Positions 1-64,000 of a stretch of DNA of 64,000 nucleotides are shown piece after piece (the stretch's first letter is position 1; each line of letters begins with the position of its first letter). Source of the stretch: an uncultured Hormoscilla sp. (GTDB lineage Bacteria; Cyanobacteriota; Cyanobacteriia; Cyanobacteriales; Desertifilaceae); assembly GCA_963921275.4 (NCBI GenBank), contig OZ001293.3, positions 5,056,001 through 5,120,000 of the forward strand, given 5' to 3'. Made by a program: the position numbers and the translations under genes. The notes below the pieces were generated by a model that worked only from the letters and a program-made list of their open reading frames with translations, made no database searches and was not told the origin of the DNA.

Positions 1-1
1 G

Positions 2-3000
2 ATCGATGAAGCCCTAGCTGGCCACTGCTCCCATATCGAAGTAGATATCAATGCCGAGGGTTCTGTTACCGTCACAGATGATGGCCGGGGTATCCCCACA
101 GACATTCATCCCCGTACTGGCAAGTCGGCATTGGAAACGGTGATGACCGTACTCCACGCTGGCGGTAAGTTTGGTGGCGGTGGCTACAAGGTTTCCGGAG
201 GATTGCACGGTGTCGGGGTCTCGGTGGTGAATGCCCTGTCTGAATGGTTGGAAGCTACCGTTTGGCGATCGGGGCAGATCCATACCCAACGCTTTGAACG
301 GGGCATCCCCATCAAGGAACTTACTTCCCAACCCGATACAGAAACCCGCACTGGCACTTCCATCTCCTTCATGCCCGATATCCAAATCTTTACTACGGGC
401 ATCGAGTTCGATTACGATACCTTGGCCAGGCGCTTGCGGGAGTTGGCCTACTTGAACGCTGGGGTCAAAATTACCTTTAGCGATCGCCGACTGGAAGAAC
501 CACGGATCGAAAGCTATCAATACAATGGGGGCATTCAAGAATATGTTGCCTACATGAATCGGGAAAAGCAAGCCTTGCATGAGGAAATTATCTATATGCA
601 GGGAGAAAAAAATGATGTCCAGGTAGAAGTGGCTTTGCAGTGGTGCGTCGATGCCTATACGGACAATTTGCTGGGGTTTGCCAATAATATCCGCACTATT
701 GATGGCGGTACTCACCTGGAGGGGTTGAAGACTGTCCTGACTCGGACCATGAATTCGATCGCCCGCAAGCGCAATAAGCTGAAAGAAAATGAATCCAACC
801 TGAGTGGGGAGAATATCCGCGAAGGTTTAACAGGGGTAATTTCTGTCAAGGTGCCCGATCCGGAATTTGAAGGACAGACGAAAACCAAGCTGGGGAATAC
901 AGAAGTGCGGGGCATTGTTGATTCCCTCGTGGGAGAACGTCTCACTGAGTATCTGGAATTTAGCCCCGCTGTCGCCCATGGGATCTTAGAGAAGGCAATT
1001 CAAGCTTTTAATGCGGCAGAAGCGGCACGACGGGCCCGGGAATTAGTCCGCCGTAAATCAGTCTTAGAATCCTCTACTTTACCAGGTAAATTGGCTGATT
1101 GCAGCGAACGAAACCCCGCAGAAACAGAGATATTTCTGGTCGAAGGCGATAGCGCTGGCGGTTGTTTTTTTGGAGATACACTTGTAGCCTTGGCAGATGG
1201 GCGCTCTCTCAGCTTCAAAGACATTATTGCCGAACAAGCCCAAGGAAAAGAACATTTTTGCTATACCGTTCGCCCTAGCGGAAAAATCGCGATCGAACGC
1301 ATCATTAACCCCCGGATGACTAAGGCAAATGCTGAAGTCGTCCAAGTGACATTAGATAATGGGGAAACTCTAATATGCACTCCCGATCACCCGTTCATGT
1401 TGCGGGATAGCAGCTATAAACCAGCGGCATTGCTGACACCAGCAGATTCCCTCATGCCACTCTATCGCCAGCTCTCCCGCAAGCATGAAAACTGTTCGGG
1501 AATAGATGGCTACGAAATGGTTTGGAATACCCATCAGAATCAGTGGATTTATACACATCTGTTGGCGGATTTTTATAACCTCCGCAATAATGTATATCTG
1601 TCATCAGATGGCAATCATAGCCATCATGTCGATTTCAATAAACTCAACAACAACCCGACAAATATAAAACGGCTGCCTGCGGAGGAACACTTGGCCTTAC
1701 ATCGCGCTAACCTTGAATTCACCCTGCATCGTCCGGACGTGATAGAAAAAAGCCGCCAAGTTCACAGGAGTGAAGAGTTTCGTGCGATGATGAGCGAACG
1801 GATGCAGCAACCAGAAACGCGGAAAATTCTCTCGGAACAGGCTAAGGCCCAGTGGGAAGATGAAGCCTACAAAGCTTATATGCAAGGCAAGTGGCGCGAG
1901 TTTTATGAAGGCAATGAAACTTATCGGCAGGATTTGCACGATCGATTGTACCAAGCGCAGTTAGAGTATTGGAGTGATGAAGCAAACCGTATAACTCAAG
2001 CCGAACGGGTTCGCAACTACTATGCAAATAATCCCGAAGCACGGTCCGAACTTTCATCAATTGCCCAACAGCAATGGCAAGATGAAGAATTGTTGGAGTG
2101 GTGCTCTCAAAAGACACGGGAACAATGGACGCCAGAATTTCGGACCAAGCGTCGTGTTGCACTCAATGAAACATATTACCGCAAAACTATCGAGGCATTA
2201 AAAAAAGTTCACCGCCAGGAAGGTTATATGGATCTGGAACTGTACGCTCGTTACCGTCGCCAAACCCGAGACAAGTCTCTGTTGAAATTCCAGACGTTCT
2301 GCGATCGCTATTTTGCAGGGGATGACGTGCTAGCGCGTCAAGCAATTCGCAATTACAACCATCGCATTGTGTCCGTCGAACGGGTGGAAGAACGGGTGGA
2401 TGTTTACGACATCGAAGTTCCCCATACTCATAACTTCGCGCTAGCAAGTGGAGTGTTTGTCCATAATAGTGCTAAGCAAGGACGAGACAGGCGTTTTCAG
2501 GCCATTCTGCCTCTGCGGGGGAAAATTCTCAATATTGAGAAGACTGATGACGCGAAAATCTACAAGAACAATGAAATTCAGTCCTTGATTACAGCCCTAG
2601 GTTTGGGGATTAAGGGTGAGGAATTTGACCCGAATAATCTGCGCTATCATCGGATCGTGATCATGACGGACGCTGATGTAGATGGCGCGCACATCCGCAC
2701 CCTGTTGTTGACCTTTTTCTATCGCTATCAGCGGAATCTTGTCGATCGCGGCTATGTCTATATTGCCTGTCCTCCTCTCTATAAGGTGGAACGGGGACGC
2801 AATCATTTCTATTGCTATAGCGATCGGGAACTGCAAGAACGCCTCAAGGAGTTGCCCCAGAATGCCAATTATAACATTCAGCGGTTCAAAGGTTTGGGTG
2901 AAATGATGCCCCAACAGCTGTGGGATACTACTATGAACCCGGACACGAGGACCATGAAACGGGTGGAAATTGAAGATGCTGCTGAAGCTGACCGCATCTT

Positions 3001-3091
3001 TACGGTGCTGATGGGCGATCGGGTGGCCCCCCGCCGCGAATTTATCGAAACCTACGGACCCAAACTTAATCTGACTGATTTGGATATCTAA
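2..3091 (+). CDS. gyrB: DNA gyrase subunit B (5' end outside window), intein-containing
   Basis: IDEALAGHC at window start, LHAGGKFGGGGYKVSGGLHGVG, EGDSAGG/SAKQGRDR TOPRIM, MTDADVDGAHIRTLL, QRFKGLGEM. Confidence 0.97.
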   Translation: MDEALAGHCSHIEVDINAEGSVTVTDDGRGIPTDIHPRTGKSALETVMTVLHAGGKFGGGGYKVSGGLHGVGVSVVNALSEWLEATVWRSGQIHTQRFERGIPIKELTSQPDTETRTGTSISFMPDIQIFTTGIEFDYDTLARRLRELAYLNAGVKITFSDRRLEEPRIESYQYNGGIQEYVAYMNREKQALHEEIIYMQGEKNDVQVEVALQWCVDAYTDNLLGFANNIRTIDGGTHLEGLKTVLTRTMNSIARKRNKLKENESNLSGENIREGLTGVISVKVPDPEFEGQTKTKLGNTEVRGIVDSLVGERLTEYLEFSPAVAHGILEKAIQAFNAAEAARRARELVRRKSVLESSTLPGKLADCSERNPAETEIFLVEGDSAGGCFFGDTLVALADGRSLSFKDIIAEQAQGKEHFCYTVRPSGKIAIERIINPRMTKANAEVVQVTLDNGETLICTPDHPFMLRDSSYKPAALLTPADSLMPLYRQLSRKHENCSGIDGYEMVWNTHQNQWIYTHLLADFYNLRNNVYLSSDGNHSHHVDFNKLNNNPTNIKRLPAEEHLALHRANLEFTLHRPDVIEKSRQVHRSEEFRAMMSERMQQPETRKILSEQAKAQWEDEAYKAYMQGKWREFYEGNETYRQDLHDRLYQAQLEYWSDEANRITQAERVRNYYANNPEARSELSSIAQQQWQDEELLEWCSQKTREQWTPEFRTKRRVALNETYYRKTIEALKKVHRQEGYMDLELYARYRRQTRDKSLLKFQTFCDRYFAGDDVLARQAIRNYNHRIVSVERVEERVDVYDIEVPHTHNFALASGVFVHNSAKQGRDRRFQAILPLRGKILNIEKTDDAKIYKNNEIQSLITALGLGIKGEEFDPNNLRYHRIVIMTDADVDGAHIRTLLLTFFYRYQRNLVDRGYVYIACPPLYKVERGRNHFYCYSDRELQERLKELPQNANYNIQRFKGLGEMMPQQLWDTTMNPDTRTMKRVEIEDAAEADRIFTVLMGDRVAPRREFIETYGPKLNLTDLDI
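1163..2467 (+). mobile_element. GyrB intein (435 aa) with HNH-type endonuclease domain
   Basis: Starts with Cys (CFFGDTLV) right after EGDSAGG and ends VFVHN followed by Ser; internal HHVDFNKLNNNPTNI...EEHLALH HNH motif. Confidence 0.93.
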
Positions 3092-3118
3092 GATCCTGTT
3101 GGGCATCGATAGCAGCCC

Positions 3119-3151
3119 AGAAACCCGGTTTTCGGTAAAAACCGGGTTTCT
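3119..3151. terminator. Hairpin after gyrB (AGAAACC-type dispersed palindrome; possible terminator)
   Basis: AGAAACCCGGTTTT/AAAACCGGGTTTCT arms; related palindromes near 33021, 35896-35965 and 55113. Confidence 0.55.
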
Positions 3152-3381
3152 TATTCCAGCAGAGTAGTCCTGAAGACATCCGCAAAAAAAATCTTGCCTA
3201 GTTACGGAAGTATGATATATTATAATCCGAAAGGAATCGACTTGCGCACGAGTGGGAATTTGTTGTCATATTGGCTGCATGAAAAAGCTCAGTTTCCGAC
3301 CGTTCGCAGTATAGATATCGTAGTCTCGAAACAGCTACACCATTACCAATAAACTAGTACATCGTCCAATTTCCGAGTATT

Positions 3382-3669
3382 ATGGTCTGGAAACCGGGTT
3401 ACCAATTGCAAGGGGGGAAGTACATCATCGCCAAAAAGCTAGGCCGAGGCGGTTTTGGCATTACCTATCTAGCGTCAGAACCCACGGGAAAGCTGGTGGT
3501 GATTAAAACCCTCAATGCAAAAGTACAGCAGCGACCGGACCTCTTCCATAAATGTCAGCAAGACTTCCTGAATGAGGCCCTGCGTCTGGCAAAATGCTGT
3601 CATCGGCATATCGTGGGCGTGGATGAGTTAATCCAAGAGTCGGACCGCTGGTGTATGGTGATGGAATAA
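3382..3669 (+). pseudogene. Ser/Thr protein kinase N-terminal fragment, truncated by IS
   Basis: LGRGGFGITY and VVIKTLN kinase subdomains I-V; ends abruptly at a TA followed by an IS end. Confidence 0.85.
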
Positions 3670-5607
3670 GTAGTTGGACAAAATTAATTGCACAAAGTCT
3701 GCAAAACTTGTTATACTAGATATAGCTACTCGTACATGTAGCAGATTTTCGTGGCTACTAACAGGGAGTCTGTTTTCACGCTCATCTCTTGCACGATGTC
3801 TTTGTGATATATGACATTAAATGACTAAATTAATCGAAGGAGGGGTCTCCTGGACTTATGGTGATAAGTTTTTCTTATCATAGAAGCAAGCTAATAAACG
3901 TAAACGGAAGTTCTCAAAGTTTGTAAATCCGTATCCTTGACGCTTAATCAGCTTAAGAATATTGTTAATTCCTTCCATTACTCCACTTGTTGTATGACTA
4001 ATAAAATAATTACAAATTCCCGCAAGATGATTGTCAATCATCTGAGCTGATTTTTGATAAAAAAACTTAGCATACCATTTTTTTAATTGACCTTTAGCTG
4101 ATTTCAATGTTTTACTGGTTTCATAGATAGGACGAGGTTCTTCTTTTAGCTGATAAGCAATAGCGCTCCCGCTTGTGCTAAAATTACTTCTAGTTTTTCT
4201 TGGGCTTCAACATCAAGATTTGCACCGTTGCTTAACAATAAATATTTACTGCCTCTTTCTGTCACCCCGAGCTTGATGCGCAATTTGTTTAATTCACGAT
4301 TGACATGTTACATAACATGAAATCGAACTATTTGTGCATTTGGGAATATTTTTTCGACAACTAAGAGATAACCTTCCCACATATCTATGCTGACCTCTAC
4401 AACTCCTTCGCGGACCTCTAAGTCAAGCAAGGGTTTCAATTATTTGCCATAAGTTTATGAGAATTGATTACTTCTAATAAATCTCCTGTATCTAGATCGC
4501 TAATGACTGTTACAAAATCGCGTCGCGTAAACTAATCTCATCAAGACTCAAAGGTTTTGGCTGATCCCATTTTTTTTTACTGCTTGGCGCGCTCAATAAA
4601 TCAAATATACTTTGAACCTGAGTTTCAGTTAATTTTTCTTCCCGAGTAACTTGAAGAACTGTAGTTACTTTAACAGGTTCATATATATACTCCACTGGTT
4701 TGACGGCCAATCAATAAAGTCTAATTGCTCGTCAACATAATGTTGACAAGAAGAACAATCTCATTGTCGATGAGGGATTTTTAACTATACGGCTCGCCCC
4801 TGACAAATTATCAATTAAACTTTGACGTTCTTGATGCAGTTTTGTTGTAGTTTCTCCACATTGTATTTTTTTATTAAGCCAGGGAATTTGAAAATAGCTG
4901 ATATCATCAATGATAGAGCAACTTTCAACAGTTGCATGATCGTAAATTCAATAATTTATCGAGATTAAAATCCATTTCACTACTCAAAATGTAACACAGT
5001 ATACATTTTACACCAAAAACCCAGGAGAGCCCGAAGGAAGAATTGAGAATGATTTTAATGCGCGAAATCAATGAGCTTTCTGCAAAATTACTCTTATCAA
5101 TTTATCGTCTTAGTCGCCATCATCAAGTTCGTCAAAGAGCGTTTACTTTTGATCGAGCAAGGACAGAAAAAAGTTAAAGAACTTATGGAGATTTTTGATG
5201 TTAGTCGTAGAACTATATACAATTGGATTGGGGATTGGGATTCATCGGGGATGGTAGGACTATATAATAAGTCACCGAAGAGGTCGCAAGCAAAGCTTTA
5301 GTCTCGAACAAAAAGAACAAATTAAATTCTGGACTGAAGAAGAACCGAGACAAAAAAGTGGTGGCTAAAATTAAAGAATAATGGGTAATTTAAACAAGTT
5401 TTAAAACTGTTCAGATAATTTTGAAAACGATGGATATGAGTTGGAATCGGATGCGTAAAGGGGTAGCTGTCAGCCCGCCAAGAGTATGAGGAAAAAAAGC
5501 ACAACTTGAAGAACTGAAACGGTTAGACGATTTGGGGGAAATCAACTTGTATTATTTAGATGAAAGTGGATTTTATTTAATTCCTTGTGTGCCTTATGGA
5601 TGGCAAA
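3669..5607 (+). mobile_element. Degenerate IS630-family element (contains ISL3)
   Basis: Begins after TA (AGTAGTTGGACAAAATTAATT); frameshifted HTH (VSRRTIYNWI) and YLDESGF...PYGWQ DDE start at ~5050-5605. Confidence 0.7.
3843..5031 (-). mobile_element. Degenerate ISL3-family element
   Basis: Inverted ends GGGTCTCCTGG / GGCTCTCCTGG; flanking CGAAGGAG/CGAAGGAA 8-bp near-duplication; TTSGVMEGINNILKLIKRQGYGFTNFENFRLR. Confidence 0.85.
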
Positions 5608-5949
5608 ACAGATGGGGATGACTATCTGGTAGGAGGTTCCGGAGATGACTCTCTGGTAGGCGGCGATGGGGATGACACCTTGATCGGTGGCATTGTCTGC
5701 GATGGCGGTGACGGCAATGATATGCTCGTGGGTGGCTCTTTCAATGCTACCCTGATTGGTGGTGCTGGCATTGACGTTGTCTCCTTTGCAGAGTTCTCGG
5801 TCGGCATAGACATTGATCTTTCTCTGGGTATAGCTGTAGATATAGATGTCAACTTCACCAATAGCATCTCGGGATTTGAAGTAGTCATCGGTTCGGACTT
5901 TGACGATACCATAACTGTTGGTGCTTCTTCAGCCATCATAGCCAGTTAA
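5608..5949 (+). pseudogene. RTX/hemolysin-type calcium-binding repeat protein fragment
   Basis: GGSGDDSLVGGDGDDTL nonapeptide repeats; abuts the IS630 remnant. Confidence 0.7.
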
Positions 5950-7200
5950 AAAAAGTGCGGTTTCCGGGGTCGAGAGCTATTACCATATCGGAACCTGTCG
6001 TTAACTCCGGAACGTATTGTGGAAAGCAAGCGAACCACTTTCCCCGTTGATAGATTAACTCAGTCCCGTATACACAGTTAGCTGGTAGCTCGTAGCCTTT
6101 AGCTATTGTAAACTGTAGGTCGCCAATCTTAGAGCGGAACCACGTTCCGTTTCGATAAGCCGCATTCTTAAACTGAATAGCTTGGGACTTCTTTTTGCAA
6201 GAGCGAAATCTTAGGTAACACTTGCCATTATTAGTTTTGCGGGATTGACGACTAGCATTTTGAGCTTCACAACATTTTGAGCTTCACAAACAGCTTCTTG
6301 TCTGCTGTTACCTAGGCACTTTGTCCACTCATTAGCTGGTAAATTTTGCAACGGCTGTATGTACTGGTCTAAAGATTGCCCGAGTGAAAGCGAACGACTG
6401 TTATTGTAAAACTCTACGCATTGATTGTAAACCCAGCGACTGCTAGCCATTTTTTCCAAATAGCATGTAATTCCGGCTCTGGAAATAACGGTATTTTAAG
6501 GACGCTGTTCGGTCTGATGTTTTGGCTTATCTTGAATGGGTTATTCCCGTACTTTTTCGCTGATTTATTTTCTGTACTTTCGCAAACCGTAGAGCCAAGA
6601 ACTGAAACAGTGGACGGACGATCGACAAAATATCCAGAACAAGCTCTTGTTCTGGACTGAGTTGTTGCTCGTTGAGAACCACGAGTTGGACCGCATTGTA
6701 TTTGCATAACCACTCAACCAGTTCCCATCCAAATCGGCAGAGTCTATCGCGGTGGGCAACGACAAGCCGCTGGATATCCTGCTTGACAATTCGTTCCAGA
6801 ATGGCTTTAATTTTTCGCCGTCTAAAATTAAGCCCTCCTCCAATTTCAGAAATGAATTCCGCCTCTGGATAGTGGAGGCGCAGGTACTCAAGTTGTCGGC
6901 TCTTGCATCGTCACGTTGGGAATAACTTGATACCCTTGCATAGCAAACAGTTGTAGTTGGCAACTCGATGCCTGTAAATCTTTCAATTTCCCTTTTGAGG
7001 AAACGGCGCTGCTCACCTGGTGTCCTGTAAGATTGGATTTTTCCTTCTCGCTCCCATCTTCTGAGGGACTCTGGATGTACTCCCAGAAGGTTAGCTGCCT
7101 GGGCTGAAGTATAATACTCATGTTTCATTTATAATCGAGCAGCAAATGCTCGTTTCTTGTTGGATTACATTAGTTTCATTAGCTTTATATTTATAACTAT
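5950..7200 (-). mobile_element. IS607-family element remnant (serine transposase TnpA and TnpB fragments)
   Basis: 6565-7128 MerR-HTH plus VCYARVSS, frameshifted; downstream LKIPLFP...RWVYNQCV TnpB N-terminal fragments; boundaries approximate. Confidence 0.8.
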
Positions 7201-7359
7201 AGCCACAACCAAACTCCGCTGTGTTGAGCAAAAACACGTAAGTTAGAGAATATTTTTATTACCGCTCACGACCCTATCTTACTGATTTTTCGCCCAAATA
7301 TGAGAGATGTGTAGGTTTTTGGGTACTTAGTCGCAATTTCAAGGACTTGCTACCAGAGC

Positions 7360-7867
7360 CCATGTACTGTCCGAAGCGATCGGATCCACTGTAGCAGAGT
7401 CCAAGAGTCAGCCCCAGCAAGAGTCGGGAGATGCTGCTAAACAGCAGCATCGCGATCGGCTAATGTTGTTGCTGTTTGCTGGACCAGACAATCGACGCAT
7501 GGCAATTAGCCTGTCCCGGGTGGCCCGCTTAGAGGAGTTTCTCGGTCACGCCATCGAACGCACCGGTCACCAGGATGTCATCCAATATCGTAACCAAATT
7601 CTGCCCCTGATTTATCTGTCCGCCTGCTTTTTCACTGGCAGTTACAAGCCGATCCCGGCTACCGCAGATGATAAAATCCAGGTGGTCGTGGTGCATATGA
7701 ATGAAGAGAATATGGTAGGATTGGTGGTCGATCGCATCCTCGACATTGTCGAGCAAGAATATCCGTCAAAGGCGCCGCCACCCAAGAAGAAGTGCTTTAT
7801 TCGGCAGTCATTCAGGGTCGGGTCACTGAACTTATAGATGTCGAAGCTGTAATCCGAAATAATTTAG
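7360..7867 (+). pseudogene. CheW-domain C-terminal fragment of a chemotaxis protein (CheA/CheV-like), frameshifted
   Basis: RMAISLSRVARLEEF, VIQYRNQILPLIYL, VGLVVDRILDIVE. Confidence 0.7.
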
Positions 7868-7894
7868 TCGGTGTATACCATAAGTGCTAACAAA

Positions 7895-8326
7895 ATGGGT
7901 AAAGCAATAGAAATTATCTTAGTTGAAGACAACCCCGGGGATGTTTTTTTGACCCAAGCTGCCCTGGAAGATGCTAAGATTAATAATAATCTGCACGTAG
8001 CTGTAGATGGAAAAGAGGCTATCGCCTTTCTGTACCAACAGGGAGAGTATGGTGATGCGCCTCGTCCCGACGTTATCCTCCTGGACTTAAACTTGCCGAA
8101 AAAATCTGGTCGGGAAGTATTGGCGGAAATTAAGAATGACGATAATCTCAGGCGGATCCCAGTAGTTATTCTCACTAGCTCAAGTTCTGACCAAGACATC
8201 CTCAGAAGCTACAACCTCCACGCTAACTGCTACATCACTAAACCCATTGACCTAGAACAATTTGCTCATGTGGTTAAGTCGATTGAAAATTTTTGGTTCA
8301 AGATCGTCACCCTACCACGGCCATGA
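7895..8326 (+). CDS. Single-domain response regulator (Rcp1-like)
   Basis: [36 protein letters not shown]. Confidence 0.9.
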
Positions 8327-8333
8327 TAATATT

Positions 8334-9157
8334 GTGCGATTCGTTCCGGTGTAAACCAGTATGGTGAAAATCGGGTCTGGTTCCATTAGCCAGATAACTC
8401 TGGTAATCATGGGGGTTAAATTCCCCTCCCCCAGGTGCGGGGGTGACACCGGTCCTCGGTGCTGCGTGGCGACATCGACGTGGTGCTAAGCGAGGACTTA
8501 AATGTAGGATCGCTGGCAGCCTAAGCCGGTGACGCCGCTAGGAAAGATGCTAATGGTTAGAAGAAGCGAACCTATATAAGCCTCATCACATGGAAGCAGC
8601 GGAATAAGGCTAAAGCGCTGGCCCAAAAGGGAAATGGTAGTTGGTATTAGTGGTAGTATTTCACTAATAACTTACTCGAAGAACTCCCGGGGTAAAGTAG
8701 GGACCTAAAAGCATCGTGAAATGATATCAGGGAACGAAGTAACCCCTCGTTAGCTGTCCTCATTTGGACAAGTTAGATGTTAAGCGAAAGCAACGAGGGT
8801 AGGGATGTCCTAAGAAGCTAATGCTCGGAGTAATATTCGTAGATATGCTGACGTCGGACGGTGATCGTAGGAAATTTCAGGCTAAAGTACCTCTAATAAG
8901 CCTCGATACCAAGTTTAAGCTATGGTTGGATAACTGGTAAAACGGACCTAGAAAACGGTGAAACTAAAGGTTATCTGGCAGCGCCACTCACCGACCAGGA
9001 AAGGGGAGAAATTACATGAGATGAGGGAGAACGGGAGTAATCCCGAGTAATCCTATCAATGACAAGGCCTACTGCCCAGTAGCCGGGTGCGGTGAAAGTC
9101 GCAAGCCCGGTTCCGCTCTTGGAGGGTTGGGGAGTGATTCCCAGCTCGACCCCGACC
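8334..9157 (+). ncRNA. ORF-less group II intron (intergenic)
   Basis: GTGCGATTCG start; domain V AGCCGGGTGCGGTGAAAGTCGCAAGCCCGGTT; domain VI ending GACCCCGAC(C); EBS1 AGTATT pairs with exon AATATT; no RT ORF. Confidence 0.9.
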
Positions 9158-9900
9158 GACAATGGTTAGTTGTTGGGGTTCTTCTCAATCTAGTATGCTA
9201 AAATAGGTCTTGAAGTTGATGCGCCCGCTCAACGGGAGATCCTGAAAGCCGGAAAACCTTTCCCACCTTGACATTCAGCAACTATTTGTGGTATAATCTA
9301 GCTCTCTAGAAAAAACAGGAGAATTTATAAGATGCCACGCTCGAAAAAATACTAACAACATTGTTAAACATTCCAGAGGTGAAAGTTGTCGGGTATACCA
9401 AGACTCATTTAACAGAAGTGATGATGACAATTGAGGCAGAAAAAAAAGAAGCAATTTGCCCTAGATGTCATCAGAAAAGTCAGCGATTGCATCAGAACCA
9501 TCATTATTTAATTAAGGATTTACCCTGGGGAGAAAAAAAGTTTTTCATCAATCGCCGACAAGTGCGCTCGCTGTTTGAAACCGTGAGAAATTGTCATATG
9601 TAGAAGGTCGGCGTAAATATACGAAGAGACTGGGAGAACAAGTGGTTCGAGAAGTATTAAATGGGGATATTATTAATATAGCGCTTCGGTATGACTTAAA
9701 AGAATCTGAGGTTCAACAAATGCTATCGGGACAGGTGAAAATTGAACCGAACTAAAAAAGTTAGGGATCGATGAAATTGCGTTGGTAAAAGGGCAACGTA
9801 ATTATTTAGCTGTTTTAGCCGTGTCTCCTGGGAGCGCTATTCGCACTACCCAGGAGACACGGCGTGGACATTGAGAATAGCAAACTTCTGGAAATAGTTA

Positions 9901-10912
9901 ACTCAAGTTGCGACCTATAAAAATTGGATACAAAAAGCTATGATAAAGAGAATTATTTTCAACTCTAATCCCTTAGATGTAACAGCATGAATTGACTTGG
10001 GAAACAAATTGGTGATTCGACTAAAACAGGTTTCAACTTGTTTTCTTGTTACTTTTTGTATATATTCAAAACAAGAATATTCTTTTCTTTTTGAGTTCTT
10101 TTTTCGCAAAGGTTTTAACATTATACTTGACGACTCTTTTAGTAAATCCTCTAATTGATAATCATTATAAGCTTTATCTCCATAAACTATTGAATTTGAT
10201 GGTAAGTCAAAGCCAAAAGATTGCAAAACTTTAACATCATTATAACTACCAGGATCTAGATAAAATTCTATTGGCTTTCCATTTTTGTTTACCAACATAT
10301 GAACTCTTAATCCATAAAAATAACGTTTTTTACTGGCAATATACCCTCGATATTCTTCCTTGTTATAAATTTGGCATCTATCAATCCTAATATTATCACA
10401 TACTGGCACCGGAAAACTATCAAGAATATATTCTTGACCCGGATTGAGCTCTTTAAATGTTTGAGCTATAACTTGGAAGAAAAACATCCAAATTGGTTCG
10501 TCAATATTGTGTAATCGACGATTGAACCTACTTTTACTTAACAGATTTTTTATATACTTGTGTTGGACCATAAATTGACAAGAGCGATCGTGGTGTCCTC
10601 CGAAAAAATATGCAGCAACTAATCCGACTGTCATCACTTCGGCATTGTTCATTTTTACTTGTGGATCTTCTTTTATATTTAACGCTTTTAGTAGCTCGTC
10701 ACAAAGAACAAAAATTGTTGTAATCATATCTTCCATCATCTACATCCCCCAGCAATTAACTATTATTTTAGTACATTATAACCTATAAACAGCCAACCCG
10801 CCGTCTAGCACAAAAAAAATATAATTTTGTATCAAAAGCTACGAAATATCCTAAATATCTGTAAAGTCTAAGTGGGTAATTCATATTTTTTTTAATAGGT
10901 CGCAACTTAGGT
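9901..10912 (-). mobile_element. IS982-family element, apparently intact
   Basis: Inverted ends ACTCAAGTTGCGACCTAT / ATAGGTCGCAACTTAGGT, TAGTTA target duplication, 274-aa ORF. Confidence 0.9.
9915..10739 (-). CDS. IS982-family DDE transposase
   Basis: ILDSFPVPVC, GYIASKKRYFYGLRVH, YGDKAY, RKQVETCFS. Confidence 0.9.
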   Translation of the reverse strand: MMEDMITTIFVLCDELLKALNIKEDPQVKMNNAEVMTVGLVAAYFFGGHHDRSCQFMVQHKYIKNLLSKSRFNRRLHNIDEPIWMFFFQVIAQTFKELNPGQEYILDSFPVPVCDNIRIDRCQIYNKEEYRGYIASKKRYFYGLRVHMLVNKNGKPIEFYLDPGSYNDVKVLQSFGFDLPSNSIVYGDKAYNDYQLEDLLKESSSIMLKPLRKKNSKRKEYSCFEYIQKVTRKQVETCFSRITNLFPKSIHAVTSKGLELKIILFIIAFCIQFL

Positions 10913-11555
10913 TAGTTAAGTCTCGGCGACGATCTGCGAGAAGTCTTGCTATCATGGGATGTTGAATGCTATTGAAGAAGTGAGTATAGATATGTGGAAA
11001 CCGTATCAAAGTTTAGTGGAAGAATTGATGCCTAATGCTGAAGTTATAGCTGACCGTGTGACTAAGCAAGTAAATGAGGAATTAGATAATTGTCGAAAAC
11101 AAAAATGAAGCCCCAAAAATCAAGAAAGAGTCAGAAAAAAAATAATTATTATCGGGATTAAATAAAAATAAAAAATGAAGAAAATTTTAAAAAAACAATA
11201 AATTAAGCTGAAATAAATTCAAAAATAAATTACAAAATTGGGAAAAATGCACCGAGGATCAGCTACATATATGAGAGGTCCGAAAAGTCGAAAAATCCCA
11301 CCTTACAAATGAGCGATTGGCTTCTAGATGCAAAAGAATATTTTTCCGTGTGAGGACAATTATTAGATGGTTCGGAGAAATTGTCGGTTATTTTGAATCA
11401 GGGAAAACTCAAGGAACTGTGTCAGGAATAAATAACCGTCTCAAGTTAATTAAGCGTAGGGGATATGGGTTCAGAAATCTGGAAAATTTTTGCTTGCGTA
11501 GTCTACTTTCCTGGTGCTTTTAGCATCAATCTAGCATACTAGATTGAGAAGAGCC

Positions 11556-12178
11556 GTAAATTCTAGAGTTGAAAAACACCCTCAACACAATGGTCGATCG
11601 CCTGAATACCTTTTCTAACGAAGTCACCCGCATGGCGCGGGAGGTAGGCACAGAAGGAAAACTGGCTCTTCGGTACTTAGTATGGTATTTTAGCAATAGA
11701 TTTAGGCTGAAAGCTTTGCTGCGCAAGGCTTTGAGACGATAGACTGTCTTTTTTAGGCAACTATTGGGTCTAGCAAGTCGCCAAAGCTTTACAGAGCAAG
11801 GCTTTCGGATATTTTTGAACCCCTAATTTGCAAACCAAGTACCGAAGAGCCGGAAAACTGGGCGGTCAAGCCCAAGTAGAGGGCGTTGCAGGCACTTGGA
11901 AGGAATTGACGGATAATGTAAATTTCATGGCGGCTAACCTGACTGACCAAGTACGGAATATCGCCGAAGTATCCACAGCAGTGGCACAAGGTGATTTATC
12001 CAATAAAATCACGGTGGAGGCCGAAGGAGAAATTTTGGAGTTGAAGAATACCCTCAACACGATGGTAGATCAACTCAATGCCTTTGCTAGTGAAGTAACG
12101 CGGGTGGCGAGTGAAGTCGGAATAGAAGGAAAACTGGGCGGTCAAGCTAAGGTGGAAGGTGTATCGGAAACCTGGCTG
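11556..12178 (+). pseudogene. Poly-HAMP histidine kinase fragment
   Basis: Repeated [38 protein letters not shown]...[13 protein letters not shown]; interrupted by a MITE and truncated at both ends. Confidence 0.85.
11664..11851. mobile_element. 188-bp ISL3-type MITE
   Basis: GGCTCTTCGGTACTT / AAGTACCGAAGAGCC terminal repeats; perfect 8-bp TSD GGAAAACT. Confidence 0.9.
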
Positions 12179-12204
12179 GGGAGAATTGAAAATAGAGAAA
12201 TATT

Positions 12205-12234
12205 GTAGGTTGGGTTTCGTGCCTCAACCCAACC
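12205..12234. repeat. GTAG-type REP-like hairpin (others at ~13111, 19153-19205, 51583)
   Basis: GTAGGTTGGGTT...AACCCAACC; GTAGGGTGGGC...CCCACC; two copies of GTAGTAAGCACTTTAGTGCT. Confidence 0.6.
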
Positions 12235-12539
12235 AATATCTGAACAATTTGTTCGCAACTCATGCCCAGTAATGGTGAATTTATAGTGACCCGGTTGAGG
12301 CTCTGCCTCCAGACCTTCCGAAGAGGAGCAACAAACTATTCCTTAACAGAGAAGTATTGAGGTATAACAAGGGTAACGAGAGGGTAACGAGAGAGGAAGA
12401 GATAAAATGGAAAGATTGCAGAATATCCAGATATAGAAGCTACCAGAAAGAGTTTATCTGGCAAAATATGATGATTTGCTAGGGTTAGCAAAGGATTTAA
12501 TTTGCATGAAATCACCAATTTTATTGACGGTAGAAACTT

Positions 12540-13080
12540 GGCAACATATTAACCTATTCTTTATGCAGCAAGGCAACATATATGAAACCTTGAGGAATAT
12601 TCACCAACAACTCACTAAGCTGGTATTGCTTACGTTGTAATTGGTGGGATGGCTTTAGCATTACATGGCTGTTTGACTGAAGATATCAACTTATTAATGT
12701 CATCAGAAGGCTTAAACTAATTTCGTCAAACTTTTGTCGGTCGAGGATATGTTTTGGCTTTTACAGGCGCACGGAAAACTTTCACAAACACGGCAACGGG
12801 AGTTAGAATAGAGGTAATTACAACAGGGGAGTTTCCCGGCGATGGTGCGCCCAAAGCAGTTTGTTTCCCAGATCGGCAAGAAGTCGCTGTTGAGTTAGAT
12901 GGATTAATGGCGATCAGGCTTTCTAGCCTGATCGAATTAAAATTAGCATCGGGTTTAAGCGCACCCGATCGCCTGAAAGATTTAGCCGACGTTCAGGAGT
13001 TGATTCTGGTTCTGGAACTGACTGAGGATGTAGGCGATCGCCTACATGTTTCAGTCCGACCAGAATATCTGCGTCTTTGA
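12540..13080 (+). pseudogene. Nucleotidyltransferase-fold protein, fragmented
   Basis: YVVIGGMALALHG, GEFPGDGAPK, LIELKLASG...RLKDLADVQEL; stops and frameshifts. Confidence 0.6.
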
Positions 13081-13217
13081 TCAGCATTGAACCAGCGATC
13101 GTAGTCAGTAAGTAGGGTGGGCACCGCCCACCAACCTTAAGTTAGTGCCATTCGATGGATTGCTATATTCTCCCTGGAAATGATATCCTATGGTAGAGTA
13201 AGAACCGGAGGTGGCAA

Positions 13218-13340
13218 TTGTATATACTTAGCAAAAATATCTGGATTACCAAACTAGAGGTCTACGAAGAAGGGATCGCAGATTTTTGCGGCAAGTGGAA
13301 AATTACTGAATTTGCCCTATTTGCATCTATCCTCCGGGTT
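13218..13340 (+). pseudogene. MNT-type nucleotidyltransferase antitoxin fragment
   Basis: IADFCGKWKITEFALFASILR. Confidence 0.55.
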
Positions 13341-13484
13341 GATTCAACAATTAGAACCGCCGCTTCCACCTATGCCACCGGAGATAGAATAATCTGGATG
13401 GCGATCGCCTCTTCGGACAGAGCATTTCCAGGGTAAAACAATTAGCAAAACAAAAATGGTTAGATCGGAGCACAGTATAAATAT

Positions 13485-13868
13485 ATGGTGATAGCAGGTT
13501 ATTGTCTAGCAGTAGCAGCCACGGCGATCTGGGCAGGAAGTTTCATCGTCGCCAGAGCATTTAATCAGGATATACCGCCAATAAGTCTAGCATTTTGGCG
13601 ATGGACAATTGCCGCCATCACCTTAGCACCATTCGCACTGCCCGGGACAATCAAAGACTGGAAACTGGTGAAAAAGCATCTGCCATACTTAGCTGGAACT
13701 GCCCTGTTAGGGGTGACAGCTTTTAACACCTTGATCTACATAGCGAGTCACACAACCCAGGCAATAAATATGGCCTTAATAGCCACGGCTTCTCCCATTT
13801 TTATGGTAATCATGTCTCGGATATTTTATGGCGAACGGATTACCTGTAAAAAAGCGGCAGTAATGTAG
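13485..13868 (+). pseudogene. DMT/EamA transporter, N-terminal half only
   Basis: IWAGSFIVAR, PPISLAFWRW, NTLIYIASHTT. Confidence 0.75.
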
Positions 13869-14060
13869 TCGCAGTCAGGGTTTGACCCCCCCTATATCTA
13901 GTAGCTGGAGTGGGCTTACTGCTGAGTTTTCTTCAGCCTTAACATATTTTTCTCTGATTAGGCGAATGATAACCATAAGAAATTGTGAAGAAAATTGAGG
14001 GCATTAATGTTTCTAAACAAAACTTAACAAGACTATCATGGAAACATCGTACCCCAGAGG

Positions 14061-16695
14061 TTGAAGTGCTCGTATCAGGACCTTACCGTTATAAAAGTGT
14101 TTAATCGGATACATTTCAGGAATCTGCGCGGCGACATCTTCGGAGGTGTCACAGCCGCAGTTATCGCTCTACCAATGGCTCTAGCCTTCGGGGTCGCCTC
14201 GGGCGCTGGAGCAGAAGCCGGTCTTTACGGAGCCGTATTAGTAGGATTGTTTGCCGCCCTGTTCGGCGGCACCCCGACCTTGATTTCCGAACCCACCGGT
14301 CCGATGACCGTGGTGATGACGGCAGTAATCGCCTCTCTGACTGCCGCTAACCCAGAAAACGGTTCAGCAATGGCCTTTACCGTGGTGATGCTGGCAGGAA
14401 TATTTCAGATCGTCTTCGGTTTATTGAAGTTGGGTAAGTACATTACCCTGATGCCCTACACCGTGATTTCCGGTTTCATGTCGGGAATTGGACTGATCAT
14501 GATCTTCCTTCAGATCGGTCCTTTCCTGGGACAAGCTAACCCCAAGGGCGGCGTTATCGGGGTAATTAGCAACTTGCCCAACTTATTGGCAAATATGAAT
14601 CCGGTCTCGACCGGTTTGGCAGGCTTGACAGTGGCCATTCTGTTCTTAACACCAAAGCAAATGAAGCGAGTGGTGCCGCCGCAACTGATGGCATTAATCG
14701 TGGGGACCGTGGTTTCTCTGATGTTCTTCCCGGATGTTGATATTCGACGAATTGGCGAGATCCCGAGTGGTTTGCCCAGCTTACAAATGCCTTTCTTTAC
14801 TGTAGAGCAACTACAGACGATGTTAGTCGATGCTGTAGTGCTAGCAATGCTCGGTTGCATTGACGCTTTGCTAACCTCGGTGATCGCTGACAGCTTGACT
14901 AGTACTCAACATGACTCGGATAAAGAATTGATCGGTCAAGGCATCGGTAACCTGGCTTCTGGACTATTTGGAGGAATTGCTGGAGCTGGTGCGACGATGG
15001 GAACCGTGGTCAATATCCAAGCGGGTGGAAAAACCGCCGTATCTGGCTTAACTCGCGCTGGCATCTTGCTGATTGTTGTCTTGTGGGCAGGGGGTTTGAC
15101 CCAGAATATTCCCCTGGCAGTCCTCGCTGGCATCGCCCTCAAGGTCGGGATTGATATTATCGATTGGAGTTTCCTCAAACGCGCTCATCAAGTATCCATT
15201 AAGGGTGCCTTGATTATGTATGGGGTGATCGGACTAACCGTATTTGTTGACTTGATTGCGGCTGTGGGGCTGGGAGTTTTTGTCGCTAATCTGTTGACGA
15301 TTAAGCGCCTGACGGATCTGCAATCTCAGGATGTCAAGACGGTTACCGATGCTGATGATGAAATCCTCTTGAGTCCGGAAGAGAAAGAACTACTCAATCA
15401 AGCTGACGGTCGCGTGCTCTTGTTCCACCTCAGCGGTCCGATGATCTTTGGGGTTTCTAAGGCGATCTCCCGCCAGCAAACAGCAATGAAAGACCACGAG
15501 GTGCTGATTCTGGATCTCAGCGACGTGCCCCTGCTAGGCGTCACTTCTTCTCTGGCGATCGAGAATGCGATCAAAGAAGCTTGCGATAACGGTCGTCACG
15601 TCTTCATTGTCGGTGCCGCAGGCGAAATCAAACGGCGGTTGGAAAAATTTTGCATTTTGCAAATGTTACCTCCGCAACACCTGGTGATGGAGCGCAAGGA
15701 CGCACTCAAGCAAGCAGTTGCCCTGGTTAATGGCTATGATGCCAATGATACTCTTAATGGGTATGTGCGATTCGTTCTAGCCTAACGTGGTCAAACACGG
15801 AACGCTAGCCCGGTTTCATTAGCCGGGAACTCTGACCGCATGGGGGTTAAATTCCCCTCCCCCCAGGTACGGGGGTGACACCGGTCCTCGGTGCTACGAA
15901 GCGACATCATCGTGGTGCTAAGCGAGGACTCAAATGTAGGATAACTGGCAGCCTAAGCCGGTGACGCCACTAGGAAAGATATCCAAGGTTAGAGCAGGCA
16001 AACATGTGCAAGCCTCGTTATAAGGAACCAGCGAAATAAGGCTATATGCGCTGGCCTAAAAAGGAAATGGTAGCTAGTATTAGTTTTAGACTCTGGCTAA
16101 TATAGTACTCAAATAGCTCCCGGGGTATAGTGTGGACCTAAAGGTATCGCGAAATGTTGTTAGGGAACGAAGTAACCTCTCGTGTGCTGTCCATCAGGAC
16201 AAGTTAGATGTTAAGCGCAAGCCACGGGGGGAGGGATGGCCCAAGAAGCGAATGCCCGGGGTAATTCCTGGGATAACATCTACAGTAATGTAGATGATGC
16301 TGGGTAGCCAGCGCTGACGTGGGTCGGTGATACTAGGAAGCTGCTGGAATGAGTAATCCTAAAAAGCCACGGAACTAATCCGAAACGCAAGTGGAGGATA
16401 AGGTATGGATAACTGGTAAAACTGACTTGAAAATGGTGATACTAACGGTTATCAGAACAACCACTCGCTAAACCAGGAAAGGGAAGAAAAGACAGGCGGC
16501 AAGGGCTAACGGAAGTAATTCCTATTAAGTCTACCTATGAAAAGGGCCTAGTACCCAGTAGCCGGATGCGGTGAAAATCGCAAGTCCGGTTCCTCAAGGG
16601 AGGGTCGGGAAGCGATTCCCGGCTCGACCCCATCCATATCGCAGATCAATGATACTTCATCCAATCAGGATATAGTCAATGCCAATAACTTTTGA
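14061..16695 (+). CDS. bicA: SulP-family bicarbonate transporter BicA; C-terminal tail split by a group II intron (exon 2 predicted at 16636-16695; start codon uncertain)
   Basis: IHFRNLRGDIFGGVTAAVIALPMALAFGVASG, SEPTGPMT, STAS domain; followed by an nhaS3-like gene. Confidence 0.9.
15765..16635 (+). ncRNA. ORF-less group II intron, 871 nt (copy A)
   Basis: GTGCGATTCG start; domain V AGCCGGATGCGGTGAAAATCGCAAGTCCGGTT; domain VI; near-identical to 17972-18842. Confidence 0.92.
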
Positions 16696-16699
16696 TCTC

Positions 16700-17230
16700 C
16701 AGACAAGGTCGCAGGCAACAGTGCTAGTAATTTAAGTATTTGCACCAAATGAAATACTTTGTTATTGTCAAGTTGGCGAGAATATCTAATTGAGAACCAG
16801 CCAACCTGCCAAGTAATTCGTTTCCAGTTCGTCAACCCTATGAAGAGCGAGCAAGACTACTTCAAATCAACTGTTGCGATCGGAATACTACTTGTAGTAT
16901 TATTCCTGCAATTCATTGGCGGCCTCACTCCCGAATCCGTTATCAGTCTTCCAAAATCAAAGCGAAGTAATCTCGGTTTTATCGGAACTGGGCGTGATCG
17001 TTCTCTTATTTGAAATAGGTCTGGAATCAGACTTAAGAGAATTGAAGGAAGTCGGTTACCAAGCAGCAATTGTGGCTGTAGTCGGAGTAGCAGCCCCTTT
17101 TGGTGCGGGCACGGCGGGGCTAATGTTATTGTTTGGCATACCCGCAATTCCGGCAATTTTTGCAGGGGTGGCCCTGACTGCTACCAGTATCGGGATTACT
17201 TCTAAAGTTCTATCAGAACCCAGAAGCTAA
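16700..17230 (+). pseudogene. Na+/H+ antiporter (NhaS3-like), fragmented
   Basis: SEVISVLSELGVIVLLFEIGLESDL, ALTATSIGITSKVLSE; truncated. Confidence 0.8.
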
Positions 17231-17377
17231 AATCTGAGCGCGGATTCCGATTTCAGAGCTTAGCTAGCATGACGATCTTTCCTCACTGACAGAAGAGCGC
17301 TATAACCATCTCTCTGGTAAAATTTAGACAATAATATTAGACTTGACATTACTGAGAAAGTTGGGGAACCTGAAAAT

Positions 17378-17611
17378 ATGTCACAGAAAACTTTTGAGAT
17401 TACTAAGTTATCTGAGAACTTAATAGATTTATTGTCTGATATTCAGAATCAAACAGAGGTGCTGTTGATTCGTGAGGGACTGCCTTTGGCTAAGGTTATG
17501 CCATTGCCAGTTGAGCAACCAGTGACACCCAAGGTCGGGTTAAATTATGGGGCAATGGTGATGAGTGATGATTTTGATGAGCCTTTACCTGATGCTTTTT
17601 GGGGTCTATGA
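17378..17611 (+). CDS. Putative type II antitoxin (Phd-like)
   Basis: EVLLIREGLPLAKV...MSDDFDEPLPDAFW; overlaps the PIN gene. Confidence 0.7.
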   Translation: MSQKTFEITKLSENLIDLLSDIQNQTEVLLIREGLPLAKVMPLPVEQPVTPKVGLNYGAMVMSDDFDEPLPDAFWGL

Positions 17612-17850
17612 AAGTTTTATATGATACTCATGCGTTTATTTGGTGGGATAGTCAGCAACAACAGTTATCAAATGAGATTGTGGAGTTTTTGCTACAACCG
17701 GATACAATGAAAGTTGTTAGTGTTGTGAGTTTGTGGGAAATTAAAATTAAAAGTCAGTTGGGAAAGTTAACCCTCAATCAACCTTTAGAAAAATTTACCA
17801 GAGTCAAAGTCAAAATGGAATCTCCTTTTTAGCGGTGAATCCTGGGTGTG
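17608..17850 (+). pseudogene. VapC/PIN toxin, frameshifted and truncated
   Basis: LYDTHAFIWW, VSVVSLWEIKIKSQLGKL. Confidence 0.75.
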
Positions 17851-17859
17851 GTCAAAACC

Positions 17860-19130
17860 CGTTGATCTTGCCTGGCTCCTTTGCGGGCACCGCCGAGCTA
17901 GTCTTCCCCACCGAGAGTGCTGCAACCCTAGTAGCAGTGCTCACGAGGGAGGATCCCGAAAGTCCGGAACTGGATGGGGTCGAGCCGGGAATCGCTTCCC
18001 GACCCTCCCTTGAGGAACCGGACTTGCGATTTTCACCGCATCCGGCTACTGGGTACTAGGCCCTTTTCATAGGTAGACTTAATAGGAATTACTTCCGTTA
18101 GCCCTTGCCGCCTGTCTTTTCTTCCCTTTCCTGGTTTAGCGAGTGGTTGTTCTGATAACCGTTAGTATCACCATTTTCAAGTCAGTTTTACCAGTTATCC
18201 ATACCTTATCCTCCACTTGCGTTTCGGATTAGTTCCGTGGCTTTTTAGGATTACTCATTCCAGCAGCTTCCTAGTATCACCGACCCACGTCAGCGCTGGC
18301 TACCCAGCATCATCTACATTACTGTAGATGTTATCCCAGGAATTACCCCGGGCATTCGCTTCTTGGGCCATCCCTCCCCCCGTGGCTTGCGCTTAACATC
18401 TAACTTGTCCTGATGGACAGCACACGAGAGGTTACTTCGTTCCCTAACAACATTTCGCGATACCTTTAGGTCCACACTATACCCCGGGAGCTATTTGAGT
18501 ACTATATTAGCCAGAGTCTAAAACTAATACTAGCTACCATTTCCTTTTTAGGCCAGCGCATATAGCCTTATTTCGCTGGTTCCTTATAACGAGGCTTGCA
18601 CATGTTTGCCTGCTCTAACCTTGGATATCTTTCCTAGCGGCGTCACCGGCTTAGGCTGCCAGTTATCCTACATTTGAGTCCTCGCTTAGCACCACGATGA
18701 TGTCGCTTCGTAGCACCGAGGACCGGTGTCACCCCCGTACCTGGGGGGAGGGGAATTTAACCCCCATGCGGTCAGAGTTCCCGGCTAATGAAACCGGGCT
18801 AGCGTTCCGTGTTTGACCACGTTAGGCTAGAACGAATCGCACAGATTCCCTGAAGATTGGCAAACTGAAGTAGGCAATATCGCGATCAATGGTGTTATGG
18901 GTTCAATAGGCAATGTGCTAGATAAGCCCCCTAACCTATGTTCTTCCCACTTACATAGAGGAGGAAGTGGAGCATTTGATGCCAGTCAAGCAGTCTGATG
19001 CTAACACAACTGTGCTCTTGGCACAAGCGCGTTTTGATATCGAAGAACTGCAAGTTCAAGGAGACATTGTGCTGTTTTTCGATGTCGGTTCTTTCAATGC
19101 CTTGCTCGCGGCGATCGAGCAGGTAGGATG
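17860..19130 (+). pseudogene. cheC: CheC-like chemotaxis phosphatase, interrupted by an antisense intron
   Basis: GTAELVFPTESAATLVAVLT...PEL|DSLKIG...EVGNIAINGVMGSIGN...QGDIVLFFDVGSF; extra frameshifts. Confidence 0.75.
17972..18842 (-). ncRNA. ORF-less group II intron, 871 nt (copy B)
   Basis: Reverse complement of 15765-16635, with only one substitution spotted by eye. Confidence 0.92.
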
Positions 19131-19251
19131 AATTGGGTCCCGTTCGTACTGTTCGTAGTAAGCACTTTAGTGCTTCGGGGTTCGTAGTAAGCACTTTAGT
19201 GCTTCCCAGGCGCGAAAGCGCCTAGCTAGCCTGTCCAGCGTAAGCAAGAAG

Positions 19252-19482
19252 TCAGAAATAATTTTTGAGAATATCTTCCCATGAAGTACGAATCATATTT
19301 GCTGGGATGGGTATCTCTGAGTTTTTGGTATTAGCTATGACAAAGGCATTGTCTGAAAGAGATAAAATACCTGAATCATTCCCCTGAGGATCGTCACCAG
19401 AAACTGAATCTGTATAACTAGATAGTTCGTCAATTGGAATTCTCAATGCTTTAGAGAAACCAGTAATCTTGCTTTTCCCCAT
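19252..19482 (-). CDS. Hypothetical protein
   Basis: 76-aa ORF with AAGGAG upstream. Confidence 0.4.
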   Translation of the reverse strand: MGKSKITGFSKALRIPIDELSSYTDSVSGDDPQGNDSGILSLSDNAFVIANTKNSEIPIPANMIRTSWEDILKNYF

Positions 19483-19532
19483 GTTTCAAAAGTAGCGAAC
19501 TCCTTAAGTTTAGCAGATGCAAATTTGCAACT

Positions 19533-20000
19533 TCAAATTTGCAACAAATATTGATTTCTATTCATCGCTAAAAAACGTTCTGCACCTCTATAAATGATAT
19601 TGAGATCACTTCCATAATCTATAAATAAAAAATTCTTGCCATCTACTTTTTCAAACTGACAACCAAAAATTACATTCAAGTAAAGTCCCATAGTATCAAC
19701 AGCATTACTTGTACTGATTTCCTCGACTTGCTTCAACTGAATAAATAAATATAGGCTTTCATTAACTATAGAGATATTTTGCTTAATTTCATTGGGCAGC
19801 CAAACTGGATCCCATTTAATTGCTAGGGTTGCAGTTTGTTGGACTACATCATAAAAAATCCCTATCCAGTAGGAATCATGTAACGTGTATTTATCTTTGA
19901 ACTCTTTGAAGCTCATATTTATTCCATAATGCCAAGGTAAAGCATCCTCAACAAGCTGACGATGCCACCAATCTGGATAACTATTAAAATCTACATTCAT
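19533..20000 (-). CDS. Hypothetical protein
   Basis: 155-aa AT-rich ORF. Confidence 0.55.
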   Translation of the reverse strand: MNVDFNSYPDWWHRQLVEDALPWHYGINMSFKEFKDKYTLHDSYWIGIFYDVVQQTATLAIKWDPVWLPNEIKQNISIVNESLYLFIQLKQVEEISTSNAVDTMGLYLNVIFGCQFEKVDGKNFLFIDYGSDLNIIYRGAERFLAMNRNQYLLQI

Positions 20001-20402
20001 ATCAATAACCTGAAATTACAATGTTCTCCCAAACCTAAGCCTTAGCGCAGCGCTTTGTTTGGATAAGATGGTTAGATATTTCTCTGGCCCGTTGTTTGAT
20101 GCGAGATGCATTGCTGTTCTTGCCCATGCATTAATAGCCTTTTGCATCATCAACTTAGATAATTCATAGGGACATGTTCCATCCTTAAAGTTATGATTAC
20201 ACGCTCTAATATATTAGTCAAATATGCTGATTTATTCAGACAAATAACGGGTCGTCAAATACTAGAAATCATTGTTTGGTTTGATGATGGTGCCGTTTAT
20301 ATCGTAGATGCGTAATCAATGCATAATCCTGGTCGAATGGATTAAATTCTTAATGGTTCATGGCTAACAAGTAACCATAAACCATTAAGCAATAATTAAC
20401 AA

Positions 20403-21824
20403 CTAACTAACAGCTTTCTCTGCTAATTTGGGTTCCGAAGGTACCAGACGACTTGCCACTTGCTTGACAAAACTCTGTAAAAATGCCATGCGGTTATTTT
20501 GTTGAAACACATTTTTCAGGGTTTCTCCCAGCTTGTCAAGATTGAAACCTTCCTCTACACTCAGATCCTGAGCTTGGAAATATTCAATCAAGCTTAAACC
20601 CGCTAATCGAGTTAAATAAGCAGCACTGACTCCCTGGGCGACTCCACCGGCAACGTAGGTGACGGCATGACTTTTCAGGATGCCACTAATGGTTTGGGTG
20701 GTAAGTTCCACTAAACCCAGTTTCAGCATCAGACTGCCGATGGTGCTAGCAGCTTTTTGCGCCCGATCGAGGTCAAATTTTTGCTGATAAACTGCTCCCA
20801 AATCCATCACCAACTGGCCATTAATTGCCCCAGTTGCCAGTAAATCCAAGGCCGGAACGGGGTTGGCGAAGGCCGCCGCGGCGGCGATGTACTGATATTG
20901 CTCAATAATGGGAAGGGCCAGATCGCGTCGCAGTCCATTTAGAACTTCTTTTACCTCAACTGTGAGGATATCAGCTTGACGCTTCGTTGTGGCCCACACC
21001 AACTGTTGAGCTTCCGTTTCCAGGATGTGACTTAACCTTTCTGTTAGGGGAGAGATCTGCGGTTCTTGGTTTTCCATCCATTCCTTTACCTCCCCATCTT
21101 CAGAATGCTTGCGCACCTTGATGGCATCCGGAGAGGCGGCGATCGCCACCACATCTTTTGACTCCAAGATTCCTGCGGTCCGCTGCCGCAACTGCTCCAA
21201 TATCATCGGTTGTTCCTCTGGTAAATACTGGTCTTGCTTGTTGAATGCCAGTACAGTCCGCTGGTGGACTGCTGCTAGTTGCTGCAAGGTTTGAAATTCT
21301 GAGTCAGTCAGGTCTCCCGCCGTCACAAACACCACTAAATCTGAGTTGGACAAGATCCCCTCTGCTGCTGTGGTTTCTCCATCATCAGCAACAAATAAGG
21401 CGGGTGTTTCCTGGATCTCCCAGTGAGAGTCTAGTCTTTGGATCAAGCTAGTTTTACCCACGCTTTTACCACCGGTGACAGCCAGGCGAATTTCCTTTCT
21501 GTCTAATTGAGCAGTCAGTTGTTCAACCCCTTTCCGCCAGGTCGAGACATCCTGGTTTTCCGCTTCCAACTGCTTAATGGCCCCGTTAATTTTGGCGATC
21601 GCCTTTTCCACCGTCTCTTTTTCTACCGGCACATATCCCAAGGGCAAATCCAGATTCTTCGCCGTTTTTTGCTTGAACCACCAGAGTCCAGTCAGGGCGA
21701 TCGCGCCCATCATTGTCAACTCTGACAGCTGACTCATTTCCTGCTGGATACTTTTCCATAACCATAGTGCCAGAGATAGACCAACTCCACCGATTAAAAT
21801 CGGGCGTTTCAATTTAATATCCAT
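20403..21824 (-). CDS. YcjF/DUF697-family GTP-binding protein
   Basis: GGKSVGKTS P-loop, GDLTDSE, FNKQD, AAAAAFANPVPALDLLATGAINGQLV. Confidence 0.8.
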   Translation of the reverse strand: MDIKLKRPILIGGVGLSLALWLWKSIQQEMSQLSELTMMGAIALTGLWWFKQKTAKNLDLPLGYVPVEKETVEKAIAKINGAIKQLEAENQDVSTWRKGVEQLTAQLDRKEIRLAVTGGKSVGKTSLIQRLDSHWEIQETPALFVADDGETTAAEGILSNSDLVVFVTAGDLTDSEFQTLQQLAAVHQRTVLAFNKQDQYLPEEQPMILEQLRQRTAGILESKDVVAIAASPDAIKVRKHSEDGEVKEWMENQEPQISPLTERLSHILETEAQQLVWATTKRQADILTVEVKEVLNGLRRDLALPIIEQYQYIAAAAAFANPVPALDLLATGAINGQLVMDLGAVYQQKFDLDRAQKAASTIGSLMLKLGLVELTTQTISGILKSHAVTYVAGGVAQGVSAAYLTRLAGLSLIEYFQAQDLSVEEGFNLDKLGETLKNVFQQNNRMAFLQSFVKQVASRLVPSEPKLAEKAVS

Positions 21825-22133
21825 TTTTTCCTCTCCCCTGTACTGTCTTTACCTACTTATCTCTATGCTATACTCAACCTCTTTTTCTCAACTATTCATG
21901 CTACCATTTCCAATTATTTATTTATATTATAGCATCATCCAATTTCATAATGCAACTCTATTATGATAATTTTACAATTAATAATCTTTATTCCCTTGTC
22001 CTAACATTACCATTATTTGTTCCCGGTCAATAAATATATTTTCCTTCTACATCGTTTACGATTTATAAAAATCTACCTTGTTCCTGAGCCCCTTGTTAGT
22101 TATCACCGCGAACAACCGACAACTGATAACCGA

Positions 22134-22449
22134 TTAGACCTCTCCAAAAATTGAAATCCTTACCAGCCTTGGGTTTCAAGTATGTATCTCACTTGCTCAC
22201 ATATGTTACTCAAGCGACAAAATCGGAGTTTAATAGAGTTCCTGTAAATATTGCACTCTCTCGATGGTATTGGTTAACTTCAAAGTTTTCAGCGCCATCA
22301 CCCCTATCTACTACTTCTAAAATCAACGCACCAATTCGCAATCTTACTAACCCACAAATTGTGGAAATCACAGAGTTGAATTTTTCAGTATTTAAACGAA
22401 ATCTTTCACTGGCAACATGGCTAACGCCACGTGATCGAAAAATTTTCAC
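22134..22449 (-). mobile_element. IS5/DDE-type transposase 3' remnant
   Basis: KIFR...VASERFRLN...TICGLVRLRIGALIL; end TTAGACCTCTCCAAAAATT. Confidence 0.65.
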
Positions 22450-23135
22450 GTAACTGCTCACCGCAAAAAGTAGGGCTTGTTGAGAAAGGAAGAAAGAGAT
22501 AAATTACAAGCCCTATGCATCTGTTAAGTAGATTGCCATCATGGACCGCAACCAGCAAAAAGTAAGGCTTGTTGAGAAAGGAAGAAATAAATAAATTACA
22601 AGCCCTATGCATCTGTTAAGTAGATTGTTATCGGTGGCGGACCGCGACCAACAAAAAGTAGGGCTTGTTGAGATTAAGATAAATTACAAGCCCTATGCAT
22701 CTGTTAAGTAGATTGCAAGGTGGACCGCGACTAGCCAAGGACAAAAGTTCACGGCGCTCGCCGATGATTCTTGCAACCGCATAGTTTCGCTTGAGCTAAA
22801 CATCATTGCGACTAACTTAGCCCCCCAATCACTTCTGGCTCCACCGCTAACTTTGCGATGTACTACTACAGGACGCAATACCCGCTCGGCATCATTATTG
22901 TCCGGTTTAACTTCCTATGGGAGTTAGAAATGTGAACCATTCATCCCAATGGCGTTCAAGTCTATTAGCAAGTCTTTGGGCGTCCGCAGGCCATCCAGCA
23001 GATGGAGGCTGATCTAAAATTGTTTTCAGTTGCGTTTCTACACTTGGACGTTTTTGCGCTCTGTTGTAAGTTGCAACTATTCGATCGAGAATAAGCTTAT
23101 TCCCCATATTCCGCACGACAAGCTGTAACATGATA
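22450..23135 (-). mobile_element. IS66-family remnant
   Basis: GTAACTGCTCACC terminus; EWFTFLT...DNNDAERVLRPVVVHRKVSGGARSDWGA. Confidence 0.75.
22464..22736. repeat. Three ~92-96 bp tandem units with a TAGGGCTTGT/ACAAGCCCTA hairpin
   Basis: Units start at ~22464, 22556 and 22652. Confidence 0.85.
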
Positions 23136-25506
23136 GTGCGATTCGTTTAGTGTAAACTAACTTGACACAGGTCAAGGAAGGGGACCACTAGCAGGGTATC
23201 ATTAGCCCTGACAACTTATAGATGATGGTGGTGAAAGCCCACCCCTCCAGGTGCAGGAGTGAAAGCGTAATCCCTACGGTAGCGATGGCATCAATCCGTA
23301 AAGCGGGATTAAAAGGCACCCTGACTGCTAGCCTAAACCGGTCATTGTCGAGCAAGTAACTATGATGAGCGAAAGCAAAGACTTATAAGTGTCGTCATGC
23401 AGAACCAGCGAAAATGCTGAAACGCTGGCCTAAAAGGGAAAGGATAAAGGTCATTGGCGGTTTGTCATCCGACCAATAAGCACTGACAATAAACCCGGCA
23501 TATAGAGTCCATCTAAGGTTACAACCAATCATCTATAGGAACGAAGTAAACCAGGTATGCACTCTCTACCACCGGTCGATAGGTAGAGTAGCCACCAAAG
23601 GCGCAACATCTGCTTTCATCAGGCAGGTCATACTTGGGAGAGATTTCGCGGAGAAGCAAACGACCACCGGTAATAGGTGGTATACGCTGACGCCCTCACG
23701 GTAATGTCAATTGTGAAGTTGTAAGTAGCAATGCATACGTCATAAGCACGATGAACACATCGATGAATGAATGGAAGGATATCTCCTGGCGAAAGCTGGA
23801 ACGGGTAGTCCTCAAGTTGCAAAAACGAATTTACAGAGCGGCACAACGTGGCGACAAGCGGACAGTTCGCAGGCTCCAGAGGTTACTGGTAAAATCCCGG
23901 TCAGCCAAATGTCTAGCGGTACGACAGGTAACACAGGACAACCAGGGAAAAAAGACTGCCGGTGTGGACGGTGTAAAATCACTGACCGTAGAACAACGTC
24001 TAGAACTGGTAGGACAAATAGAAATCTCAAACAAGGCCAAACCCGCACGACGAGTGTGGATACCAAAGCCAGGGAGAGACGAAAAACGCCCATTAGGGAT
24101 ACCGACAATGTACGACCGTGCGACACAGGGGTTGCTAAAAATTGCGCACTTATCCTGAGTGGGAAGCGTACTTTGAAGCAAACTCCTACGGCTTCAGACC
24201 GGGAAGGGGATGCCACGACGCAATCGGAGCAATCTTTATTAGTATCAACAAAAAACCCAAATGGGTGTTAGATGCTGACATCGCAAAATGCTTAGATAAA
24301 ATTAACCACAAAGCGCTAATGGAAAAACTAAATACAACATCACCAATCCGTAAACAAATACGGGCATGGTTAAAAGCCGGGGTGATAGACAAGAGAGAAT
24401 GGTATGCAACCGAAGAGGGAACACCTCAAGGTGGAGTCATATCACCATTACTGGCAAATATAGCCCTACAGGGGTTAGAAAGAGCAGTAATAGAAATTGC
24501 CAAAACACAAAGAGAAAAGAAAAAACTGACAGTAGTCAGATATGCCGACGACTTTGTGGTAATGCATGATGAGAAAAAGAAGGTGGAAGAAGCACAAGTG
24601 GTTATAGCGAAATGGCTAAAGGGGATTGGACTAGAACTTAAGCCTGAAAAGACGAAGATAGCTCATACGCTGCACGGCGATAATCCAGGATTTGATTTCC
24701 TAGGATTCAACGTAAAGCAATATGAGGTAAGTAAAAACAAAAGCGGTAAGAACAACGGACAACCCCGAGGTTTCAAAACCCTCATAAAACCCAGTATAAA
24801 GTCCATAGGTAAGCAGAAAGAAAGGCTAGCGGAAGTACTGGCCAGCCATAAAGCAGCTCCGCAAGCTGCCCTGATAAACAAACTCAACCTAATAATACGG
24901 GGATGGGCAAACTATTACAGGACTGTGGTAAGCAAAGAAACTTACACAGATATGGACACCTACCTATGGAACATCCTGTGGAATTGGGCAAAAAGAAACA
25001 CCCCAACAAATCAAGTGAATGGATAGCCAAAAAGTACTGGACAATAAACCAGGACGTCGAATGGAGATTCAAAGAAGGGGAAGCCAAACTATACCAACAT
25101 GCAAGTACTAAGATAGTAAGGCATATCAAAGTAAAAGGAACAGCTAGCCCATACGACGGGAACCTCACTTACTGGAGCACTAGACTAGGCAGGAACCCAG
25201 AATTGAGCAATCTAGTAACAAAGCTGCTCAAAAGGCAAAAAGGGAAATGTCAATACTGCGGACAGACATTCAGAGATAGCGACAAGTGGGAAGTAGACCA
25301 CAGTAAGCCACTCTCATTAGGTGGTAAGGACCGGTGGGATAATCTACAACTACTACATAAACACTGCCACGACATAAAGACTGCCAATGATGGTAGCAGC
25401 CGTATCCGTGACAAGGATGGCATTACTGAGGAGCCGGATGAGGTGAAAAGCAGATCGTCCGGTTCTGAAGACTCCTCGGGGAGGTGACTCCCTGGCTTAG
25501 TTTAAT
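23136..25506 (+). mobile_element. Group II intron with RT/maturase/HNH ORF (23751-25487, two frameshifts)
   Basis: GTGCGATTCG...TTAGTTTAAT; PQGGVISPLLANI, RYADDFVV, C-terminal HNH; EBS1 TGTCAT pairs with exon ATGATA; altered domain V. Confidence 0.93.
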
Positions 25507-25509
25507 AGG

Positions 25510-25630
25510 ATAGTGGGTCACAAGTAGTGATTTTAGCGCCTGAAACCCGGGCTGTGTCCCCCGGGAGCGCCTTAAGCACTACCCGGAGGACACAGAACCG
25601 TAGTCAAATCACTACATCTTGACCACTACC
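25510..25630. mobile_element. Small MITE-like inverted repeat with a nested TGTCC-type mini-element (25552-25595)
   Basis: TAGTGGGTCACAAGTAGTGATTT / AAATCACTACATCTTGACCACTA arms. Confidence 0.6.
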
Positions 25631-25635
25631 AAGTA

Positions 25636-26115
25636 TTAATTCTCAATTATTAATGAATAAAATTCTTCATCAAGAATTTGTTCGTTATCAAAAGGACAAA
25701 CTTGAGGATATTCGGACTCATTAGGAATGGGAATGTCAGAACTTGCTCGTTTTCCTTCTTTAATCGCCAGATCTCGACCATCACGATAAGATTCCTCTAA
25801 AATTTTGGGTAAATAGGATTTTAAGGAAGGGGTTTTACTCAGTTGTTTATTGATTCGCTTGCGATGTTCGTCAACAGAACTGTACCAGCTTTTTTTCATC
25901 GTTTCTGGGGCATCAGCTTGTACCGTTAATTTAAGCAGATGGGCGAGAAGTATCATTAAATTGCTTTCGAGGGCATTTTTTTCTGATTTACCCAAGTCTT
26001 TAAGTTCCTCAATCAAGTGTTCGATATCCAGTTCGGAGAAGCGATGATTTTTGAGTTTTTTGATATGATCTTCAATCCATAAGTTGAAGTCTAGATCGTA
26101 TAGTGTTTGTTTCAT
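25636..26115 (-). CDS. DUF29 family protein
   Basis: LYDLDFNLWIE...LDIEHLIEELKDLGKSEK...LLAHLLKL...PSLKSYL. Confidence 0.9.
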   Translation of the reverse strand: MKQTLYDLDFNLWIEDHIKKLKNHRFSELDIEHLIEELKDLGKSEKNALESNLMILLAHLLKLTVQADAPETMKKSWYSSVDEHRKRINKQLSKTPSLKSYLPKILEESYRDGRDLAIKEGKRASSDIPIPNESEYPQVCPFDNEQILDEEFYSLIIEN

Positions 26116-26360
26116 TGAGAATTGTTCATTGAGAATTGTTCATTGAGAATTGAAAAAAACCGAGAGAAAGTCAATTAAATATTACTAAAGTTACAATAAA
26201 TACAGTTATACTGAAAATACTGTTTAAATTACTTAGATGACAAGCGGCGGAGAGGAGCAAGGCACGCCAGCACTACCACAAGGATAGCCGCTAAGATTGT
26301 TTTTCCTTACTCTCGACAGTTACCATTATATCATCCATCTAATCTCTCTCAAATAAAATT

Positions 26361-27731
26361 GTGGAAGTGGTCGTTACTGGCATTTGTCTGGTGTCAGCTT
26401 TAGGGATGCTACAGACCAGTTGGCAGCGCCTGATCGCTGGTGAATCTGGCATCAGGCTTTCACAACCTTTTCGGGAACTGCCACCACGACCTCTGGCCCT
26501 AATTGGCAAAACTCCGATGTATCCTGGTGCTGCATCTCCTGGGAGCTTGATGTCCCCCGGACGCACTTCGATGCCTACCGTTCCGGAAAAATCGGGATGC
26601 TACGCTGCGCGAAAAATCGCAAAAACCTACGATGCCTTCCGGACGCACGGCGAAAACCCGGAAGGCATCGCTCAGACATCGTCGAAACCCGGGGGACATC
26701 ATCTGAGCACTACCCAGGAGATGCAGTGCGCTAATCCCACAACCCAGGATACCTCGGCAGCTGACTTAACTACTCTCACTCAGCTGGTGGTGACCGAGGC
26801 GATCGCCGATGCAGGTCTAGTCCTACCATTGCCAGATGCTGGGGTGGCGATCGGGTCTAGTCGCGCTCATCAGGCTTCCTGGGAACAGCTAGCTAGACAA
26901 TTACAAGAGGATTCTCTCATGTCCGGTGCCCATTGGTTGGATACCCTTCCGCATATGGTGGCGATCGCCTCGGCCCGGACGATCGGCTCTACTGGTCCGG
27001 TGTTAGCGCCAATGGCTGCTTGTGCTACGGGCCTCTGGGCGATCGCCCAAGGCTTCCATCTGATCCAGACTGGTCAATGCCAGCGGGCTATCGCCGGGGC
27101 AGTGGAAGCTCCGGTGACGCCCTTAACCCTGGCAGGCTTTACCCGGATGGGAGCCTTAGCTGCCACTGGTGCCTATCCTTTTGACAAAAATCGCGAAGGT
27201 TTGGTTTTGGGGGAGGGTGCAGCTGTCTTGGTGCTGGAGTCAGCAACGGTAGCTAGGCGTCGCGGAGCCCCTATTTATGGACGAGTGCTCGGGTTTGGCT
27301 TGACAAATGATGGTTATCATGCTATTGCGCCCCAACTGGGAGGCAAGAGAGCGATCGGGGCTGTGAAGCAATGTCTGGAGCGATCGGGCCTGGAGACAGC
27401 TGACATTGACTACATCCATGCTCACGGCACCAGTACGAGGTTGAATGACCAGAACGAAGCAAAATTAATTCAATATTTATTTCCTCAAGGCGTTCCTGTC
27501 AGTTCCACCAAGGGAGCTACAGGTCACAGCCTGGGAGCATCTGGGGCCTTGGGAGTAGCTTTCTGTCTGATGGCGTTACAGGAGCAGCTATTGCCCCCTT
27601 GTGTAGGATTGAAAGCACCAGAGTTTGATTTAGATTTACTGATGGCACCGCGTCGGTGTCAGGTGCGGCGAGTGCTGTGTTTGAGTTTTGGCTTTGGGGG
27701 CCAAAATGGGGCGATCGTCTTAGGAAAGTAA
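26361..27731 (+). CDS. fabF: Beta-ketoacyl-ACP synthase (FabF-like) with an 80-aa in-frame insertion
   Basis: [61 protein letters not shown]. Confidence 0.85.
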   Translation: MEVVVTGICLVSALGMLQTSWQRLIAGESGIRLSQPFRELPPRPLALIGKTPMYPGAASPGSLMSPGRTSMPTVPEKSGCYAARKIAKTYDAFRTHGENPEGIAQTSSKPGGHHLSTTQEMQCANPTTQDTSAADLTTLTQLVVTEAIADAGLVLPLPDAGVAIGSSRAHQASWEQLARQLQEDSLMSGAHWLDTLPHMVAIASARTIGSTGPVLAPMAACATGLWAIAQGFHLIQTGQCQRAIAGAVEAPVTPLTLAGFTRMGALAATGAYPFDKNREGLVLGEGAAVLVLESATVARRRGAPIYGRVLGFGLTNDGYHAIAPQLGGKRAIGAVKQCLERSGLETADIDYIHAHGTSTRLNDQNEAKLIQYLFPQGVPVSSTKGATGHSLGASGALGVAFCLMALQEQLLPPCVGLKAPEFDLDLLMAPRRCQVRRVLCLSFGFGGQNGAIVLGK

Positions 27732-27775
27732 GTAAGATAAATGTGTTATACTGCTGAAAAAAGAGGAGTCATTTT

Positions 27776-27997
27776 ATGCTAAAGACACATAGACAAAAAG
27801 CGATAATCCAGTCCGGAGGTGTGATAAGTATTAGCTCGCCAGAACTTCCAGCTGGTACGATAGCAGAGGTGATTGTGATTGTGGATGCATCGATTGAAGA
27901 GCCTAAAAAGTCCTTAACTAGCTTCATTGGGGCTGGTAAAGGTAGTTTGGCAACGCCAGAAGAAGCTGATGATTTTATCCGTCAACTGCGAGGATAA
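27776..27997 (+). CDS. Putative antitoxin; followed by a PIN toxin fragment (27997-28110)
   Basis: SPELPAGTIAEVIVIVD...GKGSLATPEEADDFIR; downstream RVYQDTNIWIY. Confidence 0.55.
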   Translation: MLKTHRQKAIIQSGGVISISSPELPAGTIAEVIVIVDASIEEPKKSLTSFIGAGKGSLATPEEADDFIRQLRG

Positions 27998-28110
27998 TGA
28001 ATATCTTAAACGCTATCCAGGGAAGGCGGGTGTATCAAGATACCAACATCTGGATTTATACCTGAGAAGAATATCCGACCTTTGTCACTGATTTAAGGGA
28101 ATTATTTCAA

Positions 28111-28571
28111 ATTTATGGACGAGTGCTCGGGTTTGGCTTGACAAATGATGGTTATCATGATAACGCGCCCGAACTGGGAGGGAAGAGGGCGATCGCAGCT
28201 GTCAAGCAATGTCTGGAGCGATCGGGCCTGGAGAGAGCTGACATTGACTACATCCATGCTCACGGCACCAGTACGAGGGAATGACCAGAACGAAGCAAAA
28301 TTAATTCAATATTATTTCCTCAAGGCGTTCCTGTCAGTTCCACCAAGGGAGCTACAGGTCACAGCCTGGGAGCATCTGGGGCCTTGGGAGTAGCTTTCTG
28401 TCTGATGGCGTTACAGGAGCAGCTATTGCCCCTTTGTGTAGGATTGAAAAGCACCAGAGTTTGATTTAGATTTACTGATGGCACCGCGTCGGTGTCAGGT
28501 GCGGCGGGTGCTGTGTTTGAGTTTTGGCTTTGGGGGCCAGAATGGGGCGATCGTCTTAGGAAAGTAAGTAA
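28111..28571 (+). pseudogene. Duplicated 3' end of fabF (copy of 27273-27735), frameshifted
   Basis: Near-identical nucleotide sequence with small indels. Confidence 0.9.
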
Positions 28572-28678
28572 ACGTTCCTTACAGACAATTTATTTATCTT
28601 TAGAAGCAACCGCGCTTACTTATTTTTTCCATCGTTTTGAGAATAAATAAAAATCACGAAATTTAGAGGAGGCAAGTC

Positions 28679-29368
28679 ATTCTCATTCAGTTTACAGATT
28701 TCAACGCTGCTTGTACTATCATCAGTACCGACTGCAATTCTCAATGGAACGATATTAGCAATGTACTCGATGCTATGCCACTACACCTAAAAGCTTCATC
28801 CCAGGCGGGACTTCAAGGCTATCCCATTTTCGATCCTGTAGGAACGAATGAATACATCAAAACCGAATTAGTTAACCTGGGATGGGAACCGAATAGTCCC
28901 ATTCCCAAACAATACAATTTTTTAGGAACCCATATTGATGCTGGTAAAGCAGGCGCGATCGTCGAGAATCAATTTTCCAACTATCCGTTTCTTCTCAATA
29001 ATACCATAAGATCCGATTTTTCGGGCCGTCCGCGGACCGTGCTTTTCTTTAACGCTGAGACCATGTTTTCTGGGTCAGCCACTAAACTGGTAATTATTAT
29101 CACAAAAGCTCATATGTTTCCTGCTTCTAACAGCACTCTATATTACGAACAAGCTGTCAACTGGTTGACAGCATTAGCTCAATATAATGTATTTGATGTA
29201 CCAATACGACTTGTGGGGTTGTTTGCACCGCAAAATTATACTGTATCTGTAAAATGGACTGTGTACCAGGCACAACGATCAAGAACTGTGATCGCGCAAC
29301 AAAATCGCCAATGCCAAATCATTTCCGGAACTAGACCTGACAGTCGTTGTGTTCTGAATTTACTCTAG
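28679..29368 (+). CDS. BglII/BstYI-like type II restriction endonuclease (likely impaired)
   Basis: THIDAGKAGAIVENQFSNYPFLLNN, PASNSTLYYEQ; GAGGAGG followed by ATT at the probable start; 24-nt insertion. Confidence 0.7.
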   Translation: MLIQFTDFNAACTIISTDCNSQWNDISNVLDAMPLHLKASSQAGLQGYPIFDPVGTNEYIKTELVNLGWEPNSPIPKQYNFLGTHIDAGKAGAIVENQFSNYPFLLNNTIRSDFSGRPRTVLFFNAETMFSGSATKLVIIITKAHMFPASNSTLYYEQAVNWLTALAQYNVFDVPIRLVGLFAPQNYTVSVKWTVYQAQRSRTVIAQQNRQCQIISGTRPDSRCVLNLL

Positions 29369-29384
29369 CAACAATAGGTTAATT

Positions 29385-30494
29385 CTACAAGTCAAGCTCC
29401 AGTTGCTGATTTTTCGGGCCGTCCGCGGACCGTGCAACTTGAGTTTTTTCTGGTGTCTTTTTTCCCTTTCCATTCAGCGTAGAATCTACTGGACGTTCTT
29501 CCCCTCGTAAATCAGCAGCAAAGGCTGCTTCTTCATAATATAATCTTTCTTCCATTTCCTGCAAGTGGTATTCTTCTGGGTATATCTTTGCCTTTGAACG
29601 TTCCGACGGTCTTTTCCCAATTTGGACGTCAAACCGGAATTTATCAATAGGTTCACCCGTTCTTTCTATGTAGTTTCGCAAGGTTTTCAAGTTTGGAAAA
29701 CATCCATTTTCATCTGGTTCACCACTCAGACGCCGCATCGCTATTTGATGATAGGTTGGATTCATTTCTGCACCGATAAAATGTCGTTCCCAGTCTCTGG
29801 CAACAACTGCTACTGTACCAGCCCCCATATAGGGATCGAAAACTACTTCATTTTTGTAAGTTGTTGCTAAAATAATTCTCGCTATCAAGTCTTCTGGAAA
29901 TTGACAAGGATAAATTGTTTGTTCTTCGTGGTTGTGTTTGACATTCGAAAATAACCAGATATCCCCAGGATTTTTTCCCTTTGGGTTACAAGATAGTTGA
30001 CCTTTGCGATCTCCTCGGTAATGTTTTTTATTCTGGTATTTCTGCGGTACTCTAATCTCATCTAGATTAAAGGTATAGTCTTTAGATTTCGTAAACCACA
30101 AAATTGTTTCGTGGCGACAGGAAAATTTATTTTGCGCGTGCAGTTCATGTTGTCTAGCCCAAATAATCCGGTTTCTGGGAATTAATCCACAAGATTCTAT
30201 AATTGGGAAAAAGCGGATATCTAAGGGAATTAACATTCCCCGATCTGAAAAAGCCCCTATTTGCAAAAATAGCGCTCCAGTCTGTTTGAGAATTCTGCTA
30301 CATTCTTTTAGGACAATAGTCTGTTCTCTTAAATAATTATCCAATGCTTGCTTAGCTTCGTATTCCTTACCTAAATTATAACGTGGCGAGGAGACAACTA
30401 AGTCCACACACTCATCAGGTAATTCTTTGAGTACATTCAAGCAATTTCCTAGAAATATTTTGTCCAGCGGTAGTTTTTCTTTATCCATCGTCAT
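29385..30494 (-). CDS. N4/N6 DNA methyltransferase (beta class); catalytic motif reads SPRY
   Basis: DLVVSSPRYN, NPGDIW, CQFPEDLIARII, VFDPYMGAGT. Confidence 0.9.
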   Translation of the reverse strand: MTMDKEKLPLDKIFLGNCLNVLKELPDECVDLVVSSPRYNLGKEYEAKQALDNYLREQTIVLKECSRILKQTGALFLQIGAFSDRGMLIPLDIRFFPIIESCGLIPRNRIIWARQHELHAQNKFSCRHETILWFTKSKDYTFNLDEIRVPQKYQNKKHYRGDRKGQLSCNPKGKNPGDIWLFSNVKHNHEEQTIYPCQFPEDLIARIILATTYKNEVVFDPYMGAGTVAVVARDWERHFIGAEMNPTYHQIAMRRLSGEPDENGCFPNLKTLRNYIERTGEPIDKFRFDVQIGKRPSERSKAKIYPEEYHLQEMEERLYYEEAAFAADLRGEERPVDSTLNGKGKKTPEKTQVARSADGPKNQQLELDL

Positions 30495-30510
30495 TTAACT
30501 AGAACATCAC

Positions 30511-31116
30511 TCATTTGTCTCCGGCCATCCAAACTAGGTAACCTAACATCCGATCTACTGGTGGCAAGGAATACACATTCAGGTCTATTGTGAGGGTTGA
30601 TTGCACTAAGCTCATAAACTGCCATTGAATCCCATTACTCACACTACCATAAATCCTCGGGATGGGATGAGATTGCGCCTCATTAAACCGTTGAACGGCA
30701 ACCATCTCAGCAATGCACTGACCAAAACCTGTTTTCAGATCGGTTCTATTCGCTTCCACCACCACAACCGCTGGCGCTTCAATTTCTAGGACTGCTGTTG
30801 AACGGGTAAGCAAAAAATCACAGACCCCATTTAGCCCCGCTGATTCATCGACATTAAATTCTTCTCCAGAAAATAGGCTAACCTGACGATCTAACTGTCG
30901 TCTTACTTCGAGCAGCATTGGGTAGATAATTCCTTCTGAACGGGCTTTCTCACTTCCCGATATCGCTACTATTGGTAAGCTTTCTTGGAGATAGCCCTCT
31001 AGGATGGGGGAAGGTTCGATCGCCTCTATCTCTGGCAAAAAGCGATCGCCCTCAACCACGGTCAAGTTGAAAGCTGTTTTGGCGCTGCTAATGGTTTTGA
31101 ACTGACTGTAAGACAT
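30511..31116 (-). CDS. Conserved cyanobacterial PD-(D/E)XK-like protein (paralog of 52649-53281 and 53768-54010)
   Basis: SEKARSE, LFSGEEFNVD, GVCDFLL, GQCIAEMVA, YGSVSNG. Confidence 0.75.
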   Translation of the reverse strand: MSYSQFKTISSAKTAFNLTVVEGDRFLPEIEAIEPSPILEGYLQESLPIVAISGSEKARSEGIIYPMLLEVRRQLDRQVSLFSGEEFNVDESAGLNGVCDFLLTRSTAVLEIEAPAVVVVEANRTDLKTGFGQCIAEMVAVQRFNEAQSHPIPRIYGSVSNGIQWQFMSLVQSTLTIDLNVYSLPPVDRMLGYLVWMAGDK

Positions 31117-31129
31117 GGGACGATCGAGT

Positions 31130-31567
31130 TTACTCGTGACTAGGTAGAACCTAGTCACGAACCCCAGAGGCTCTGCCTCAAAAGAGGCTGATGGCTTGAT
31201 AGTATGATAACATGAGGCTCTGCCTCACACAAGACGTTCCCAGACTCTGGCTGGGAACGCGAGTTAAAATAACTTACTCGTTACTCGTGACTAGGTAGAA
31301 CCTAGTCACGAACCCCAGAGGCTCTGCCTCTTTTGAGGCCGATGGCTTGATAGTATGATAACATGAGGCTCTGCCTCACACAAGACGTTCCCAGACTCTG
31401 GCTGGGAACGAGTTAAAATAACTTACTCGTTACTCGTGACTGGGTTCTACCTAGTCACGAACCCCAGAGGCAGAGCCTCTTTTGAGGCTGATAGCTTGAT
31501 AGTATGATAACATGAGGCTCTGCCTCATACCAGGCGTTCCCAGCGGTCGTCTGGTGTGAACGAGTTA
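31130..31567. repeat. Three ~150-bp tandem multi-hairpin repeats (GAGGCTCTGCCTC / CGTTCCCAG..CTGGGAACG family)
   Basis: Units start at 31130, 31281 and 31430; related single copies near 12296 and 47827. Confidence 0.9.
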
Positions 31568-31577
31568 ATTGAATTGT

Positions 31578-32798
31578 TTATATTCCCATTGCCTGACCTG
31601 CCAACCAACCAGTAGTCCAGGCACTCTGGAAATTGAACCCGCCAGTAACGCCATCAATATCCAGAATTTCCCCGGCAAAATATAAACCCCGACAACAGCG
31701 ACTCTCCATTGTTTGAAAATTCACTTCCTGCAAACTCACTCCACCACAAGTGACAAACTCTTCGTTAAACGCCCCTTTACCTGTAATTTGATAAGTTCCT
31801 TGGTTCAGTTCTAGCACTAACTCGTGCAATAATTTATTAGATAACCCTGCCCATCTATCCTGTTCCCTAATACCGACATTATACAGTAACTGCTGCCAAA
31901 GACGGCGGGGCATGGGAACAGGACAGCTAGATGCGATCGCCCGCTTGGGCAGTTGGGACTTGACCTGCAACAGCATTTTCCGCAATTGTTCTTGCTGGTA
32001 CTGGGGCAACCAATTTACTATTAATGATGTCTGATAACCGCATTCATGCAAAACCCTCGCCCCCCAAGCAGAAAGTTTCAAGATCGCCGGACCACTCAAC
32101 CCCCAATGGGTAATTAACAATGGTCCAGTTTGTGCTAACTTGGCTATGGGCAACTGCACTCGCACATTTTCCACGGAAACCCCTGCTAAACCTTCAATCC
32201 GAGGATCGGAAATCTTAAAAGTAAACAAAGAAGGAACGGGTGGGATAATTTGATGACCATTAGCTGCTGCTAGTTGATAACCCCGTCGGTTGCTACCTGT
32301 GGCCAGAAGGACGCGATCGGCCTCTAACCTTTCTCCAGACTTCAACCCGACCACAAACTCATCCGGTTGCCGGGAGACAGAAACCACCGTTGCACCTGTA
32401 CGCATATTCACCCCAGCCCCGATCGCCCCTTGCAGGAGACAATCTACAATAGTTTGGGAATCATCCGTAACGGGAAACATCCGTCCATCGGCCTCAGTTT
32501 TCAACTGCACCCCGTGGGAGACGAACCAGTTAACAGTATCCCGGGGTTGAAAGCGGGTGAAAGGGCCCCGCAACGCTTTCCCACCTCTAGGGTAATTTTG
32601 TACCAGCGTAGCGGGGTCGAAATAATCATGAGTCACGTTACAGCGTCCGCCCCCAGAGATGCGGACCTTGGATAGCAGTTGGACTCCCGCTTCCAGTAAC
32701 GTAACTTCGGTGTGTCCATGGCAAGTCGCGCAGGCGATCGCCCCAAAAACGCCCGCCGCGCCACCACCGACCACCACAATTCTCTGCCAACTCATCAA
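31578..32798 (-). CDS. HI0933/BaiN-family flavoprotein
   Basis: GGGAAG, KVRISGGGRCNVT, FVTCGGV, GEILDIDGVTGGFNFQSAW. Confidence 0.93.
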   Translation of the reverse strand: MMSWQRIVVVGGGAAGVFGAIACATCHGHTEVTLLEAGVQLLSKVRISGGGRCNVTHDYFDPATLVQNYPRGGKALRGPFTRFQPRDTVNWFVSHGVQLKTEADGRMFPVTDDSQTIVDCLLQGAIGAGVNMRTGATVVSVSRQPDEFVVGLKSGERLEADRVLLATGSNRRGYQLAAANGHQIIPPVPSLFTFKISDPRIEGLAGVSVENVRVQLPIAKLAQTGPLLITHWGLSGPAILKLSAWGARVLHECGYQTSLIVNWLPQYQQEQLRKMLLQVKSQLPKRAIASSCPVPMPRRLWQQLLYNVGIREQDRWAGLSNKLLHELVLELNQGTYQITGKGAFNEEFVTCGGVSLQEVNFQTMESRCCRGLYFAGEILDIDGVTGGFNFQSAWTTGWLAGQAMGI

Positions 32799-32800
32799 AT

Positions 32801-32962
32801 TTAATCTTCCGGTTCAAAATCCTCTTTTCCCACCCCGCAGACCGGACATACCCAGTCGGAGGGGATATCTTCAAAGGCCGTTCCTGGTGCTATGTCGCTA
32901 TCTGGATCGCCCTCTTCCGGGTCATAGACGTGACCGCAGGCGGTGCATACATATTTCTTCAT
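32801..32962 (-). CDS. Rubredoxin (53 aa; not in ORF track)
   Basis: [53 protein letters not shown]. Confidence 0.93.
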
Positions 32963-33109
32963 GTTGGTGTCCTCCTCATCTTGCCTGGATCTTACCAGTT
33001 TATTACACCTGAATTATAGAAAGAAACCAGGTATATGGGAAAAACCTGGTTTCTGGGCGACTGGTGAATATGTCCGTAGCGAGAATCTCCTCCCATTTCA
33101 ATGAGTATT

Positions 33110-35513
33110 ATTAAACTAAGCCAGAGGGTCACCCCTCCGACTCGTCTCCAAAACCGGACTTGATACTTTCGCATCATCCGGCTCCTCAGTAACGCCACCC
33201 TTGTCATGGGTACGGCTGTGACTACCATCGCTGGCAGTCTTTATATCGTGGCAATGTTTGTGTAGTAACTGTAGGTTGTCGTACTGGTTTTTACCCCCTA
33301 ATGAGAGGGGCTTGATATGGTCAACTTCCCACTTGTCACCACCCATAAACGTTAATCCGCATTGTTGGCACTTTCCCTTTTGTCTCTTGAATAGCGTTGC
33401 TACCCTCTTATTTAGCTCGGGGCTTTTGCCTAATCTCGTACTCCAATATGTAAGGTTCCCGTCATATGGGCTTGCTGTACCTTTCACTTTTATGTGCCTG
33501 ATTATCTCAGTTTCGGAGTGTCTGTACAGCGTTATTTCTTCCTCTCCTATTTGGCACCGGAATCGCCATTTACCGTCCTCACTCAGGGACCAGTACTTAC
33601 GAGCTATCCAATGACTGGATTTATTGGGATGTCTCCTTTTTGCCCACTGCCAGAGAATGGTCCATAGGTAGCGGTCCATGTAGCTGTATGTTTCTTTACT
33701 TACCACTGTCCTATAATAGTTTGACCATCCCCGTATTATCGTGTTTAGCTTACTTATTAAGGCTGCTTGTGGTGCTGCTTTATGGCTGGCCACCATTTCT
33801 GATAGCCGTTCTTTATGCTTCCCTATGGACTTATTACTGGGTTTGATTAGGGTTTTGAATCCTAGGGGTGTTCCGTTGGTTGACTTGCCGGTTCTGTATT
33901 TACCTATCTCATATTGCCTTACTTTGAAACCCAGGAAGTCAAACCCCGGGCTTTCTCCTTTTAGCGTATGAGCTATTTTTGTCTTCTCGGCTTTCAATTC
34001 TAGCCCTATTCCCTTTAGCCATTCTGCCACCACTATCTGCGCTCTGTCTATCATTCCCCTATCTTCATGCATTACCACAAAGTCATCAGCATACCTGACT
34101 ACTGTCAGCTTTTGCTTTTCTTTTTGTGTCCTGGCGAGTTCTTTTACTGCCTCCTCTAGTCCATGTAGGGCTATGTTGGCTAGTAGTGGTGATATGACTC
34201 CCCCTTAGGGTGTTCCCGCTTCGGTTGCATGCCATTCTCCTTTGTCTATCACCCCGGCTTTTAACCATGCCCGTATCTGCTTACGGATTGGTGACGTAGT
34301 ATTTAATTTTTCGACTAGCGCTTTGTGGTCTATCCTGTCGAAACATTTCGCAATATCTGCATCTAATACCCATTTGGGTTTCTGTTTAATGCTGCTGAAT
34401 ATTGCTTCGATCGCGTCGTGGCATCCCCGACCCGGTCTGAATCCGTATGAGTTCCCCTCCATATATGCTTCCCATTCGGGTTCAAGCGCAATCTTGAGGA
34501 GCCCTTGATTCGCGCGGTCGTGCATCGTGGGTATTCCTAAAGGACGTTTTTCTTCTCTCCCTGGCTTAGGAATCCATACACGACGTGTAGGCTTAGCCTT
34601 GTTTGAGATTTCAATCTGACCTACCAGTTCTCGACGTTGCTTTGGGGTTAGTGATTTCACACCATCCACACCGGCTGTCTTCTTTCCCTGGTTATCTTGT
34701 GTAACCCGTCGTACCGCTAGACATTTGGCAGCCCGGGAGCTTACCAGTAACCTTTGGAGCTTGCGAACTTTTTGCTTATTGCCTTCTTGTGCCGCTCTGT
34801 AAATTCGTTTTTGCAACTTAAAGACTACCCGTTCCAGCCGAGGCCAGGGGATATCCTTCCATTCATTCATCGATTTCGACATCGTGCTCATGACGTATGT
34901 ATTGCTACTTACAACTTTACAATTGACGTTACCGTGACGGCGTCAGCCTATCCCATCCATTACAGACGGGCATTTGCTTCTCCACTCAATCTTTCCCAGT
35001 TGCGACCTGCCAAATGAAAGCAGATTTTTTTCGCCTGCGGTGGCTACTCCATCTATCGACCGGTGATGGAGAGTCTACAACCGGTTTACTTCGTTCCTAC
35101 AGATGATTGGTTGTAACTTTAGATGGGTTCTATACGCCGGGTTTATTGTCAGTGCTTACTGGTCGGGATAACATCCGCCAGTGACTTATATCCTTTCCCT
35201 TTTGGGCCAGTGTGTCAGCCTTATTACACTGGTTTAATGTAACGACGCTGCAAACCTTTGCTTTATGCTCATCATAGCTACTTGCACGCTGCGCGAAAAA
35301 TCGGCGATAACCGGTTTAGGCTCCCAGTTAGTACGCCTTTCATCCCCGCTTTACGGATTGATGCCATCTCTACCGTAGGGGAAGTGCTGTCACGAGAGCA
35401 CCTGAAAGGGGTGGACTTTCACCACCATCATCTGTAAGTTATCAGGGCAAATGAAACCCTGTTAGCAGTCCCCCACCAGTTATTACTGGCGGTTTATGCT
35501 AAACGAATCGCAC
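33110..35513 (-). mobile_element. Group II intron with RT/maturase/HNH ORF (34891-33116; single nonsense codon at 34205-34207)
   Basis: GTGCGATTCG...TTAGTTTAAT; GTP*GGVISPLLANI, RYADDFVV; homologous to 23136-25506. Confidence 0.93.
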
Positions 35514-35870
35514 GCGATCGGCAAACTCCCAGCGACCGTATCGACTCAGGCGTGAGGCAACCGTTTTCCAGTCCGGCGCTTCCGCCTCATCGCATAATCC
35601 CTGAATCACCTGCCAAATTAGATTGTAATCATATTTGGGCAGCAGCAGATAATGCCTGCCCAAAACATATCCAGTTGACGACATCTTGTTTTCTAACCAG
35701 CGAGGACTGCATACCATAAAGTCAAAGGACTCACAACCTTGTTGTCCCTTTGGTCCCACCATTGCCTGCACCAACAACCCAAAGTATTCAGCATCTAGGG
35801 GCGTAAACAAGGGCAAGTCAACAGCATCTGGACTGTGTAGACGACGTAACTCTGCTTGGATAATTTTCAT
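35499..35870 (-). CDS. Imm8-like immunity protein; last codons interrupted by the intron
   Basis: MVGPKGQQGCESFDFMVCSPRWL, GRHYLLL, LSRYGRWEF. Confidence 0.7.
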   Translation of the reverse strand: MKIIQAELRRLHSPDAVDLPLFTPLDAEYFGLLVQAMVGPKGQQGCESFDFMVCSPRWLENKMSSTGYVLGRHYLLLPKYDYNLIWQVIQGLCDEAEAPDWKTVASRLSRYGRWEFADRVRFV

Positions 35871-36009
35871 TGCTAGTGGTCCTCTAATATCGGTCGAGAA
35901 ACAGGGTTTCTCTCGTCATATCATTGATATCTTGTTAATAGCGGCACCAGAAACCCTGTTTCTCGCTTCTACTTTACCTATGGAAAAAAGTAATCCTTGA
36001 AGATGTAGA

Positions 36010-36657
36010 CTATCGCCCCACAAAATGGCCTATATTGCCCTGCTGATCCGGTTGATCGTACCCAACAGCCAGTTTTTGGACTTCCTCATTTGTCAAGTCT
36101 TCGATGCCTCCCAAATTTGCAAAACCATTTCTACCTACCAATATACTATAAATCGCTTTACGGCGACTTATTCTTAGCTTATTAATATCAAGTCCCAGAC
36201 GTTCGATCGTTTCCTTAGCAGCAGCTTGCTTGTCCGGATCGTCCGTTGGCTGAATTTCTCCAGAACCCGTGTACTTAAAAAAATCCGCACAGTTAGCTTC
36301 TATTGGCGAAACCATCAGATTCTCATCATACCATTCTCCTTTCTTATGCCCACAATGCACTGGTTTCGGGGGTGGTGTTTCACTTTCCCCTTGACAGGAA
36401 GCTAGCATATTCCTATATTCCAGTGCTAGATAGGGATGGGTACTGCGAGGTTTGAGATGTTCTATATGACAAGTTTCTCTTGTAATTCGCATCCCACAGT
36501 AACAACAGATGAAACCTTGCTCTTGTAACAAGGCGTTATAAACATCTGTTTTCTCCCGTCCGCTGAGAAGATCGTAGCTAGGTGTCCAGTCTTCGTTAGC
36601 GAGTTCTTTCCATGTAGTCAAGCTTTATGGTTCTTCACCTTTCTTGATATATTTCAT
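36010..36657 (-). pseudogene. HNH endonuclease (TIGR02646/PtuB-like) with an early stop
   Basis: MKYIKKGEEP*..., EQGFICCYCG, HIEHLKP, NMLASC, HCGHKK; ATGA overlap with the ATPase. Confidence 0.8.
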
Positions 36658-37934
36658 CGATTGAGAATTTCCCTCCTGCGGATCAGTACATCAGCGCTAA
36701 CGAATTCTGGTTCATCTGTGCCAATTTCTTTTGCCAACTGTTGGCGCAACTCTCTAGCACCATGTATATCTCCTTTGTCGATCAGTCGGAATAAATCTAG
36801 GAGACGATCTTTGATATCTTGAGGACGTTCGGGAACATCCATCAAGTCTTCCAAAATGCGATTGCTATCTCGACCAAAGGAACTTGACGGACGCTTGGCA
36901 ACAATTCCATTATCTGTTTTTTCTAGAATGTAAATTCTCTGGGGTTTAACGTGACTGACTACTTGTGGTGAATGGGTGGTGACAATAAATTGGCAGTTGG
37001 GGAACGTTCGCGTTAATGCTGGAATAATTTCCCGTTGCCATTTGGGGTGAAGGTGTAGTTCAATTTCATCAATGAGAACGACGCCTTTGCCTTCGAGTGG
37101 ATCTGATAAACCTGGGTTAGCAATTGCCAAACGCCTTGCCAAGTCTCCTACCGTTGCTAGCAAGCATTTTTCTCCATCAGAAAGTTGGTTGACGATCAAT
37201 TCTTCACTTTCTTTTTCTAAAGTCATGCGGACAGGAGAACGCCTGACACGCAAATTAGAAAATTCTGGTCTCAGTGAAGATATTGCTTTTCTAACAGCTT
37301 CCAACTGTACATCTCGGTATTTGATTATGTGATATTCTATCTCTTTTTCATTCTCTTGCTGGCGTAATAATTCTAGTTTGTTTTCATTTTCTATATCCTC
37401 TTGATTTCTAAACCATTCAAAAAATCTCCTAAAGTCTATTTCGCCGCTTTCAAGCGCACCATCATAGGCATCTTTTGGCTCAAATGAATGCTGCGTGCGA
37501 ATTCTTAACGGAATATCCAGTACCACACGATTGGTAGCATAAAAAATCACAACTGGCAATTGAGAATCGTCGTTTAACTGGCTATGTATCTTTTCGACAA
37601 ATGTTTCCAACTCTGTTAGCTTGCTGCTGGGATCTCCATTCCGAGCCTTTGTTAAAGACCAAGTTACTTTCCCATCCTCATGTAAAATATCAATCTCGTT
37701 ATGTGTCTCGCTGTCTTTATTCTTAATATCTGCGTTATTGAATGACCGTTCCGAATTGCTTTGAGTTTGAATTCCTCCTGTGAACCAAGACAGCAAAATT
37801 GAGATACAATCCAGAATACTAGATTTCCCCACGCCGTTGTTCCCGATGAGTACGGTTGGTCCGTCAGCATCGAACTCCAGGGTCATCTGGTCAATTCCGC
37901 GAAATGCTTTCATGCTCAAGCGCTTGACTTTCAT
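36654..37934 (-). CDS. ABC-type AAA ATPase (PtuA-like)
   Basis: GNNGVGKSS, QLSDGEK, VLIDEIELHLHPKWQ, QFIVTTHSP. Confidence 0.85.
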   Translation of the reverse strand: MKVKRLSMKAFRGIDQMTLEFDADGPTVLIGNNGVGKSSILDCISILLSWFTGGIQTQSNSERSFNNADIKNKDSETHNEIDILHEDGKVTWSLTKARNGDPSSKLTELETFVEKIHSQLNDDSQLPVVIFYATNRVVLDIPLRIRTQHSFEPKDAYDGALESGEIDFRRFFEWFRNQEDIENENKLELLRQQENEKEIEYHIIKYRDVQLEAVRKAISSLRPEFSNLRVRRSPVRMTLEKESEELIVNQLSDGEKCLLATVGDLARRLAIANPGLSDPLEGKGVVLIDEIELHLHPKWQREIIPALTRTFPNCQFIVTTHSPQVVSHVKPQRIYILEKTDNGIVAKRPSSSFGRDSNRILEDLMDVPERPQDIKDRLLDLFRLIDKGDIHGARELRQQLAKEIGTDEPEFVSADVLIRRREILNR

Positions 37935-38009
37935 GGCGATTTGATTAGCTCGATTTATTCGGAATACAGTCTGCTGCAATGGCTCCTTAAGCGACACCTT
38001 TCTATAGCA

Positions 38010-38047
38010 AGCCCTTAGCAGGAGTTGCACAACTCCTGCTAAGGGCT
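38010..38047. other. Perfect hairpin with 18-bp arms
   Basis: AGCCCTTAGCAGGAGTTG-CA-CAACTCCTGCTAAGGGCT. Confidence 0.85.
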
Positions 38048-38070
38048 GAAAAGCATGCCAGACAAGGGTT

Positions 38071-39805
38071 TTATCTGTCATCTCTCAGCTCATATATAGG
38101 CCATGTCTCGCCAAATTCTTTTAGTTCTGGTGTAGAACAAATCACTGTCAAATGACTGCCCTTTTCTCCCTTTTCTCGTCGCTTCAAACGGCTCAATGCC
38201 ACGTATATAGCGGCCAGTTCCTCGGGAGCGTCAGCGCGGTCAATGTTAATTACTATGTAGCTAGACTCCCACCCCTTAAAGCTGTGAATTGTCGAACATT
38301 TTAGCTTATCATCACCCGGATTAAAATACTCCTTCCTTATTTTACTCTCCTGCCAGTCTTCGCCAAACACGTGGGTCACTTCTTTTTCTTTCAGCACACC
38401 TTCTAGTTTCAGCCTTTTTACACATGCTAATCCCATTTTATGTTCGGATACTAGCAATGTCATATCCTGGTACTCAATTCCTTTTTCCATCATATCTTGC
38501 ACAGCCTGAACACAAATTGACGCTTTTTTTTCTAGAGTTGAATACTCGCTTACTTGCCGCCAGATCATTTCTACAGGCTATTTATCTAGTTCATCGCTTT
38601 TAGGCTCCGGAGAATCAGTAGAAGGATTTTCACTTTCCTTAGAATCCTTTGGCAAATACTTCTCAACATATTGCCGCAAATATTCGATTAGTTTTGGAGG
38701 CATCCGATAGCTAGTGTCAAGTTCCCCCGCCCATTTTCCGCTAAATCATGCGTCCAGCTTCCGCATACTTTCATCAGTCCAATACTTCGCACGATTGTAA
38801 AGGTCTTGCGTTTTATCTGCTACTAAAACCATTTCGATGCTTTTTATTTCGCTGCTTTTTATTTCGCTGCTTTTTTTTAGTACTGGTAGTGGTTTGCGGC
38901 GGCGTACCCGCTGGAGAGTATGCCACCAATCTATGTTAAAATCTTGACCTTCATCGACCAGAATAGCATCATAAAGATATTTTCCATATTTTCCTTCCTT
39001 TTTGTCTAGCGCTTTATTCACTAGCTCAAGCGCTTTATTCACTAGCTCAACTTCACTGTCATTGCTGCGGCGTTCTCGCTGCTGGAGAGTCTGCCACCAA
39101 TTGAGAGCCTGCCACCAATCTATGTTAAAATCTTGAACTTCACCGACCTCAAGAAGACGATCATAACGATATATGTCTTCCTTTTTCATTTCGTCTAGCC
39201 CTTTATTCGCTAGTTCAACTAAAAGATACTTGTCTTCCTTTTTCAGCTTGTCTAGCGCTTTATTCACTAGCTCAACTTGCAGATTGTCTTGCGCTTTATT
39301 CACTAGCTCAACTATCTCTGGACTCTTTCGTTCAAACGGCACATATTTTATCCGAATAATATCTAAATATTCATTTTTAAAGCCTCCTTTATAACACATA
39401 TCCTTACACCAACCATGAAAATGACACCAAGTAATCTGTTCATCAATCAAAGTCTCCACATCCGGAGGTTGGTCTTCCAAATTTTCCTCCTCCAAATTTT
39501 ATTCCTTCGATTTTTATTCCTTCAATTTTTTTTCGTCCTCCAAATATTTCAAGCGGTCGATTGCTAAACCTTTCAAGTAATTCCGCAAGGTAATGTTGAA
39601 CGTCACCACCAGGACATCTTTTTTTTTCTGTAGCTAATTGGGCAGCACGTGCAGCTAAAACTAAAGACTTGCCCGATCCTGCCCGTCCTTTTATCCGCCT
39701 TAAGCCTCTCGGAGTTCTGGTAGTTGCTAACCTTTTTTGCTCCTTACTTAAGGAGTAAAGCCCTTGTGAGGAAATGGATGTAGACTGTGGAATGGATGTA
39801 GACAT
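38071..39805 (-). pseudogene. UvrD-like superfamily I helicase, fragmented
   Basis: IKGRAGSGKS, ILVDEGQDF, VADKTQDLY, STIHSFKGWE, YVALSR; frameshifts and internal duplications. Confidence 0.8.
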
Positions 39806-40011
39806 ATTCTACCTCGATAATAACTTAACTACTGTTTGAGTTACATCCCATCGTTTACTTGGATGTAATATCGCTGGTTATTCTCCAGAATTTACGCAAA
39901 TCTGCTAGACCATACTGGTGGTAGCCTTTGACAGGGACTTTACATAAACCTGTCGTAAGTCCTGTTCTCTATATTATATGTTATAGCGACATGTCCATAA
40001 ATTTTCTATAT

Positions 40012-40720
40012 ATCCTGCCCCAGTTCTCTGATTTTTCCGGAACGGTGGTCCGGCGATCGCCCTAGCACCACTGTTAACTCCATAACTCTTATTCTATCAT
40101 ATCCTGCCCCAGTTCTCTGATTTTTCCAGAACGGTGGACTGGCGATCGCCCTAGCACTACTGTTAACTCCATAACTCTCATTCTATCATATCCTGCCCCA
40201 GTTCTCTGATTTTTCCAGAACGGTGGACTGGCGATCGCCCTAGCACCACTGTTAACTCCATGACTCTCATTCTATCATATCCTGCCCCAGTTCTCTGATT
40301 TTTCCAGAACGGTGGACTGGCGATCGCCCTAGCACCACTGTTAACTCCATAACTCTCATTCTATCATATCCTGCCCCAGTTCTCTGATTTTTCCAGAACG
40401 GTGGACTGGCGATCGCCCTAGCACTACTGTTAACTCCATAACTCTCATTCTATCATATCCTGCCCCAGTTCTCTGATTTTTCCAGAACGGTGGACTGGCG
40501 ATCGCCCTAGCACTACTGTTAACTCCATAACTCTCATTCTATCATATCCTGCCCCAGTTCTCTGATTTTTCCAGAACGGTGGACTGGCGATCGCCCTAGC
40601 ACTACTGTTAACTCCATAACTCTCATTCTATCATATCCTGCCCCAGTTCTCTGATTTTTCCAGAACGGTGGACTGGCGATCGCCTGGCACCACTGTTGAC
40701 TTCATGACTCCCATTCTACC
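40012..40720. repeat. Tandem array of eight 89-bp units
   Basis: ATCCTGCCCC recurs at 40012, 40101, 40190, 40279, 40368, 40457, 40546 and 40635; each unit has a HIP1 site. Confidence 0.95.
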
Positions 40721-40784
40721 TCCCTACATAAATCAACAATACCTCTTCTCCTTGTCGCTGATGACGGGCTTAATTCAGCCACCC

Positions 40785-41141
40785 CTAAGTCGGGAGCAAG
40801 TACATTATATACTGATCGACTTTTTCAACAGGATTATTTAGCCTGAAATCTTTTCCTTCCGGTGAAGTGGCCCATAGTTCCGGGTTACCAAATTTAGATT
40901 TTTCTACTCTGTAAGACATTTTTTTAATATCCCAGTCTTTGACTTCGTATACTGCTATCCCTACTTGAGGATTTAAGAGAACGAAGTCAGGCCGCAACCC
41001 GTTAAGATGAGGCTGAATGTATATCTCCCACTCGTCGGACAAGTTTTCATCAAAAAACTCGAAAACCTTTCTTTCCCCTTCTGTCAGGGGAGTTCTTAGG
41101 GAGTCAAGCTGGTCCCGTTGTGGGGAAATGAATCTAGACAT
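40785..41141 (-). CDS. NERD-type nuclease domain protein (short)
   Basis: LTEGERKVFEFF, EIYIQPHLNGLRPDFVLLNPQVGIAVYEVKDW. Confidence 0.8.
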   Translation of the reverse strand: MSRFISPQRDQLDSLRTPLTEGERKVFEFFDENLSDEWEIYIQPHLNGLRPDFVLLNPQVGIAVYEVKDWDIKKMSYRVEKSKFGNPELWATSPEGKDFRLNNPVEKVDQYIMYLLPT

Positions 41142-41356
41142 ATTCTACCTCGATAATAACTAACTACTGTCTGAGTTACATCCCATCCTTTACTTGGATG
41201 TAATATCGCTGGCTATTCTCCAGAACTTACGCAAATCTGCTAGACCATACCGGTGATAGCCTTTGACAGGGACTATAAGCCTGTCGTAAGTCCTGTTCTC
41301 CATATTATATGTTATAGCGACATGCCCATAAATTTTCTATATATCCCGCCCCAGTT
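41135..41356. repeat. ~225-bp direct repeat of 39799-40025 (leader plus start codon)
   Basis: Both start TAGACATATTCTACCTCGATAATAAC and end CCCCAGTT. Confidence 0.9.
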
Positions 41357-41563
41357 TTCCAACTGCTGGCGATCTCGCCCTGGCACCCCAAATAAGCTTC
41401 ATATTGGAGTCCGCAGCCCGCGCAGGCGGGCTTGGTTATTGTAGACCCACCCTTGAGGATGGGGGTGACGAGCGATCGCCCCTGACAGAAGCCAATTACA
41501 ATAGTAATAGACCGAGACAGTCAAAGCAACCAGACCCAGTAACCAAGACAGAAGGATATACTA

Positions 41564-42088
41564 ATGGTGCAGCCTCCCCAGAGATCCCCCCAAGTCAACA
41601 TGAGACAACCAGACCGCAAGCAAGCAAGCATAGAACGTCTCCGCACCATCAGCCATCTGCTAGATAACGCAATTACCATACCAGGTACAGACTATGGAGT
41701 AGGGATAGACCCCCTGCTGGGGCTACTGCCGGTTGGTGGCGATTTGATGAGCACGATTTTCTCCGCTTATATGGTAGTAGAAGCGGCACAATTGGACCTG
41801 CCCAGAGAAAGCCTAATAAGAATGGCGATTAACCTGATTTTGGACACCCTAGCTGGTACAGTGCCAGTGGTGGGAGACCTGTTTGATGTTGCCTGGAAAG
41901 CCAATACCAGGAATATGGAACTGATAGAAACCCATATGCAGTCCCAGAAGCAATCCCCCAGTCCAGCCAAAAAGCAGACAAGTGGTTCGTGTTCCTGCTG
42001 TTGACAGGGTTAGGTCTAATGGTAGTTGGGGCAGCGACTTTGACCATCACGATTATCGCACTGGTGCTTAACATGTTGGGCCACTGAT
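41564..42088 (+). CDS. DUF4112 family membrane protein (frameshift near 3' end)
   Basis: LLDNAITIPGT, GIDPLLGLLPVGGD, VPVVGDLFDVAWKAN. Confidence 0.8.
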
Positions 42089-42184
42089 TCTCAACCTGAT
42101 GAACGGACAGGCGATCCGCCCGTCCTACTTCTCCTCCGACTGAAAATATGTGATAATGAATCAGTCATTGTCTGTGTCTCGCCG

Positions 42185-43269
42185 ATGGATCAGCCTATAA
42201 CCGACCTTGCCGAAGTCCTGAAGAACCAACCCCAACTGGATTTCCAGTTGCCATCGCCAGAAGATGAAGAGATTTCCGACCTGGAGTTTCAGCAGCAGTT
42301 GGAGTCCGCTTGGCAAGTGTGCGATCGCTTTGACTTGCAAACGGACATCTGGCGGGGGCGGATCCTGCGGACCATCCGGGACCGAGAGAAAAAAAGCGGC
42401 GAAGGACGGGGGAAAGGATTTCTCAACTGGCTCAAGCAGCGGGATATTACTAAAAGCCAAGCTTATGCCTTGATTCAATTGGCCAATAGTGCCGATACCC
42501 TCTTGAGTGAAGGAAATCTGGATCCAGAGGCCATCAACAACTTCAGCAAACGCGCTTTTGTCGAAACGGCCAAATCGGATCCGGAAGTGCAACAACTGGT
42601 CAGCGATGCCGCCCAAAGAGGCGATCGCATTACCCGCCGAGAGGTCCGGCAACTAGCTGACGAATGGACAGCCATGTCCTCAGACTTACTGCCCGCAGAA
42701 GTTAAAGAACAGGCAACTACCGGTTCATTGCCGACCCGTCACCTAGCACCCCTGGTCAAAGAATTAGAGAAACTGCCAGAGTCTCACTTGCATGCCATAA
42801 AATCAGAAGTGGCCGAGCATCCAGATGTAGATACTGTCAAGCAGATGACCTCAGAATCTCGCAACTTAGCCAAGTATCTCGACGCCGCTGCCCAAGTACA
42901 AGCATTAAATGATGGGCCCGTAGACATGGAAATGGCCTTAGAAGAAGCCCTGCGCCTGGGTTGTCTGAATACTGCTTCAGACCTGGTTAAGCAAGCCACC
43001 CAACTGGAGCAGACTATAGTCAAACTATACACCACCTGGAAACGTTTGGGAAATCTGGCTGATAGAATATATGTAGAGACAGGCGCTTCCACCCCCATCT
43101 GCGATCGCTCCTGGTCAGCTTGGGTATACTGACGGGAGAAGTGATGCAAGTACCCTTGTCCGATTTTTCCGGAACGGTAGGGGGCGATCGGTCCGCGGAC
43201 GGCCCGAAAAATCGCACCGTCCGCCTGCAAATCCTCTCCGATTTTTCCGGAACGGTGGACCGCCTGTAG
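42185..43269 (+). CDS. Conserved cyanobacterial hypothetical protein (frameshift ~43095; three micro-insertions in the 3' end)
   Basis: FDLQTDIWRGRILR, FSKRAFVETAK; the tail continues in another frame to QILS..EDRL*. Confidence 0.75.
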
Positions 43270-43298
43270 GCGATCGGGGACTGGTGACCACTCACTCG

Positions 43299-43387
43299 TC
43301 GATGTCTCCTGGGTAGTGCGAGTACGATGTCCCCGGGGTAGTGTAGTTAGCGCCCCCCGGAGACATTGAGCGACCATGAGACATCGA
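43299..43387. mobile_element. Nested palindromic mini-elements (TGTCTCCTGG family)
   Basis: TCGATGTCTCCTGG...GAGACATCGA enclosing CGATGTCCCCGGGG...CCCCGGAGACATTG. Confidence 0.75.
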
Positions 43388-43664
43388 AACAAAGAACAGA
43401 TGAGACTTATCTGGCCAACTGTAGTGATATCATACTCTAGTTGTGGGCAGGGCGGTTGTAATCGGAGTCAGGCGATCGGGTATCATATAAATAGAAAGGA
43501 TTTTCCGAACCGAGGATACCAATCCCATGGGGATAAGTTAAATTACAGTAAATCAATTAATCCCACTCAGGGGACCCTGTCTCGTGTCTCGTGGGATTAG
43601 CGCTCGCACGAAACACGGTTGACATAATATCGATGTTTATCATAATCCAGGAGAGATTATACCT

Positions 43665-44360
43665 ATGCAGCAGCTAGCAGTCAGCACGGAACTAGACTTC
43701 CAGAGCGAAATATACAAAGACGCCTACAGCCGGATCAACGCGATCGTGATCGAAGGGGAAGAGGAGGCGAAGGAAAATTACATCAACCTGGCTAAACTGC
43801 TGCCAGACTGCTCCGATGAGCTAAAGAAGCTCTCCAAGATGGAAGGTCGCCACAAGAAAGGTTTTACAGCCTGTGGCAATAATCTGGGAGTGACGCCAGA
43901 CATGGTATTCGCTAAAGAATATTTTAGCCAGTTGCACCAGAACTTCCAAGACGCCCTGGCAGCAGGGAACGTAGTAACCTGCCTTTTGATTCAAGCCCTG
44001 ATTATAGAATGCTTCGCGATCGCTGCCTACAATATCTACATCCCCGTGGCCGACCCCTTTGCTCGTAAAATCACAGAAGGCGTAGTCAAGGACGAGTATA
44101 CTCACCTTAACTTCGGGGAAGAATGGCTGAAAGCCCACTTTGCTGAAGCCAAAGCCGAACTGCAAGCAGCAAATCGCCAAAATCTTCCCCTGGTCTGGAA
44201 AATGCTAAACCAAGTCACAGAGGACGCCCGCAAGCTGGGAATGGAAAAAGAAGCCCTGATAGAGGACTTCATGATCGCTTACGGAGAAGCCTTGGCCAAT
44301 ATAGGGTTTAACACCGGTGAGATAATGCGGATGTCAGCCTACGGTTTGGCAGCAGCCTAG
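43665..44360 (+). CDS. ado: Aldehyde-deformylating oxygenase
   Basis: [43 protein letters not shown]. Confidence 0.97.
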
Positions 44361-44485
44361 AAGCAGGGGAAAAAACAGCCGCACGGCTGCGCCACGCTGC
44401 GCGCTCGGCACAGGCCGAGCGGTGATAATGAAACAGATAGTTCGCGATCAACGCAATTACGCTTTAGAAAAGAAGCCAGCAATAC

Positions 44486-45514
44486 ATGTTTGGTCTTATC
44501 GGTCACCTTACAAGTTTGGAACATGCCCAAGAAGTCGCCAGAGACTTGGGCTACCCGGAATATGCCGACCAAGGGCTAGATTTCTGGTGCTCAGCACCGC
44601 CCCTTATAGTAGACAATATTAAAGTCACTAGCATCACGGGTCAAATCATCGAAGGTCGGTACGTGGAATCATGCTTTCTGCCAGAGATGCTAGCTTATCG
44701 CCGGATAAAGGCAGCAATGAGAAAAATCCTCAACGCGATGGCTCACACCCAAAAACAGGGCATCAAGATTACGGCTCTGGGGGGATTTTCCTCGATCGTA
44801 TTTGAAGAGTTTAACCTGCACAAGCACAGGCAAGTCCGGAATATACAGTTGGAGTTCGATCGCTTCACGACGGGAAACACCCACACGGCATACGTTATTT
44901 GCCGTCAGGTTGAACTGGCATCAGCCCAGCTAGGAAGAGAACTGTCTCAGGCAACGGTAGCGGTTTGTGGTGCCACTGGGGACATTGGTAGTGCAGTCTG
45001 TCGGTGGCTAAATACTAAGACAGATGTGGCTTCCTTACTGATGATTGCCCGCAACCAAGAACGACTGCAAGCTTTACAGTCAGACTTGGGACGAGGCAAA
45101 ATTATGGGATTAGAGGAGGCTCTACCCCAGGCTGATATTATAGTGTGGGTGGCCAGTATGCGCAAGGGCGTGGAAATTGACCCCAAGCAATTGAAGCAAC
45201 CATGCCTGCTGATAGATGGGGGCTATCCGAAAAACATGGGCAGGAAAATATCTCATCCAGGAGTACATGTGCTCAAGGGTGGCATAGTGGAGCATTCCTT
45301 GGATATAGATTGGAAGATTATGAATATCGTCAGGATGGCAGTGCCAGGACGTCAGCTGTTTGCCTGTTTTGCCGAGTCGATGCTGCTGGAGTTTGAGAAA
45401 TTGTACACCAACTTCTCTTGGGGACGCAATCAGATTACAGTAGAAAAGATGGAGCAGATTGGTAAGCTGTCAGTTAAGCATGGATTTAAACCGCTCCTAG
45501 TTGAGGAATGTTAG
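44486..45514 (+). CDS. aar: Acyl-ACP reductase
   Basis: [39 protein letters not shown]. Confidence 0.97.
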
Positions 45515-45613
45515 AGTCAATTTGGGGCTGAAGTCGAATCGCCCTGTCGGGAGACATCGAGCGACCAGGAGATATCAAACCCGTCCTACGAATATATTAT
45601 CAAAATTGCTGAC

Positions 45614-46594
45614 GTGGCAAATACAGAGCGCAAACCGTTACTCCTAGATTTTGAAAAGCCCCTGGTGGAGTTGGAGGCCAGAATTGACCAAATTAGGTCT
45701 CTGGCAGAGGAAAATGATGTCGATGTCTCCGATCAAATCCGCCAGTTGGAAGCCAGGGCCGTGCAGCTACGCACGGAAATATTTAGCAGTCTGTCACCGG
45801 CTCAGCGGCTGCAATTGGCCCGTCATCCCCGCCGTCCGAGTACCCTGGATTATATTCAGGCAATCAGTGATGAATGGATAGAATTGCATGGCGATCGGGG
45901 GGGATATGACGATCGGGCCTTGGTGGGTGGGGTCGGGCGGATGAAGGGACGGCCAGTGGTGATGTTGGGTCATCAAAAAGGTCGGGATACCAAAGATAAT
46001 GTGGCCCGGAACTTTGGCATGGCCTCCCCAGGGGGATACCGGAAGGCCATGCGATTGATGGAACATGCAAACCGCTTTGGCATGCCGATTTTGACCTTTA
46101 TTGATACTCCTGGTGCCTGGGCGGGTGTACAGGCGGAAGAGTTGGGCCAGGGAGAGGCGATCGCCTATAATCTGCGAGAAATGTTCCGTCTGGAGGTGCC
46201 GATCGTATGTACGGTGATTGGTGAAGGTGGCTCCGGTGGTGCTTTGGGGATTGGCGTGGGCGATCGGCTATTGATGTTTGAACATGCGGTGTATACGGTG
46301 GCCAGCCCGGAAGCCTGTGCGGCCATCCTCTGGAAAGACGCTGCCAAATCTGGCCAAGCGGCGGAAGCCCTGAAAATCACCGCCAGAGATCTAAAACAGC
46401 TGGGTATCCTGGACCAAATCGTGGTAGAACCCCTAGGGGGCGCTCATTCAGACCCCTTGAAAGCCAGTGGGATTCTCAAACAGGCCATATGGGAAAATTT
46501 AGAGGAACTATCAGCTATGACTGGCGAAAAACGGCGATCGCAGCGCTATCAGAAGTTTCGCAGCATCGGTGTATTTCTGGAAGCATCTGCCTAG
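45614..46594 (+). CDS. accA: Acetyl-CoA carboxylase carboxyltransferase alpha subunit
   Basis: [34 protein letters not shown]. Confidence 0.97.
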
Positions 46595-47060
46595 AGATCT
46601 AATTTCGTCGAGCGCGCCGATCGCTGCGCGAAAAATCGAAAAAGAATGGCAGGCGCCCCCAGCGTAGCGCCATCGGACGAGTGGTATATACTAAAATTAG
46701 TACACAATTGTTTACATTACTCTCATCTACAGCAGTTATTGGGCTGCTGGCTGTCGGAGTCTGTCGATGGCCTTGGCTGCTTGCTGGTATTAAGTTAGCA
46801 GAAGTGGCAGCTGTATGGGCAGACAAGATTGGGAGTAATTTTTATTATACCCCATATATCTAGCTAATGTCAAGCCCGGAGAGATATGAGCGATCGCCCT
46901 CTCTTTGCTGTCTTGTTTTTTATGGTCTAGTCGCTTTACGAACTTCCCGAATTGTAGAGCAGATAGCGCTGGTGCCCAATGAAAGGCGGCATGGGTGCTG
47001 TCGATAAGAGTGATTGGACAAGAATGCTGCGTAGATAATTGAGTTTTGAGTTTTGAGCTT

Positions 47061-47762
47061 ATGACTATAGCTTCCTTTAACGGTTCCCAACGCCCAGACA
47101 TGACTAACAATCAAGATGCCAAAAAAGTCCTGACTCGTCCCGATCGCAATACTTCAAATGGCTTGCAACCCAGGCAGCCCGATGAAGAAATCGACGACGA
47201 GCAGATGATGGCAGCAGTAAAGACAATGCTGCTGGGGGTAGGAGAAGACCCAAACCGGGAAGGATTGTTGAAAACGCCCAAACGGGTAGCAGAAGCAATG
47301 CGATTTCTGACCAATGGCTACAATCAGTCCCTGGAAGAAATCGTCAACGGAGCCATCTTTGATGAAGGTCACAACGAGATGGTGTTAGTGCGGGATGTCA
47401 ACTTGTTTAGTCTCTGCGAACACCATATGTTACCCTTCATGGGCAGAGCCCACGTCGCATACATTCCCACACAGAAAGTTGTAGGATTGAGTAAGCTAGC
47501 CCGCATTGTCGAAATGTATGCCCGACGCTTGCAAGTGCAAGAACGACTGACGCGGCAGATAGCAGAAGCAATTCAGACCATTTTAGAACCTCAAGGGGTT
47601 GCCGTAGTGGTAGAGGCTACCCATATGTGTATGGTAATGCGGGGAGTGCAGAAACCAGGTTCTTGGACTGTCACCAGTGCGATGTTAGGAGTGTTTCAAG
47701 AAGAGCAGAAAACCAAGGAAGAGTTCCTGAATTTGATTCGCCACCAACCAGCATTCTTTTAA
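47061..47762 (+). CDS. folE: GTP cyclohydrolase I
   Basis: [49 protein letters not shown]. Confidence 0.97.
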
Positions 47763-48034
47763 GATCGAAATTATGCTTCCATTGAGTTTCCCTCGTTCCC
47801 TGGCCATTCTACGTGACGCACTTTCCTCTCGTTCCCAGGCAGAGCCTGGGAACGGGTTCTAGAGGCTCTGCCTCGAAGGACGTGGATGGTTTCTTAATTC
47901 AAGCGGATCAAGCTCCCCCATCGCCCCTTCCCTTAACTATACTACTTCTGTCGCGGATTGTGATAAGATAAACCTTGGCATGGTCTTGGTTTACGACCCA
48001 TTCTCAAGCAAATCATCATTCTCTATTCCTAGTT

Positions 48035-48262
48035 ATGGCTTTTTTGCGTCAAGTATTGGCCCCATTTTTAATCTTATTGGTTTTTTTGGTCGCACTGTTG
48101 GCTGTCAGCGCCCGCATCTTTTTACCTAATGATATGGCGGCACCAGCCCCGATATCCGAGGTTTCTCCTTCCCAAACTGATTCGCTGTCTCCTGGGAGCT
48201 ACAGATGCTGCGCGGGCGAGGACGTCCGCGCTACTACCCAGGAGACAGCGACCGTTAGTTAA
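48035..48262 (+). CDS. Small membrane protein with an in-frame mini-element (48182-48251)
   Basis: MAFLRQVLAPFLILLVFLVALLAVSARIFLPNDMAAPAP. Confidence 0.65.
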   Translation: MAFLRQVLAPFLILLVFLVALLAVSARIFLPNDMAAPAPISEVSPSQTDSLSPGSYRCCAGEDVRATTQETATVS

Positions 48263-48759
48263 TGGCTACACAACAGTTGCTCATTCCAGGATATCAGTTG
48301 CGGGCTGGGTGGCAGCTTGAACAACCCCGCCTGGTTGAGTTCATGCTGCTGACTTACTCAGAACTGTTTCCAGGACGGGATTTTGCACATTTGGCCCGAT
48401 CGGTTGACCAGCATTTTTCCGAACAGACGCCTCTCTGGTGGGTGGAAGTGGCCGCTCAGCAGCAGTTTTCTGATTATTTGACACCTGTGCCTCAACCGGT
48501 GGGCTGCTTGTGGATGGGAAATGCTGTCGATCAGGTGAATGCTGCACGCCATGCTCATATCTTTTTGGTTTATGTGGTGCCAGAACATCGACGCCAGGGT
48601 ATTGGTTCGGCCCTGATGCGTTATGCTGAAGCTTGGGCGTCAGATAGGGGCGATCGGCAGTTGAGTTTGCAGGTCTTCTGTGTTAACCAACCCGCGATCG
48701 ACCTTTATCGCAAGTTGGGTTACCAAACTTTTTCCCATTGGATGGTTAAACCCCTCTAA
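48262..48759 (+). CDS. GNAT acetyltransferase
   Basis: YVVPEHRRQGIGSALM, NQPAIDLYRKLGY. Confidence 0.9.
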   Translation: MATQQLLIPGYQLRAGWQLEQPRLVEFMLLTYSELFPGRDFAHLARSVDQHFSEQTPLWWVEVAAQQQFSDYLTPVPQPVGCLWMGNAVDQVNAARHAHIFLVYVVPEHRRQGIGSALMRYAEAWASDRGDRQLSLQVFCVNQPAIDLYRKLGYQTFSHWMVKPL

Positions 48760-48887
48760 TAGCTCCCCCCTCCCCTTGATAACTACAGCATAAACCCTGT
48801 TTCTGGGTTCTACTTTATCGGTGCTCTCTGCTTTAAAATCAAGGCATTTGCATAAGATGAAATCGCCCGGTTTGTGGAGGATACTTT

Positions 48888-49862
48888 TCACAAATCTGGT
48901 AACTTCCTTACAGCAGCGTCTATTTTATCAGGTTCCGAACAGCATGCGATATTGAAATCGCGCAACCAACCTTCTTTGTCTGATAGCAAACCGACTCCGC
49001 GACCCATAGATATTGCCAACTTATCTGTTATCATAAACCGATCGTGCATAAATTCTTCGCCTTTCGTTTCATCCTTGACAATTAACTTAAATCGAGGGTA
49101 AAGATTTTGTAAATCTGCTTCCAACTGCTTTAGTTTTGTTTTTGCATCAGATAGTGCATCAGATAGTTTTGATGAATTTGGCGGCTTGAACCCACAGTAA
49201 ACTTCAAAAATACCTTGGCGTGAGTTAGTTGTCCTAAATACATTCAGTATATATTTTAGCATTGACTTATATTTTTTAGCATTCTTCTTCTGCAAAATAG
49301 ACCGTCCTACATAACGATCGTATATTTTGACGTGCTTTGCATACCTAAATATAGGGACAAGAATTTCCTACTCGAACTGCTTCTTTTCTGCTCCCTTAGG
49401 AAAAACGCGATCTGATTTTTCCATAACAGCGCAAAACTCATCCTCGATCGCGTACTCATCTGAATTTACGACTTTTACAGAAAAGACCCTCTGTGTCTTA
49501 GCACAAGAATAGCACTTCAGGCGAGCAAGTACGAACTCTGGTAAATGCTGCTTAGTGATGCGAATATATGACAAGCACTGTTGTTGGGGACAACTTGTCT
49601 TAATTGTATCATCTATGTCAAATTCAACAAAACGATTTTTCTTGTCTAATGTTGTCAAGATTGTTTGAATTGACTTCTTATACTTTGGCGGCCATTTCTT
49701 TACTATGGCTCGGATATGATTAAAGTGATCGCGATCTTCTATCAAAAACACGCCTTTTTTTTCTAGCTTACGGAATAATTCGATCGTCGAGTTGTAAAAA
49801 ATACCTGATTCATCAGGAGTTGCTGTTATAACAGATGGTAAGAGTACAGTCGGGACTAACAT
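48888..49862 (-). pseudogene. Uncharacterised ATPase-partner protein with one in-frame stop (49368-49370)
   Basis: ORFs 49368-49940 and 48888-49295 share a frame; KIYDRYVG and HDRFMITD motifs. Confidence 0.6.
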
Positions 49863-49863
49863 A

Positions 49864-51545
49864 TCAGCCAAACATCTCGTTAAAGTCTTCTTCAAAAAAT
49901 CCATCCGGCCACTCATCGATAAAGTCGCCGTCTTCGTCAAGTCTCAATGACAAGCATTTGGAGCCTTCCGCCCCTCGATCTACATATATTACAGAGATAT
50001 CTTCCGGTTTTAGTTCTCCTTTTCTAATTAACTTCTGAAGCCTGAGCATGAGGTGTTCGCTGTGGGTTTCTATGATAAACTGATTATTGATAGGTGGCTT
50101 AATACATTCTGCCAGTAGGGAACCAGTTCCGCTTGCAAGCGGGGGTGGATGTGGATTTCTGGTTGCTCGAATAGCAGAGTTGTGTTGCGAGAGAGCATAC
50201 TCTGGACGATAATTGGCAAAACTTGACTGATGCCAAAACCGACATCTTGCAGGCTGACATTGACCCCTGTATACTCATCGACTAACTGCAAGGCAAAGAT
50301 ATCGCTGATTTCACTGGCTTCTGAGTTGGTGAATTTGGCCACCTTAAATTTGTATTTTAAGTCGAAGCGCCCGAGTTGATCGTTTACCCGCTGGAGGAGT
50401 TCGGGATTTTTGAACAAAATGTCTGGCACCATTTTTCCCGACTTGCCCACCTGTTTGCCTGTGTTACCGCTAAAAGTATAAATCCTTTCTGGGTACTCCC
50501 GCAAGGGTCCGATGTATGTCATTTCTTCAAAGATCGATCGGCATACCTCGCTAGCTAGTATAGTCAGATCGTAAATATTAGGGGGATTTTTGGGTTTGTA
50601 AACATTAGATAATTTCCATACTTCTTCTGAAGGCTTCGATTCTTCTAAATCCTGCTCATCTGCTCGGACGGGTAAAAATTCTCGGCAGTACAGATATGGA
50701 TCCGTACTTAACTGTAATAAGTCCTCCTTTGCCTTATCCCAACTATAATATTCAAAATGCTCCCACAATCTTATCAAGAATTCAATAGAAAACAATACTT
50801 TTTCTACCTCTTTTCTTTCAATCTCATCTGGATTAATTTCTACCAACTTATCTTTTAACTCTTTTTGACAATCGTATAGTTCTTCTGGCAATCTCTTTGT
50901 CCATTCTTTACGATCTTGTAATTTTAACTTGGTAAATATTCTCTTTACCTCTTCCTCTCTCCTCTTAAATATCACTTCTTTCACTTGTTCATACCATTTT
51001 AACCAAATGATATGTTCTTCATTAATTAGATATTTTTAAAAAGCTGTATTCTGAAAGCTATCACTCTCATATTGCCAGCTCTTTTTGTCTAAAAGTCTAT
51101 AGCATATCAATGAAGATGGATCGTCACCCATAAACAGCTCGATACTGGATAGCACTACCTTCGATGTCTTCTTATCATAGGCAAAAGTAACCTGCAATTC
51201 TAAAATTGGAGCCAACTCAAAATCTTTGGGAACGATCTTCCAAAAATCCTCTTGGAGTTCCGGTTCGTCCAGTTCCAGCTTTACCTTGAACGAGAAAGAC
51301 TGACTGACATCGTGCCGGCGGACGAATTCCCGATAACTGCCCAGGTTGACGAGATTGCCCTTGGGTAACAATACCGTATCGGGGTCTTCAGCTTCCTGGA
51401 GAGTCTGTTTGAGCAGCAGGAGTGATTGCAGCACCGAACTCTTGCCAGAAAAGTTGGGACCGTAGATCAGCGTGATGGGTCGAATCGGAAGTTTCTCCGG
51501 TCCGGCAAATGCTTTGAAATTGGTCAGTTGGTACTCTCGCAGCAA
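49864..51545 (-). pseudogene. AAA ATPase (DUF3696-type C-terminus), with a stop and a frameshift
   Basis: NFKAF, GPNFSGKSS, YIGPLR, DVGFGISQVLP, EQPEIHIHP, ETHSEH, DEWPDGFFEE. Confidence 0.8.
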
Positions 51546-51605
51546 TATTCTACTCCTTTTCGCGGTTGCTTCATGAATTTTGGTAGGGTGGGCGGTCCCC
51601 ACCCT

Positions 51606-51998
51606 ACATTCTACAATTCTATCACTCTCTGCCTGCCATCAACCCGGTTTTTTAGCTTTTTCGAGGATTGCCCGATCGCCCTGCACCGGTCAGCCACCAT
51701 TAAGTACATACATTCTACAATTATATCACTCCCTGCCTGCCATCTACCCTGTTTCTTAGCTTTTTCGAGGATTGCCCGATCGCCCTGCACCGGTCAGCCA
51801 CCATCAAGTACATACATTCTACAATTATATCACTCTCTGTCTGCCATCTACCCTGTTTCTTAGCTTTTTCGAGGATTGCCCGATCGCCCTGCACCGGTCA
51901 GCCACCATCAAGTACACACCCTACATTCTACAATTGGATCACTCCCTGTCTGCCATCAACCCTGTTTCTTAGCTTTTTCGAGGATTGCCCGATCGCCT
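51606..51998. repeat. Four ~104-bp tandem units
   Basis: TCGAGGATTGCCCGATCGCC at 51661, 51765, 51869 and 51978. Confidence 0.92.
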
Positions 51999-52340
51999 TC
52001 AGACCTGCCAACAGCCGACTTGTGTCCGAGAGTACCACTCTATCGCCCTACACGACTCTCGGACACGACTTCCCCAATGATTTTTCTTTTCCGACTTGGG
52101 TTGCGGGCGATGTTTTTGACAAAAGCCTCGGTACTTAGCAGCGCATTCATCCAAAGTTTTGCCCAAGGACAGAAAAGCCAGATGCCCTTGAATAATGCCA
52201 TCATCCCCCAACCTGTCATAGACGCCATAATTGCTGAAATCGTAAAAAAAACCGTACTGCATGCCAGAGCAAAAGGATTAGCATGGATGTAGCGAAGAGT
52301 ATTGAGGTCCCTCGTAAAGTCAAAATTAGGAATGCTTTGC
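51999..52340 (-). pseudogene. RAYT/IS200-like tyrosine transposase fragment
   Basis: LNTLRYIHANP, FYDFSNYG. Confidence 0.6.
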
Positions 52341-52389
52341 CCCTACAGAGGTTTTTATTGTCATTAGCTATTTTAACAGGCAGCTTGAT

Positions 52390-52552
52390 AATAAGCTATT
52401 GCAGGCTTACAATAAGCTATTGCAGGCGTACAACAAGCTATTGTTGACTTACAACAAAATATTGCAGGCGTACAACAAGCTATTGTTGACTTACAACAAA
52501 ATATTGCAGGCTTACAATAAGCTATTGTTGGCTTACAACAAGCTATTGTAAA
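52390..52552. repeat. About eight 21-bp tandem repeats
   Basis: AA(T/C)AAGCTATTG(CAGG/TTGA)C(T/G)TAC units. Confidence 0.9.
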
Positions 52553-52648
52553 CCTATTGGGTGTTACAATTTTCTGACGCTCGGCGCCAGCAGCACCTGG
52601 CGGAGCCTGGTAACGCGGGGGTTTGACGGCGGGCCGACAGCGAAGCTA

Positions 52649-53281
52649 TTAATTTTGCTGCACCATCCAGACTAAAAAGCCCAGAATTTGTTCTACGGGC
52701 GGTAATGAATAAACCGAGAGGTCGATGGTAGCAGTTTGACCTTCTAGTTTCAGGAATTGCCATTGAGTGCCATTGCTGACACTGCCGTATATTGTGGAAA
52801 TCTGTTGGTTATGTTCCTGGTTAAAGCGCTGTGCTGCTACCATTTCTGCTAGGCATTGCCCTAATCCTGTTTTCAGATCGGCTTGCTTTGCCTCTACAAT
52901 TATTACTACTGGGGCTTCGATCGCCAGCATTTCCGGCGATCGACTCAGCAGGAAATCGCAGCGTCCTTTTAATCCCAGACTTTCGTCTACCGTGAAATCT
53001 TCCCCTGAGAACAAACTTACTTGTCGATCGAGAACCCGTCTTACTTCAACTAAAACTGGAGTTACAATTAACTCCGATCGGGCTTTGTCACTACTTGATG
53101 CTACAGCAAGAGGAATAGTTTCTGCCAGGTATTCTCGCAGCACCGTAGAAGGTTCCACAGGAGGAACATCGAGTAAGAAGCAAACCCCGGCAACAGTCGA
53201 GAGGTGCAAAAACTCTTTGACCTCTCGAACTGTGAGGTATTCGCTATAGGATGTTGGTGCTTTACGGGTTAGGTTCGACAT
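52649..53281 (-). CDS. Conserved cyanobacterial PD-(D/E)XK-like protein
   Basis: Paralog of 30511-31116. Confidence 0.7.
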   Translation of the reverse strand: MSNLTRKAPTSYSEYLTVREVKEFLHLSTVAGVCFLLDVPPVEPSTVLREYLAETIPLAVASSSDKARSELIVTPVLVEVRRVLDRQVSLFSGEDFTVDESLGLKGRCDFLLSRSPEMLAIEAPVVIIVEAKQADLKTGLGQCLAEMVAAQRFNQEHNQQISTIYGSVSNGTQWQFLKLEGQTATIDLSVYSLPPVEQILGFLVWMVQQN

Positions 53282-53305
53282 GGTTCTATTACCGCACTTA
53301 ACGCT

Positions 53306-53743
53306 TCACTCACCCCAAACCTGTACGAGAAAAGTCCTGTTTCGGGGACCGTCCAACTCAAAAAATAACACTGATTGCCAGGTGCCCAAAGCTAACTTAC
53401 TATCAATAATGGGAATCACTTCCGAAGTGCTTAACATCATTGCCATCAGGTGCGAATGGGCATTCATGGATTCGTCATCAGGAATATCTCGCAAATGCAG
53501 GTCGTTATGCAGATATTTTTCTGTATCTGGCGCTAATTTTAACAGATGCACTTTCACATCTTCTAGCAATCTTTCTTCATTTTCATTGATCGCCAAGGCA
53601 GTGGTTGTGTGTCGCGAAAACACAGTCACCTGACCGCTGTTGACGGCATTGCTGTCAATTACTTTCTGGATCTGAGGGGTAATGTTGTAGATGCAGATCC
53701 CCTTTTCTGTCTCTATGGAAATTATCTCATTGATCATCTTCAT
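53306..53743 (-). CDS. yjbQ: YjbQ family protein
   Basis: RHTTTALAINE, NAHSHL, LGTWQSVLFFELDGPR. Confidence 0.9.
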   Translation of the reverse strand: MKMINEIISIETEKGICIYNITPQIQKVIDSNAVNSGQVTVFSRHTTTALAINENEERLLEDVKVHLLKLAPDTEKYLHNDLHLRDIPDDESMNAHSHLMAMMLSTSEVIPIIDSKLALGTWQSVLFFELDGPRNRTFLVQVWGE

Positions 53744-53767
53744 TTCTACTCCTCGCTTCCCCATACT

Positions 53768-54010
53768 TTATGTAGTATTTTCAATCATCCACTTGAGAAA
53801 GGCCATAATTTGCCCCACAGGCAACAGTGGATAATCTATCAGATCTATTGTCACAGTTTTGTCTTGCAATTGCAAGAAGCGCCAGGCCGTGCCATTACTC
53901 ACCGAACCGAAGATCCGAGACATTAACCGTTCATTCTGAAGATTAAACTGTTGAGCTGCTAGCATGGAAGCAATACATTGCCCTAAGCCAACGGTCAGAG
54001 TTGATTCCAA
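53768..54010 (-). pseudogene. C-terminal fragment of the same PD-(D/E)XK-like family
   Basis: GLGQCIASMLAAQQFN, FGSVSNGTAWRFL. Confidence 0.65.
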
Positions 54011-54257
54011 GTTTTCACCCCTGCTGCTGTCAGGATAGGGTCTTTTCGCTGCTGCATCTCTTCCTTCGTAAACCTGGGAACCACGGAATTTCCAGCCTCG
54101 ATCGTATTTGACAGTGCTGCTAGCAAATCATCTACAGTTAGATCGACTGTAAAGACAGGTTCAATGAGATAATATGGACCTCCTTCACTTTGTGAACGGG
54201 AATGTAAGTTTTACCTTTTCTGACAATGACGCAACTTCAATCATCTTTCATCTTGGA

Positions 54258-54743
54258 CTACTCGCCAGCGGACTGTAAAATGTCAGCATAAAGTCGATCG
54301 CCTACCCGGAAAGCCGCCTGGGATATCAAATCATCCATCACGGGTTTGACAGCGGGAATTATTCCTCTGCGTTTGGCGACTAGGAGAATTCCCAACAATC
54401 CAGTCAGATTGAGTCCCAAGCTAGATGCTATTATTCTACCTGGATACTCATCTATCAAAAGTAAATCTGCCGTTAACTCGATGGCAAGTGCGATCGCTTC
54501 TGATTCACCTGCATCCAATTCGTTTTGCAGTTCACCTACAAAGATACGGTTTATCACCTGTCGTGTTTCAATCCAGGGTAGGGTTTGGACTGCGATCGCC
54601 CCTGGTACTGTATAGCCTAAGCCTACCATTTCATCGTAGACTGCTTGGGGAATAACGATACTGCTGTATAGTTGTCGTAACAGGTCAAGCTGTCCTATGG
54701 CAGCAAGGCTAGTAATTGGAGAAGTATTGCTAACTACAGTCAC
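54258..54743 (-). CDS. DUF3368 PIN-like protein
   Basis: VVSNTSPI, IPQAVYDE, LDAGESEAIALA, LLIDE. Confidence 0.85.
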   Translation of the reverse strand: MTVVSNTSPITSLAAIGQLDLLRQLYSSIVIPQAVYDEMVGLGYTVPGAIAVQTLPWIETRQVINRIFVGELQNELDAGESEAIALAIELTADLLLIDEYPGRIIASSLGLNLTGLLGILLVAKRRGIIPAVKPVMDDLISQAAFRVGDRLYADILQSAGE

Positions 54744-54985
54744 AAGTCACCTAGCCTTTTGAGGGTTTTCAGGTCTGCTTGAAAATCTTCTACGTCATAA
54801 TGGACGCAAATGCCGCGACTGGCAAGTTCTCGTCGGAATTCAATTAAATTCATTCCGGCTAGGCGACGCGCTTTCCCGGTGCTGATTTTGTATTTCTCAA
54901 ACAGCACGATCGCAATTTCCAGTTTTAATTCCTCTGATGATATTCCTGCCGCTGACAGGATATCATCGGTAATGACGATGCTCAT
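54740..54985 (-). CDS. UPF0175 family antitoxin
   Basis: ELKLEIAIVLF, ISTGKARRLAG, YDVEDFQADL. Confidence 0.85.
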   Translation of the reverse strand: MSIVITDDILSAAGISSEELKLEIAIVLFEKYKISTGKARRLAGMNLIEFRRELASRGICVHYDVEDFQADLKTLKRLGDL

Positions 54986-55166
54986 TTTTCTTTAACCTCC
55001 TGCATCCTTATCTAACCGATCCTGTTACTTCCCGATCGCCTGCTGACTACAATCATAACCCACTTCTCTCTTGTAAATTTTTGACGTTTTCTTGTCACTC
55101 TGCCCCGTAGCCCAGAAACCCGGTAATTCACTATACCGGGTTTTTTAATCATTTCTCGGAATGCAT

Positions 55167-55695
55167 TTAACTATCGCTTCCTAGTTGGATCGTTTTTGAC
55201 GGCATAATCGCTGGTTTGGGACTGCGACGTATCAGGCGATCGCGACAATCTTCCTGCAACCGGAGGATATACTCGTAGAAAAGTTGCTCGTCATTCTGAC
55301 ATTCGGTTTCCATTTCCATCCGGATGCGGCGTATTTCCTCAATAATCGGATCTCGTAGCATCTTCAACCTCCATTAATTCTTCTGGCGTACAAATTACCG
55401 GGGTGCTGATTCCATATTCAGCATTAATACTTTCGATTTTCTTTTTGACATTGCCATTGACAATGTGGGTACAGTTCCAAGATAACAAAAAATCAATCCC
55501 TTGGCTTGATGCTAAAGCTAAGTGATAAGAATCTGCTCTGACTTTTTCTGGCAGTTGCAGCGCTGCAAAATAGGTTCTGGCAAGGCTACGCACATCCCCT
55601 GTCACCTCTAAAAGTGAAAAACCTGACACTTGAGCAAGGCGTAGCTGTGCTGCTTGAGCATCTCCTCTGGAAATCTCTCTTGACAAAAAGAACAA
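55167..55695 (-). pseudogene. 5'-truncated PIN toxin (55339-55695) plus small partner gene (55167-55367)
   Basis: ADSYHLALAS, FLLSWNCTHIVN, PVICTPEEL; DPIIEEIRRIR. Confidence 0.7.
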
Positions 55696-55737
55696 GATTC
55701 GCTATCATCATAATATTTCCAAGCGGAGTTTCACCCA

Positions 55738-57222
55738 ATGCCCACTCAAACCCTGCCCAATATACCAGAAATTATTGACGGATTGCCCAATATCTGCGGT
55801 TGGGAAGCAGAAATAAATTCCGTCGTGCAAGGGTCAAAACCGGTCTTTTTACCCAGCACAAATATCCGCTTAGAACAGGTAACCTCCGCCTTTGCGATCG
55901 CCCTCCACATGCACCAACCCACCATCCCGGCAGGCGCAAATGGCGAACTAATTAGCAATCTGCAATACATGTTTGAACATCCCCAGGAAGGGGACAATCA
56001 CAATGCGGGTCCATTTGCCAATTGTTACAGCCGCATGGGTGATATTATACCGGAACTGGTAGCACGAGGTTGCAATCCCCGCGTCATGCTAGATTATTCG
56101 GGAAATCTGTTGTGGGGCTTGCGGCAAATGGGACGGGGAGATATCATAGAAAAGCTTCAGGGCATTACATGCGATCAGGCTTATCAACCCCATGTAGAAT
56201 GGTTGGGGACAATGTGGAGTCATGCAGTGGTGCCATCCACCCCCATACCGGATATCAAACTGCACATCCAAGCATGGCAACAGCAATTTGCCAGCATATT
56301 TGGGTTAGAAGCATTAGGGCGAGTCAAGGGGTTTTCGCCGCCAGAGATGGCATTACCAAACCACCCGGACACCCTGTTTGAATTTATTAAAGCCCTGAAG
56401 GCATGTGGCTATCGCTGGCTATTAGTGCAAGAACATACGGTGGAGACCCTGGAGGGCCAACCCATACCCGAAAAATACCTGCCCAACCGTCTGATCGCCC
56501 GGAATGGCAAGGGAGAAACCATCAGCATCACGGCCTTAATCAAAACCCAGGGTTTCGATACGAAACTGGTAGGTCAGATGCAGCCCTATTATGAAGCCAA
56601 AACCAGGGTAAAACAGCAGCTAGGGGATATAGAAGTCCCCTCATTAGTCACGCAAATAGGGGATGGCGAGAATGGGGGGGTGATGATGAATGAATTTCCC
56701 TCCGCCTTCCAGCAAGCGTGGCAAGAAATGGCCCAGAATGTAGTGGGAGTCAACGGCACGGAATATCTAGAACTAATAGCAGCAGCCGGTTGCCATCCCG
56801 ATCATTATCCCTCTTGTCAGGCAGTAGGTCAACAGGAAATATGGTCGCGCGTGGACCTAGAGAACTGCACCCCCGCAGCAGTAGAACAGGCGATCGCCTG
56901 CATCAAAGAAGACAATCCCAATTATCATATAGAGGGAGCATCTTGGACAAATAACATCAGTTGGGTAAAGGGGTACGAGAACGTGTTAGGGCCGATGAAT
57001 CAACTCAGCGCCAAGTTTCACGAAAAGCTGGACCCATTGGGCAGAGTCAGGGAAAATATTACTCAGTCTTCCGATTTTTCCGGAACGGTGTATCGTCAAG
57101 CACTGCTTTACAACCTGTTACTTCAGACTAGCTGTTTTCGTTACTGGGGACAAGGAACCTGGACCGACTACGCCCGGGAGATTTACCAAAGGGGCGAGTC
57201 TTACCTCAGAAATGCATTCTAA
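55738..57222 (+). CDS. Glycoside hydrolase family 57-like protein
   Basis: ALHMHQP, GFSPPEM, QTSCFRYWGQG. Confidence 0.8.
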   Translation: MPTQTLPNIPEIIDGLPNICGWEAEINSVVQGSKPVFLPSTNIRLEQVTSAFAIALHMHQPTIPAGANGELISNLQYMFEHPQEGDNHNAGPFANCYSRMGDIIPELVARGCNPRVMLDYSGNLLWGLRQMGRGDIIEKLQGITCDQAYQPHVEWLGTMWSHAVVPSTPIPDIKLHIQAWQQQFASIFGLEALGRVKGFSPPEMALPNHPDTLFEFIKALKACGYRWLLVQEHTVETLEGQPIPEKYLPNRLIARNGKGETISITALIKTQGFDTKLVGQMQPYYEAKTRVKQQLGDIEVPSLVTQIGDGENGGVMMNEFPSAFQQAWQEMAQNVVGVNGTEYLELIAAAGCHPDHYPSCQAVGQQEIWSRVDLENCTPAAVEQAIACIKEDNPNYHIEGASWTNNISWVKGYENVLGPMNQLSAKFHEKLDPLGRVRENITQSSDFSGTVYRQALLYNLLLQTSCFRYWGQGTWTDYAREIYQRGESYLRNAF

Positions 57223-57280
57223 CAGATAATTCTCATCTTTTGTGTGATCTGCTGTCGGAGCAATTAGCAATTAGCAAATT

Positions 57281-58081
57281 ATGAATTACCATGCTAGAGA
57301 GAACTTAATACAAGCGATCGCCGCTGCCGGAATGGCCCTGTTGTGCGGAGGTGCGATCGCCTTTTTGCAAATCCCGCAACTCAAGCAACTTGAAGCGGAC
57401 CCAAACCTAGCAACACCAGAAAAACTGCAGAGGGAAGTTGCAGCAGAAAAAGCTAAACTAAAATTACTCCAGCAGATGCCCGGATTTGGTTTTGATAACT
57501 TAATAGCAAACTGGACAATGGTCCTGTTTTTAATCTACTTTGGAGATGAACCCGCCCGCGCCCAAACAGACTACAGTCTGAGTCCAGAATATTTTGAAGT
57601 GATAGTCGATCGCGACCCCCGCTTTCTGGATGCTTATTTGTTCCTATCTTCCAGCGTATCGCTTTATGCAGCCATGCCAGAACGATCGATCGCTATGCTT
57701 GACAAGGTATTAAGGTTACTAGATCCCCAAGTACCTCCCAAATCTTATTACATTTGGCGTTATAAAGCTATTGACGAGTTATTATTTTTGGGAGATGGTA
57801 AAGCAGCGAAAAAGTCATTTGAGATGGCCGCAGACTGGGCTAGCAATTATTCTGACCCAGAAAGCAAAGCTGTAGCAGCAGTTTCTCGTCAAACAGCGGC
57901 ATACTTAGCCGGTAACCCCGATAGTAAAACAGCTCAGATTTCCGCCTGGGTTATGGTATTAAATAATGCGGTAGACGATCGCACTCGCAAAAGGGCGATC
58001 GATCGTATCAGAACCCTAGGCGGAAGGATAGAAACCACTCCTTCGGGGGCTTTACAGATTATTACGCCACGAGAAGATTAA
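57281..58081 (+). CDS. Conserved cyanobacterial hypothetical protein with an N-terminal TM segment
   Basis: GFGFDNLIANW, YFGDEPAR, RDPRFLDAY. Confidence 0.7.
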   Translation: MNYHARENLIQAIAAAGMALLCGGAIAFLQIPQLKQLEADPNLATPEKLQREVAAEKAKLKLLQQMPGFGFDNLIANWTMVLFLIYFGDEPARAQTDYSLSPEYFEVIVDRDPRFLDAYLFLSSSVSLYAAMPERSIAMLDKVLRLLDPQVPPKSYYIWRYKAIDELLFLGDGKAAKKSFEMAADWASNYSDPESKAVAAVSRQTAAYLAGNPDSKTAQISAWVMVLNNAVDDRTRKRAIDRIRTLGGRIETTPSGALQIITPRED

Positions 58082-58188
58082 GGCATCGGGTGCATCTCAC
58101 TTTCGCAAAGGTACATTAATAATACATGCAATTTAGCCCGCGCAGGCGAACTTTGTTTGTGTAACCGGACCCTTTAGGGTTCGGGCGA

Positions 58189-61100
58189 CTAAGATGCCAA
58201 AAAACTGATATTGGGTAGATCGTTGAGTTCGCAGCAGGGGAGGTTTGTCGCCTTGACCCGGGCGATCGCCTCTTGATTTTCGTTCTCCAACCCAATGCGA
58301 GAATGGATGCGGGACAACAAAGCTGACCACTGCATTTCGCTCAACTGTCCTATTAGTGTAATTTCTGGTCCATCATCAACATCTAAATCTTCTGACATCA
58401 GCAGACTCATGACTACGCTACATATAGCTGCATCCGCATCTTCATCAGAAATGTTGCTAGTGTCTACCAAGAGAGTCATCTGGCTTTTATCTGGGTGAGT
58501 TATAACCGTCCCGAACACTCCTGCTAATTCCTCACCTAGGGACTCTTCTGGCGCAGACCAATCTGGGAAGATAATTATATTAACATCTTTCAAGTTCAAA
58601 CCTAGGAGAGTTGCATCCATCAAAGCAGAACTCACCTTTGCCGCCATTCTTGACCAAGAAAACTTTTTCGCCTGTTCCAGTCCCGCTGCGATCGACGAGT
58701 TGCGCACACCAGGCTTTTGCACCTCACAAAGCGCATTCACTAGCCCATCGACATCCTCATCATGCACGTATATTGCTGCTTCTCCTGTTACTTCAGGGAT
58801 AGATGCGTTGGGAGAAGTAATCACGGGACATCCACAAGCCATGGCCTCAAGAACAGGTAACCCGAACCCTTCATACTTGGATGGATATACTAATGCGATC
58901 GCGCCCGAATAAGCAGCACTCAGTTCTTCGTCGCTGAGTTGCAGCATATGAACCACAACCCCTGACGTATAACTTCTCAATTCAGATGCTAATAAACCTC
59001 CGCGTCCAGTACCGACTATCTCAAATCCTTGATACGTGCAAAGTTTCGAGAAAGCTTTGAAGAACAAAATCGTATTTTTATAACCCGTTTCCGGTCCGAC
59101 CAGCAGAAAGTATGGTTTGCCAATTCCGTATTTAGTTTTAAAGCCATTAATCTCCTCAGAACTAGCTGGCGTAAACGGACTTTTAACCCCGCAATGGGCG
59201 ACCGTAACAGACGGGATGTCCGGGAAAAACTTGACTAAATCACGGGCCGTATTCTCAGAAATAGTAATATAGCCAGAAGCTTCTTGGATGCTGCGATGTT
59301 TTTCTCTCCACATGGGTTCGTTTATATTCGCACCCAACCGTTCCGGTATCATGTCATAACCCATAAATACCGAGGGCGTAGACAGAGGCGTTGTATAGTA
59401 AGTTGAAATAAATAATTCCGCCCCCTCTTCATCGCATACTTGTTGTAACATTTCACGATCAGCATCCGTTCTGCTGTAGTCATAAGCTAGCACAGTCCGA
59501 TACCATATTCCCGGAATTTTCGGGGCCGTTCCCACTCGGTCGAGAACCACAATATGTTTAGCAAAATCATGCTTACTCCATTCTGACAGCAATGAACTCC
59601 AGACCCGGGCAATGCCAGTTTGATAGAGCTGGAAAAATACACCGTCAATTACAATTGTGGGAGCTTGTCTCTGTTTTTTGAATTTACCCCAATACAACTC
59701 CTCCGGTAGAGCAAACCGCCAAATGTTGCTGTTGGAATCTTTTTGGGCTATTGGCACCACGCCGCATGCAGAAGCAGTGTCTGCCCTCGTTTCGTCCTGC
59801 ACCCAGGAAAAATACTCCCGCAATAAAACTGGAAATTGAGTCTGGTTTTGCAACGCCATCCATTGCGAAACGGCATCTTGATAACCATAATATTTCTCCT
59901 TAAACTTCAACTGGTCTGGGGTGACATAAGCAAAATGCTGGAACACCAAACCCTCTTTCTCCGTTTCTTCATGTCGAAAAGGGTTGACTGCTGCCACGTT
60001 CCGCCCTTGACTATCAGGTTGCGGTTTAACTAATATCGGAGGTTCGTTAGCAGCCCAGGACATCCCCGGTTTATACTTCCAAGTACGCAACCAGTCTTGT
60101 TTGGGATTCTGAGCGTAGCAATTGCGTGTACTGATAACCATATTTTCGCCCACAAAATACCAACACCAGTAGAAAGCAGCAGTTTTGTCAGGATTGTTGA
60201 CGAACATTTTTCTGGCAGTACATATCTGTTCCAACGTCCACAGTTCATCTACATCTACTTGCCACAGCAAACATTCTTCCTGGATATTGGCTAGGGGTGC
60301 ATTCACCATTTCACGTTTTCCCTCCCAGAAAACACCCTCCGGTTTACAGTAGACCGTGATATTTTCCGGATACAGCCGCGCCAGTTCGTCTAGGTATTCT
60401 GACGTGCCGTCATTGCTACGCCCCTTCCGATGGATTTCATCGGTTATCTGTCCTCCACGCTGCAAACACCAGGCTGTATCGTGCTTCAAGTCAGCAACGC
60501 CCTCAATAATGTGCCAATGCCACGTTATAGGGAGTTGCTTGAACTGTTCTATATGGTAGCGGATAAAAGGTTGACCGTTGAGAACAATGGTAAAGAAATG
60601 GATTGGTAATGTATCAAACAGCTTAGTCAGTTTAGTAAACGGCGGCTTAAATGCTATTCCAGTTCCCGTACCATAGCTATCCTCAATAAACAGATAATCT
60701 GTAAACTTGCTCTTATATTCTTTCCACAGCCCACCTAGTTCGGGATGGGCATGGTGGGCAATGTCATCAAACACCAATGCCCCGCCAGGAGCCATATGAC
60801 TAAAGGCGATATCCAAGTCACTTTTTGCCCCAACGTAGGTGTGGTCTCCATCAATATTAATTAAGTCAAACTCTTGGGGATTGTCTGGATTCGCAAAAAA
60901 GGATGGTAGTTTTTCTTGAGAGTTTCCCTGTATCAAGCTGGGTATGTTTTTTATTTCCAGATTACGCAGTTCTGAAATCACAAACTCAGGACCAGGATTA
61001 TGCGTTCCAGCGTACTCTTGGATCCACAAATCAAAGCCATAGGCTTTAGTTTCTGGTGATTCAACCAAAACCTGAGCAAGCGATCGCTTCCGGCGCACCC

Positions 61101-63315
61101 CAACCTCCAAATAGTTTTTGGGTTGAAAATTACGTGCGTACCAATTCAAGAATGAAATTAAATCAAACCAATTGGATTGGTCTGGTGATGGATTAGCATA
61201 ACTTTTTAAATCATTAGATAACCAGTGATCTCGAGTCAGGCGGGAAATAATTGAGTAAACTCTTTGTTTAACTTCTGGATTTGCAATGGAAACAACTAAG
61301 TTATCTCCCAGTTTTTCTTTTGTGGATAACAATGAAACGATATAACGGGAGCCTTGGAACGATTGTAATTGCTAGGCGATCGCCTCTTCAACCCGATGAC
61401 TCTGGGAAATTGACTGTGAAGTTTCCCCATTGCTGATATAATAATCTTGCAGATGCACTGGCAAGTGCCATTGAACTCGTGGATCTGCCTGGTGGATAAC
61501 TGGTTCAACATTCCCGCGCCAAGCAACTCCCATGATTTGAGCTGTCTGGTATACCATTGTCTTCCAACCTTTTCCCTTCAGGTAGTTCAATCCTTGCGCT
61601 ACATCTGGTGATACTAGATCGTGGAAGAGAATTAAAGCATCTTGTTCTGCAAATTTCTCGCATGCGATCGCGTCATTCAGAGGTCCTGGTGCTTCGTGAT
61701 TACCATCAATAAAAATAATTGACCATTTGCGCTGCTGTTGCTGCCCCAACTCTTCTACTTTATTGGGACTATAGCCAGCTATTAAATTTACCTTTTCCCA
61801 CACCCCTGCTGCCCTGAGCGAACTCCTCACACTTTCATAAAACTCCGATCTGGCTAACAATGGATCTATAACATCTAGTTCAACTTCTGCTGAAGCAAAA
61901 TGACAGGCTGACCATCCTAACCAACAGCCGATCTCCAAACATCTCTTCCCCTTAAACTGGAGCGCACTATTGTAAAGAATATGAGCTTCATCTCTATTAA
62001 TAAATCCTACTGTTGGCTGTCGCTTGTCTACATATATATTATGTGGAATGCCTCTGCGCTCGTACTTCCATGACGAATAGCCAGATCCCACAGCTATCAT
62101 ATTTGGGAAGTTTTCATCAGGTCTAATAATTGACAACCCTGGTGAAACATAATCTCCCGCAGGTAATAAAGCCTGCTCTACTTCTTCCATGTACTCTTTG
62201 ACCATTTTTTCTCCCCTGAACATCTTTTCTGCTCGCTTCTTGCAAGCCTGACCAATTTCTTGAGGTAATTCTACATTCTCAGTCCAAGATTCAATAGTCC
62301 TGACTAACTCTCCTACTGTAGCTCGCGGATTAATTGTTGGAGAGGTTAGCAACTTGCCAGTATCGCCCAACTGTTCTGGGATACCGCTTACCGCTGAAGC
62401 AATAACTGGTAATCCCTTTGCCATTGCTTCCATTACTGCCAATGGCATTCCTTCAGCTTCCGAAGGCAAAACAAAAATATCGCTTGCATCTAGCCAATTT
62501 GGGATATCCCAACGCTCTCCCAAAAACTTTACTTTTTCAATTACCCCTTGCGCTTCTACTTCTTTCCTCAGTGGAGCTTCTAAACTTCCCGCACCTGCCC
62601 AGACAAAATAAATTTTATCCCATACTGGATTTTATTTTAGATGTTTAATTGCCTCTAGTTGATATTGGTAGCCTTTTACCGATACTAAGCGAGATGCTGT
62701 AAAACAAACCACTGCATCTAATGGTATACCAAACTCTTGGCGCAGACTTTCGCGAACTGATGGATCCCGGGGGATAAAATACTCCTCTGGACGTCCATAA
62801 TAGATAACTTTTCCCTTCTCTTGTGGTAATCTAAATAGCTGATGTAATAGCTTCAGGTTCTCTTGCGACACAGCAATAACCGTTTCTGCTTGATTATATT
62901 GCTCATATAGTTGTTCTAAGTAATCAGCAAAGCGTTTTGCTAGGTATGGTGCTACAAACCCTATAACTGCAATATAGGGGATTCCCATTTCCATAGCCAC
63001 CTGCTTAGCAGCAAAATTGGAAAAAGGACAACAGTCGTTAAAAATAACTAAATCAGCTTGAGCACTTGTAAAAATTATTTTAACCTCCGCGTGATTATTT
63101 AAACTTTTACCAAACTCTTGAGCAGTGTCAAATTTTAACCATATGTGTTTAATTCCCATTTCCATTTGACTCGTCACCAAAGGATTCGATGTTTTTGTTT
63201 GCACGCCAACTACCTGATAACCCTGCTTTACTAATTCATTTAAGATTAGGTGGTTAATTCGTGCCACTCCGTAAACTCCATGATCGTCTGTATATACTAT
63301 GATATTTTTGCTCAT
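58189..63315 (-). pseudogene. Giant multidomain glycosyltransferase/methyltransferase (~1708 codons) with two in-frame stops
   Basis: ORFs 62632-63315, 61372-62523 and 58189-61332 share one frame; EGMPLAVMEAM and EGFGLPVLEAM (GT4), IFIDGNH and INIDGDH (SAM MTase). Confidence 0.8.
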
Positions 63316-63352
63316 TTTATTTTTTCCTCAATTCTCAATTCTGTCCTTTCTT

Positions 63353-63733
63353 TTACGATCCTGTTTCTGCTTGACTCTCTCCCACCTGCTCTTGTAGTTC
63401 CTCTAATAATATTTTATAATTACGGCGATCGGGAAACAACTGCACTAGCTTCGACAAAGGCCCGATCGCACCTCTAGCATTCTTCCTCTGGAGCCGCACT
63501 GACACCAGTTTCTCTAATGCTACCTGATTTTGTGGCTCTCGCTGTAAAACTTTTTCATATCCTCTCTCTTGTGCTGCCAGTCTATCCTCTATTTTGGGAG
63601 CTGTCGCTTCACTGGATACCGGTTGTGTCAGAGCATCCCGGAATATTGAGGTTATAGCCAACGCTGTGGAGCCTAAGAATGCCCCTCCTCCTACTATAGC
63701 AAGAACCCGATGCCAAATCGGTTTTTTTGACAT
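63353..63733 (-). CDS. TPR-containing membrane-anchored protein
   Basis: TM segment, then GYEKVLQREPQNQVALEKL. Confidence 0.75.
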   Translation of the reverse strand: MSKKPIWHRVLAIVGGGAFLGSTALAITSIFRDALTQPVSSEATAPKIEDRLAAQERGYEKVLQREPQNQVALEKLVSVRLQRKNARGAIGPLSKLVQLFPDRRNYKILLEELQEQVGESQAETGS

Positions 63734-64000
63734 ATCTCATCCCTCCGTCACCTGAGTACACCAGCGATATGTGATGACTCACTGCTCCGGAGCGAGCCCT
63801 TATATACCCTACCCCATCCTGCGACCATCTTTACACAAATTTTATTTTTCATTACGGATACCAGTCCCTCCACCTAATGACAGTGGTTTAATTGCGATCG
63901 TTCACCGTTCATCTGTGAGCCTCATATTTATTATACCCCTTTCTGCTGCCGCTGCGATCGACTTTGAAAGTCGATCGCTTTGTTGGGAGTCTAGCCCGCG

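Follow-up and report, generated by a model that had tools for sequence, protein, structure and literature searches.

A family of 15- and 24-base insertion sequences present in hundreds of copies in a Hormoscilla relative, and a possible route for their movement

Ever since small dispersed repeats (SDRs) were described in 2008, it has been an open question by what means a sequence of some 20 nt can move. It is raised again by the window studied here, a 64-kb stretch of DNA from a cyanobacterium of the order Gomontiellales that is related to the sponge symbiont Hormoscilla. The original prediction saw in this window a set of micro-insertions that choose their sites, extend proteins by short peptides and have no room for a mobiliser gene of their own. 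We asked whether these strings are insertions, what defines their target and how they might move.

Elements of the window and their design

The strings proposed as types A, B, C and 'D' are all exact matches in the window. They are listed here with the associated features (a slash within a sequence marks the insertion point):

1265..1286, minus strand: A-like string of 22 nt after CGA, within the gyrB intein
22417..22434, minus strand: 18-nt 'type D'; single copy, no support as a family member
26515..26757, plus strand: in-frame nest of small palindromic repeats, 243 nt, in a fabF-like gene; holds one A and one B
26577..26591, minus strand: type A, 15 nt, exact match; in the fabF-like gene, inside the 243-nt nest
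26602..26616, minus strand: type B, 15 nt; in the repeat nest of the fabF-like gene
29017..29040, plus strand: type C; in a BglII/BstYI-family restriction endonuclease gene, adding eight residues
29410..29433, plus strand: type C; after TGA, close to the 3′ end of an N6/N4 DNA methylase gene (minus strand)
35286..35300, minus strand: type B; in domain I of a group II intron
40004..40718, plus strand: tandem array of 89 bp x 8.1; every unit has an A-like 15-mer and a HIP1 site
40032..40046, plus strand: type A; follows TGA and belongs to the first repeat of the 89-bp array
43164..43178, plus strand: type A; after CCGA, no known gene in the region; common to GM7CHS1pb (ungapped alignment)
43188..43211, minus strand: type C, 24 nt, last base A; in a HIP1 site that is intact (GCGA/TCGC) in the GM7CHS1pb orthologue
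43242..43256, plus strand: type A; after CCGA, common to GM7CHS1pb
46621..46635, minus strand: type B, last base A, then TCG; directly downstream of accA
57075..57089, plus strand: type A; in a GH57 glycoside hydrolase gene, changing Glu to Asp-Phe-Ser-Gly-Thr-Val

Types A, B and C are present in five, three and three exact copies, against 0.17, 0.24 and 0.00 expected by chance. Seven further type A copies, each with one mismatch (TTTTTCCAGAACGGT), all lie in the 89-bp array; since the other seven units share this form, the A-like 15-mers of the array were copied along with it and are not independent insertions. The triplet 5′ of the 12 window sites is, as anticipated, CGA in ten and TGA in two (29410 and 40032). 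The type C copy at 29410..29433 is also common to GM7CHS1pb, with a syntenic copy at positions 18354–18376 of locus L018. The window also contains four group II intron matches, with reverse transcriptase (RT) ORFs present.

The elements have a common layout, consisting of TTTTT, a GC hairpin and a single last base. The present analysis detected two additional variants, C′ and E. In A, B and E a GAA or GCA loop is closed by a stem of 3 bp, and in type C a TCCG loop is closed by a stem of 7 bp that carries one G.A mismatch. The hairpins covary: A reads CCG-GAA-CGG and E reads CGG-GAA-CCG, and the mismatched pair is exchanged between C and C′. The T tract is fixed, with ATTTTT standing directly 5′ of 138 of 147 type C hairpin cores. 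Type C folds with −7.2 to −8.4 kcal/mol; the hairpins of A and B (−1.5 and −1.9 kcal/mol, z 0.0 and 0.6) gain no stability over shuffled sequence by nearest-neighbour rules. Variants are full-length with point changes, and no series of truncated copies was seen among them.

Types A, B and C with variants C′ and E form one family of non-coding insertion sequences, restricted, as far as could be seen, to Hormoscilla genomes. A scan of the type C 23-mer against 185,579 species genomes gave at least 107 loci, and all of the matches listed come from four Hormoscilla assemblies. In 1.135 Mb of relatives we counted 45 exact copies of A, 9 of B and 123 of C. Across the family, 132 of 188 copies (~70%) fall within stop-free frames of 120 codons or longer, which hold 77.5% of the bases. 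The inserts were expected to preserve frame, and their lengths (A 15, B 15, C 24 and 'D' 18 nt) are indeed all multiples of three; this property, together with the absence of stop codons from all six frames of A, B and C, accounts for their tolerance inside genes.

The inclusion of the 18-nt 'type D' in the family finds no support. Its single window copy is no excess over chance (with ≤3 mismatches allowed, one match also turned up in 3 of 100 shuffles), a search of 1.135 Mb of relatives returned none, and it has stop codons in three of six frames. It folds as a 7-bp hairpin (−5.2 kcal/mol, z −2.8).

Filled and empty sites

Alignments revealed empty sites in close relatives for three protein-coding hosts, the GH57, BglII-family nuclease and fabF-like genes. 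At the GH57 site, four of 20 aligned proteins are filled (the window's own and P0002–P0004) and 16 are empty, among them P0005–P0008 at 90–93% identity; the residues are missing from 12/12 more distant cyanobacterial homologues. On the GH57 tree this pattern requires at least two changes, a single change being allowed by 0/200 bootstrap trees. The pattern suggests that the element entered this site more than once, was lost precisely, or was passed between lineages by exchange of alleles. For the nuclease, only one of ten proteins is filled; P0242, which is 98% identical, is empty (IRSEF--------FFN), and the insert residues are missing from 8/8 non-Hormoscilla homologues. Removal of inserts had been predicted to restore the peptides IRSELFF, TQVAQQLE and SEGGDRTVRLQILSEDRL; the first was compared with homologues and matches those of the nuclease. 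The entire nest of the fabF-like gene is missing from the GM7CHS1pb orthologue and from proteins P0122–P0124.

The same is seen in DNA. Two group II intron paralogues in the window (23180–25507, plus strand, and 35473–33109, minus strand) are 78.5% identical and differ, as the original prediction had it, by an exact 15-nt gap, CGA[TTTTTCGCGCAGCGT]GCAAG in one and CGAGCAAG in the other; a GUM202 intron copy is empty at the same type B site (B_182). When type C flanks were paired between genomes, 25 pairs shared the filled state and 13 were gap-0, the latter corresponding to 10 distinct sites plus one tandem extra copy. These ten sites, each empty in another Hormoscilla genome, include the HIP1 site of the window, where removal of 43188–43211 gives the intact HIP1 sequence of the GM7CHS1pb orthologue, as expected. 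The junction of the empty type C alleles is YGA in 8/10, and no target duplication or deletion was found at the junctions examined. Identical 15- and 24-mers stand in unrelated, unique flanks. Losses also occur: in A_81 a stretch of 9 nt flanked by TTTCCG repeats is gone, and C_159 has CCGT in its empty allele.

Types A, B and C are thus real insertions, which enter as complete units in either orientation, in genes as often as between them, and copies were gained, and sometimes lost, after the sampled Hormoscilla species diverged. Empty sites in protein and DNA, a sharp target logo and presence or absence between species bear out the proposal of site-specific, peptide-adding micro-insertions. 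The system had further been called active; what is shown is activity since the species diverged, not movement at present.

Target site and terminal base

The logo of the exact copies shows a sharp CCGA consensus. For type C (n=123), position −4 is C in 100, −3 is C in 110 and T in 10, −2 is G in 118 and −1 is A in all 123; for type A (n=45), −4 is C in 43, −3 is C in 36 and T in 7, and GA follows in 45/45. The type A logo is unbiased, because it was drawn only from flanks. Position −1 is A in 168/168 copies. The target had been given as CGA; it is not this triplet alone but CCGA with a constrained +1 base. A purine comes next in 108/117 copies ending in T, and T (mostly TCG) in 67/69 copies ending in A, a rule that holds alike for sense, antisense and non-coding copies. 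The background at CCGA/N is A 2242, C 1939, G 1601 and T 3759 (~9,500 CCGA sites in 1.2 Mb).

The insertion site is CCGA/purine for 44/45 type A copies and half of type C. A further 57/123 type C copies lie in CGA/TCG and regenerate a CGATCG site on the right side. B and C start TTTT-TCG, so that the left junction reads CGA-TTTT-TCG. A link to HIP1 had also been suggested. True HIP1 is used, as at 43188–43211, but it is ~20-fold less favoured than CCGATCGC, the preferred site: type C copies ending in A follow GCGA in 6 cases and CCGA in 43, although GCGATCGC, with 2050 occurrences, is three times commoner than CCGATCGC, with 671.

Possible routes of movement and comparison with known systems

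We tentatively suggest that a trans-acting enzyme moves the elements after recognising their hairpin on single-stranded DNA, a route to which our analysis gives distinctly less than an even chance. The enzyme would cut on the left after CCGA and on the right one base past the hairpin foot, as HUH/Y1 transposases cut REP sequences and IS200/IS605 ends. The +1 base and the last base of the element would be matched in the cutting step, T with a purine and A with T; we know of no such coupling in HUH transposons. Several observations speak against the HUH/Y1 model. Neighbouring copies have the same orientation in 42 cases and opposite orientation in 42, unlike the lagging-strand bias of IS608 and ISDra2. 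Each element has one hairpin, where IS200/IS605 ends have two subterminal hairpins, and those of A and B do not exceed shuffled sequence in stability. An association with RAYT or recombinase genes had been proposed as a check, and no mobilising gene was found in the regions scanned: a Y1/RAYT transposase was matched by 0/197 ORFs lying up to 500 nt from a copy and by none of the 49 ORFs scanned in the window, and nothing convincing came from 1.2 Mb searched for a strict HUH motif. The missing mobiliser is weak evidence, since the ~1.2 Mb from five genomes cover less than one fifth of any one genome. A single tnpB was seen close to a copy; it is a broken remnant of IS607-like type, with homology that stops ~180 nt from the element.

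An unlikely alternative is RNA-templated, target-primed insertion, in which the top strand is nicked after CCGA, its 3′ end pairs with the UCGG of a small RNA (5′-A-hairpin-AAAAA-UCGG-3′) and a reverse transcriptase extends it with TTTTT-hairpin-T, much as a miniature SINE or a telomerase-like template would work. The variation resembles wobble pairing, both at −3 (C/T 110/10 of 123 in C and 36/7 of 45 in A) and in the pairing of a last T with +1 A or G and a last A with +1 T; an A5 tail would have templated the T5 tract, a tandem C-C copy, of which the first ends CCGA, could have re-aligned on the template, and RTs are abundant (four group II intron matches in 64 kb, plus RT ORFs). Group II intron RTs, however, are known to be specific to their own RNA; truncated or variable-length copies are absent and the T tract is fixed (138/147 cores after ATTTTT), the junctions show neither target duplication nor deletion, −1 is A in 168/168 although a guide U would accept G too, and no template locus was seen in 1.2 Mb. 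More doubtful is a process without a dedicated enzyme, either copy-choice, in which a nascent strand ending ...CCGA moves by microhomology onto an existing element, copies it and returns, or short-patch gene conversion. Type C copies ending in A do lie between direct CCGA repeats (TCGG on the other strand), with 4–8 nt of microhomology at CGATCG-like sites, and slippage losses are observed in A_81 (9 nt between TTTCCG repeats) and in C_159, where the CCGT of the empty allele is expected from slippage between two CCG repeats. Copies ending in T (CCGA ... CCGT) have no repeat at the return point, yet make up 117/186 and are length-exact; 4 nt of homology is too common (~9,500 CCGA in 1.2 Mb), and the spread of a few sequences and the avoided +1 C are left unexplained.

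We consider it improbable that the elements are a by-product of CGATCG/HIP1 machinery, whereby a nuclease opens a CGA/TCG-like site and a hairpin fragment with TCG...CGA-like ends is ligated in. The 57/123 type C copies in CGA/TCG, with CGATCG regenerated at the right, the CGA-TTTT-TCG left junction of B and C, and the position of Nostoc SDR5 within HIP1, as given in later papers, would fit; 44/45 type A and half of type C at CCGA/purine, where there is no CGATCG site, do not, and true HIP1 is under-used (GCGA 6, CCGA 43) despite the numbers of GCGATCGC and CCGATCGC. The reading in which nothing was inserted, so that relatives have lost an ancestral sequence or selection has brought about a functional motif again and again, is close to refuted: element deletions exist (A_81, C_159), but identical 15- and 24-mers stand in unrelated unique flanks, the residues are absent from 12/12 distant GH57 and 8/8 non-Hormoscilla nuclease homologues, and the intron paralogues differ by exactly the element.

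Whichever enzyme or RNA is considered, it must reproduce the insertion rules, so candidates are testable with oligonucleotides. The Hormoscilla family offers a sharper handle than has been available, and a clean case for working out how such short DNA comes to move: insertion points are known to single-base precision, a four-base target comes with a rule that ties the final base of the element to the target base that follows, the hairpins of family members can be seen to covary, filled/empty pairs are many among several related genomes, and one gene site has undergone at least two changes of state. Proteins are altered in place, by five to eight residues in the glycoside hydrolase and the restriction enzyme and within a nest of 81 residues, to which the elements contribute, in a homologue of fatty-acid synthase; this makes them a steady supply of short in-frame additions. 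There is also a small chance that these elements, at 15 nt, are the smallest self-spreading DNA, helping to choose their own target through a guide-like, possibly RNA-templated, undescribed insertion machinery. If so, pairing with the terminal base would decide which base is accepted at +1 (A or G for T, T for A), C and T would both be allowed at −3 as in a wobble pair, and the same machinery might underlie the Nostoc SDRs and their HIP1 link.

Among known systems, Rickettsia palindromic elements (RPEs) resemble the Hormoscilla elements as palindromic repeats in frame within genes; at ~100–150 bp they are far longer, belong to an unrelated phylum and have, to our knowledge, no CCGA target. IS200/IS605-family elements, which have hairpins near their ends, insert directly 3′ of a constant sequence of four or five nucleotides and leave the target unduplicated. 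In this mode of insertion the Hormoscilla elements agree with the miniature derivatives of that family, which differ in having two hairpins rather than one and a length of >100 nt rather than 15–24 nt; the 42:42 orientation of neighbouring Hormoscilla copies also sets them apart. RPE-bearing genes are described as probably still making protein, and cyanobacterial MITEs such as Nezha as having filled and empty sites between close relatives, a length of ~130–170 bp or more, terminal inverted repeats and flanking direct repeats. MITEs are likewise non-autonomous, whereas Hormoscilla junctions have neither terminal inverted repeats nor flanking direct repeats. The REP/RAYT system shares high copy number and lineage specificity, and its short GC-rich stem-loop with a conserved unpaired end tag may have a counterpart in the T5 tract and hairpin of the Hormoscilla elements. 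Its palindromes are tagged GTAG or CGTC rather than TTTTT, and they are intergenic where ~70% of Hormoscilla copies lie in long open frames, although the REP literature places some inside ORFs; the stems of Hormoscilla A, B and E are just 3 bp, and no RAYT stands beside any copy examined (197 ORFs within 500 nt). REPINs have been proposed to be non-autonomous mobile DNA, in a paper which names SDRs as a case to examine.

The closest likeness is to these SDRs (SDR1–8, especially SDR5) of Nostoc punctiforme and its relatives, which are also very small, near-identical dispersed repeats, present or absent at homologous sites, in genes and in HIP1, by a mechanism that is not known. They were described by Elhai et al. 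(2008, Genome Res 18:1484) and are said to measure 21–27 nt, against only 15 nt for Hormoscilla A and B. A search of a stretch with A and C against 72,556 plasmids, a weak proxy for SDR likeness, returned 12 records, none cyanobacterial and none with E<0.09. Later papers place SDR5, of 21 nt, between the third and fourth HIP1 bases; one reports SDRs as not found outside Nostocaceae and one dated October 2026 calls the function of SDR5 still unknown. The suggested likeness to Nostoc SDRs fits these statements. CGA recurs at either end of the type C insert in the window's HIP1 site, which allows this copy to be placed where SDR5 lies; the preferred Hormoscilla site is CCGA and not HIP1, and the host belongs to the Gomontiellales. 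Compared with SDRs as described, the Hormoscilla elements are a new family of the SDR kind, outside Nostocaceae.

Insertion of types A, B and C

All of the sites to which the original prediction had assigned the 15-nt types A and B, the 24-nt type C and an 18-mer 'D' were confirmed in the window. Type A is present in five exact copies, together with seven one-mismatch copies within an 89-bp tandem array (about 0.2 matches expected by chance), type B in three (0.24 expected) and type C in three (0.00 expected). The 18-mer (22417–22434, −), originally counted with the others, was removed from the family; it has a single window copy, not above chance, is absent from the relatives' segments and contains stop codons in three frames. 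The gyrB gene at 2–3091 (+) encodes an intein (Pfam Intein_splicing, residues 397–822), in which a 22-nt type A-like string with seven extra bases, and hence of a length that is not a multiple of three, lies at 1265–1286 (−).

Types A, B and C are insertions, as had been proposed; empty sites were found in relatives for three genes, and in an intron paralogue. SSDFSGTVYRQ is the reading in the GH57 protein of the window and in three from Hormoscilla (filled, 4/20), whilst four relatives (90–93% identity) and 12 remoter cyanobacterial homologues read SSE-----YRQ or similar (empty, 16/20); at the DNA level the junction is TCC GA/[15 nt]/G TAT, with the Glu codon broken after GA. The BglII/BstYI-family nuclease of the window reads IRSDFSGRPRTVLFF, eight residues of which are missing from a 98%-identical protein and from eight others. 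In a fabF-like gene, an 81-residue (243-nt) insertion made up of nested, repeated palindromic modules that include A and B is missing in Hormoscilla sp. GM7CHS1pb and in three proteins at 86–88% identity, and occurs in shorter forms without A or B in two proteins at 96% identity. Two group II intron paralogues differ at the site by exactly one type B. Features of the window around these genes are:

27735–29118: 1.38-kb segment missing in GM7CHS1pb, within which the 3′ end of the fabF-like gene is duplicated at 96% (28111–28571 versus 27273–27735)
28775–30494: predicted BglII/BstYI-family restriction endonuclease and N6/N4 DNA methylase, tail to tail, with type C in both
33109–35522 (−) and 23180–25507 (+): group II introns, 78.5% identical; Rfam gives four intron domain V–VI matches in the window
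35502–35870 (−) and 36657–38081 (−): Imm8 immunity-protein homologue and AAA_21/AbiEii-like ATPase, adjoining the intron; these may be defence or toxin-immunity genes

The intron at 33109–35522 is missing at the syntenic GM7CHS1pb site, hence intron insertion is also polymorphic.

When type C flanks from the window and from four Hormoscilla assemblies were paired, 25 pairs shared the filled state and 13 were gap-0 pairs, the latter comprising 10 distinct empty sites and one tandem extra copy. The 24-nt class of an unbiased cross-genome indel catalogue consists almost entirely of type C. Empty alleles keep CCGA, which is therefore part of the target rather than of the element, and target duplication is absent.

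Coding sequence is not avoided: stop-free frames of 120 codons or longer take in 77.5% of all bases and 132 of the 188 copies. Copies in these frames are sense in 53 cases and antisense in 79, with sense copies mostly splitting the codon after its second base. Types A, B and C and a new form, E, are free of stop codons in all six frames; composition-matched shuffles are stop-free in six frames 24–59% of the time, such that a stop-free design of A, B, C and E is suggestive only.

Target site and element anatomy

The original prediction had the insertions following CGA, or TGA in two cases. The 12 window sites do follow CGA (10/12) or TGA (2/12); the true target is longer, with logos of types C and A giving a sharp CCGA consensus.

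Table. Bases upstream of the insertion point.
Position; type C (n=123); type A (n=45)
−4; C 100; C 43
−3; C 110, T 10; C 36, T 7
−2; G 118; G 45
−1; A 123; A 45

The element's final base is coupled to the next target base: a purine follows 108 of 117 T-ending copies, and T follows 67 of 69 A-ending copies, chiefly as TCG(C). This coupling is seen alike in sense, antisense and non-coding settings. As the background after CCGA is different (A 2242, C 1939, G 1601, T 3759), copies genuinely avoid C at +1, and those ending in T avoid T as well. The suggested link to HIP1 (a site with a CGATCG core) stands in that one window type C site (43188–43211) is an intact HIP1, GCGA/TCGC, in GM7CHS1pb, one of the 10 empty sites; HIP1 is nonetheless not a favoured target, because A-ending C copies follow CCGA 43 times, TCGA nine times and GCGA six times, even though GCGATCGC (2050) is three times commoner in the background than CCGATCGC (671). 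Overall, the original observation holds up, and the reading given to it is supported once these corrections are made.

CGA was also considered as the target of all small palindromic insertions in Hormoscilla, and was rejected: it can be placed at only 13 of 56 cross-genome indels of 12–140 nt, 11 of the 13 being type A or C, and in the control GCG, CCG and TCG match its score. Other small palindromic insertion families of 44–63 nt, with arms such as GATGTCTCC...GGAGACATC, vary between Hormoscilla genomes and nest mutually; they occur at window 43293–43355, ~32374 (element in GM7CHS1pb only) and 26515–26757, and do not share the CCGA target.

Table. Forms and copies after YGA in the sample.
C; 128
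A; 48
B; 12
C′ (C with arms swapped); 9
One-mismatch form of A, chiefly the window's array; 8
E, new 15-mer TTTTTCGGGAACCGT; 4
Wobble variant of A; 3

Every form follows a common plan of TTTTT, a hairpin and a single base. A and E have the same GAA loop on different stems (CCG/CGG and CGG/CCG, respectively), and the G.A mismatch is exchanged between C and C′; structure is thus conserved despite sequence change. Type C has a folding energy of −7.2 kcal/mol, or −8.4 kcal/mol within a CGA...TCG context. For A and B, whose hairpins have 3 bp, stability is no greater than in shuffled sequence, so covariation is the sole support for these hairpins. ATTTTT directly precedes 138 of 147 type C cores. 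Longer palindromic relatives were considered as type C parents and rejected, with only four odd cases among the 147.

Movement, gain and loss

A tree of 12 GH57 proteins needs two or more changes to explain the filled state (two are forced by the starred branches), and none of 200 bootstrap trees allows a single-change history. Either insertion occurred repeatedly at the one site, or copies were lost precisely, or lineages exchanged alleles. Slippage loss is seen in one type A copy, short by 9 nt between TTTCCG repeats, and one empty allele is CCGT, the expected product of slippage between two CCG repeats. A tandem C–C pair in the Hormoscilla assembly GUM202 corresponds to a single copy in another, SP12CHS1. 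Orientation is unbiased between adjacent copies (42:42).

Our preferred model, held tentatively and at less than even likelihood, is that the elements would be moved by an HUH-type enzyme that acts on single-strand DNA and reads the hairpin. Such an enzyme would account for why insertion is site-precise and leaves no duplication, why the elements move as whole units and why their hairpins covary; counting against it, the gene was not found, strand bias is absent and there is one hairpin only. No mobilising gene was found in the window or next to copies, no HUH enzyme among the scanned window ORFs, and no Y1/RAYT transposase among 197 ORFs within 500 nt of a copy (Pfam scans); a strict HUH motif search returned two unconvincing ORFs among 1,756, and a Y1/HUH transposase adjoining the copies was set aside. 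The main rival, RNA-templated, target-primed copying, is unlikely: it would fit the T5 tract and the wobble-like variation at both −3 and +1, but no template locus was seen in 1.2 Mb, and truncated copies, sought as a mark of reverse transcription, were not found as a series, the variants being full length with point changes.

The mobility genes of the window are a DDE transposase, an IS607-like remnant and group II intron reverse transcriptases. A tnpB fragment beside one type C copy from the genome scan was rejected as a link to the elements, as its IS homology to other copies begins ~180 nt off. The listing of 30 gene-bracketing inverted element pairs held nothing notable. Further features of the window are:

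5933–7349: IS607-like remnant with a MerR-type HTH ORF (6568–7128) and tnpB fragments; relatives present in GUM202 and SP12CHS1
22463–22716, 31130–31543, 51605–51997 and 52393–52548: tandem arrays with units of 92, 149, 104 and 42 bp, respectively; the 149-bp array is far shorter in GM7CHS1pb, and the 104-bp unit has TTTTTCGAGG then a HIP1-like site
3382–3669, 11828–12208, 13485–13868, 50070–51602 and 61372–63315: genes present as fragments only (kinase, HAMP, EamA, split AAA ATPase, split glycosyltransferases)

The many fragmented genes suggest widespread gene decay.

Distribution and relation to known repeats

The GH57 protein of the window is most like proteins named Hormoscilla (92% identity), and window 25642–44392 (~19 kb) is syntenic with a GM7CHS1pb contig at 96–98% identity. 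A scan of a species-genome collection with the type C 23-mer matched at least 112 stretches; among the matches listed, all 107 loci come from four Hormoscilla assemblies. This distribution applies to type C among those matches, the collection-wide scan having covered type C alone, and copies in other taxa are possible. Merged, the loci gave 95 segments (1,134,985 bases) holding 123 C, 45 A, 9 B and no D copies. The densities of ~40 per Mb for type A and ~8 per Mb for type B are fair estimates, since A and B copies played no part in choosing the loci.

Plasmid-borne repeats gave no match to the elements, and the words 'insertion', 'transposase' and 'pseudogene' do not occur in one paper on Hormoscilla. 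The family is reminiscent of a tagged mini-REP, but it departs from REP in its location, which is not extragenic, and no flanking RAYT was found among the 197 ORFs near copies. A further likeness is to the small dispersed repeats (SDRs) of Nostoc, reportedly described by Elhai and colleagues in 2008 as eight families of 21–27 nt. Later papers describe SDR5 as a 21-nt repeat between the third and fourth bases of HIP1, and state that SDRs are not found outside Nostocaceae and that their function is still unknown. The Hormoscilla family behaves alike; in contrast to the confinement stated there, Hormoscilla belongs to the order Gomontiellales, outside Nostocaceae. We regard these elements, whose insertion rules are unusually clean, as a new family of a known yet unexplained kind, in a new lineage.
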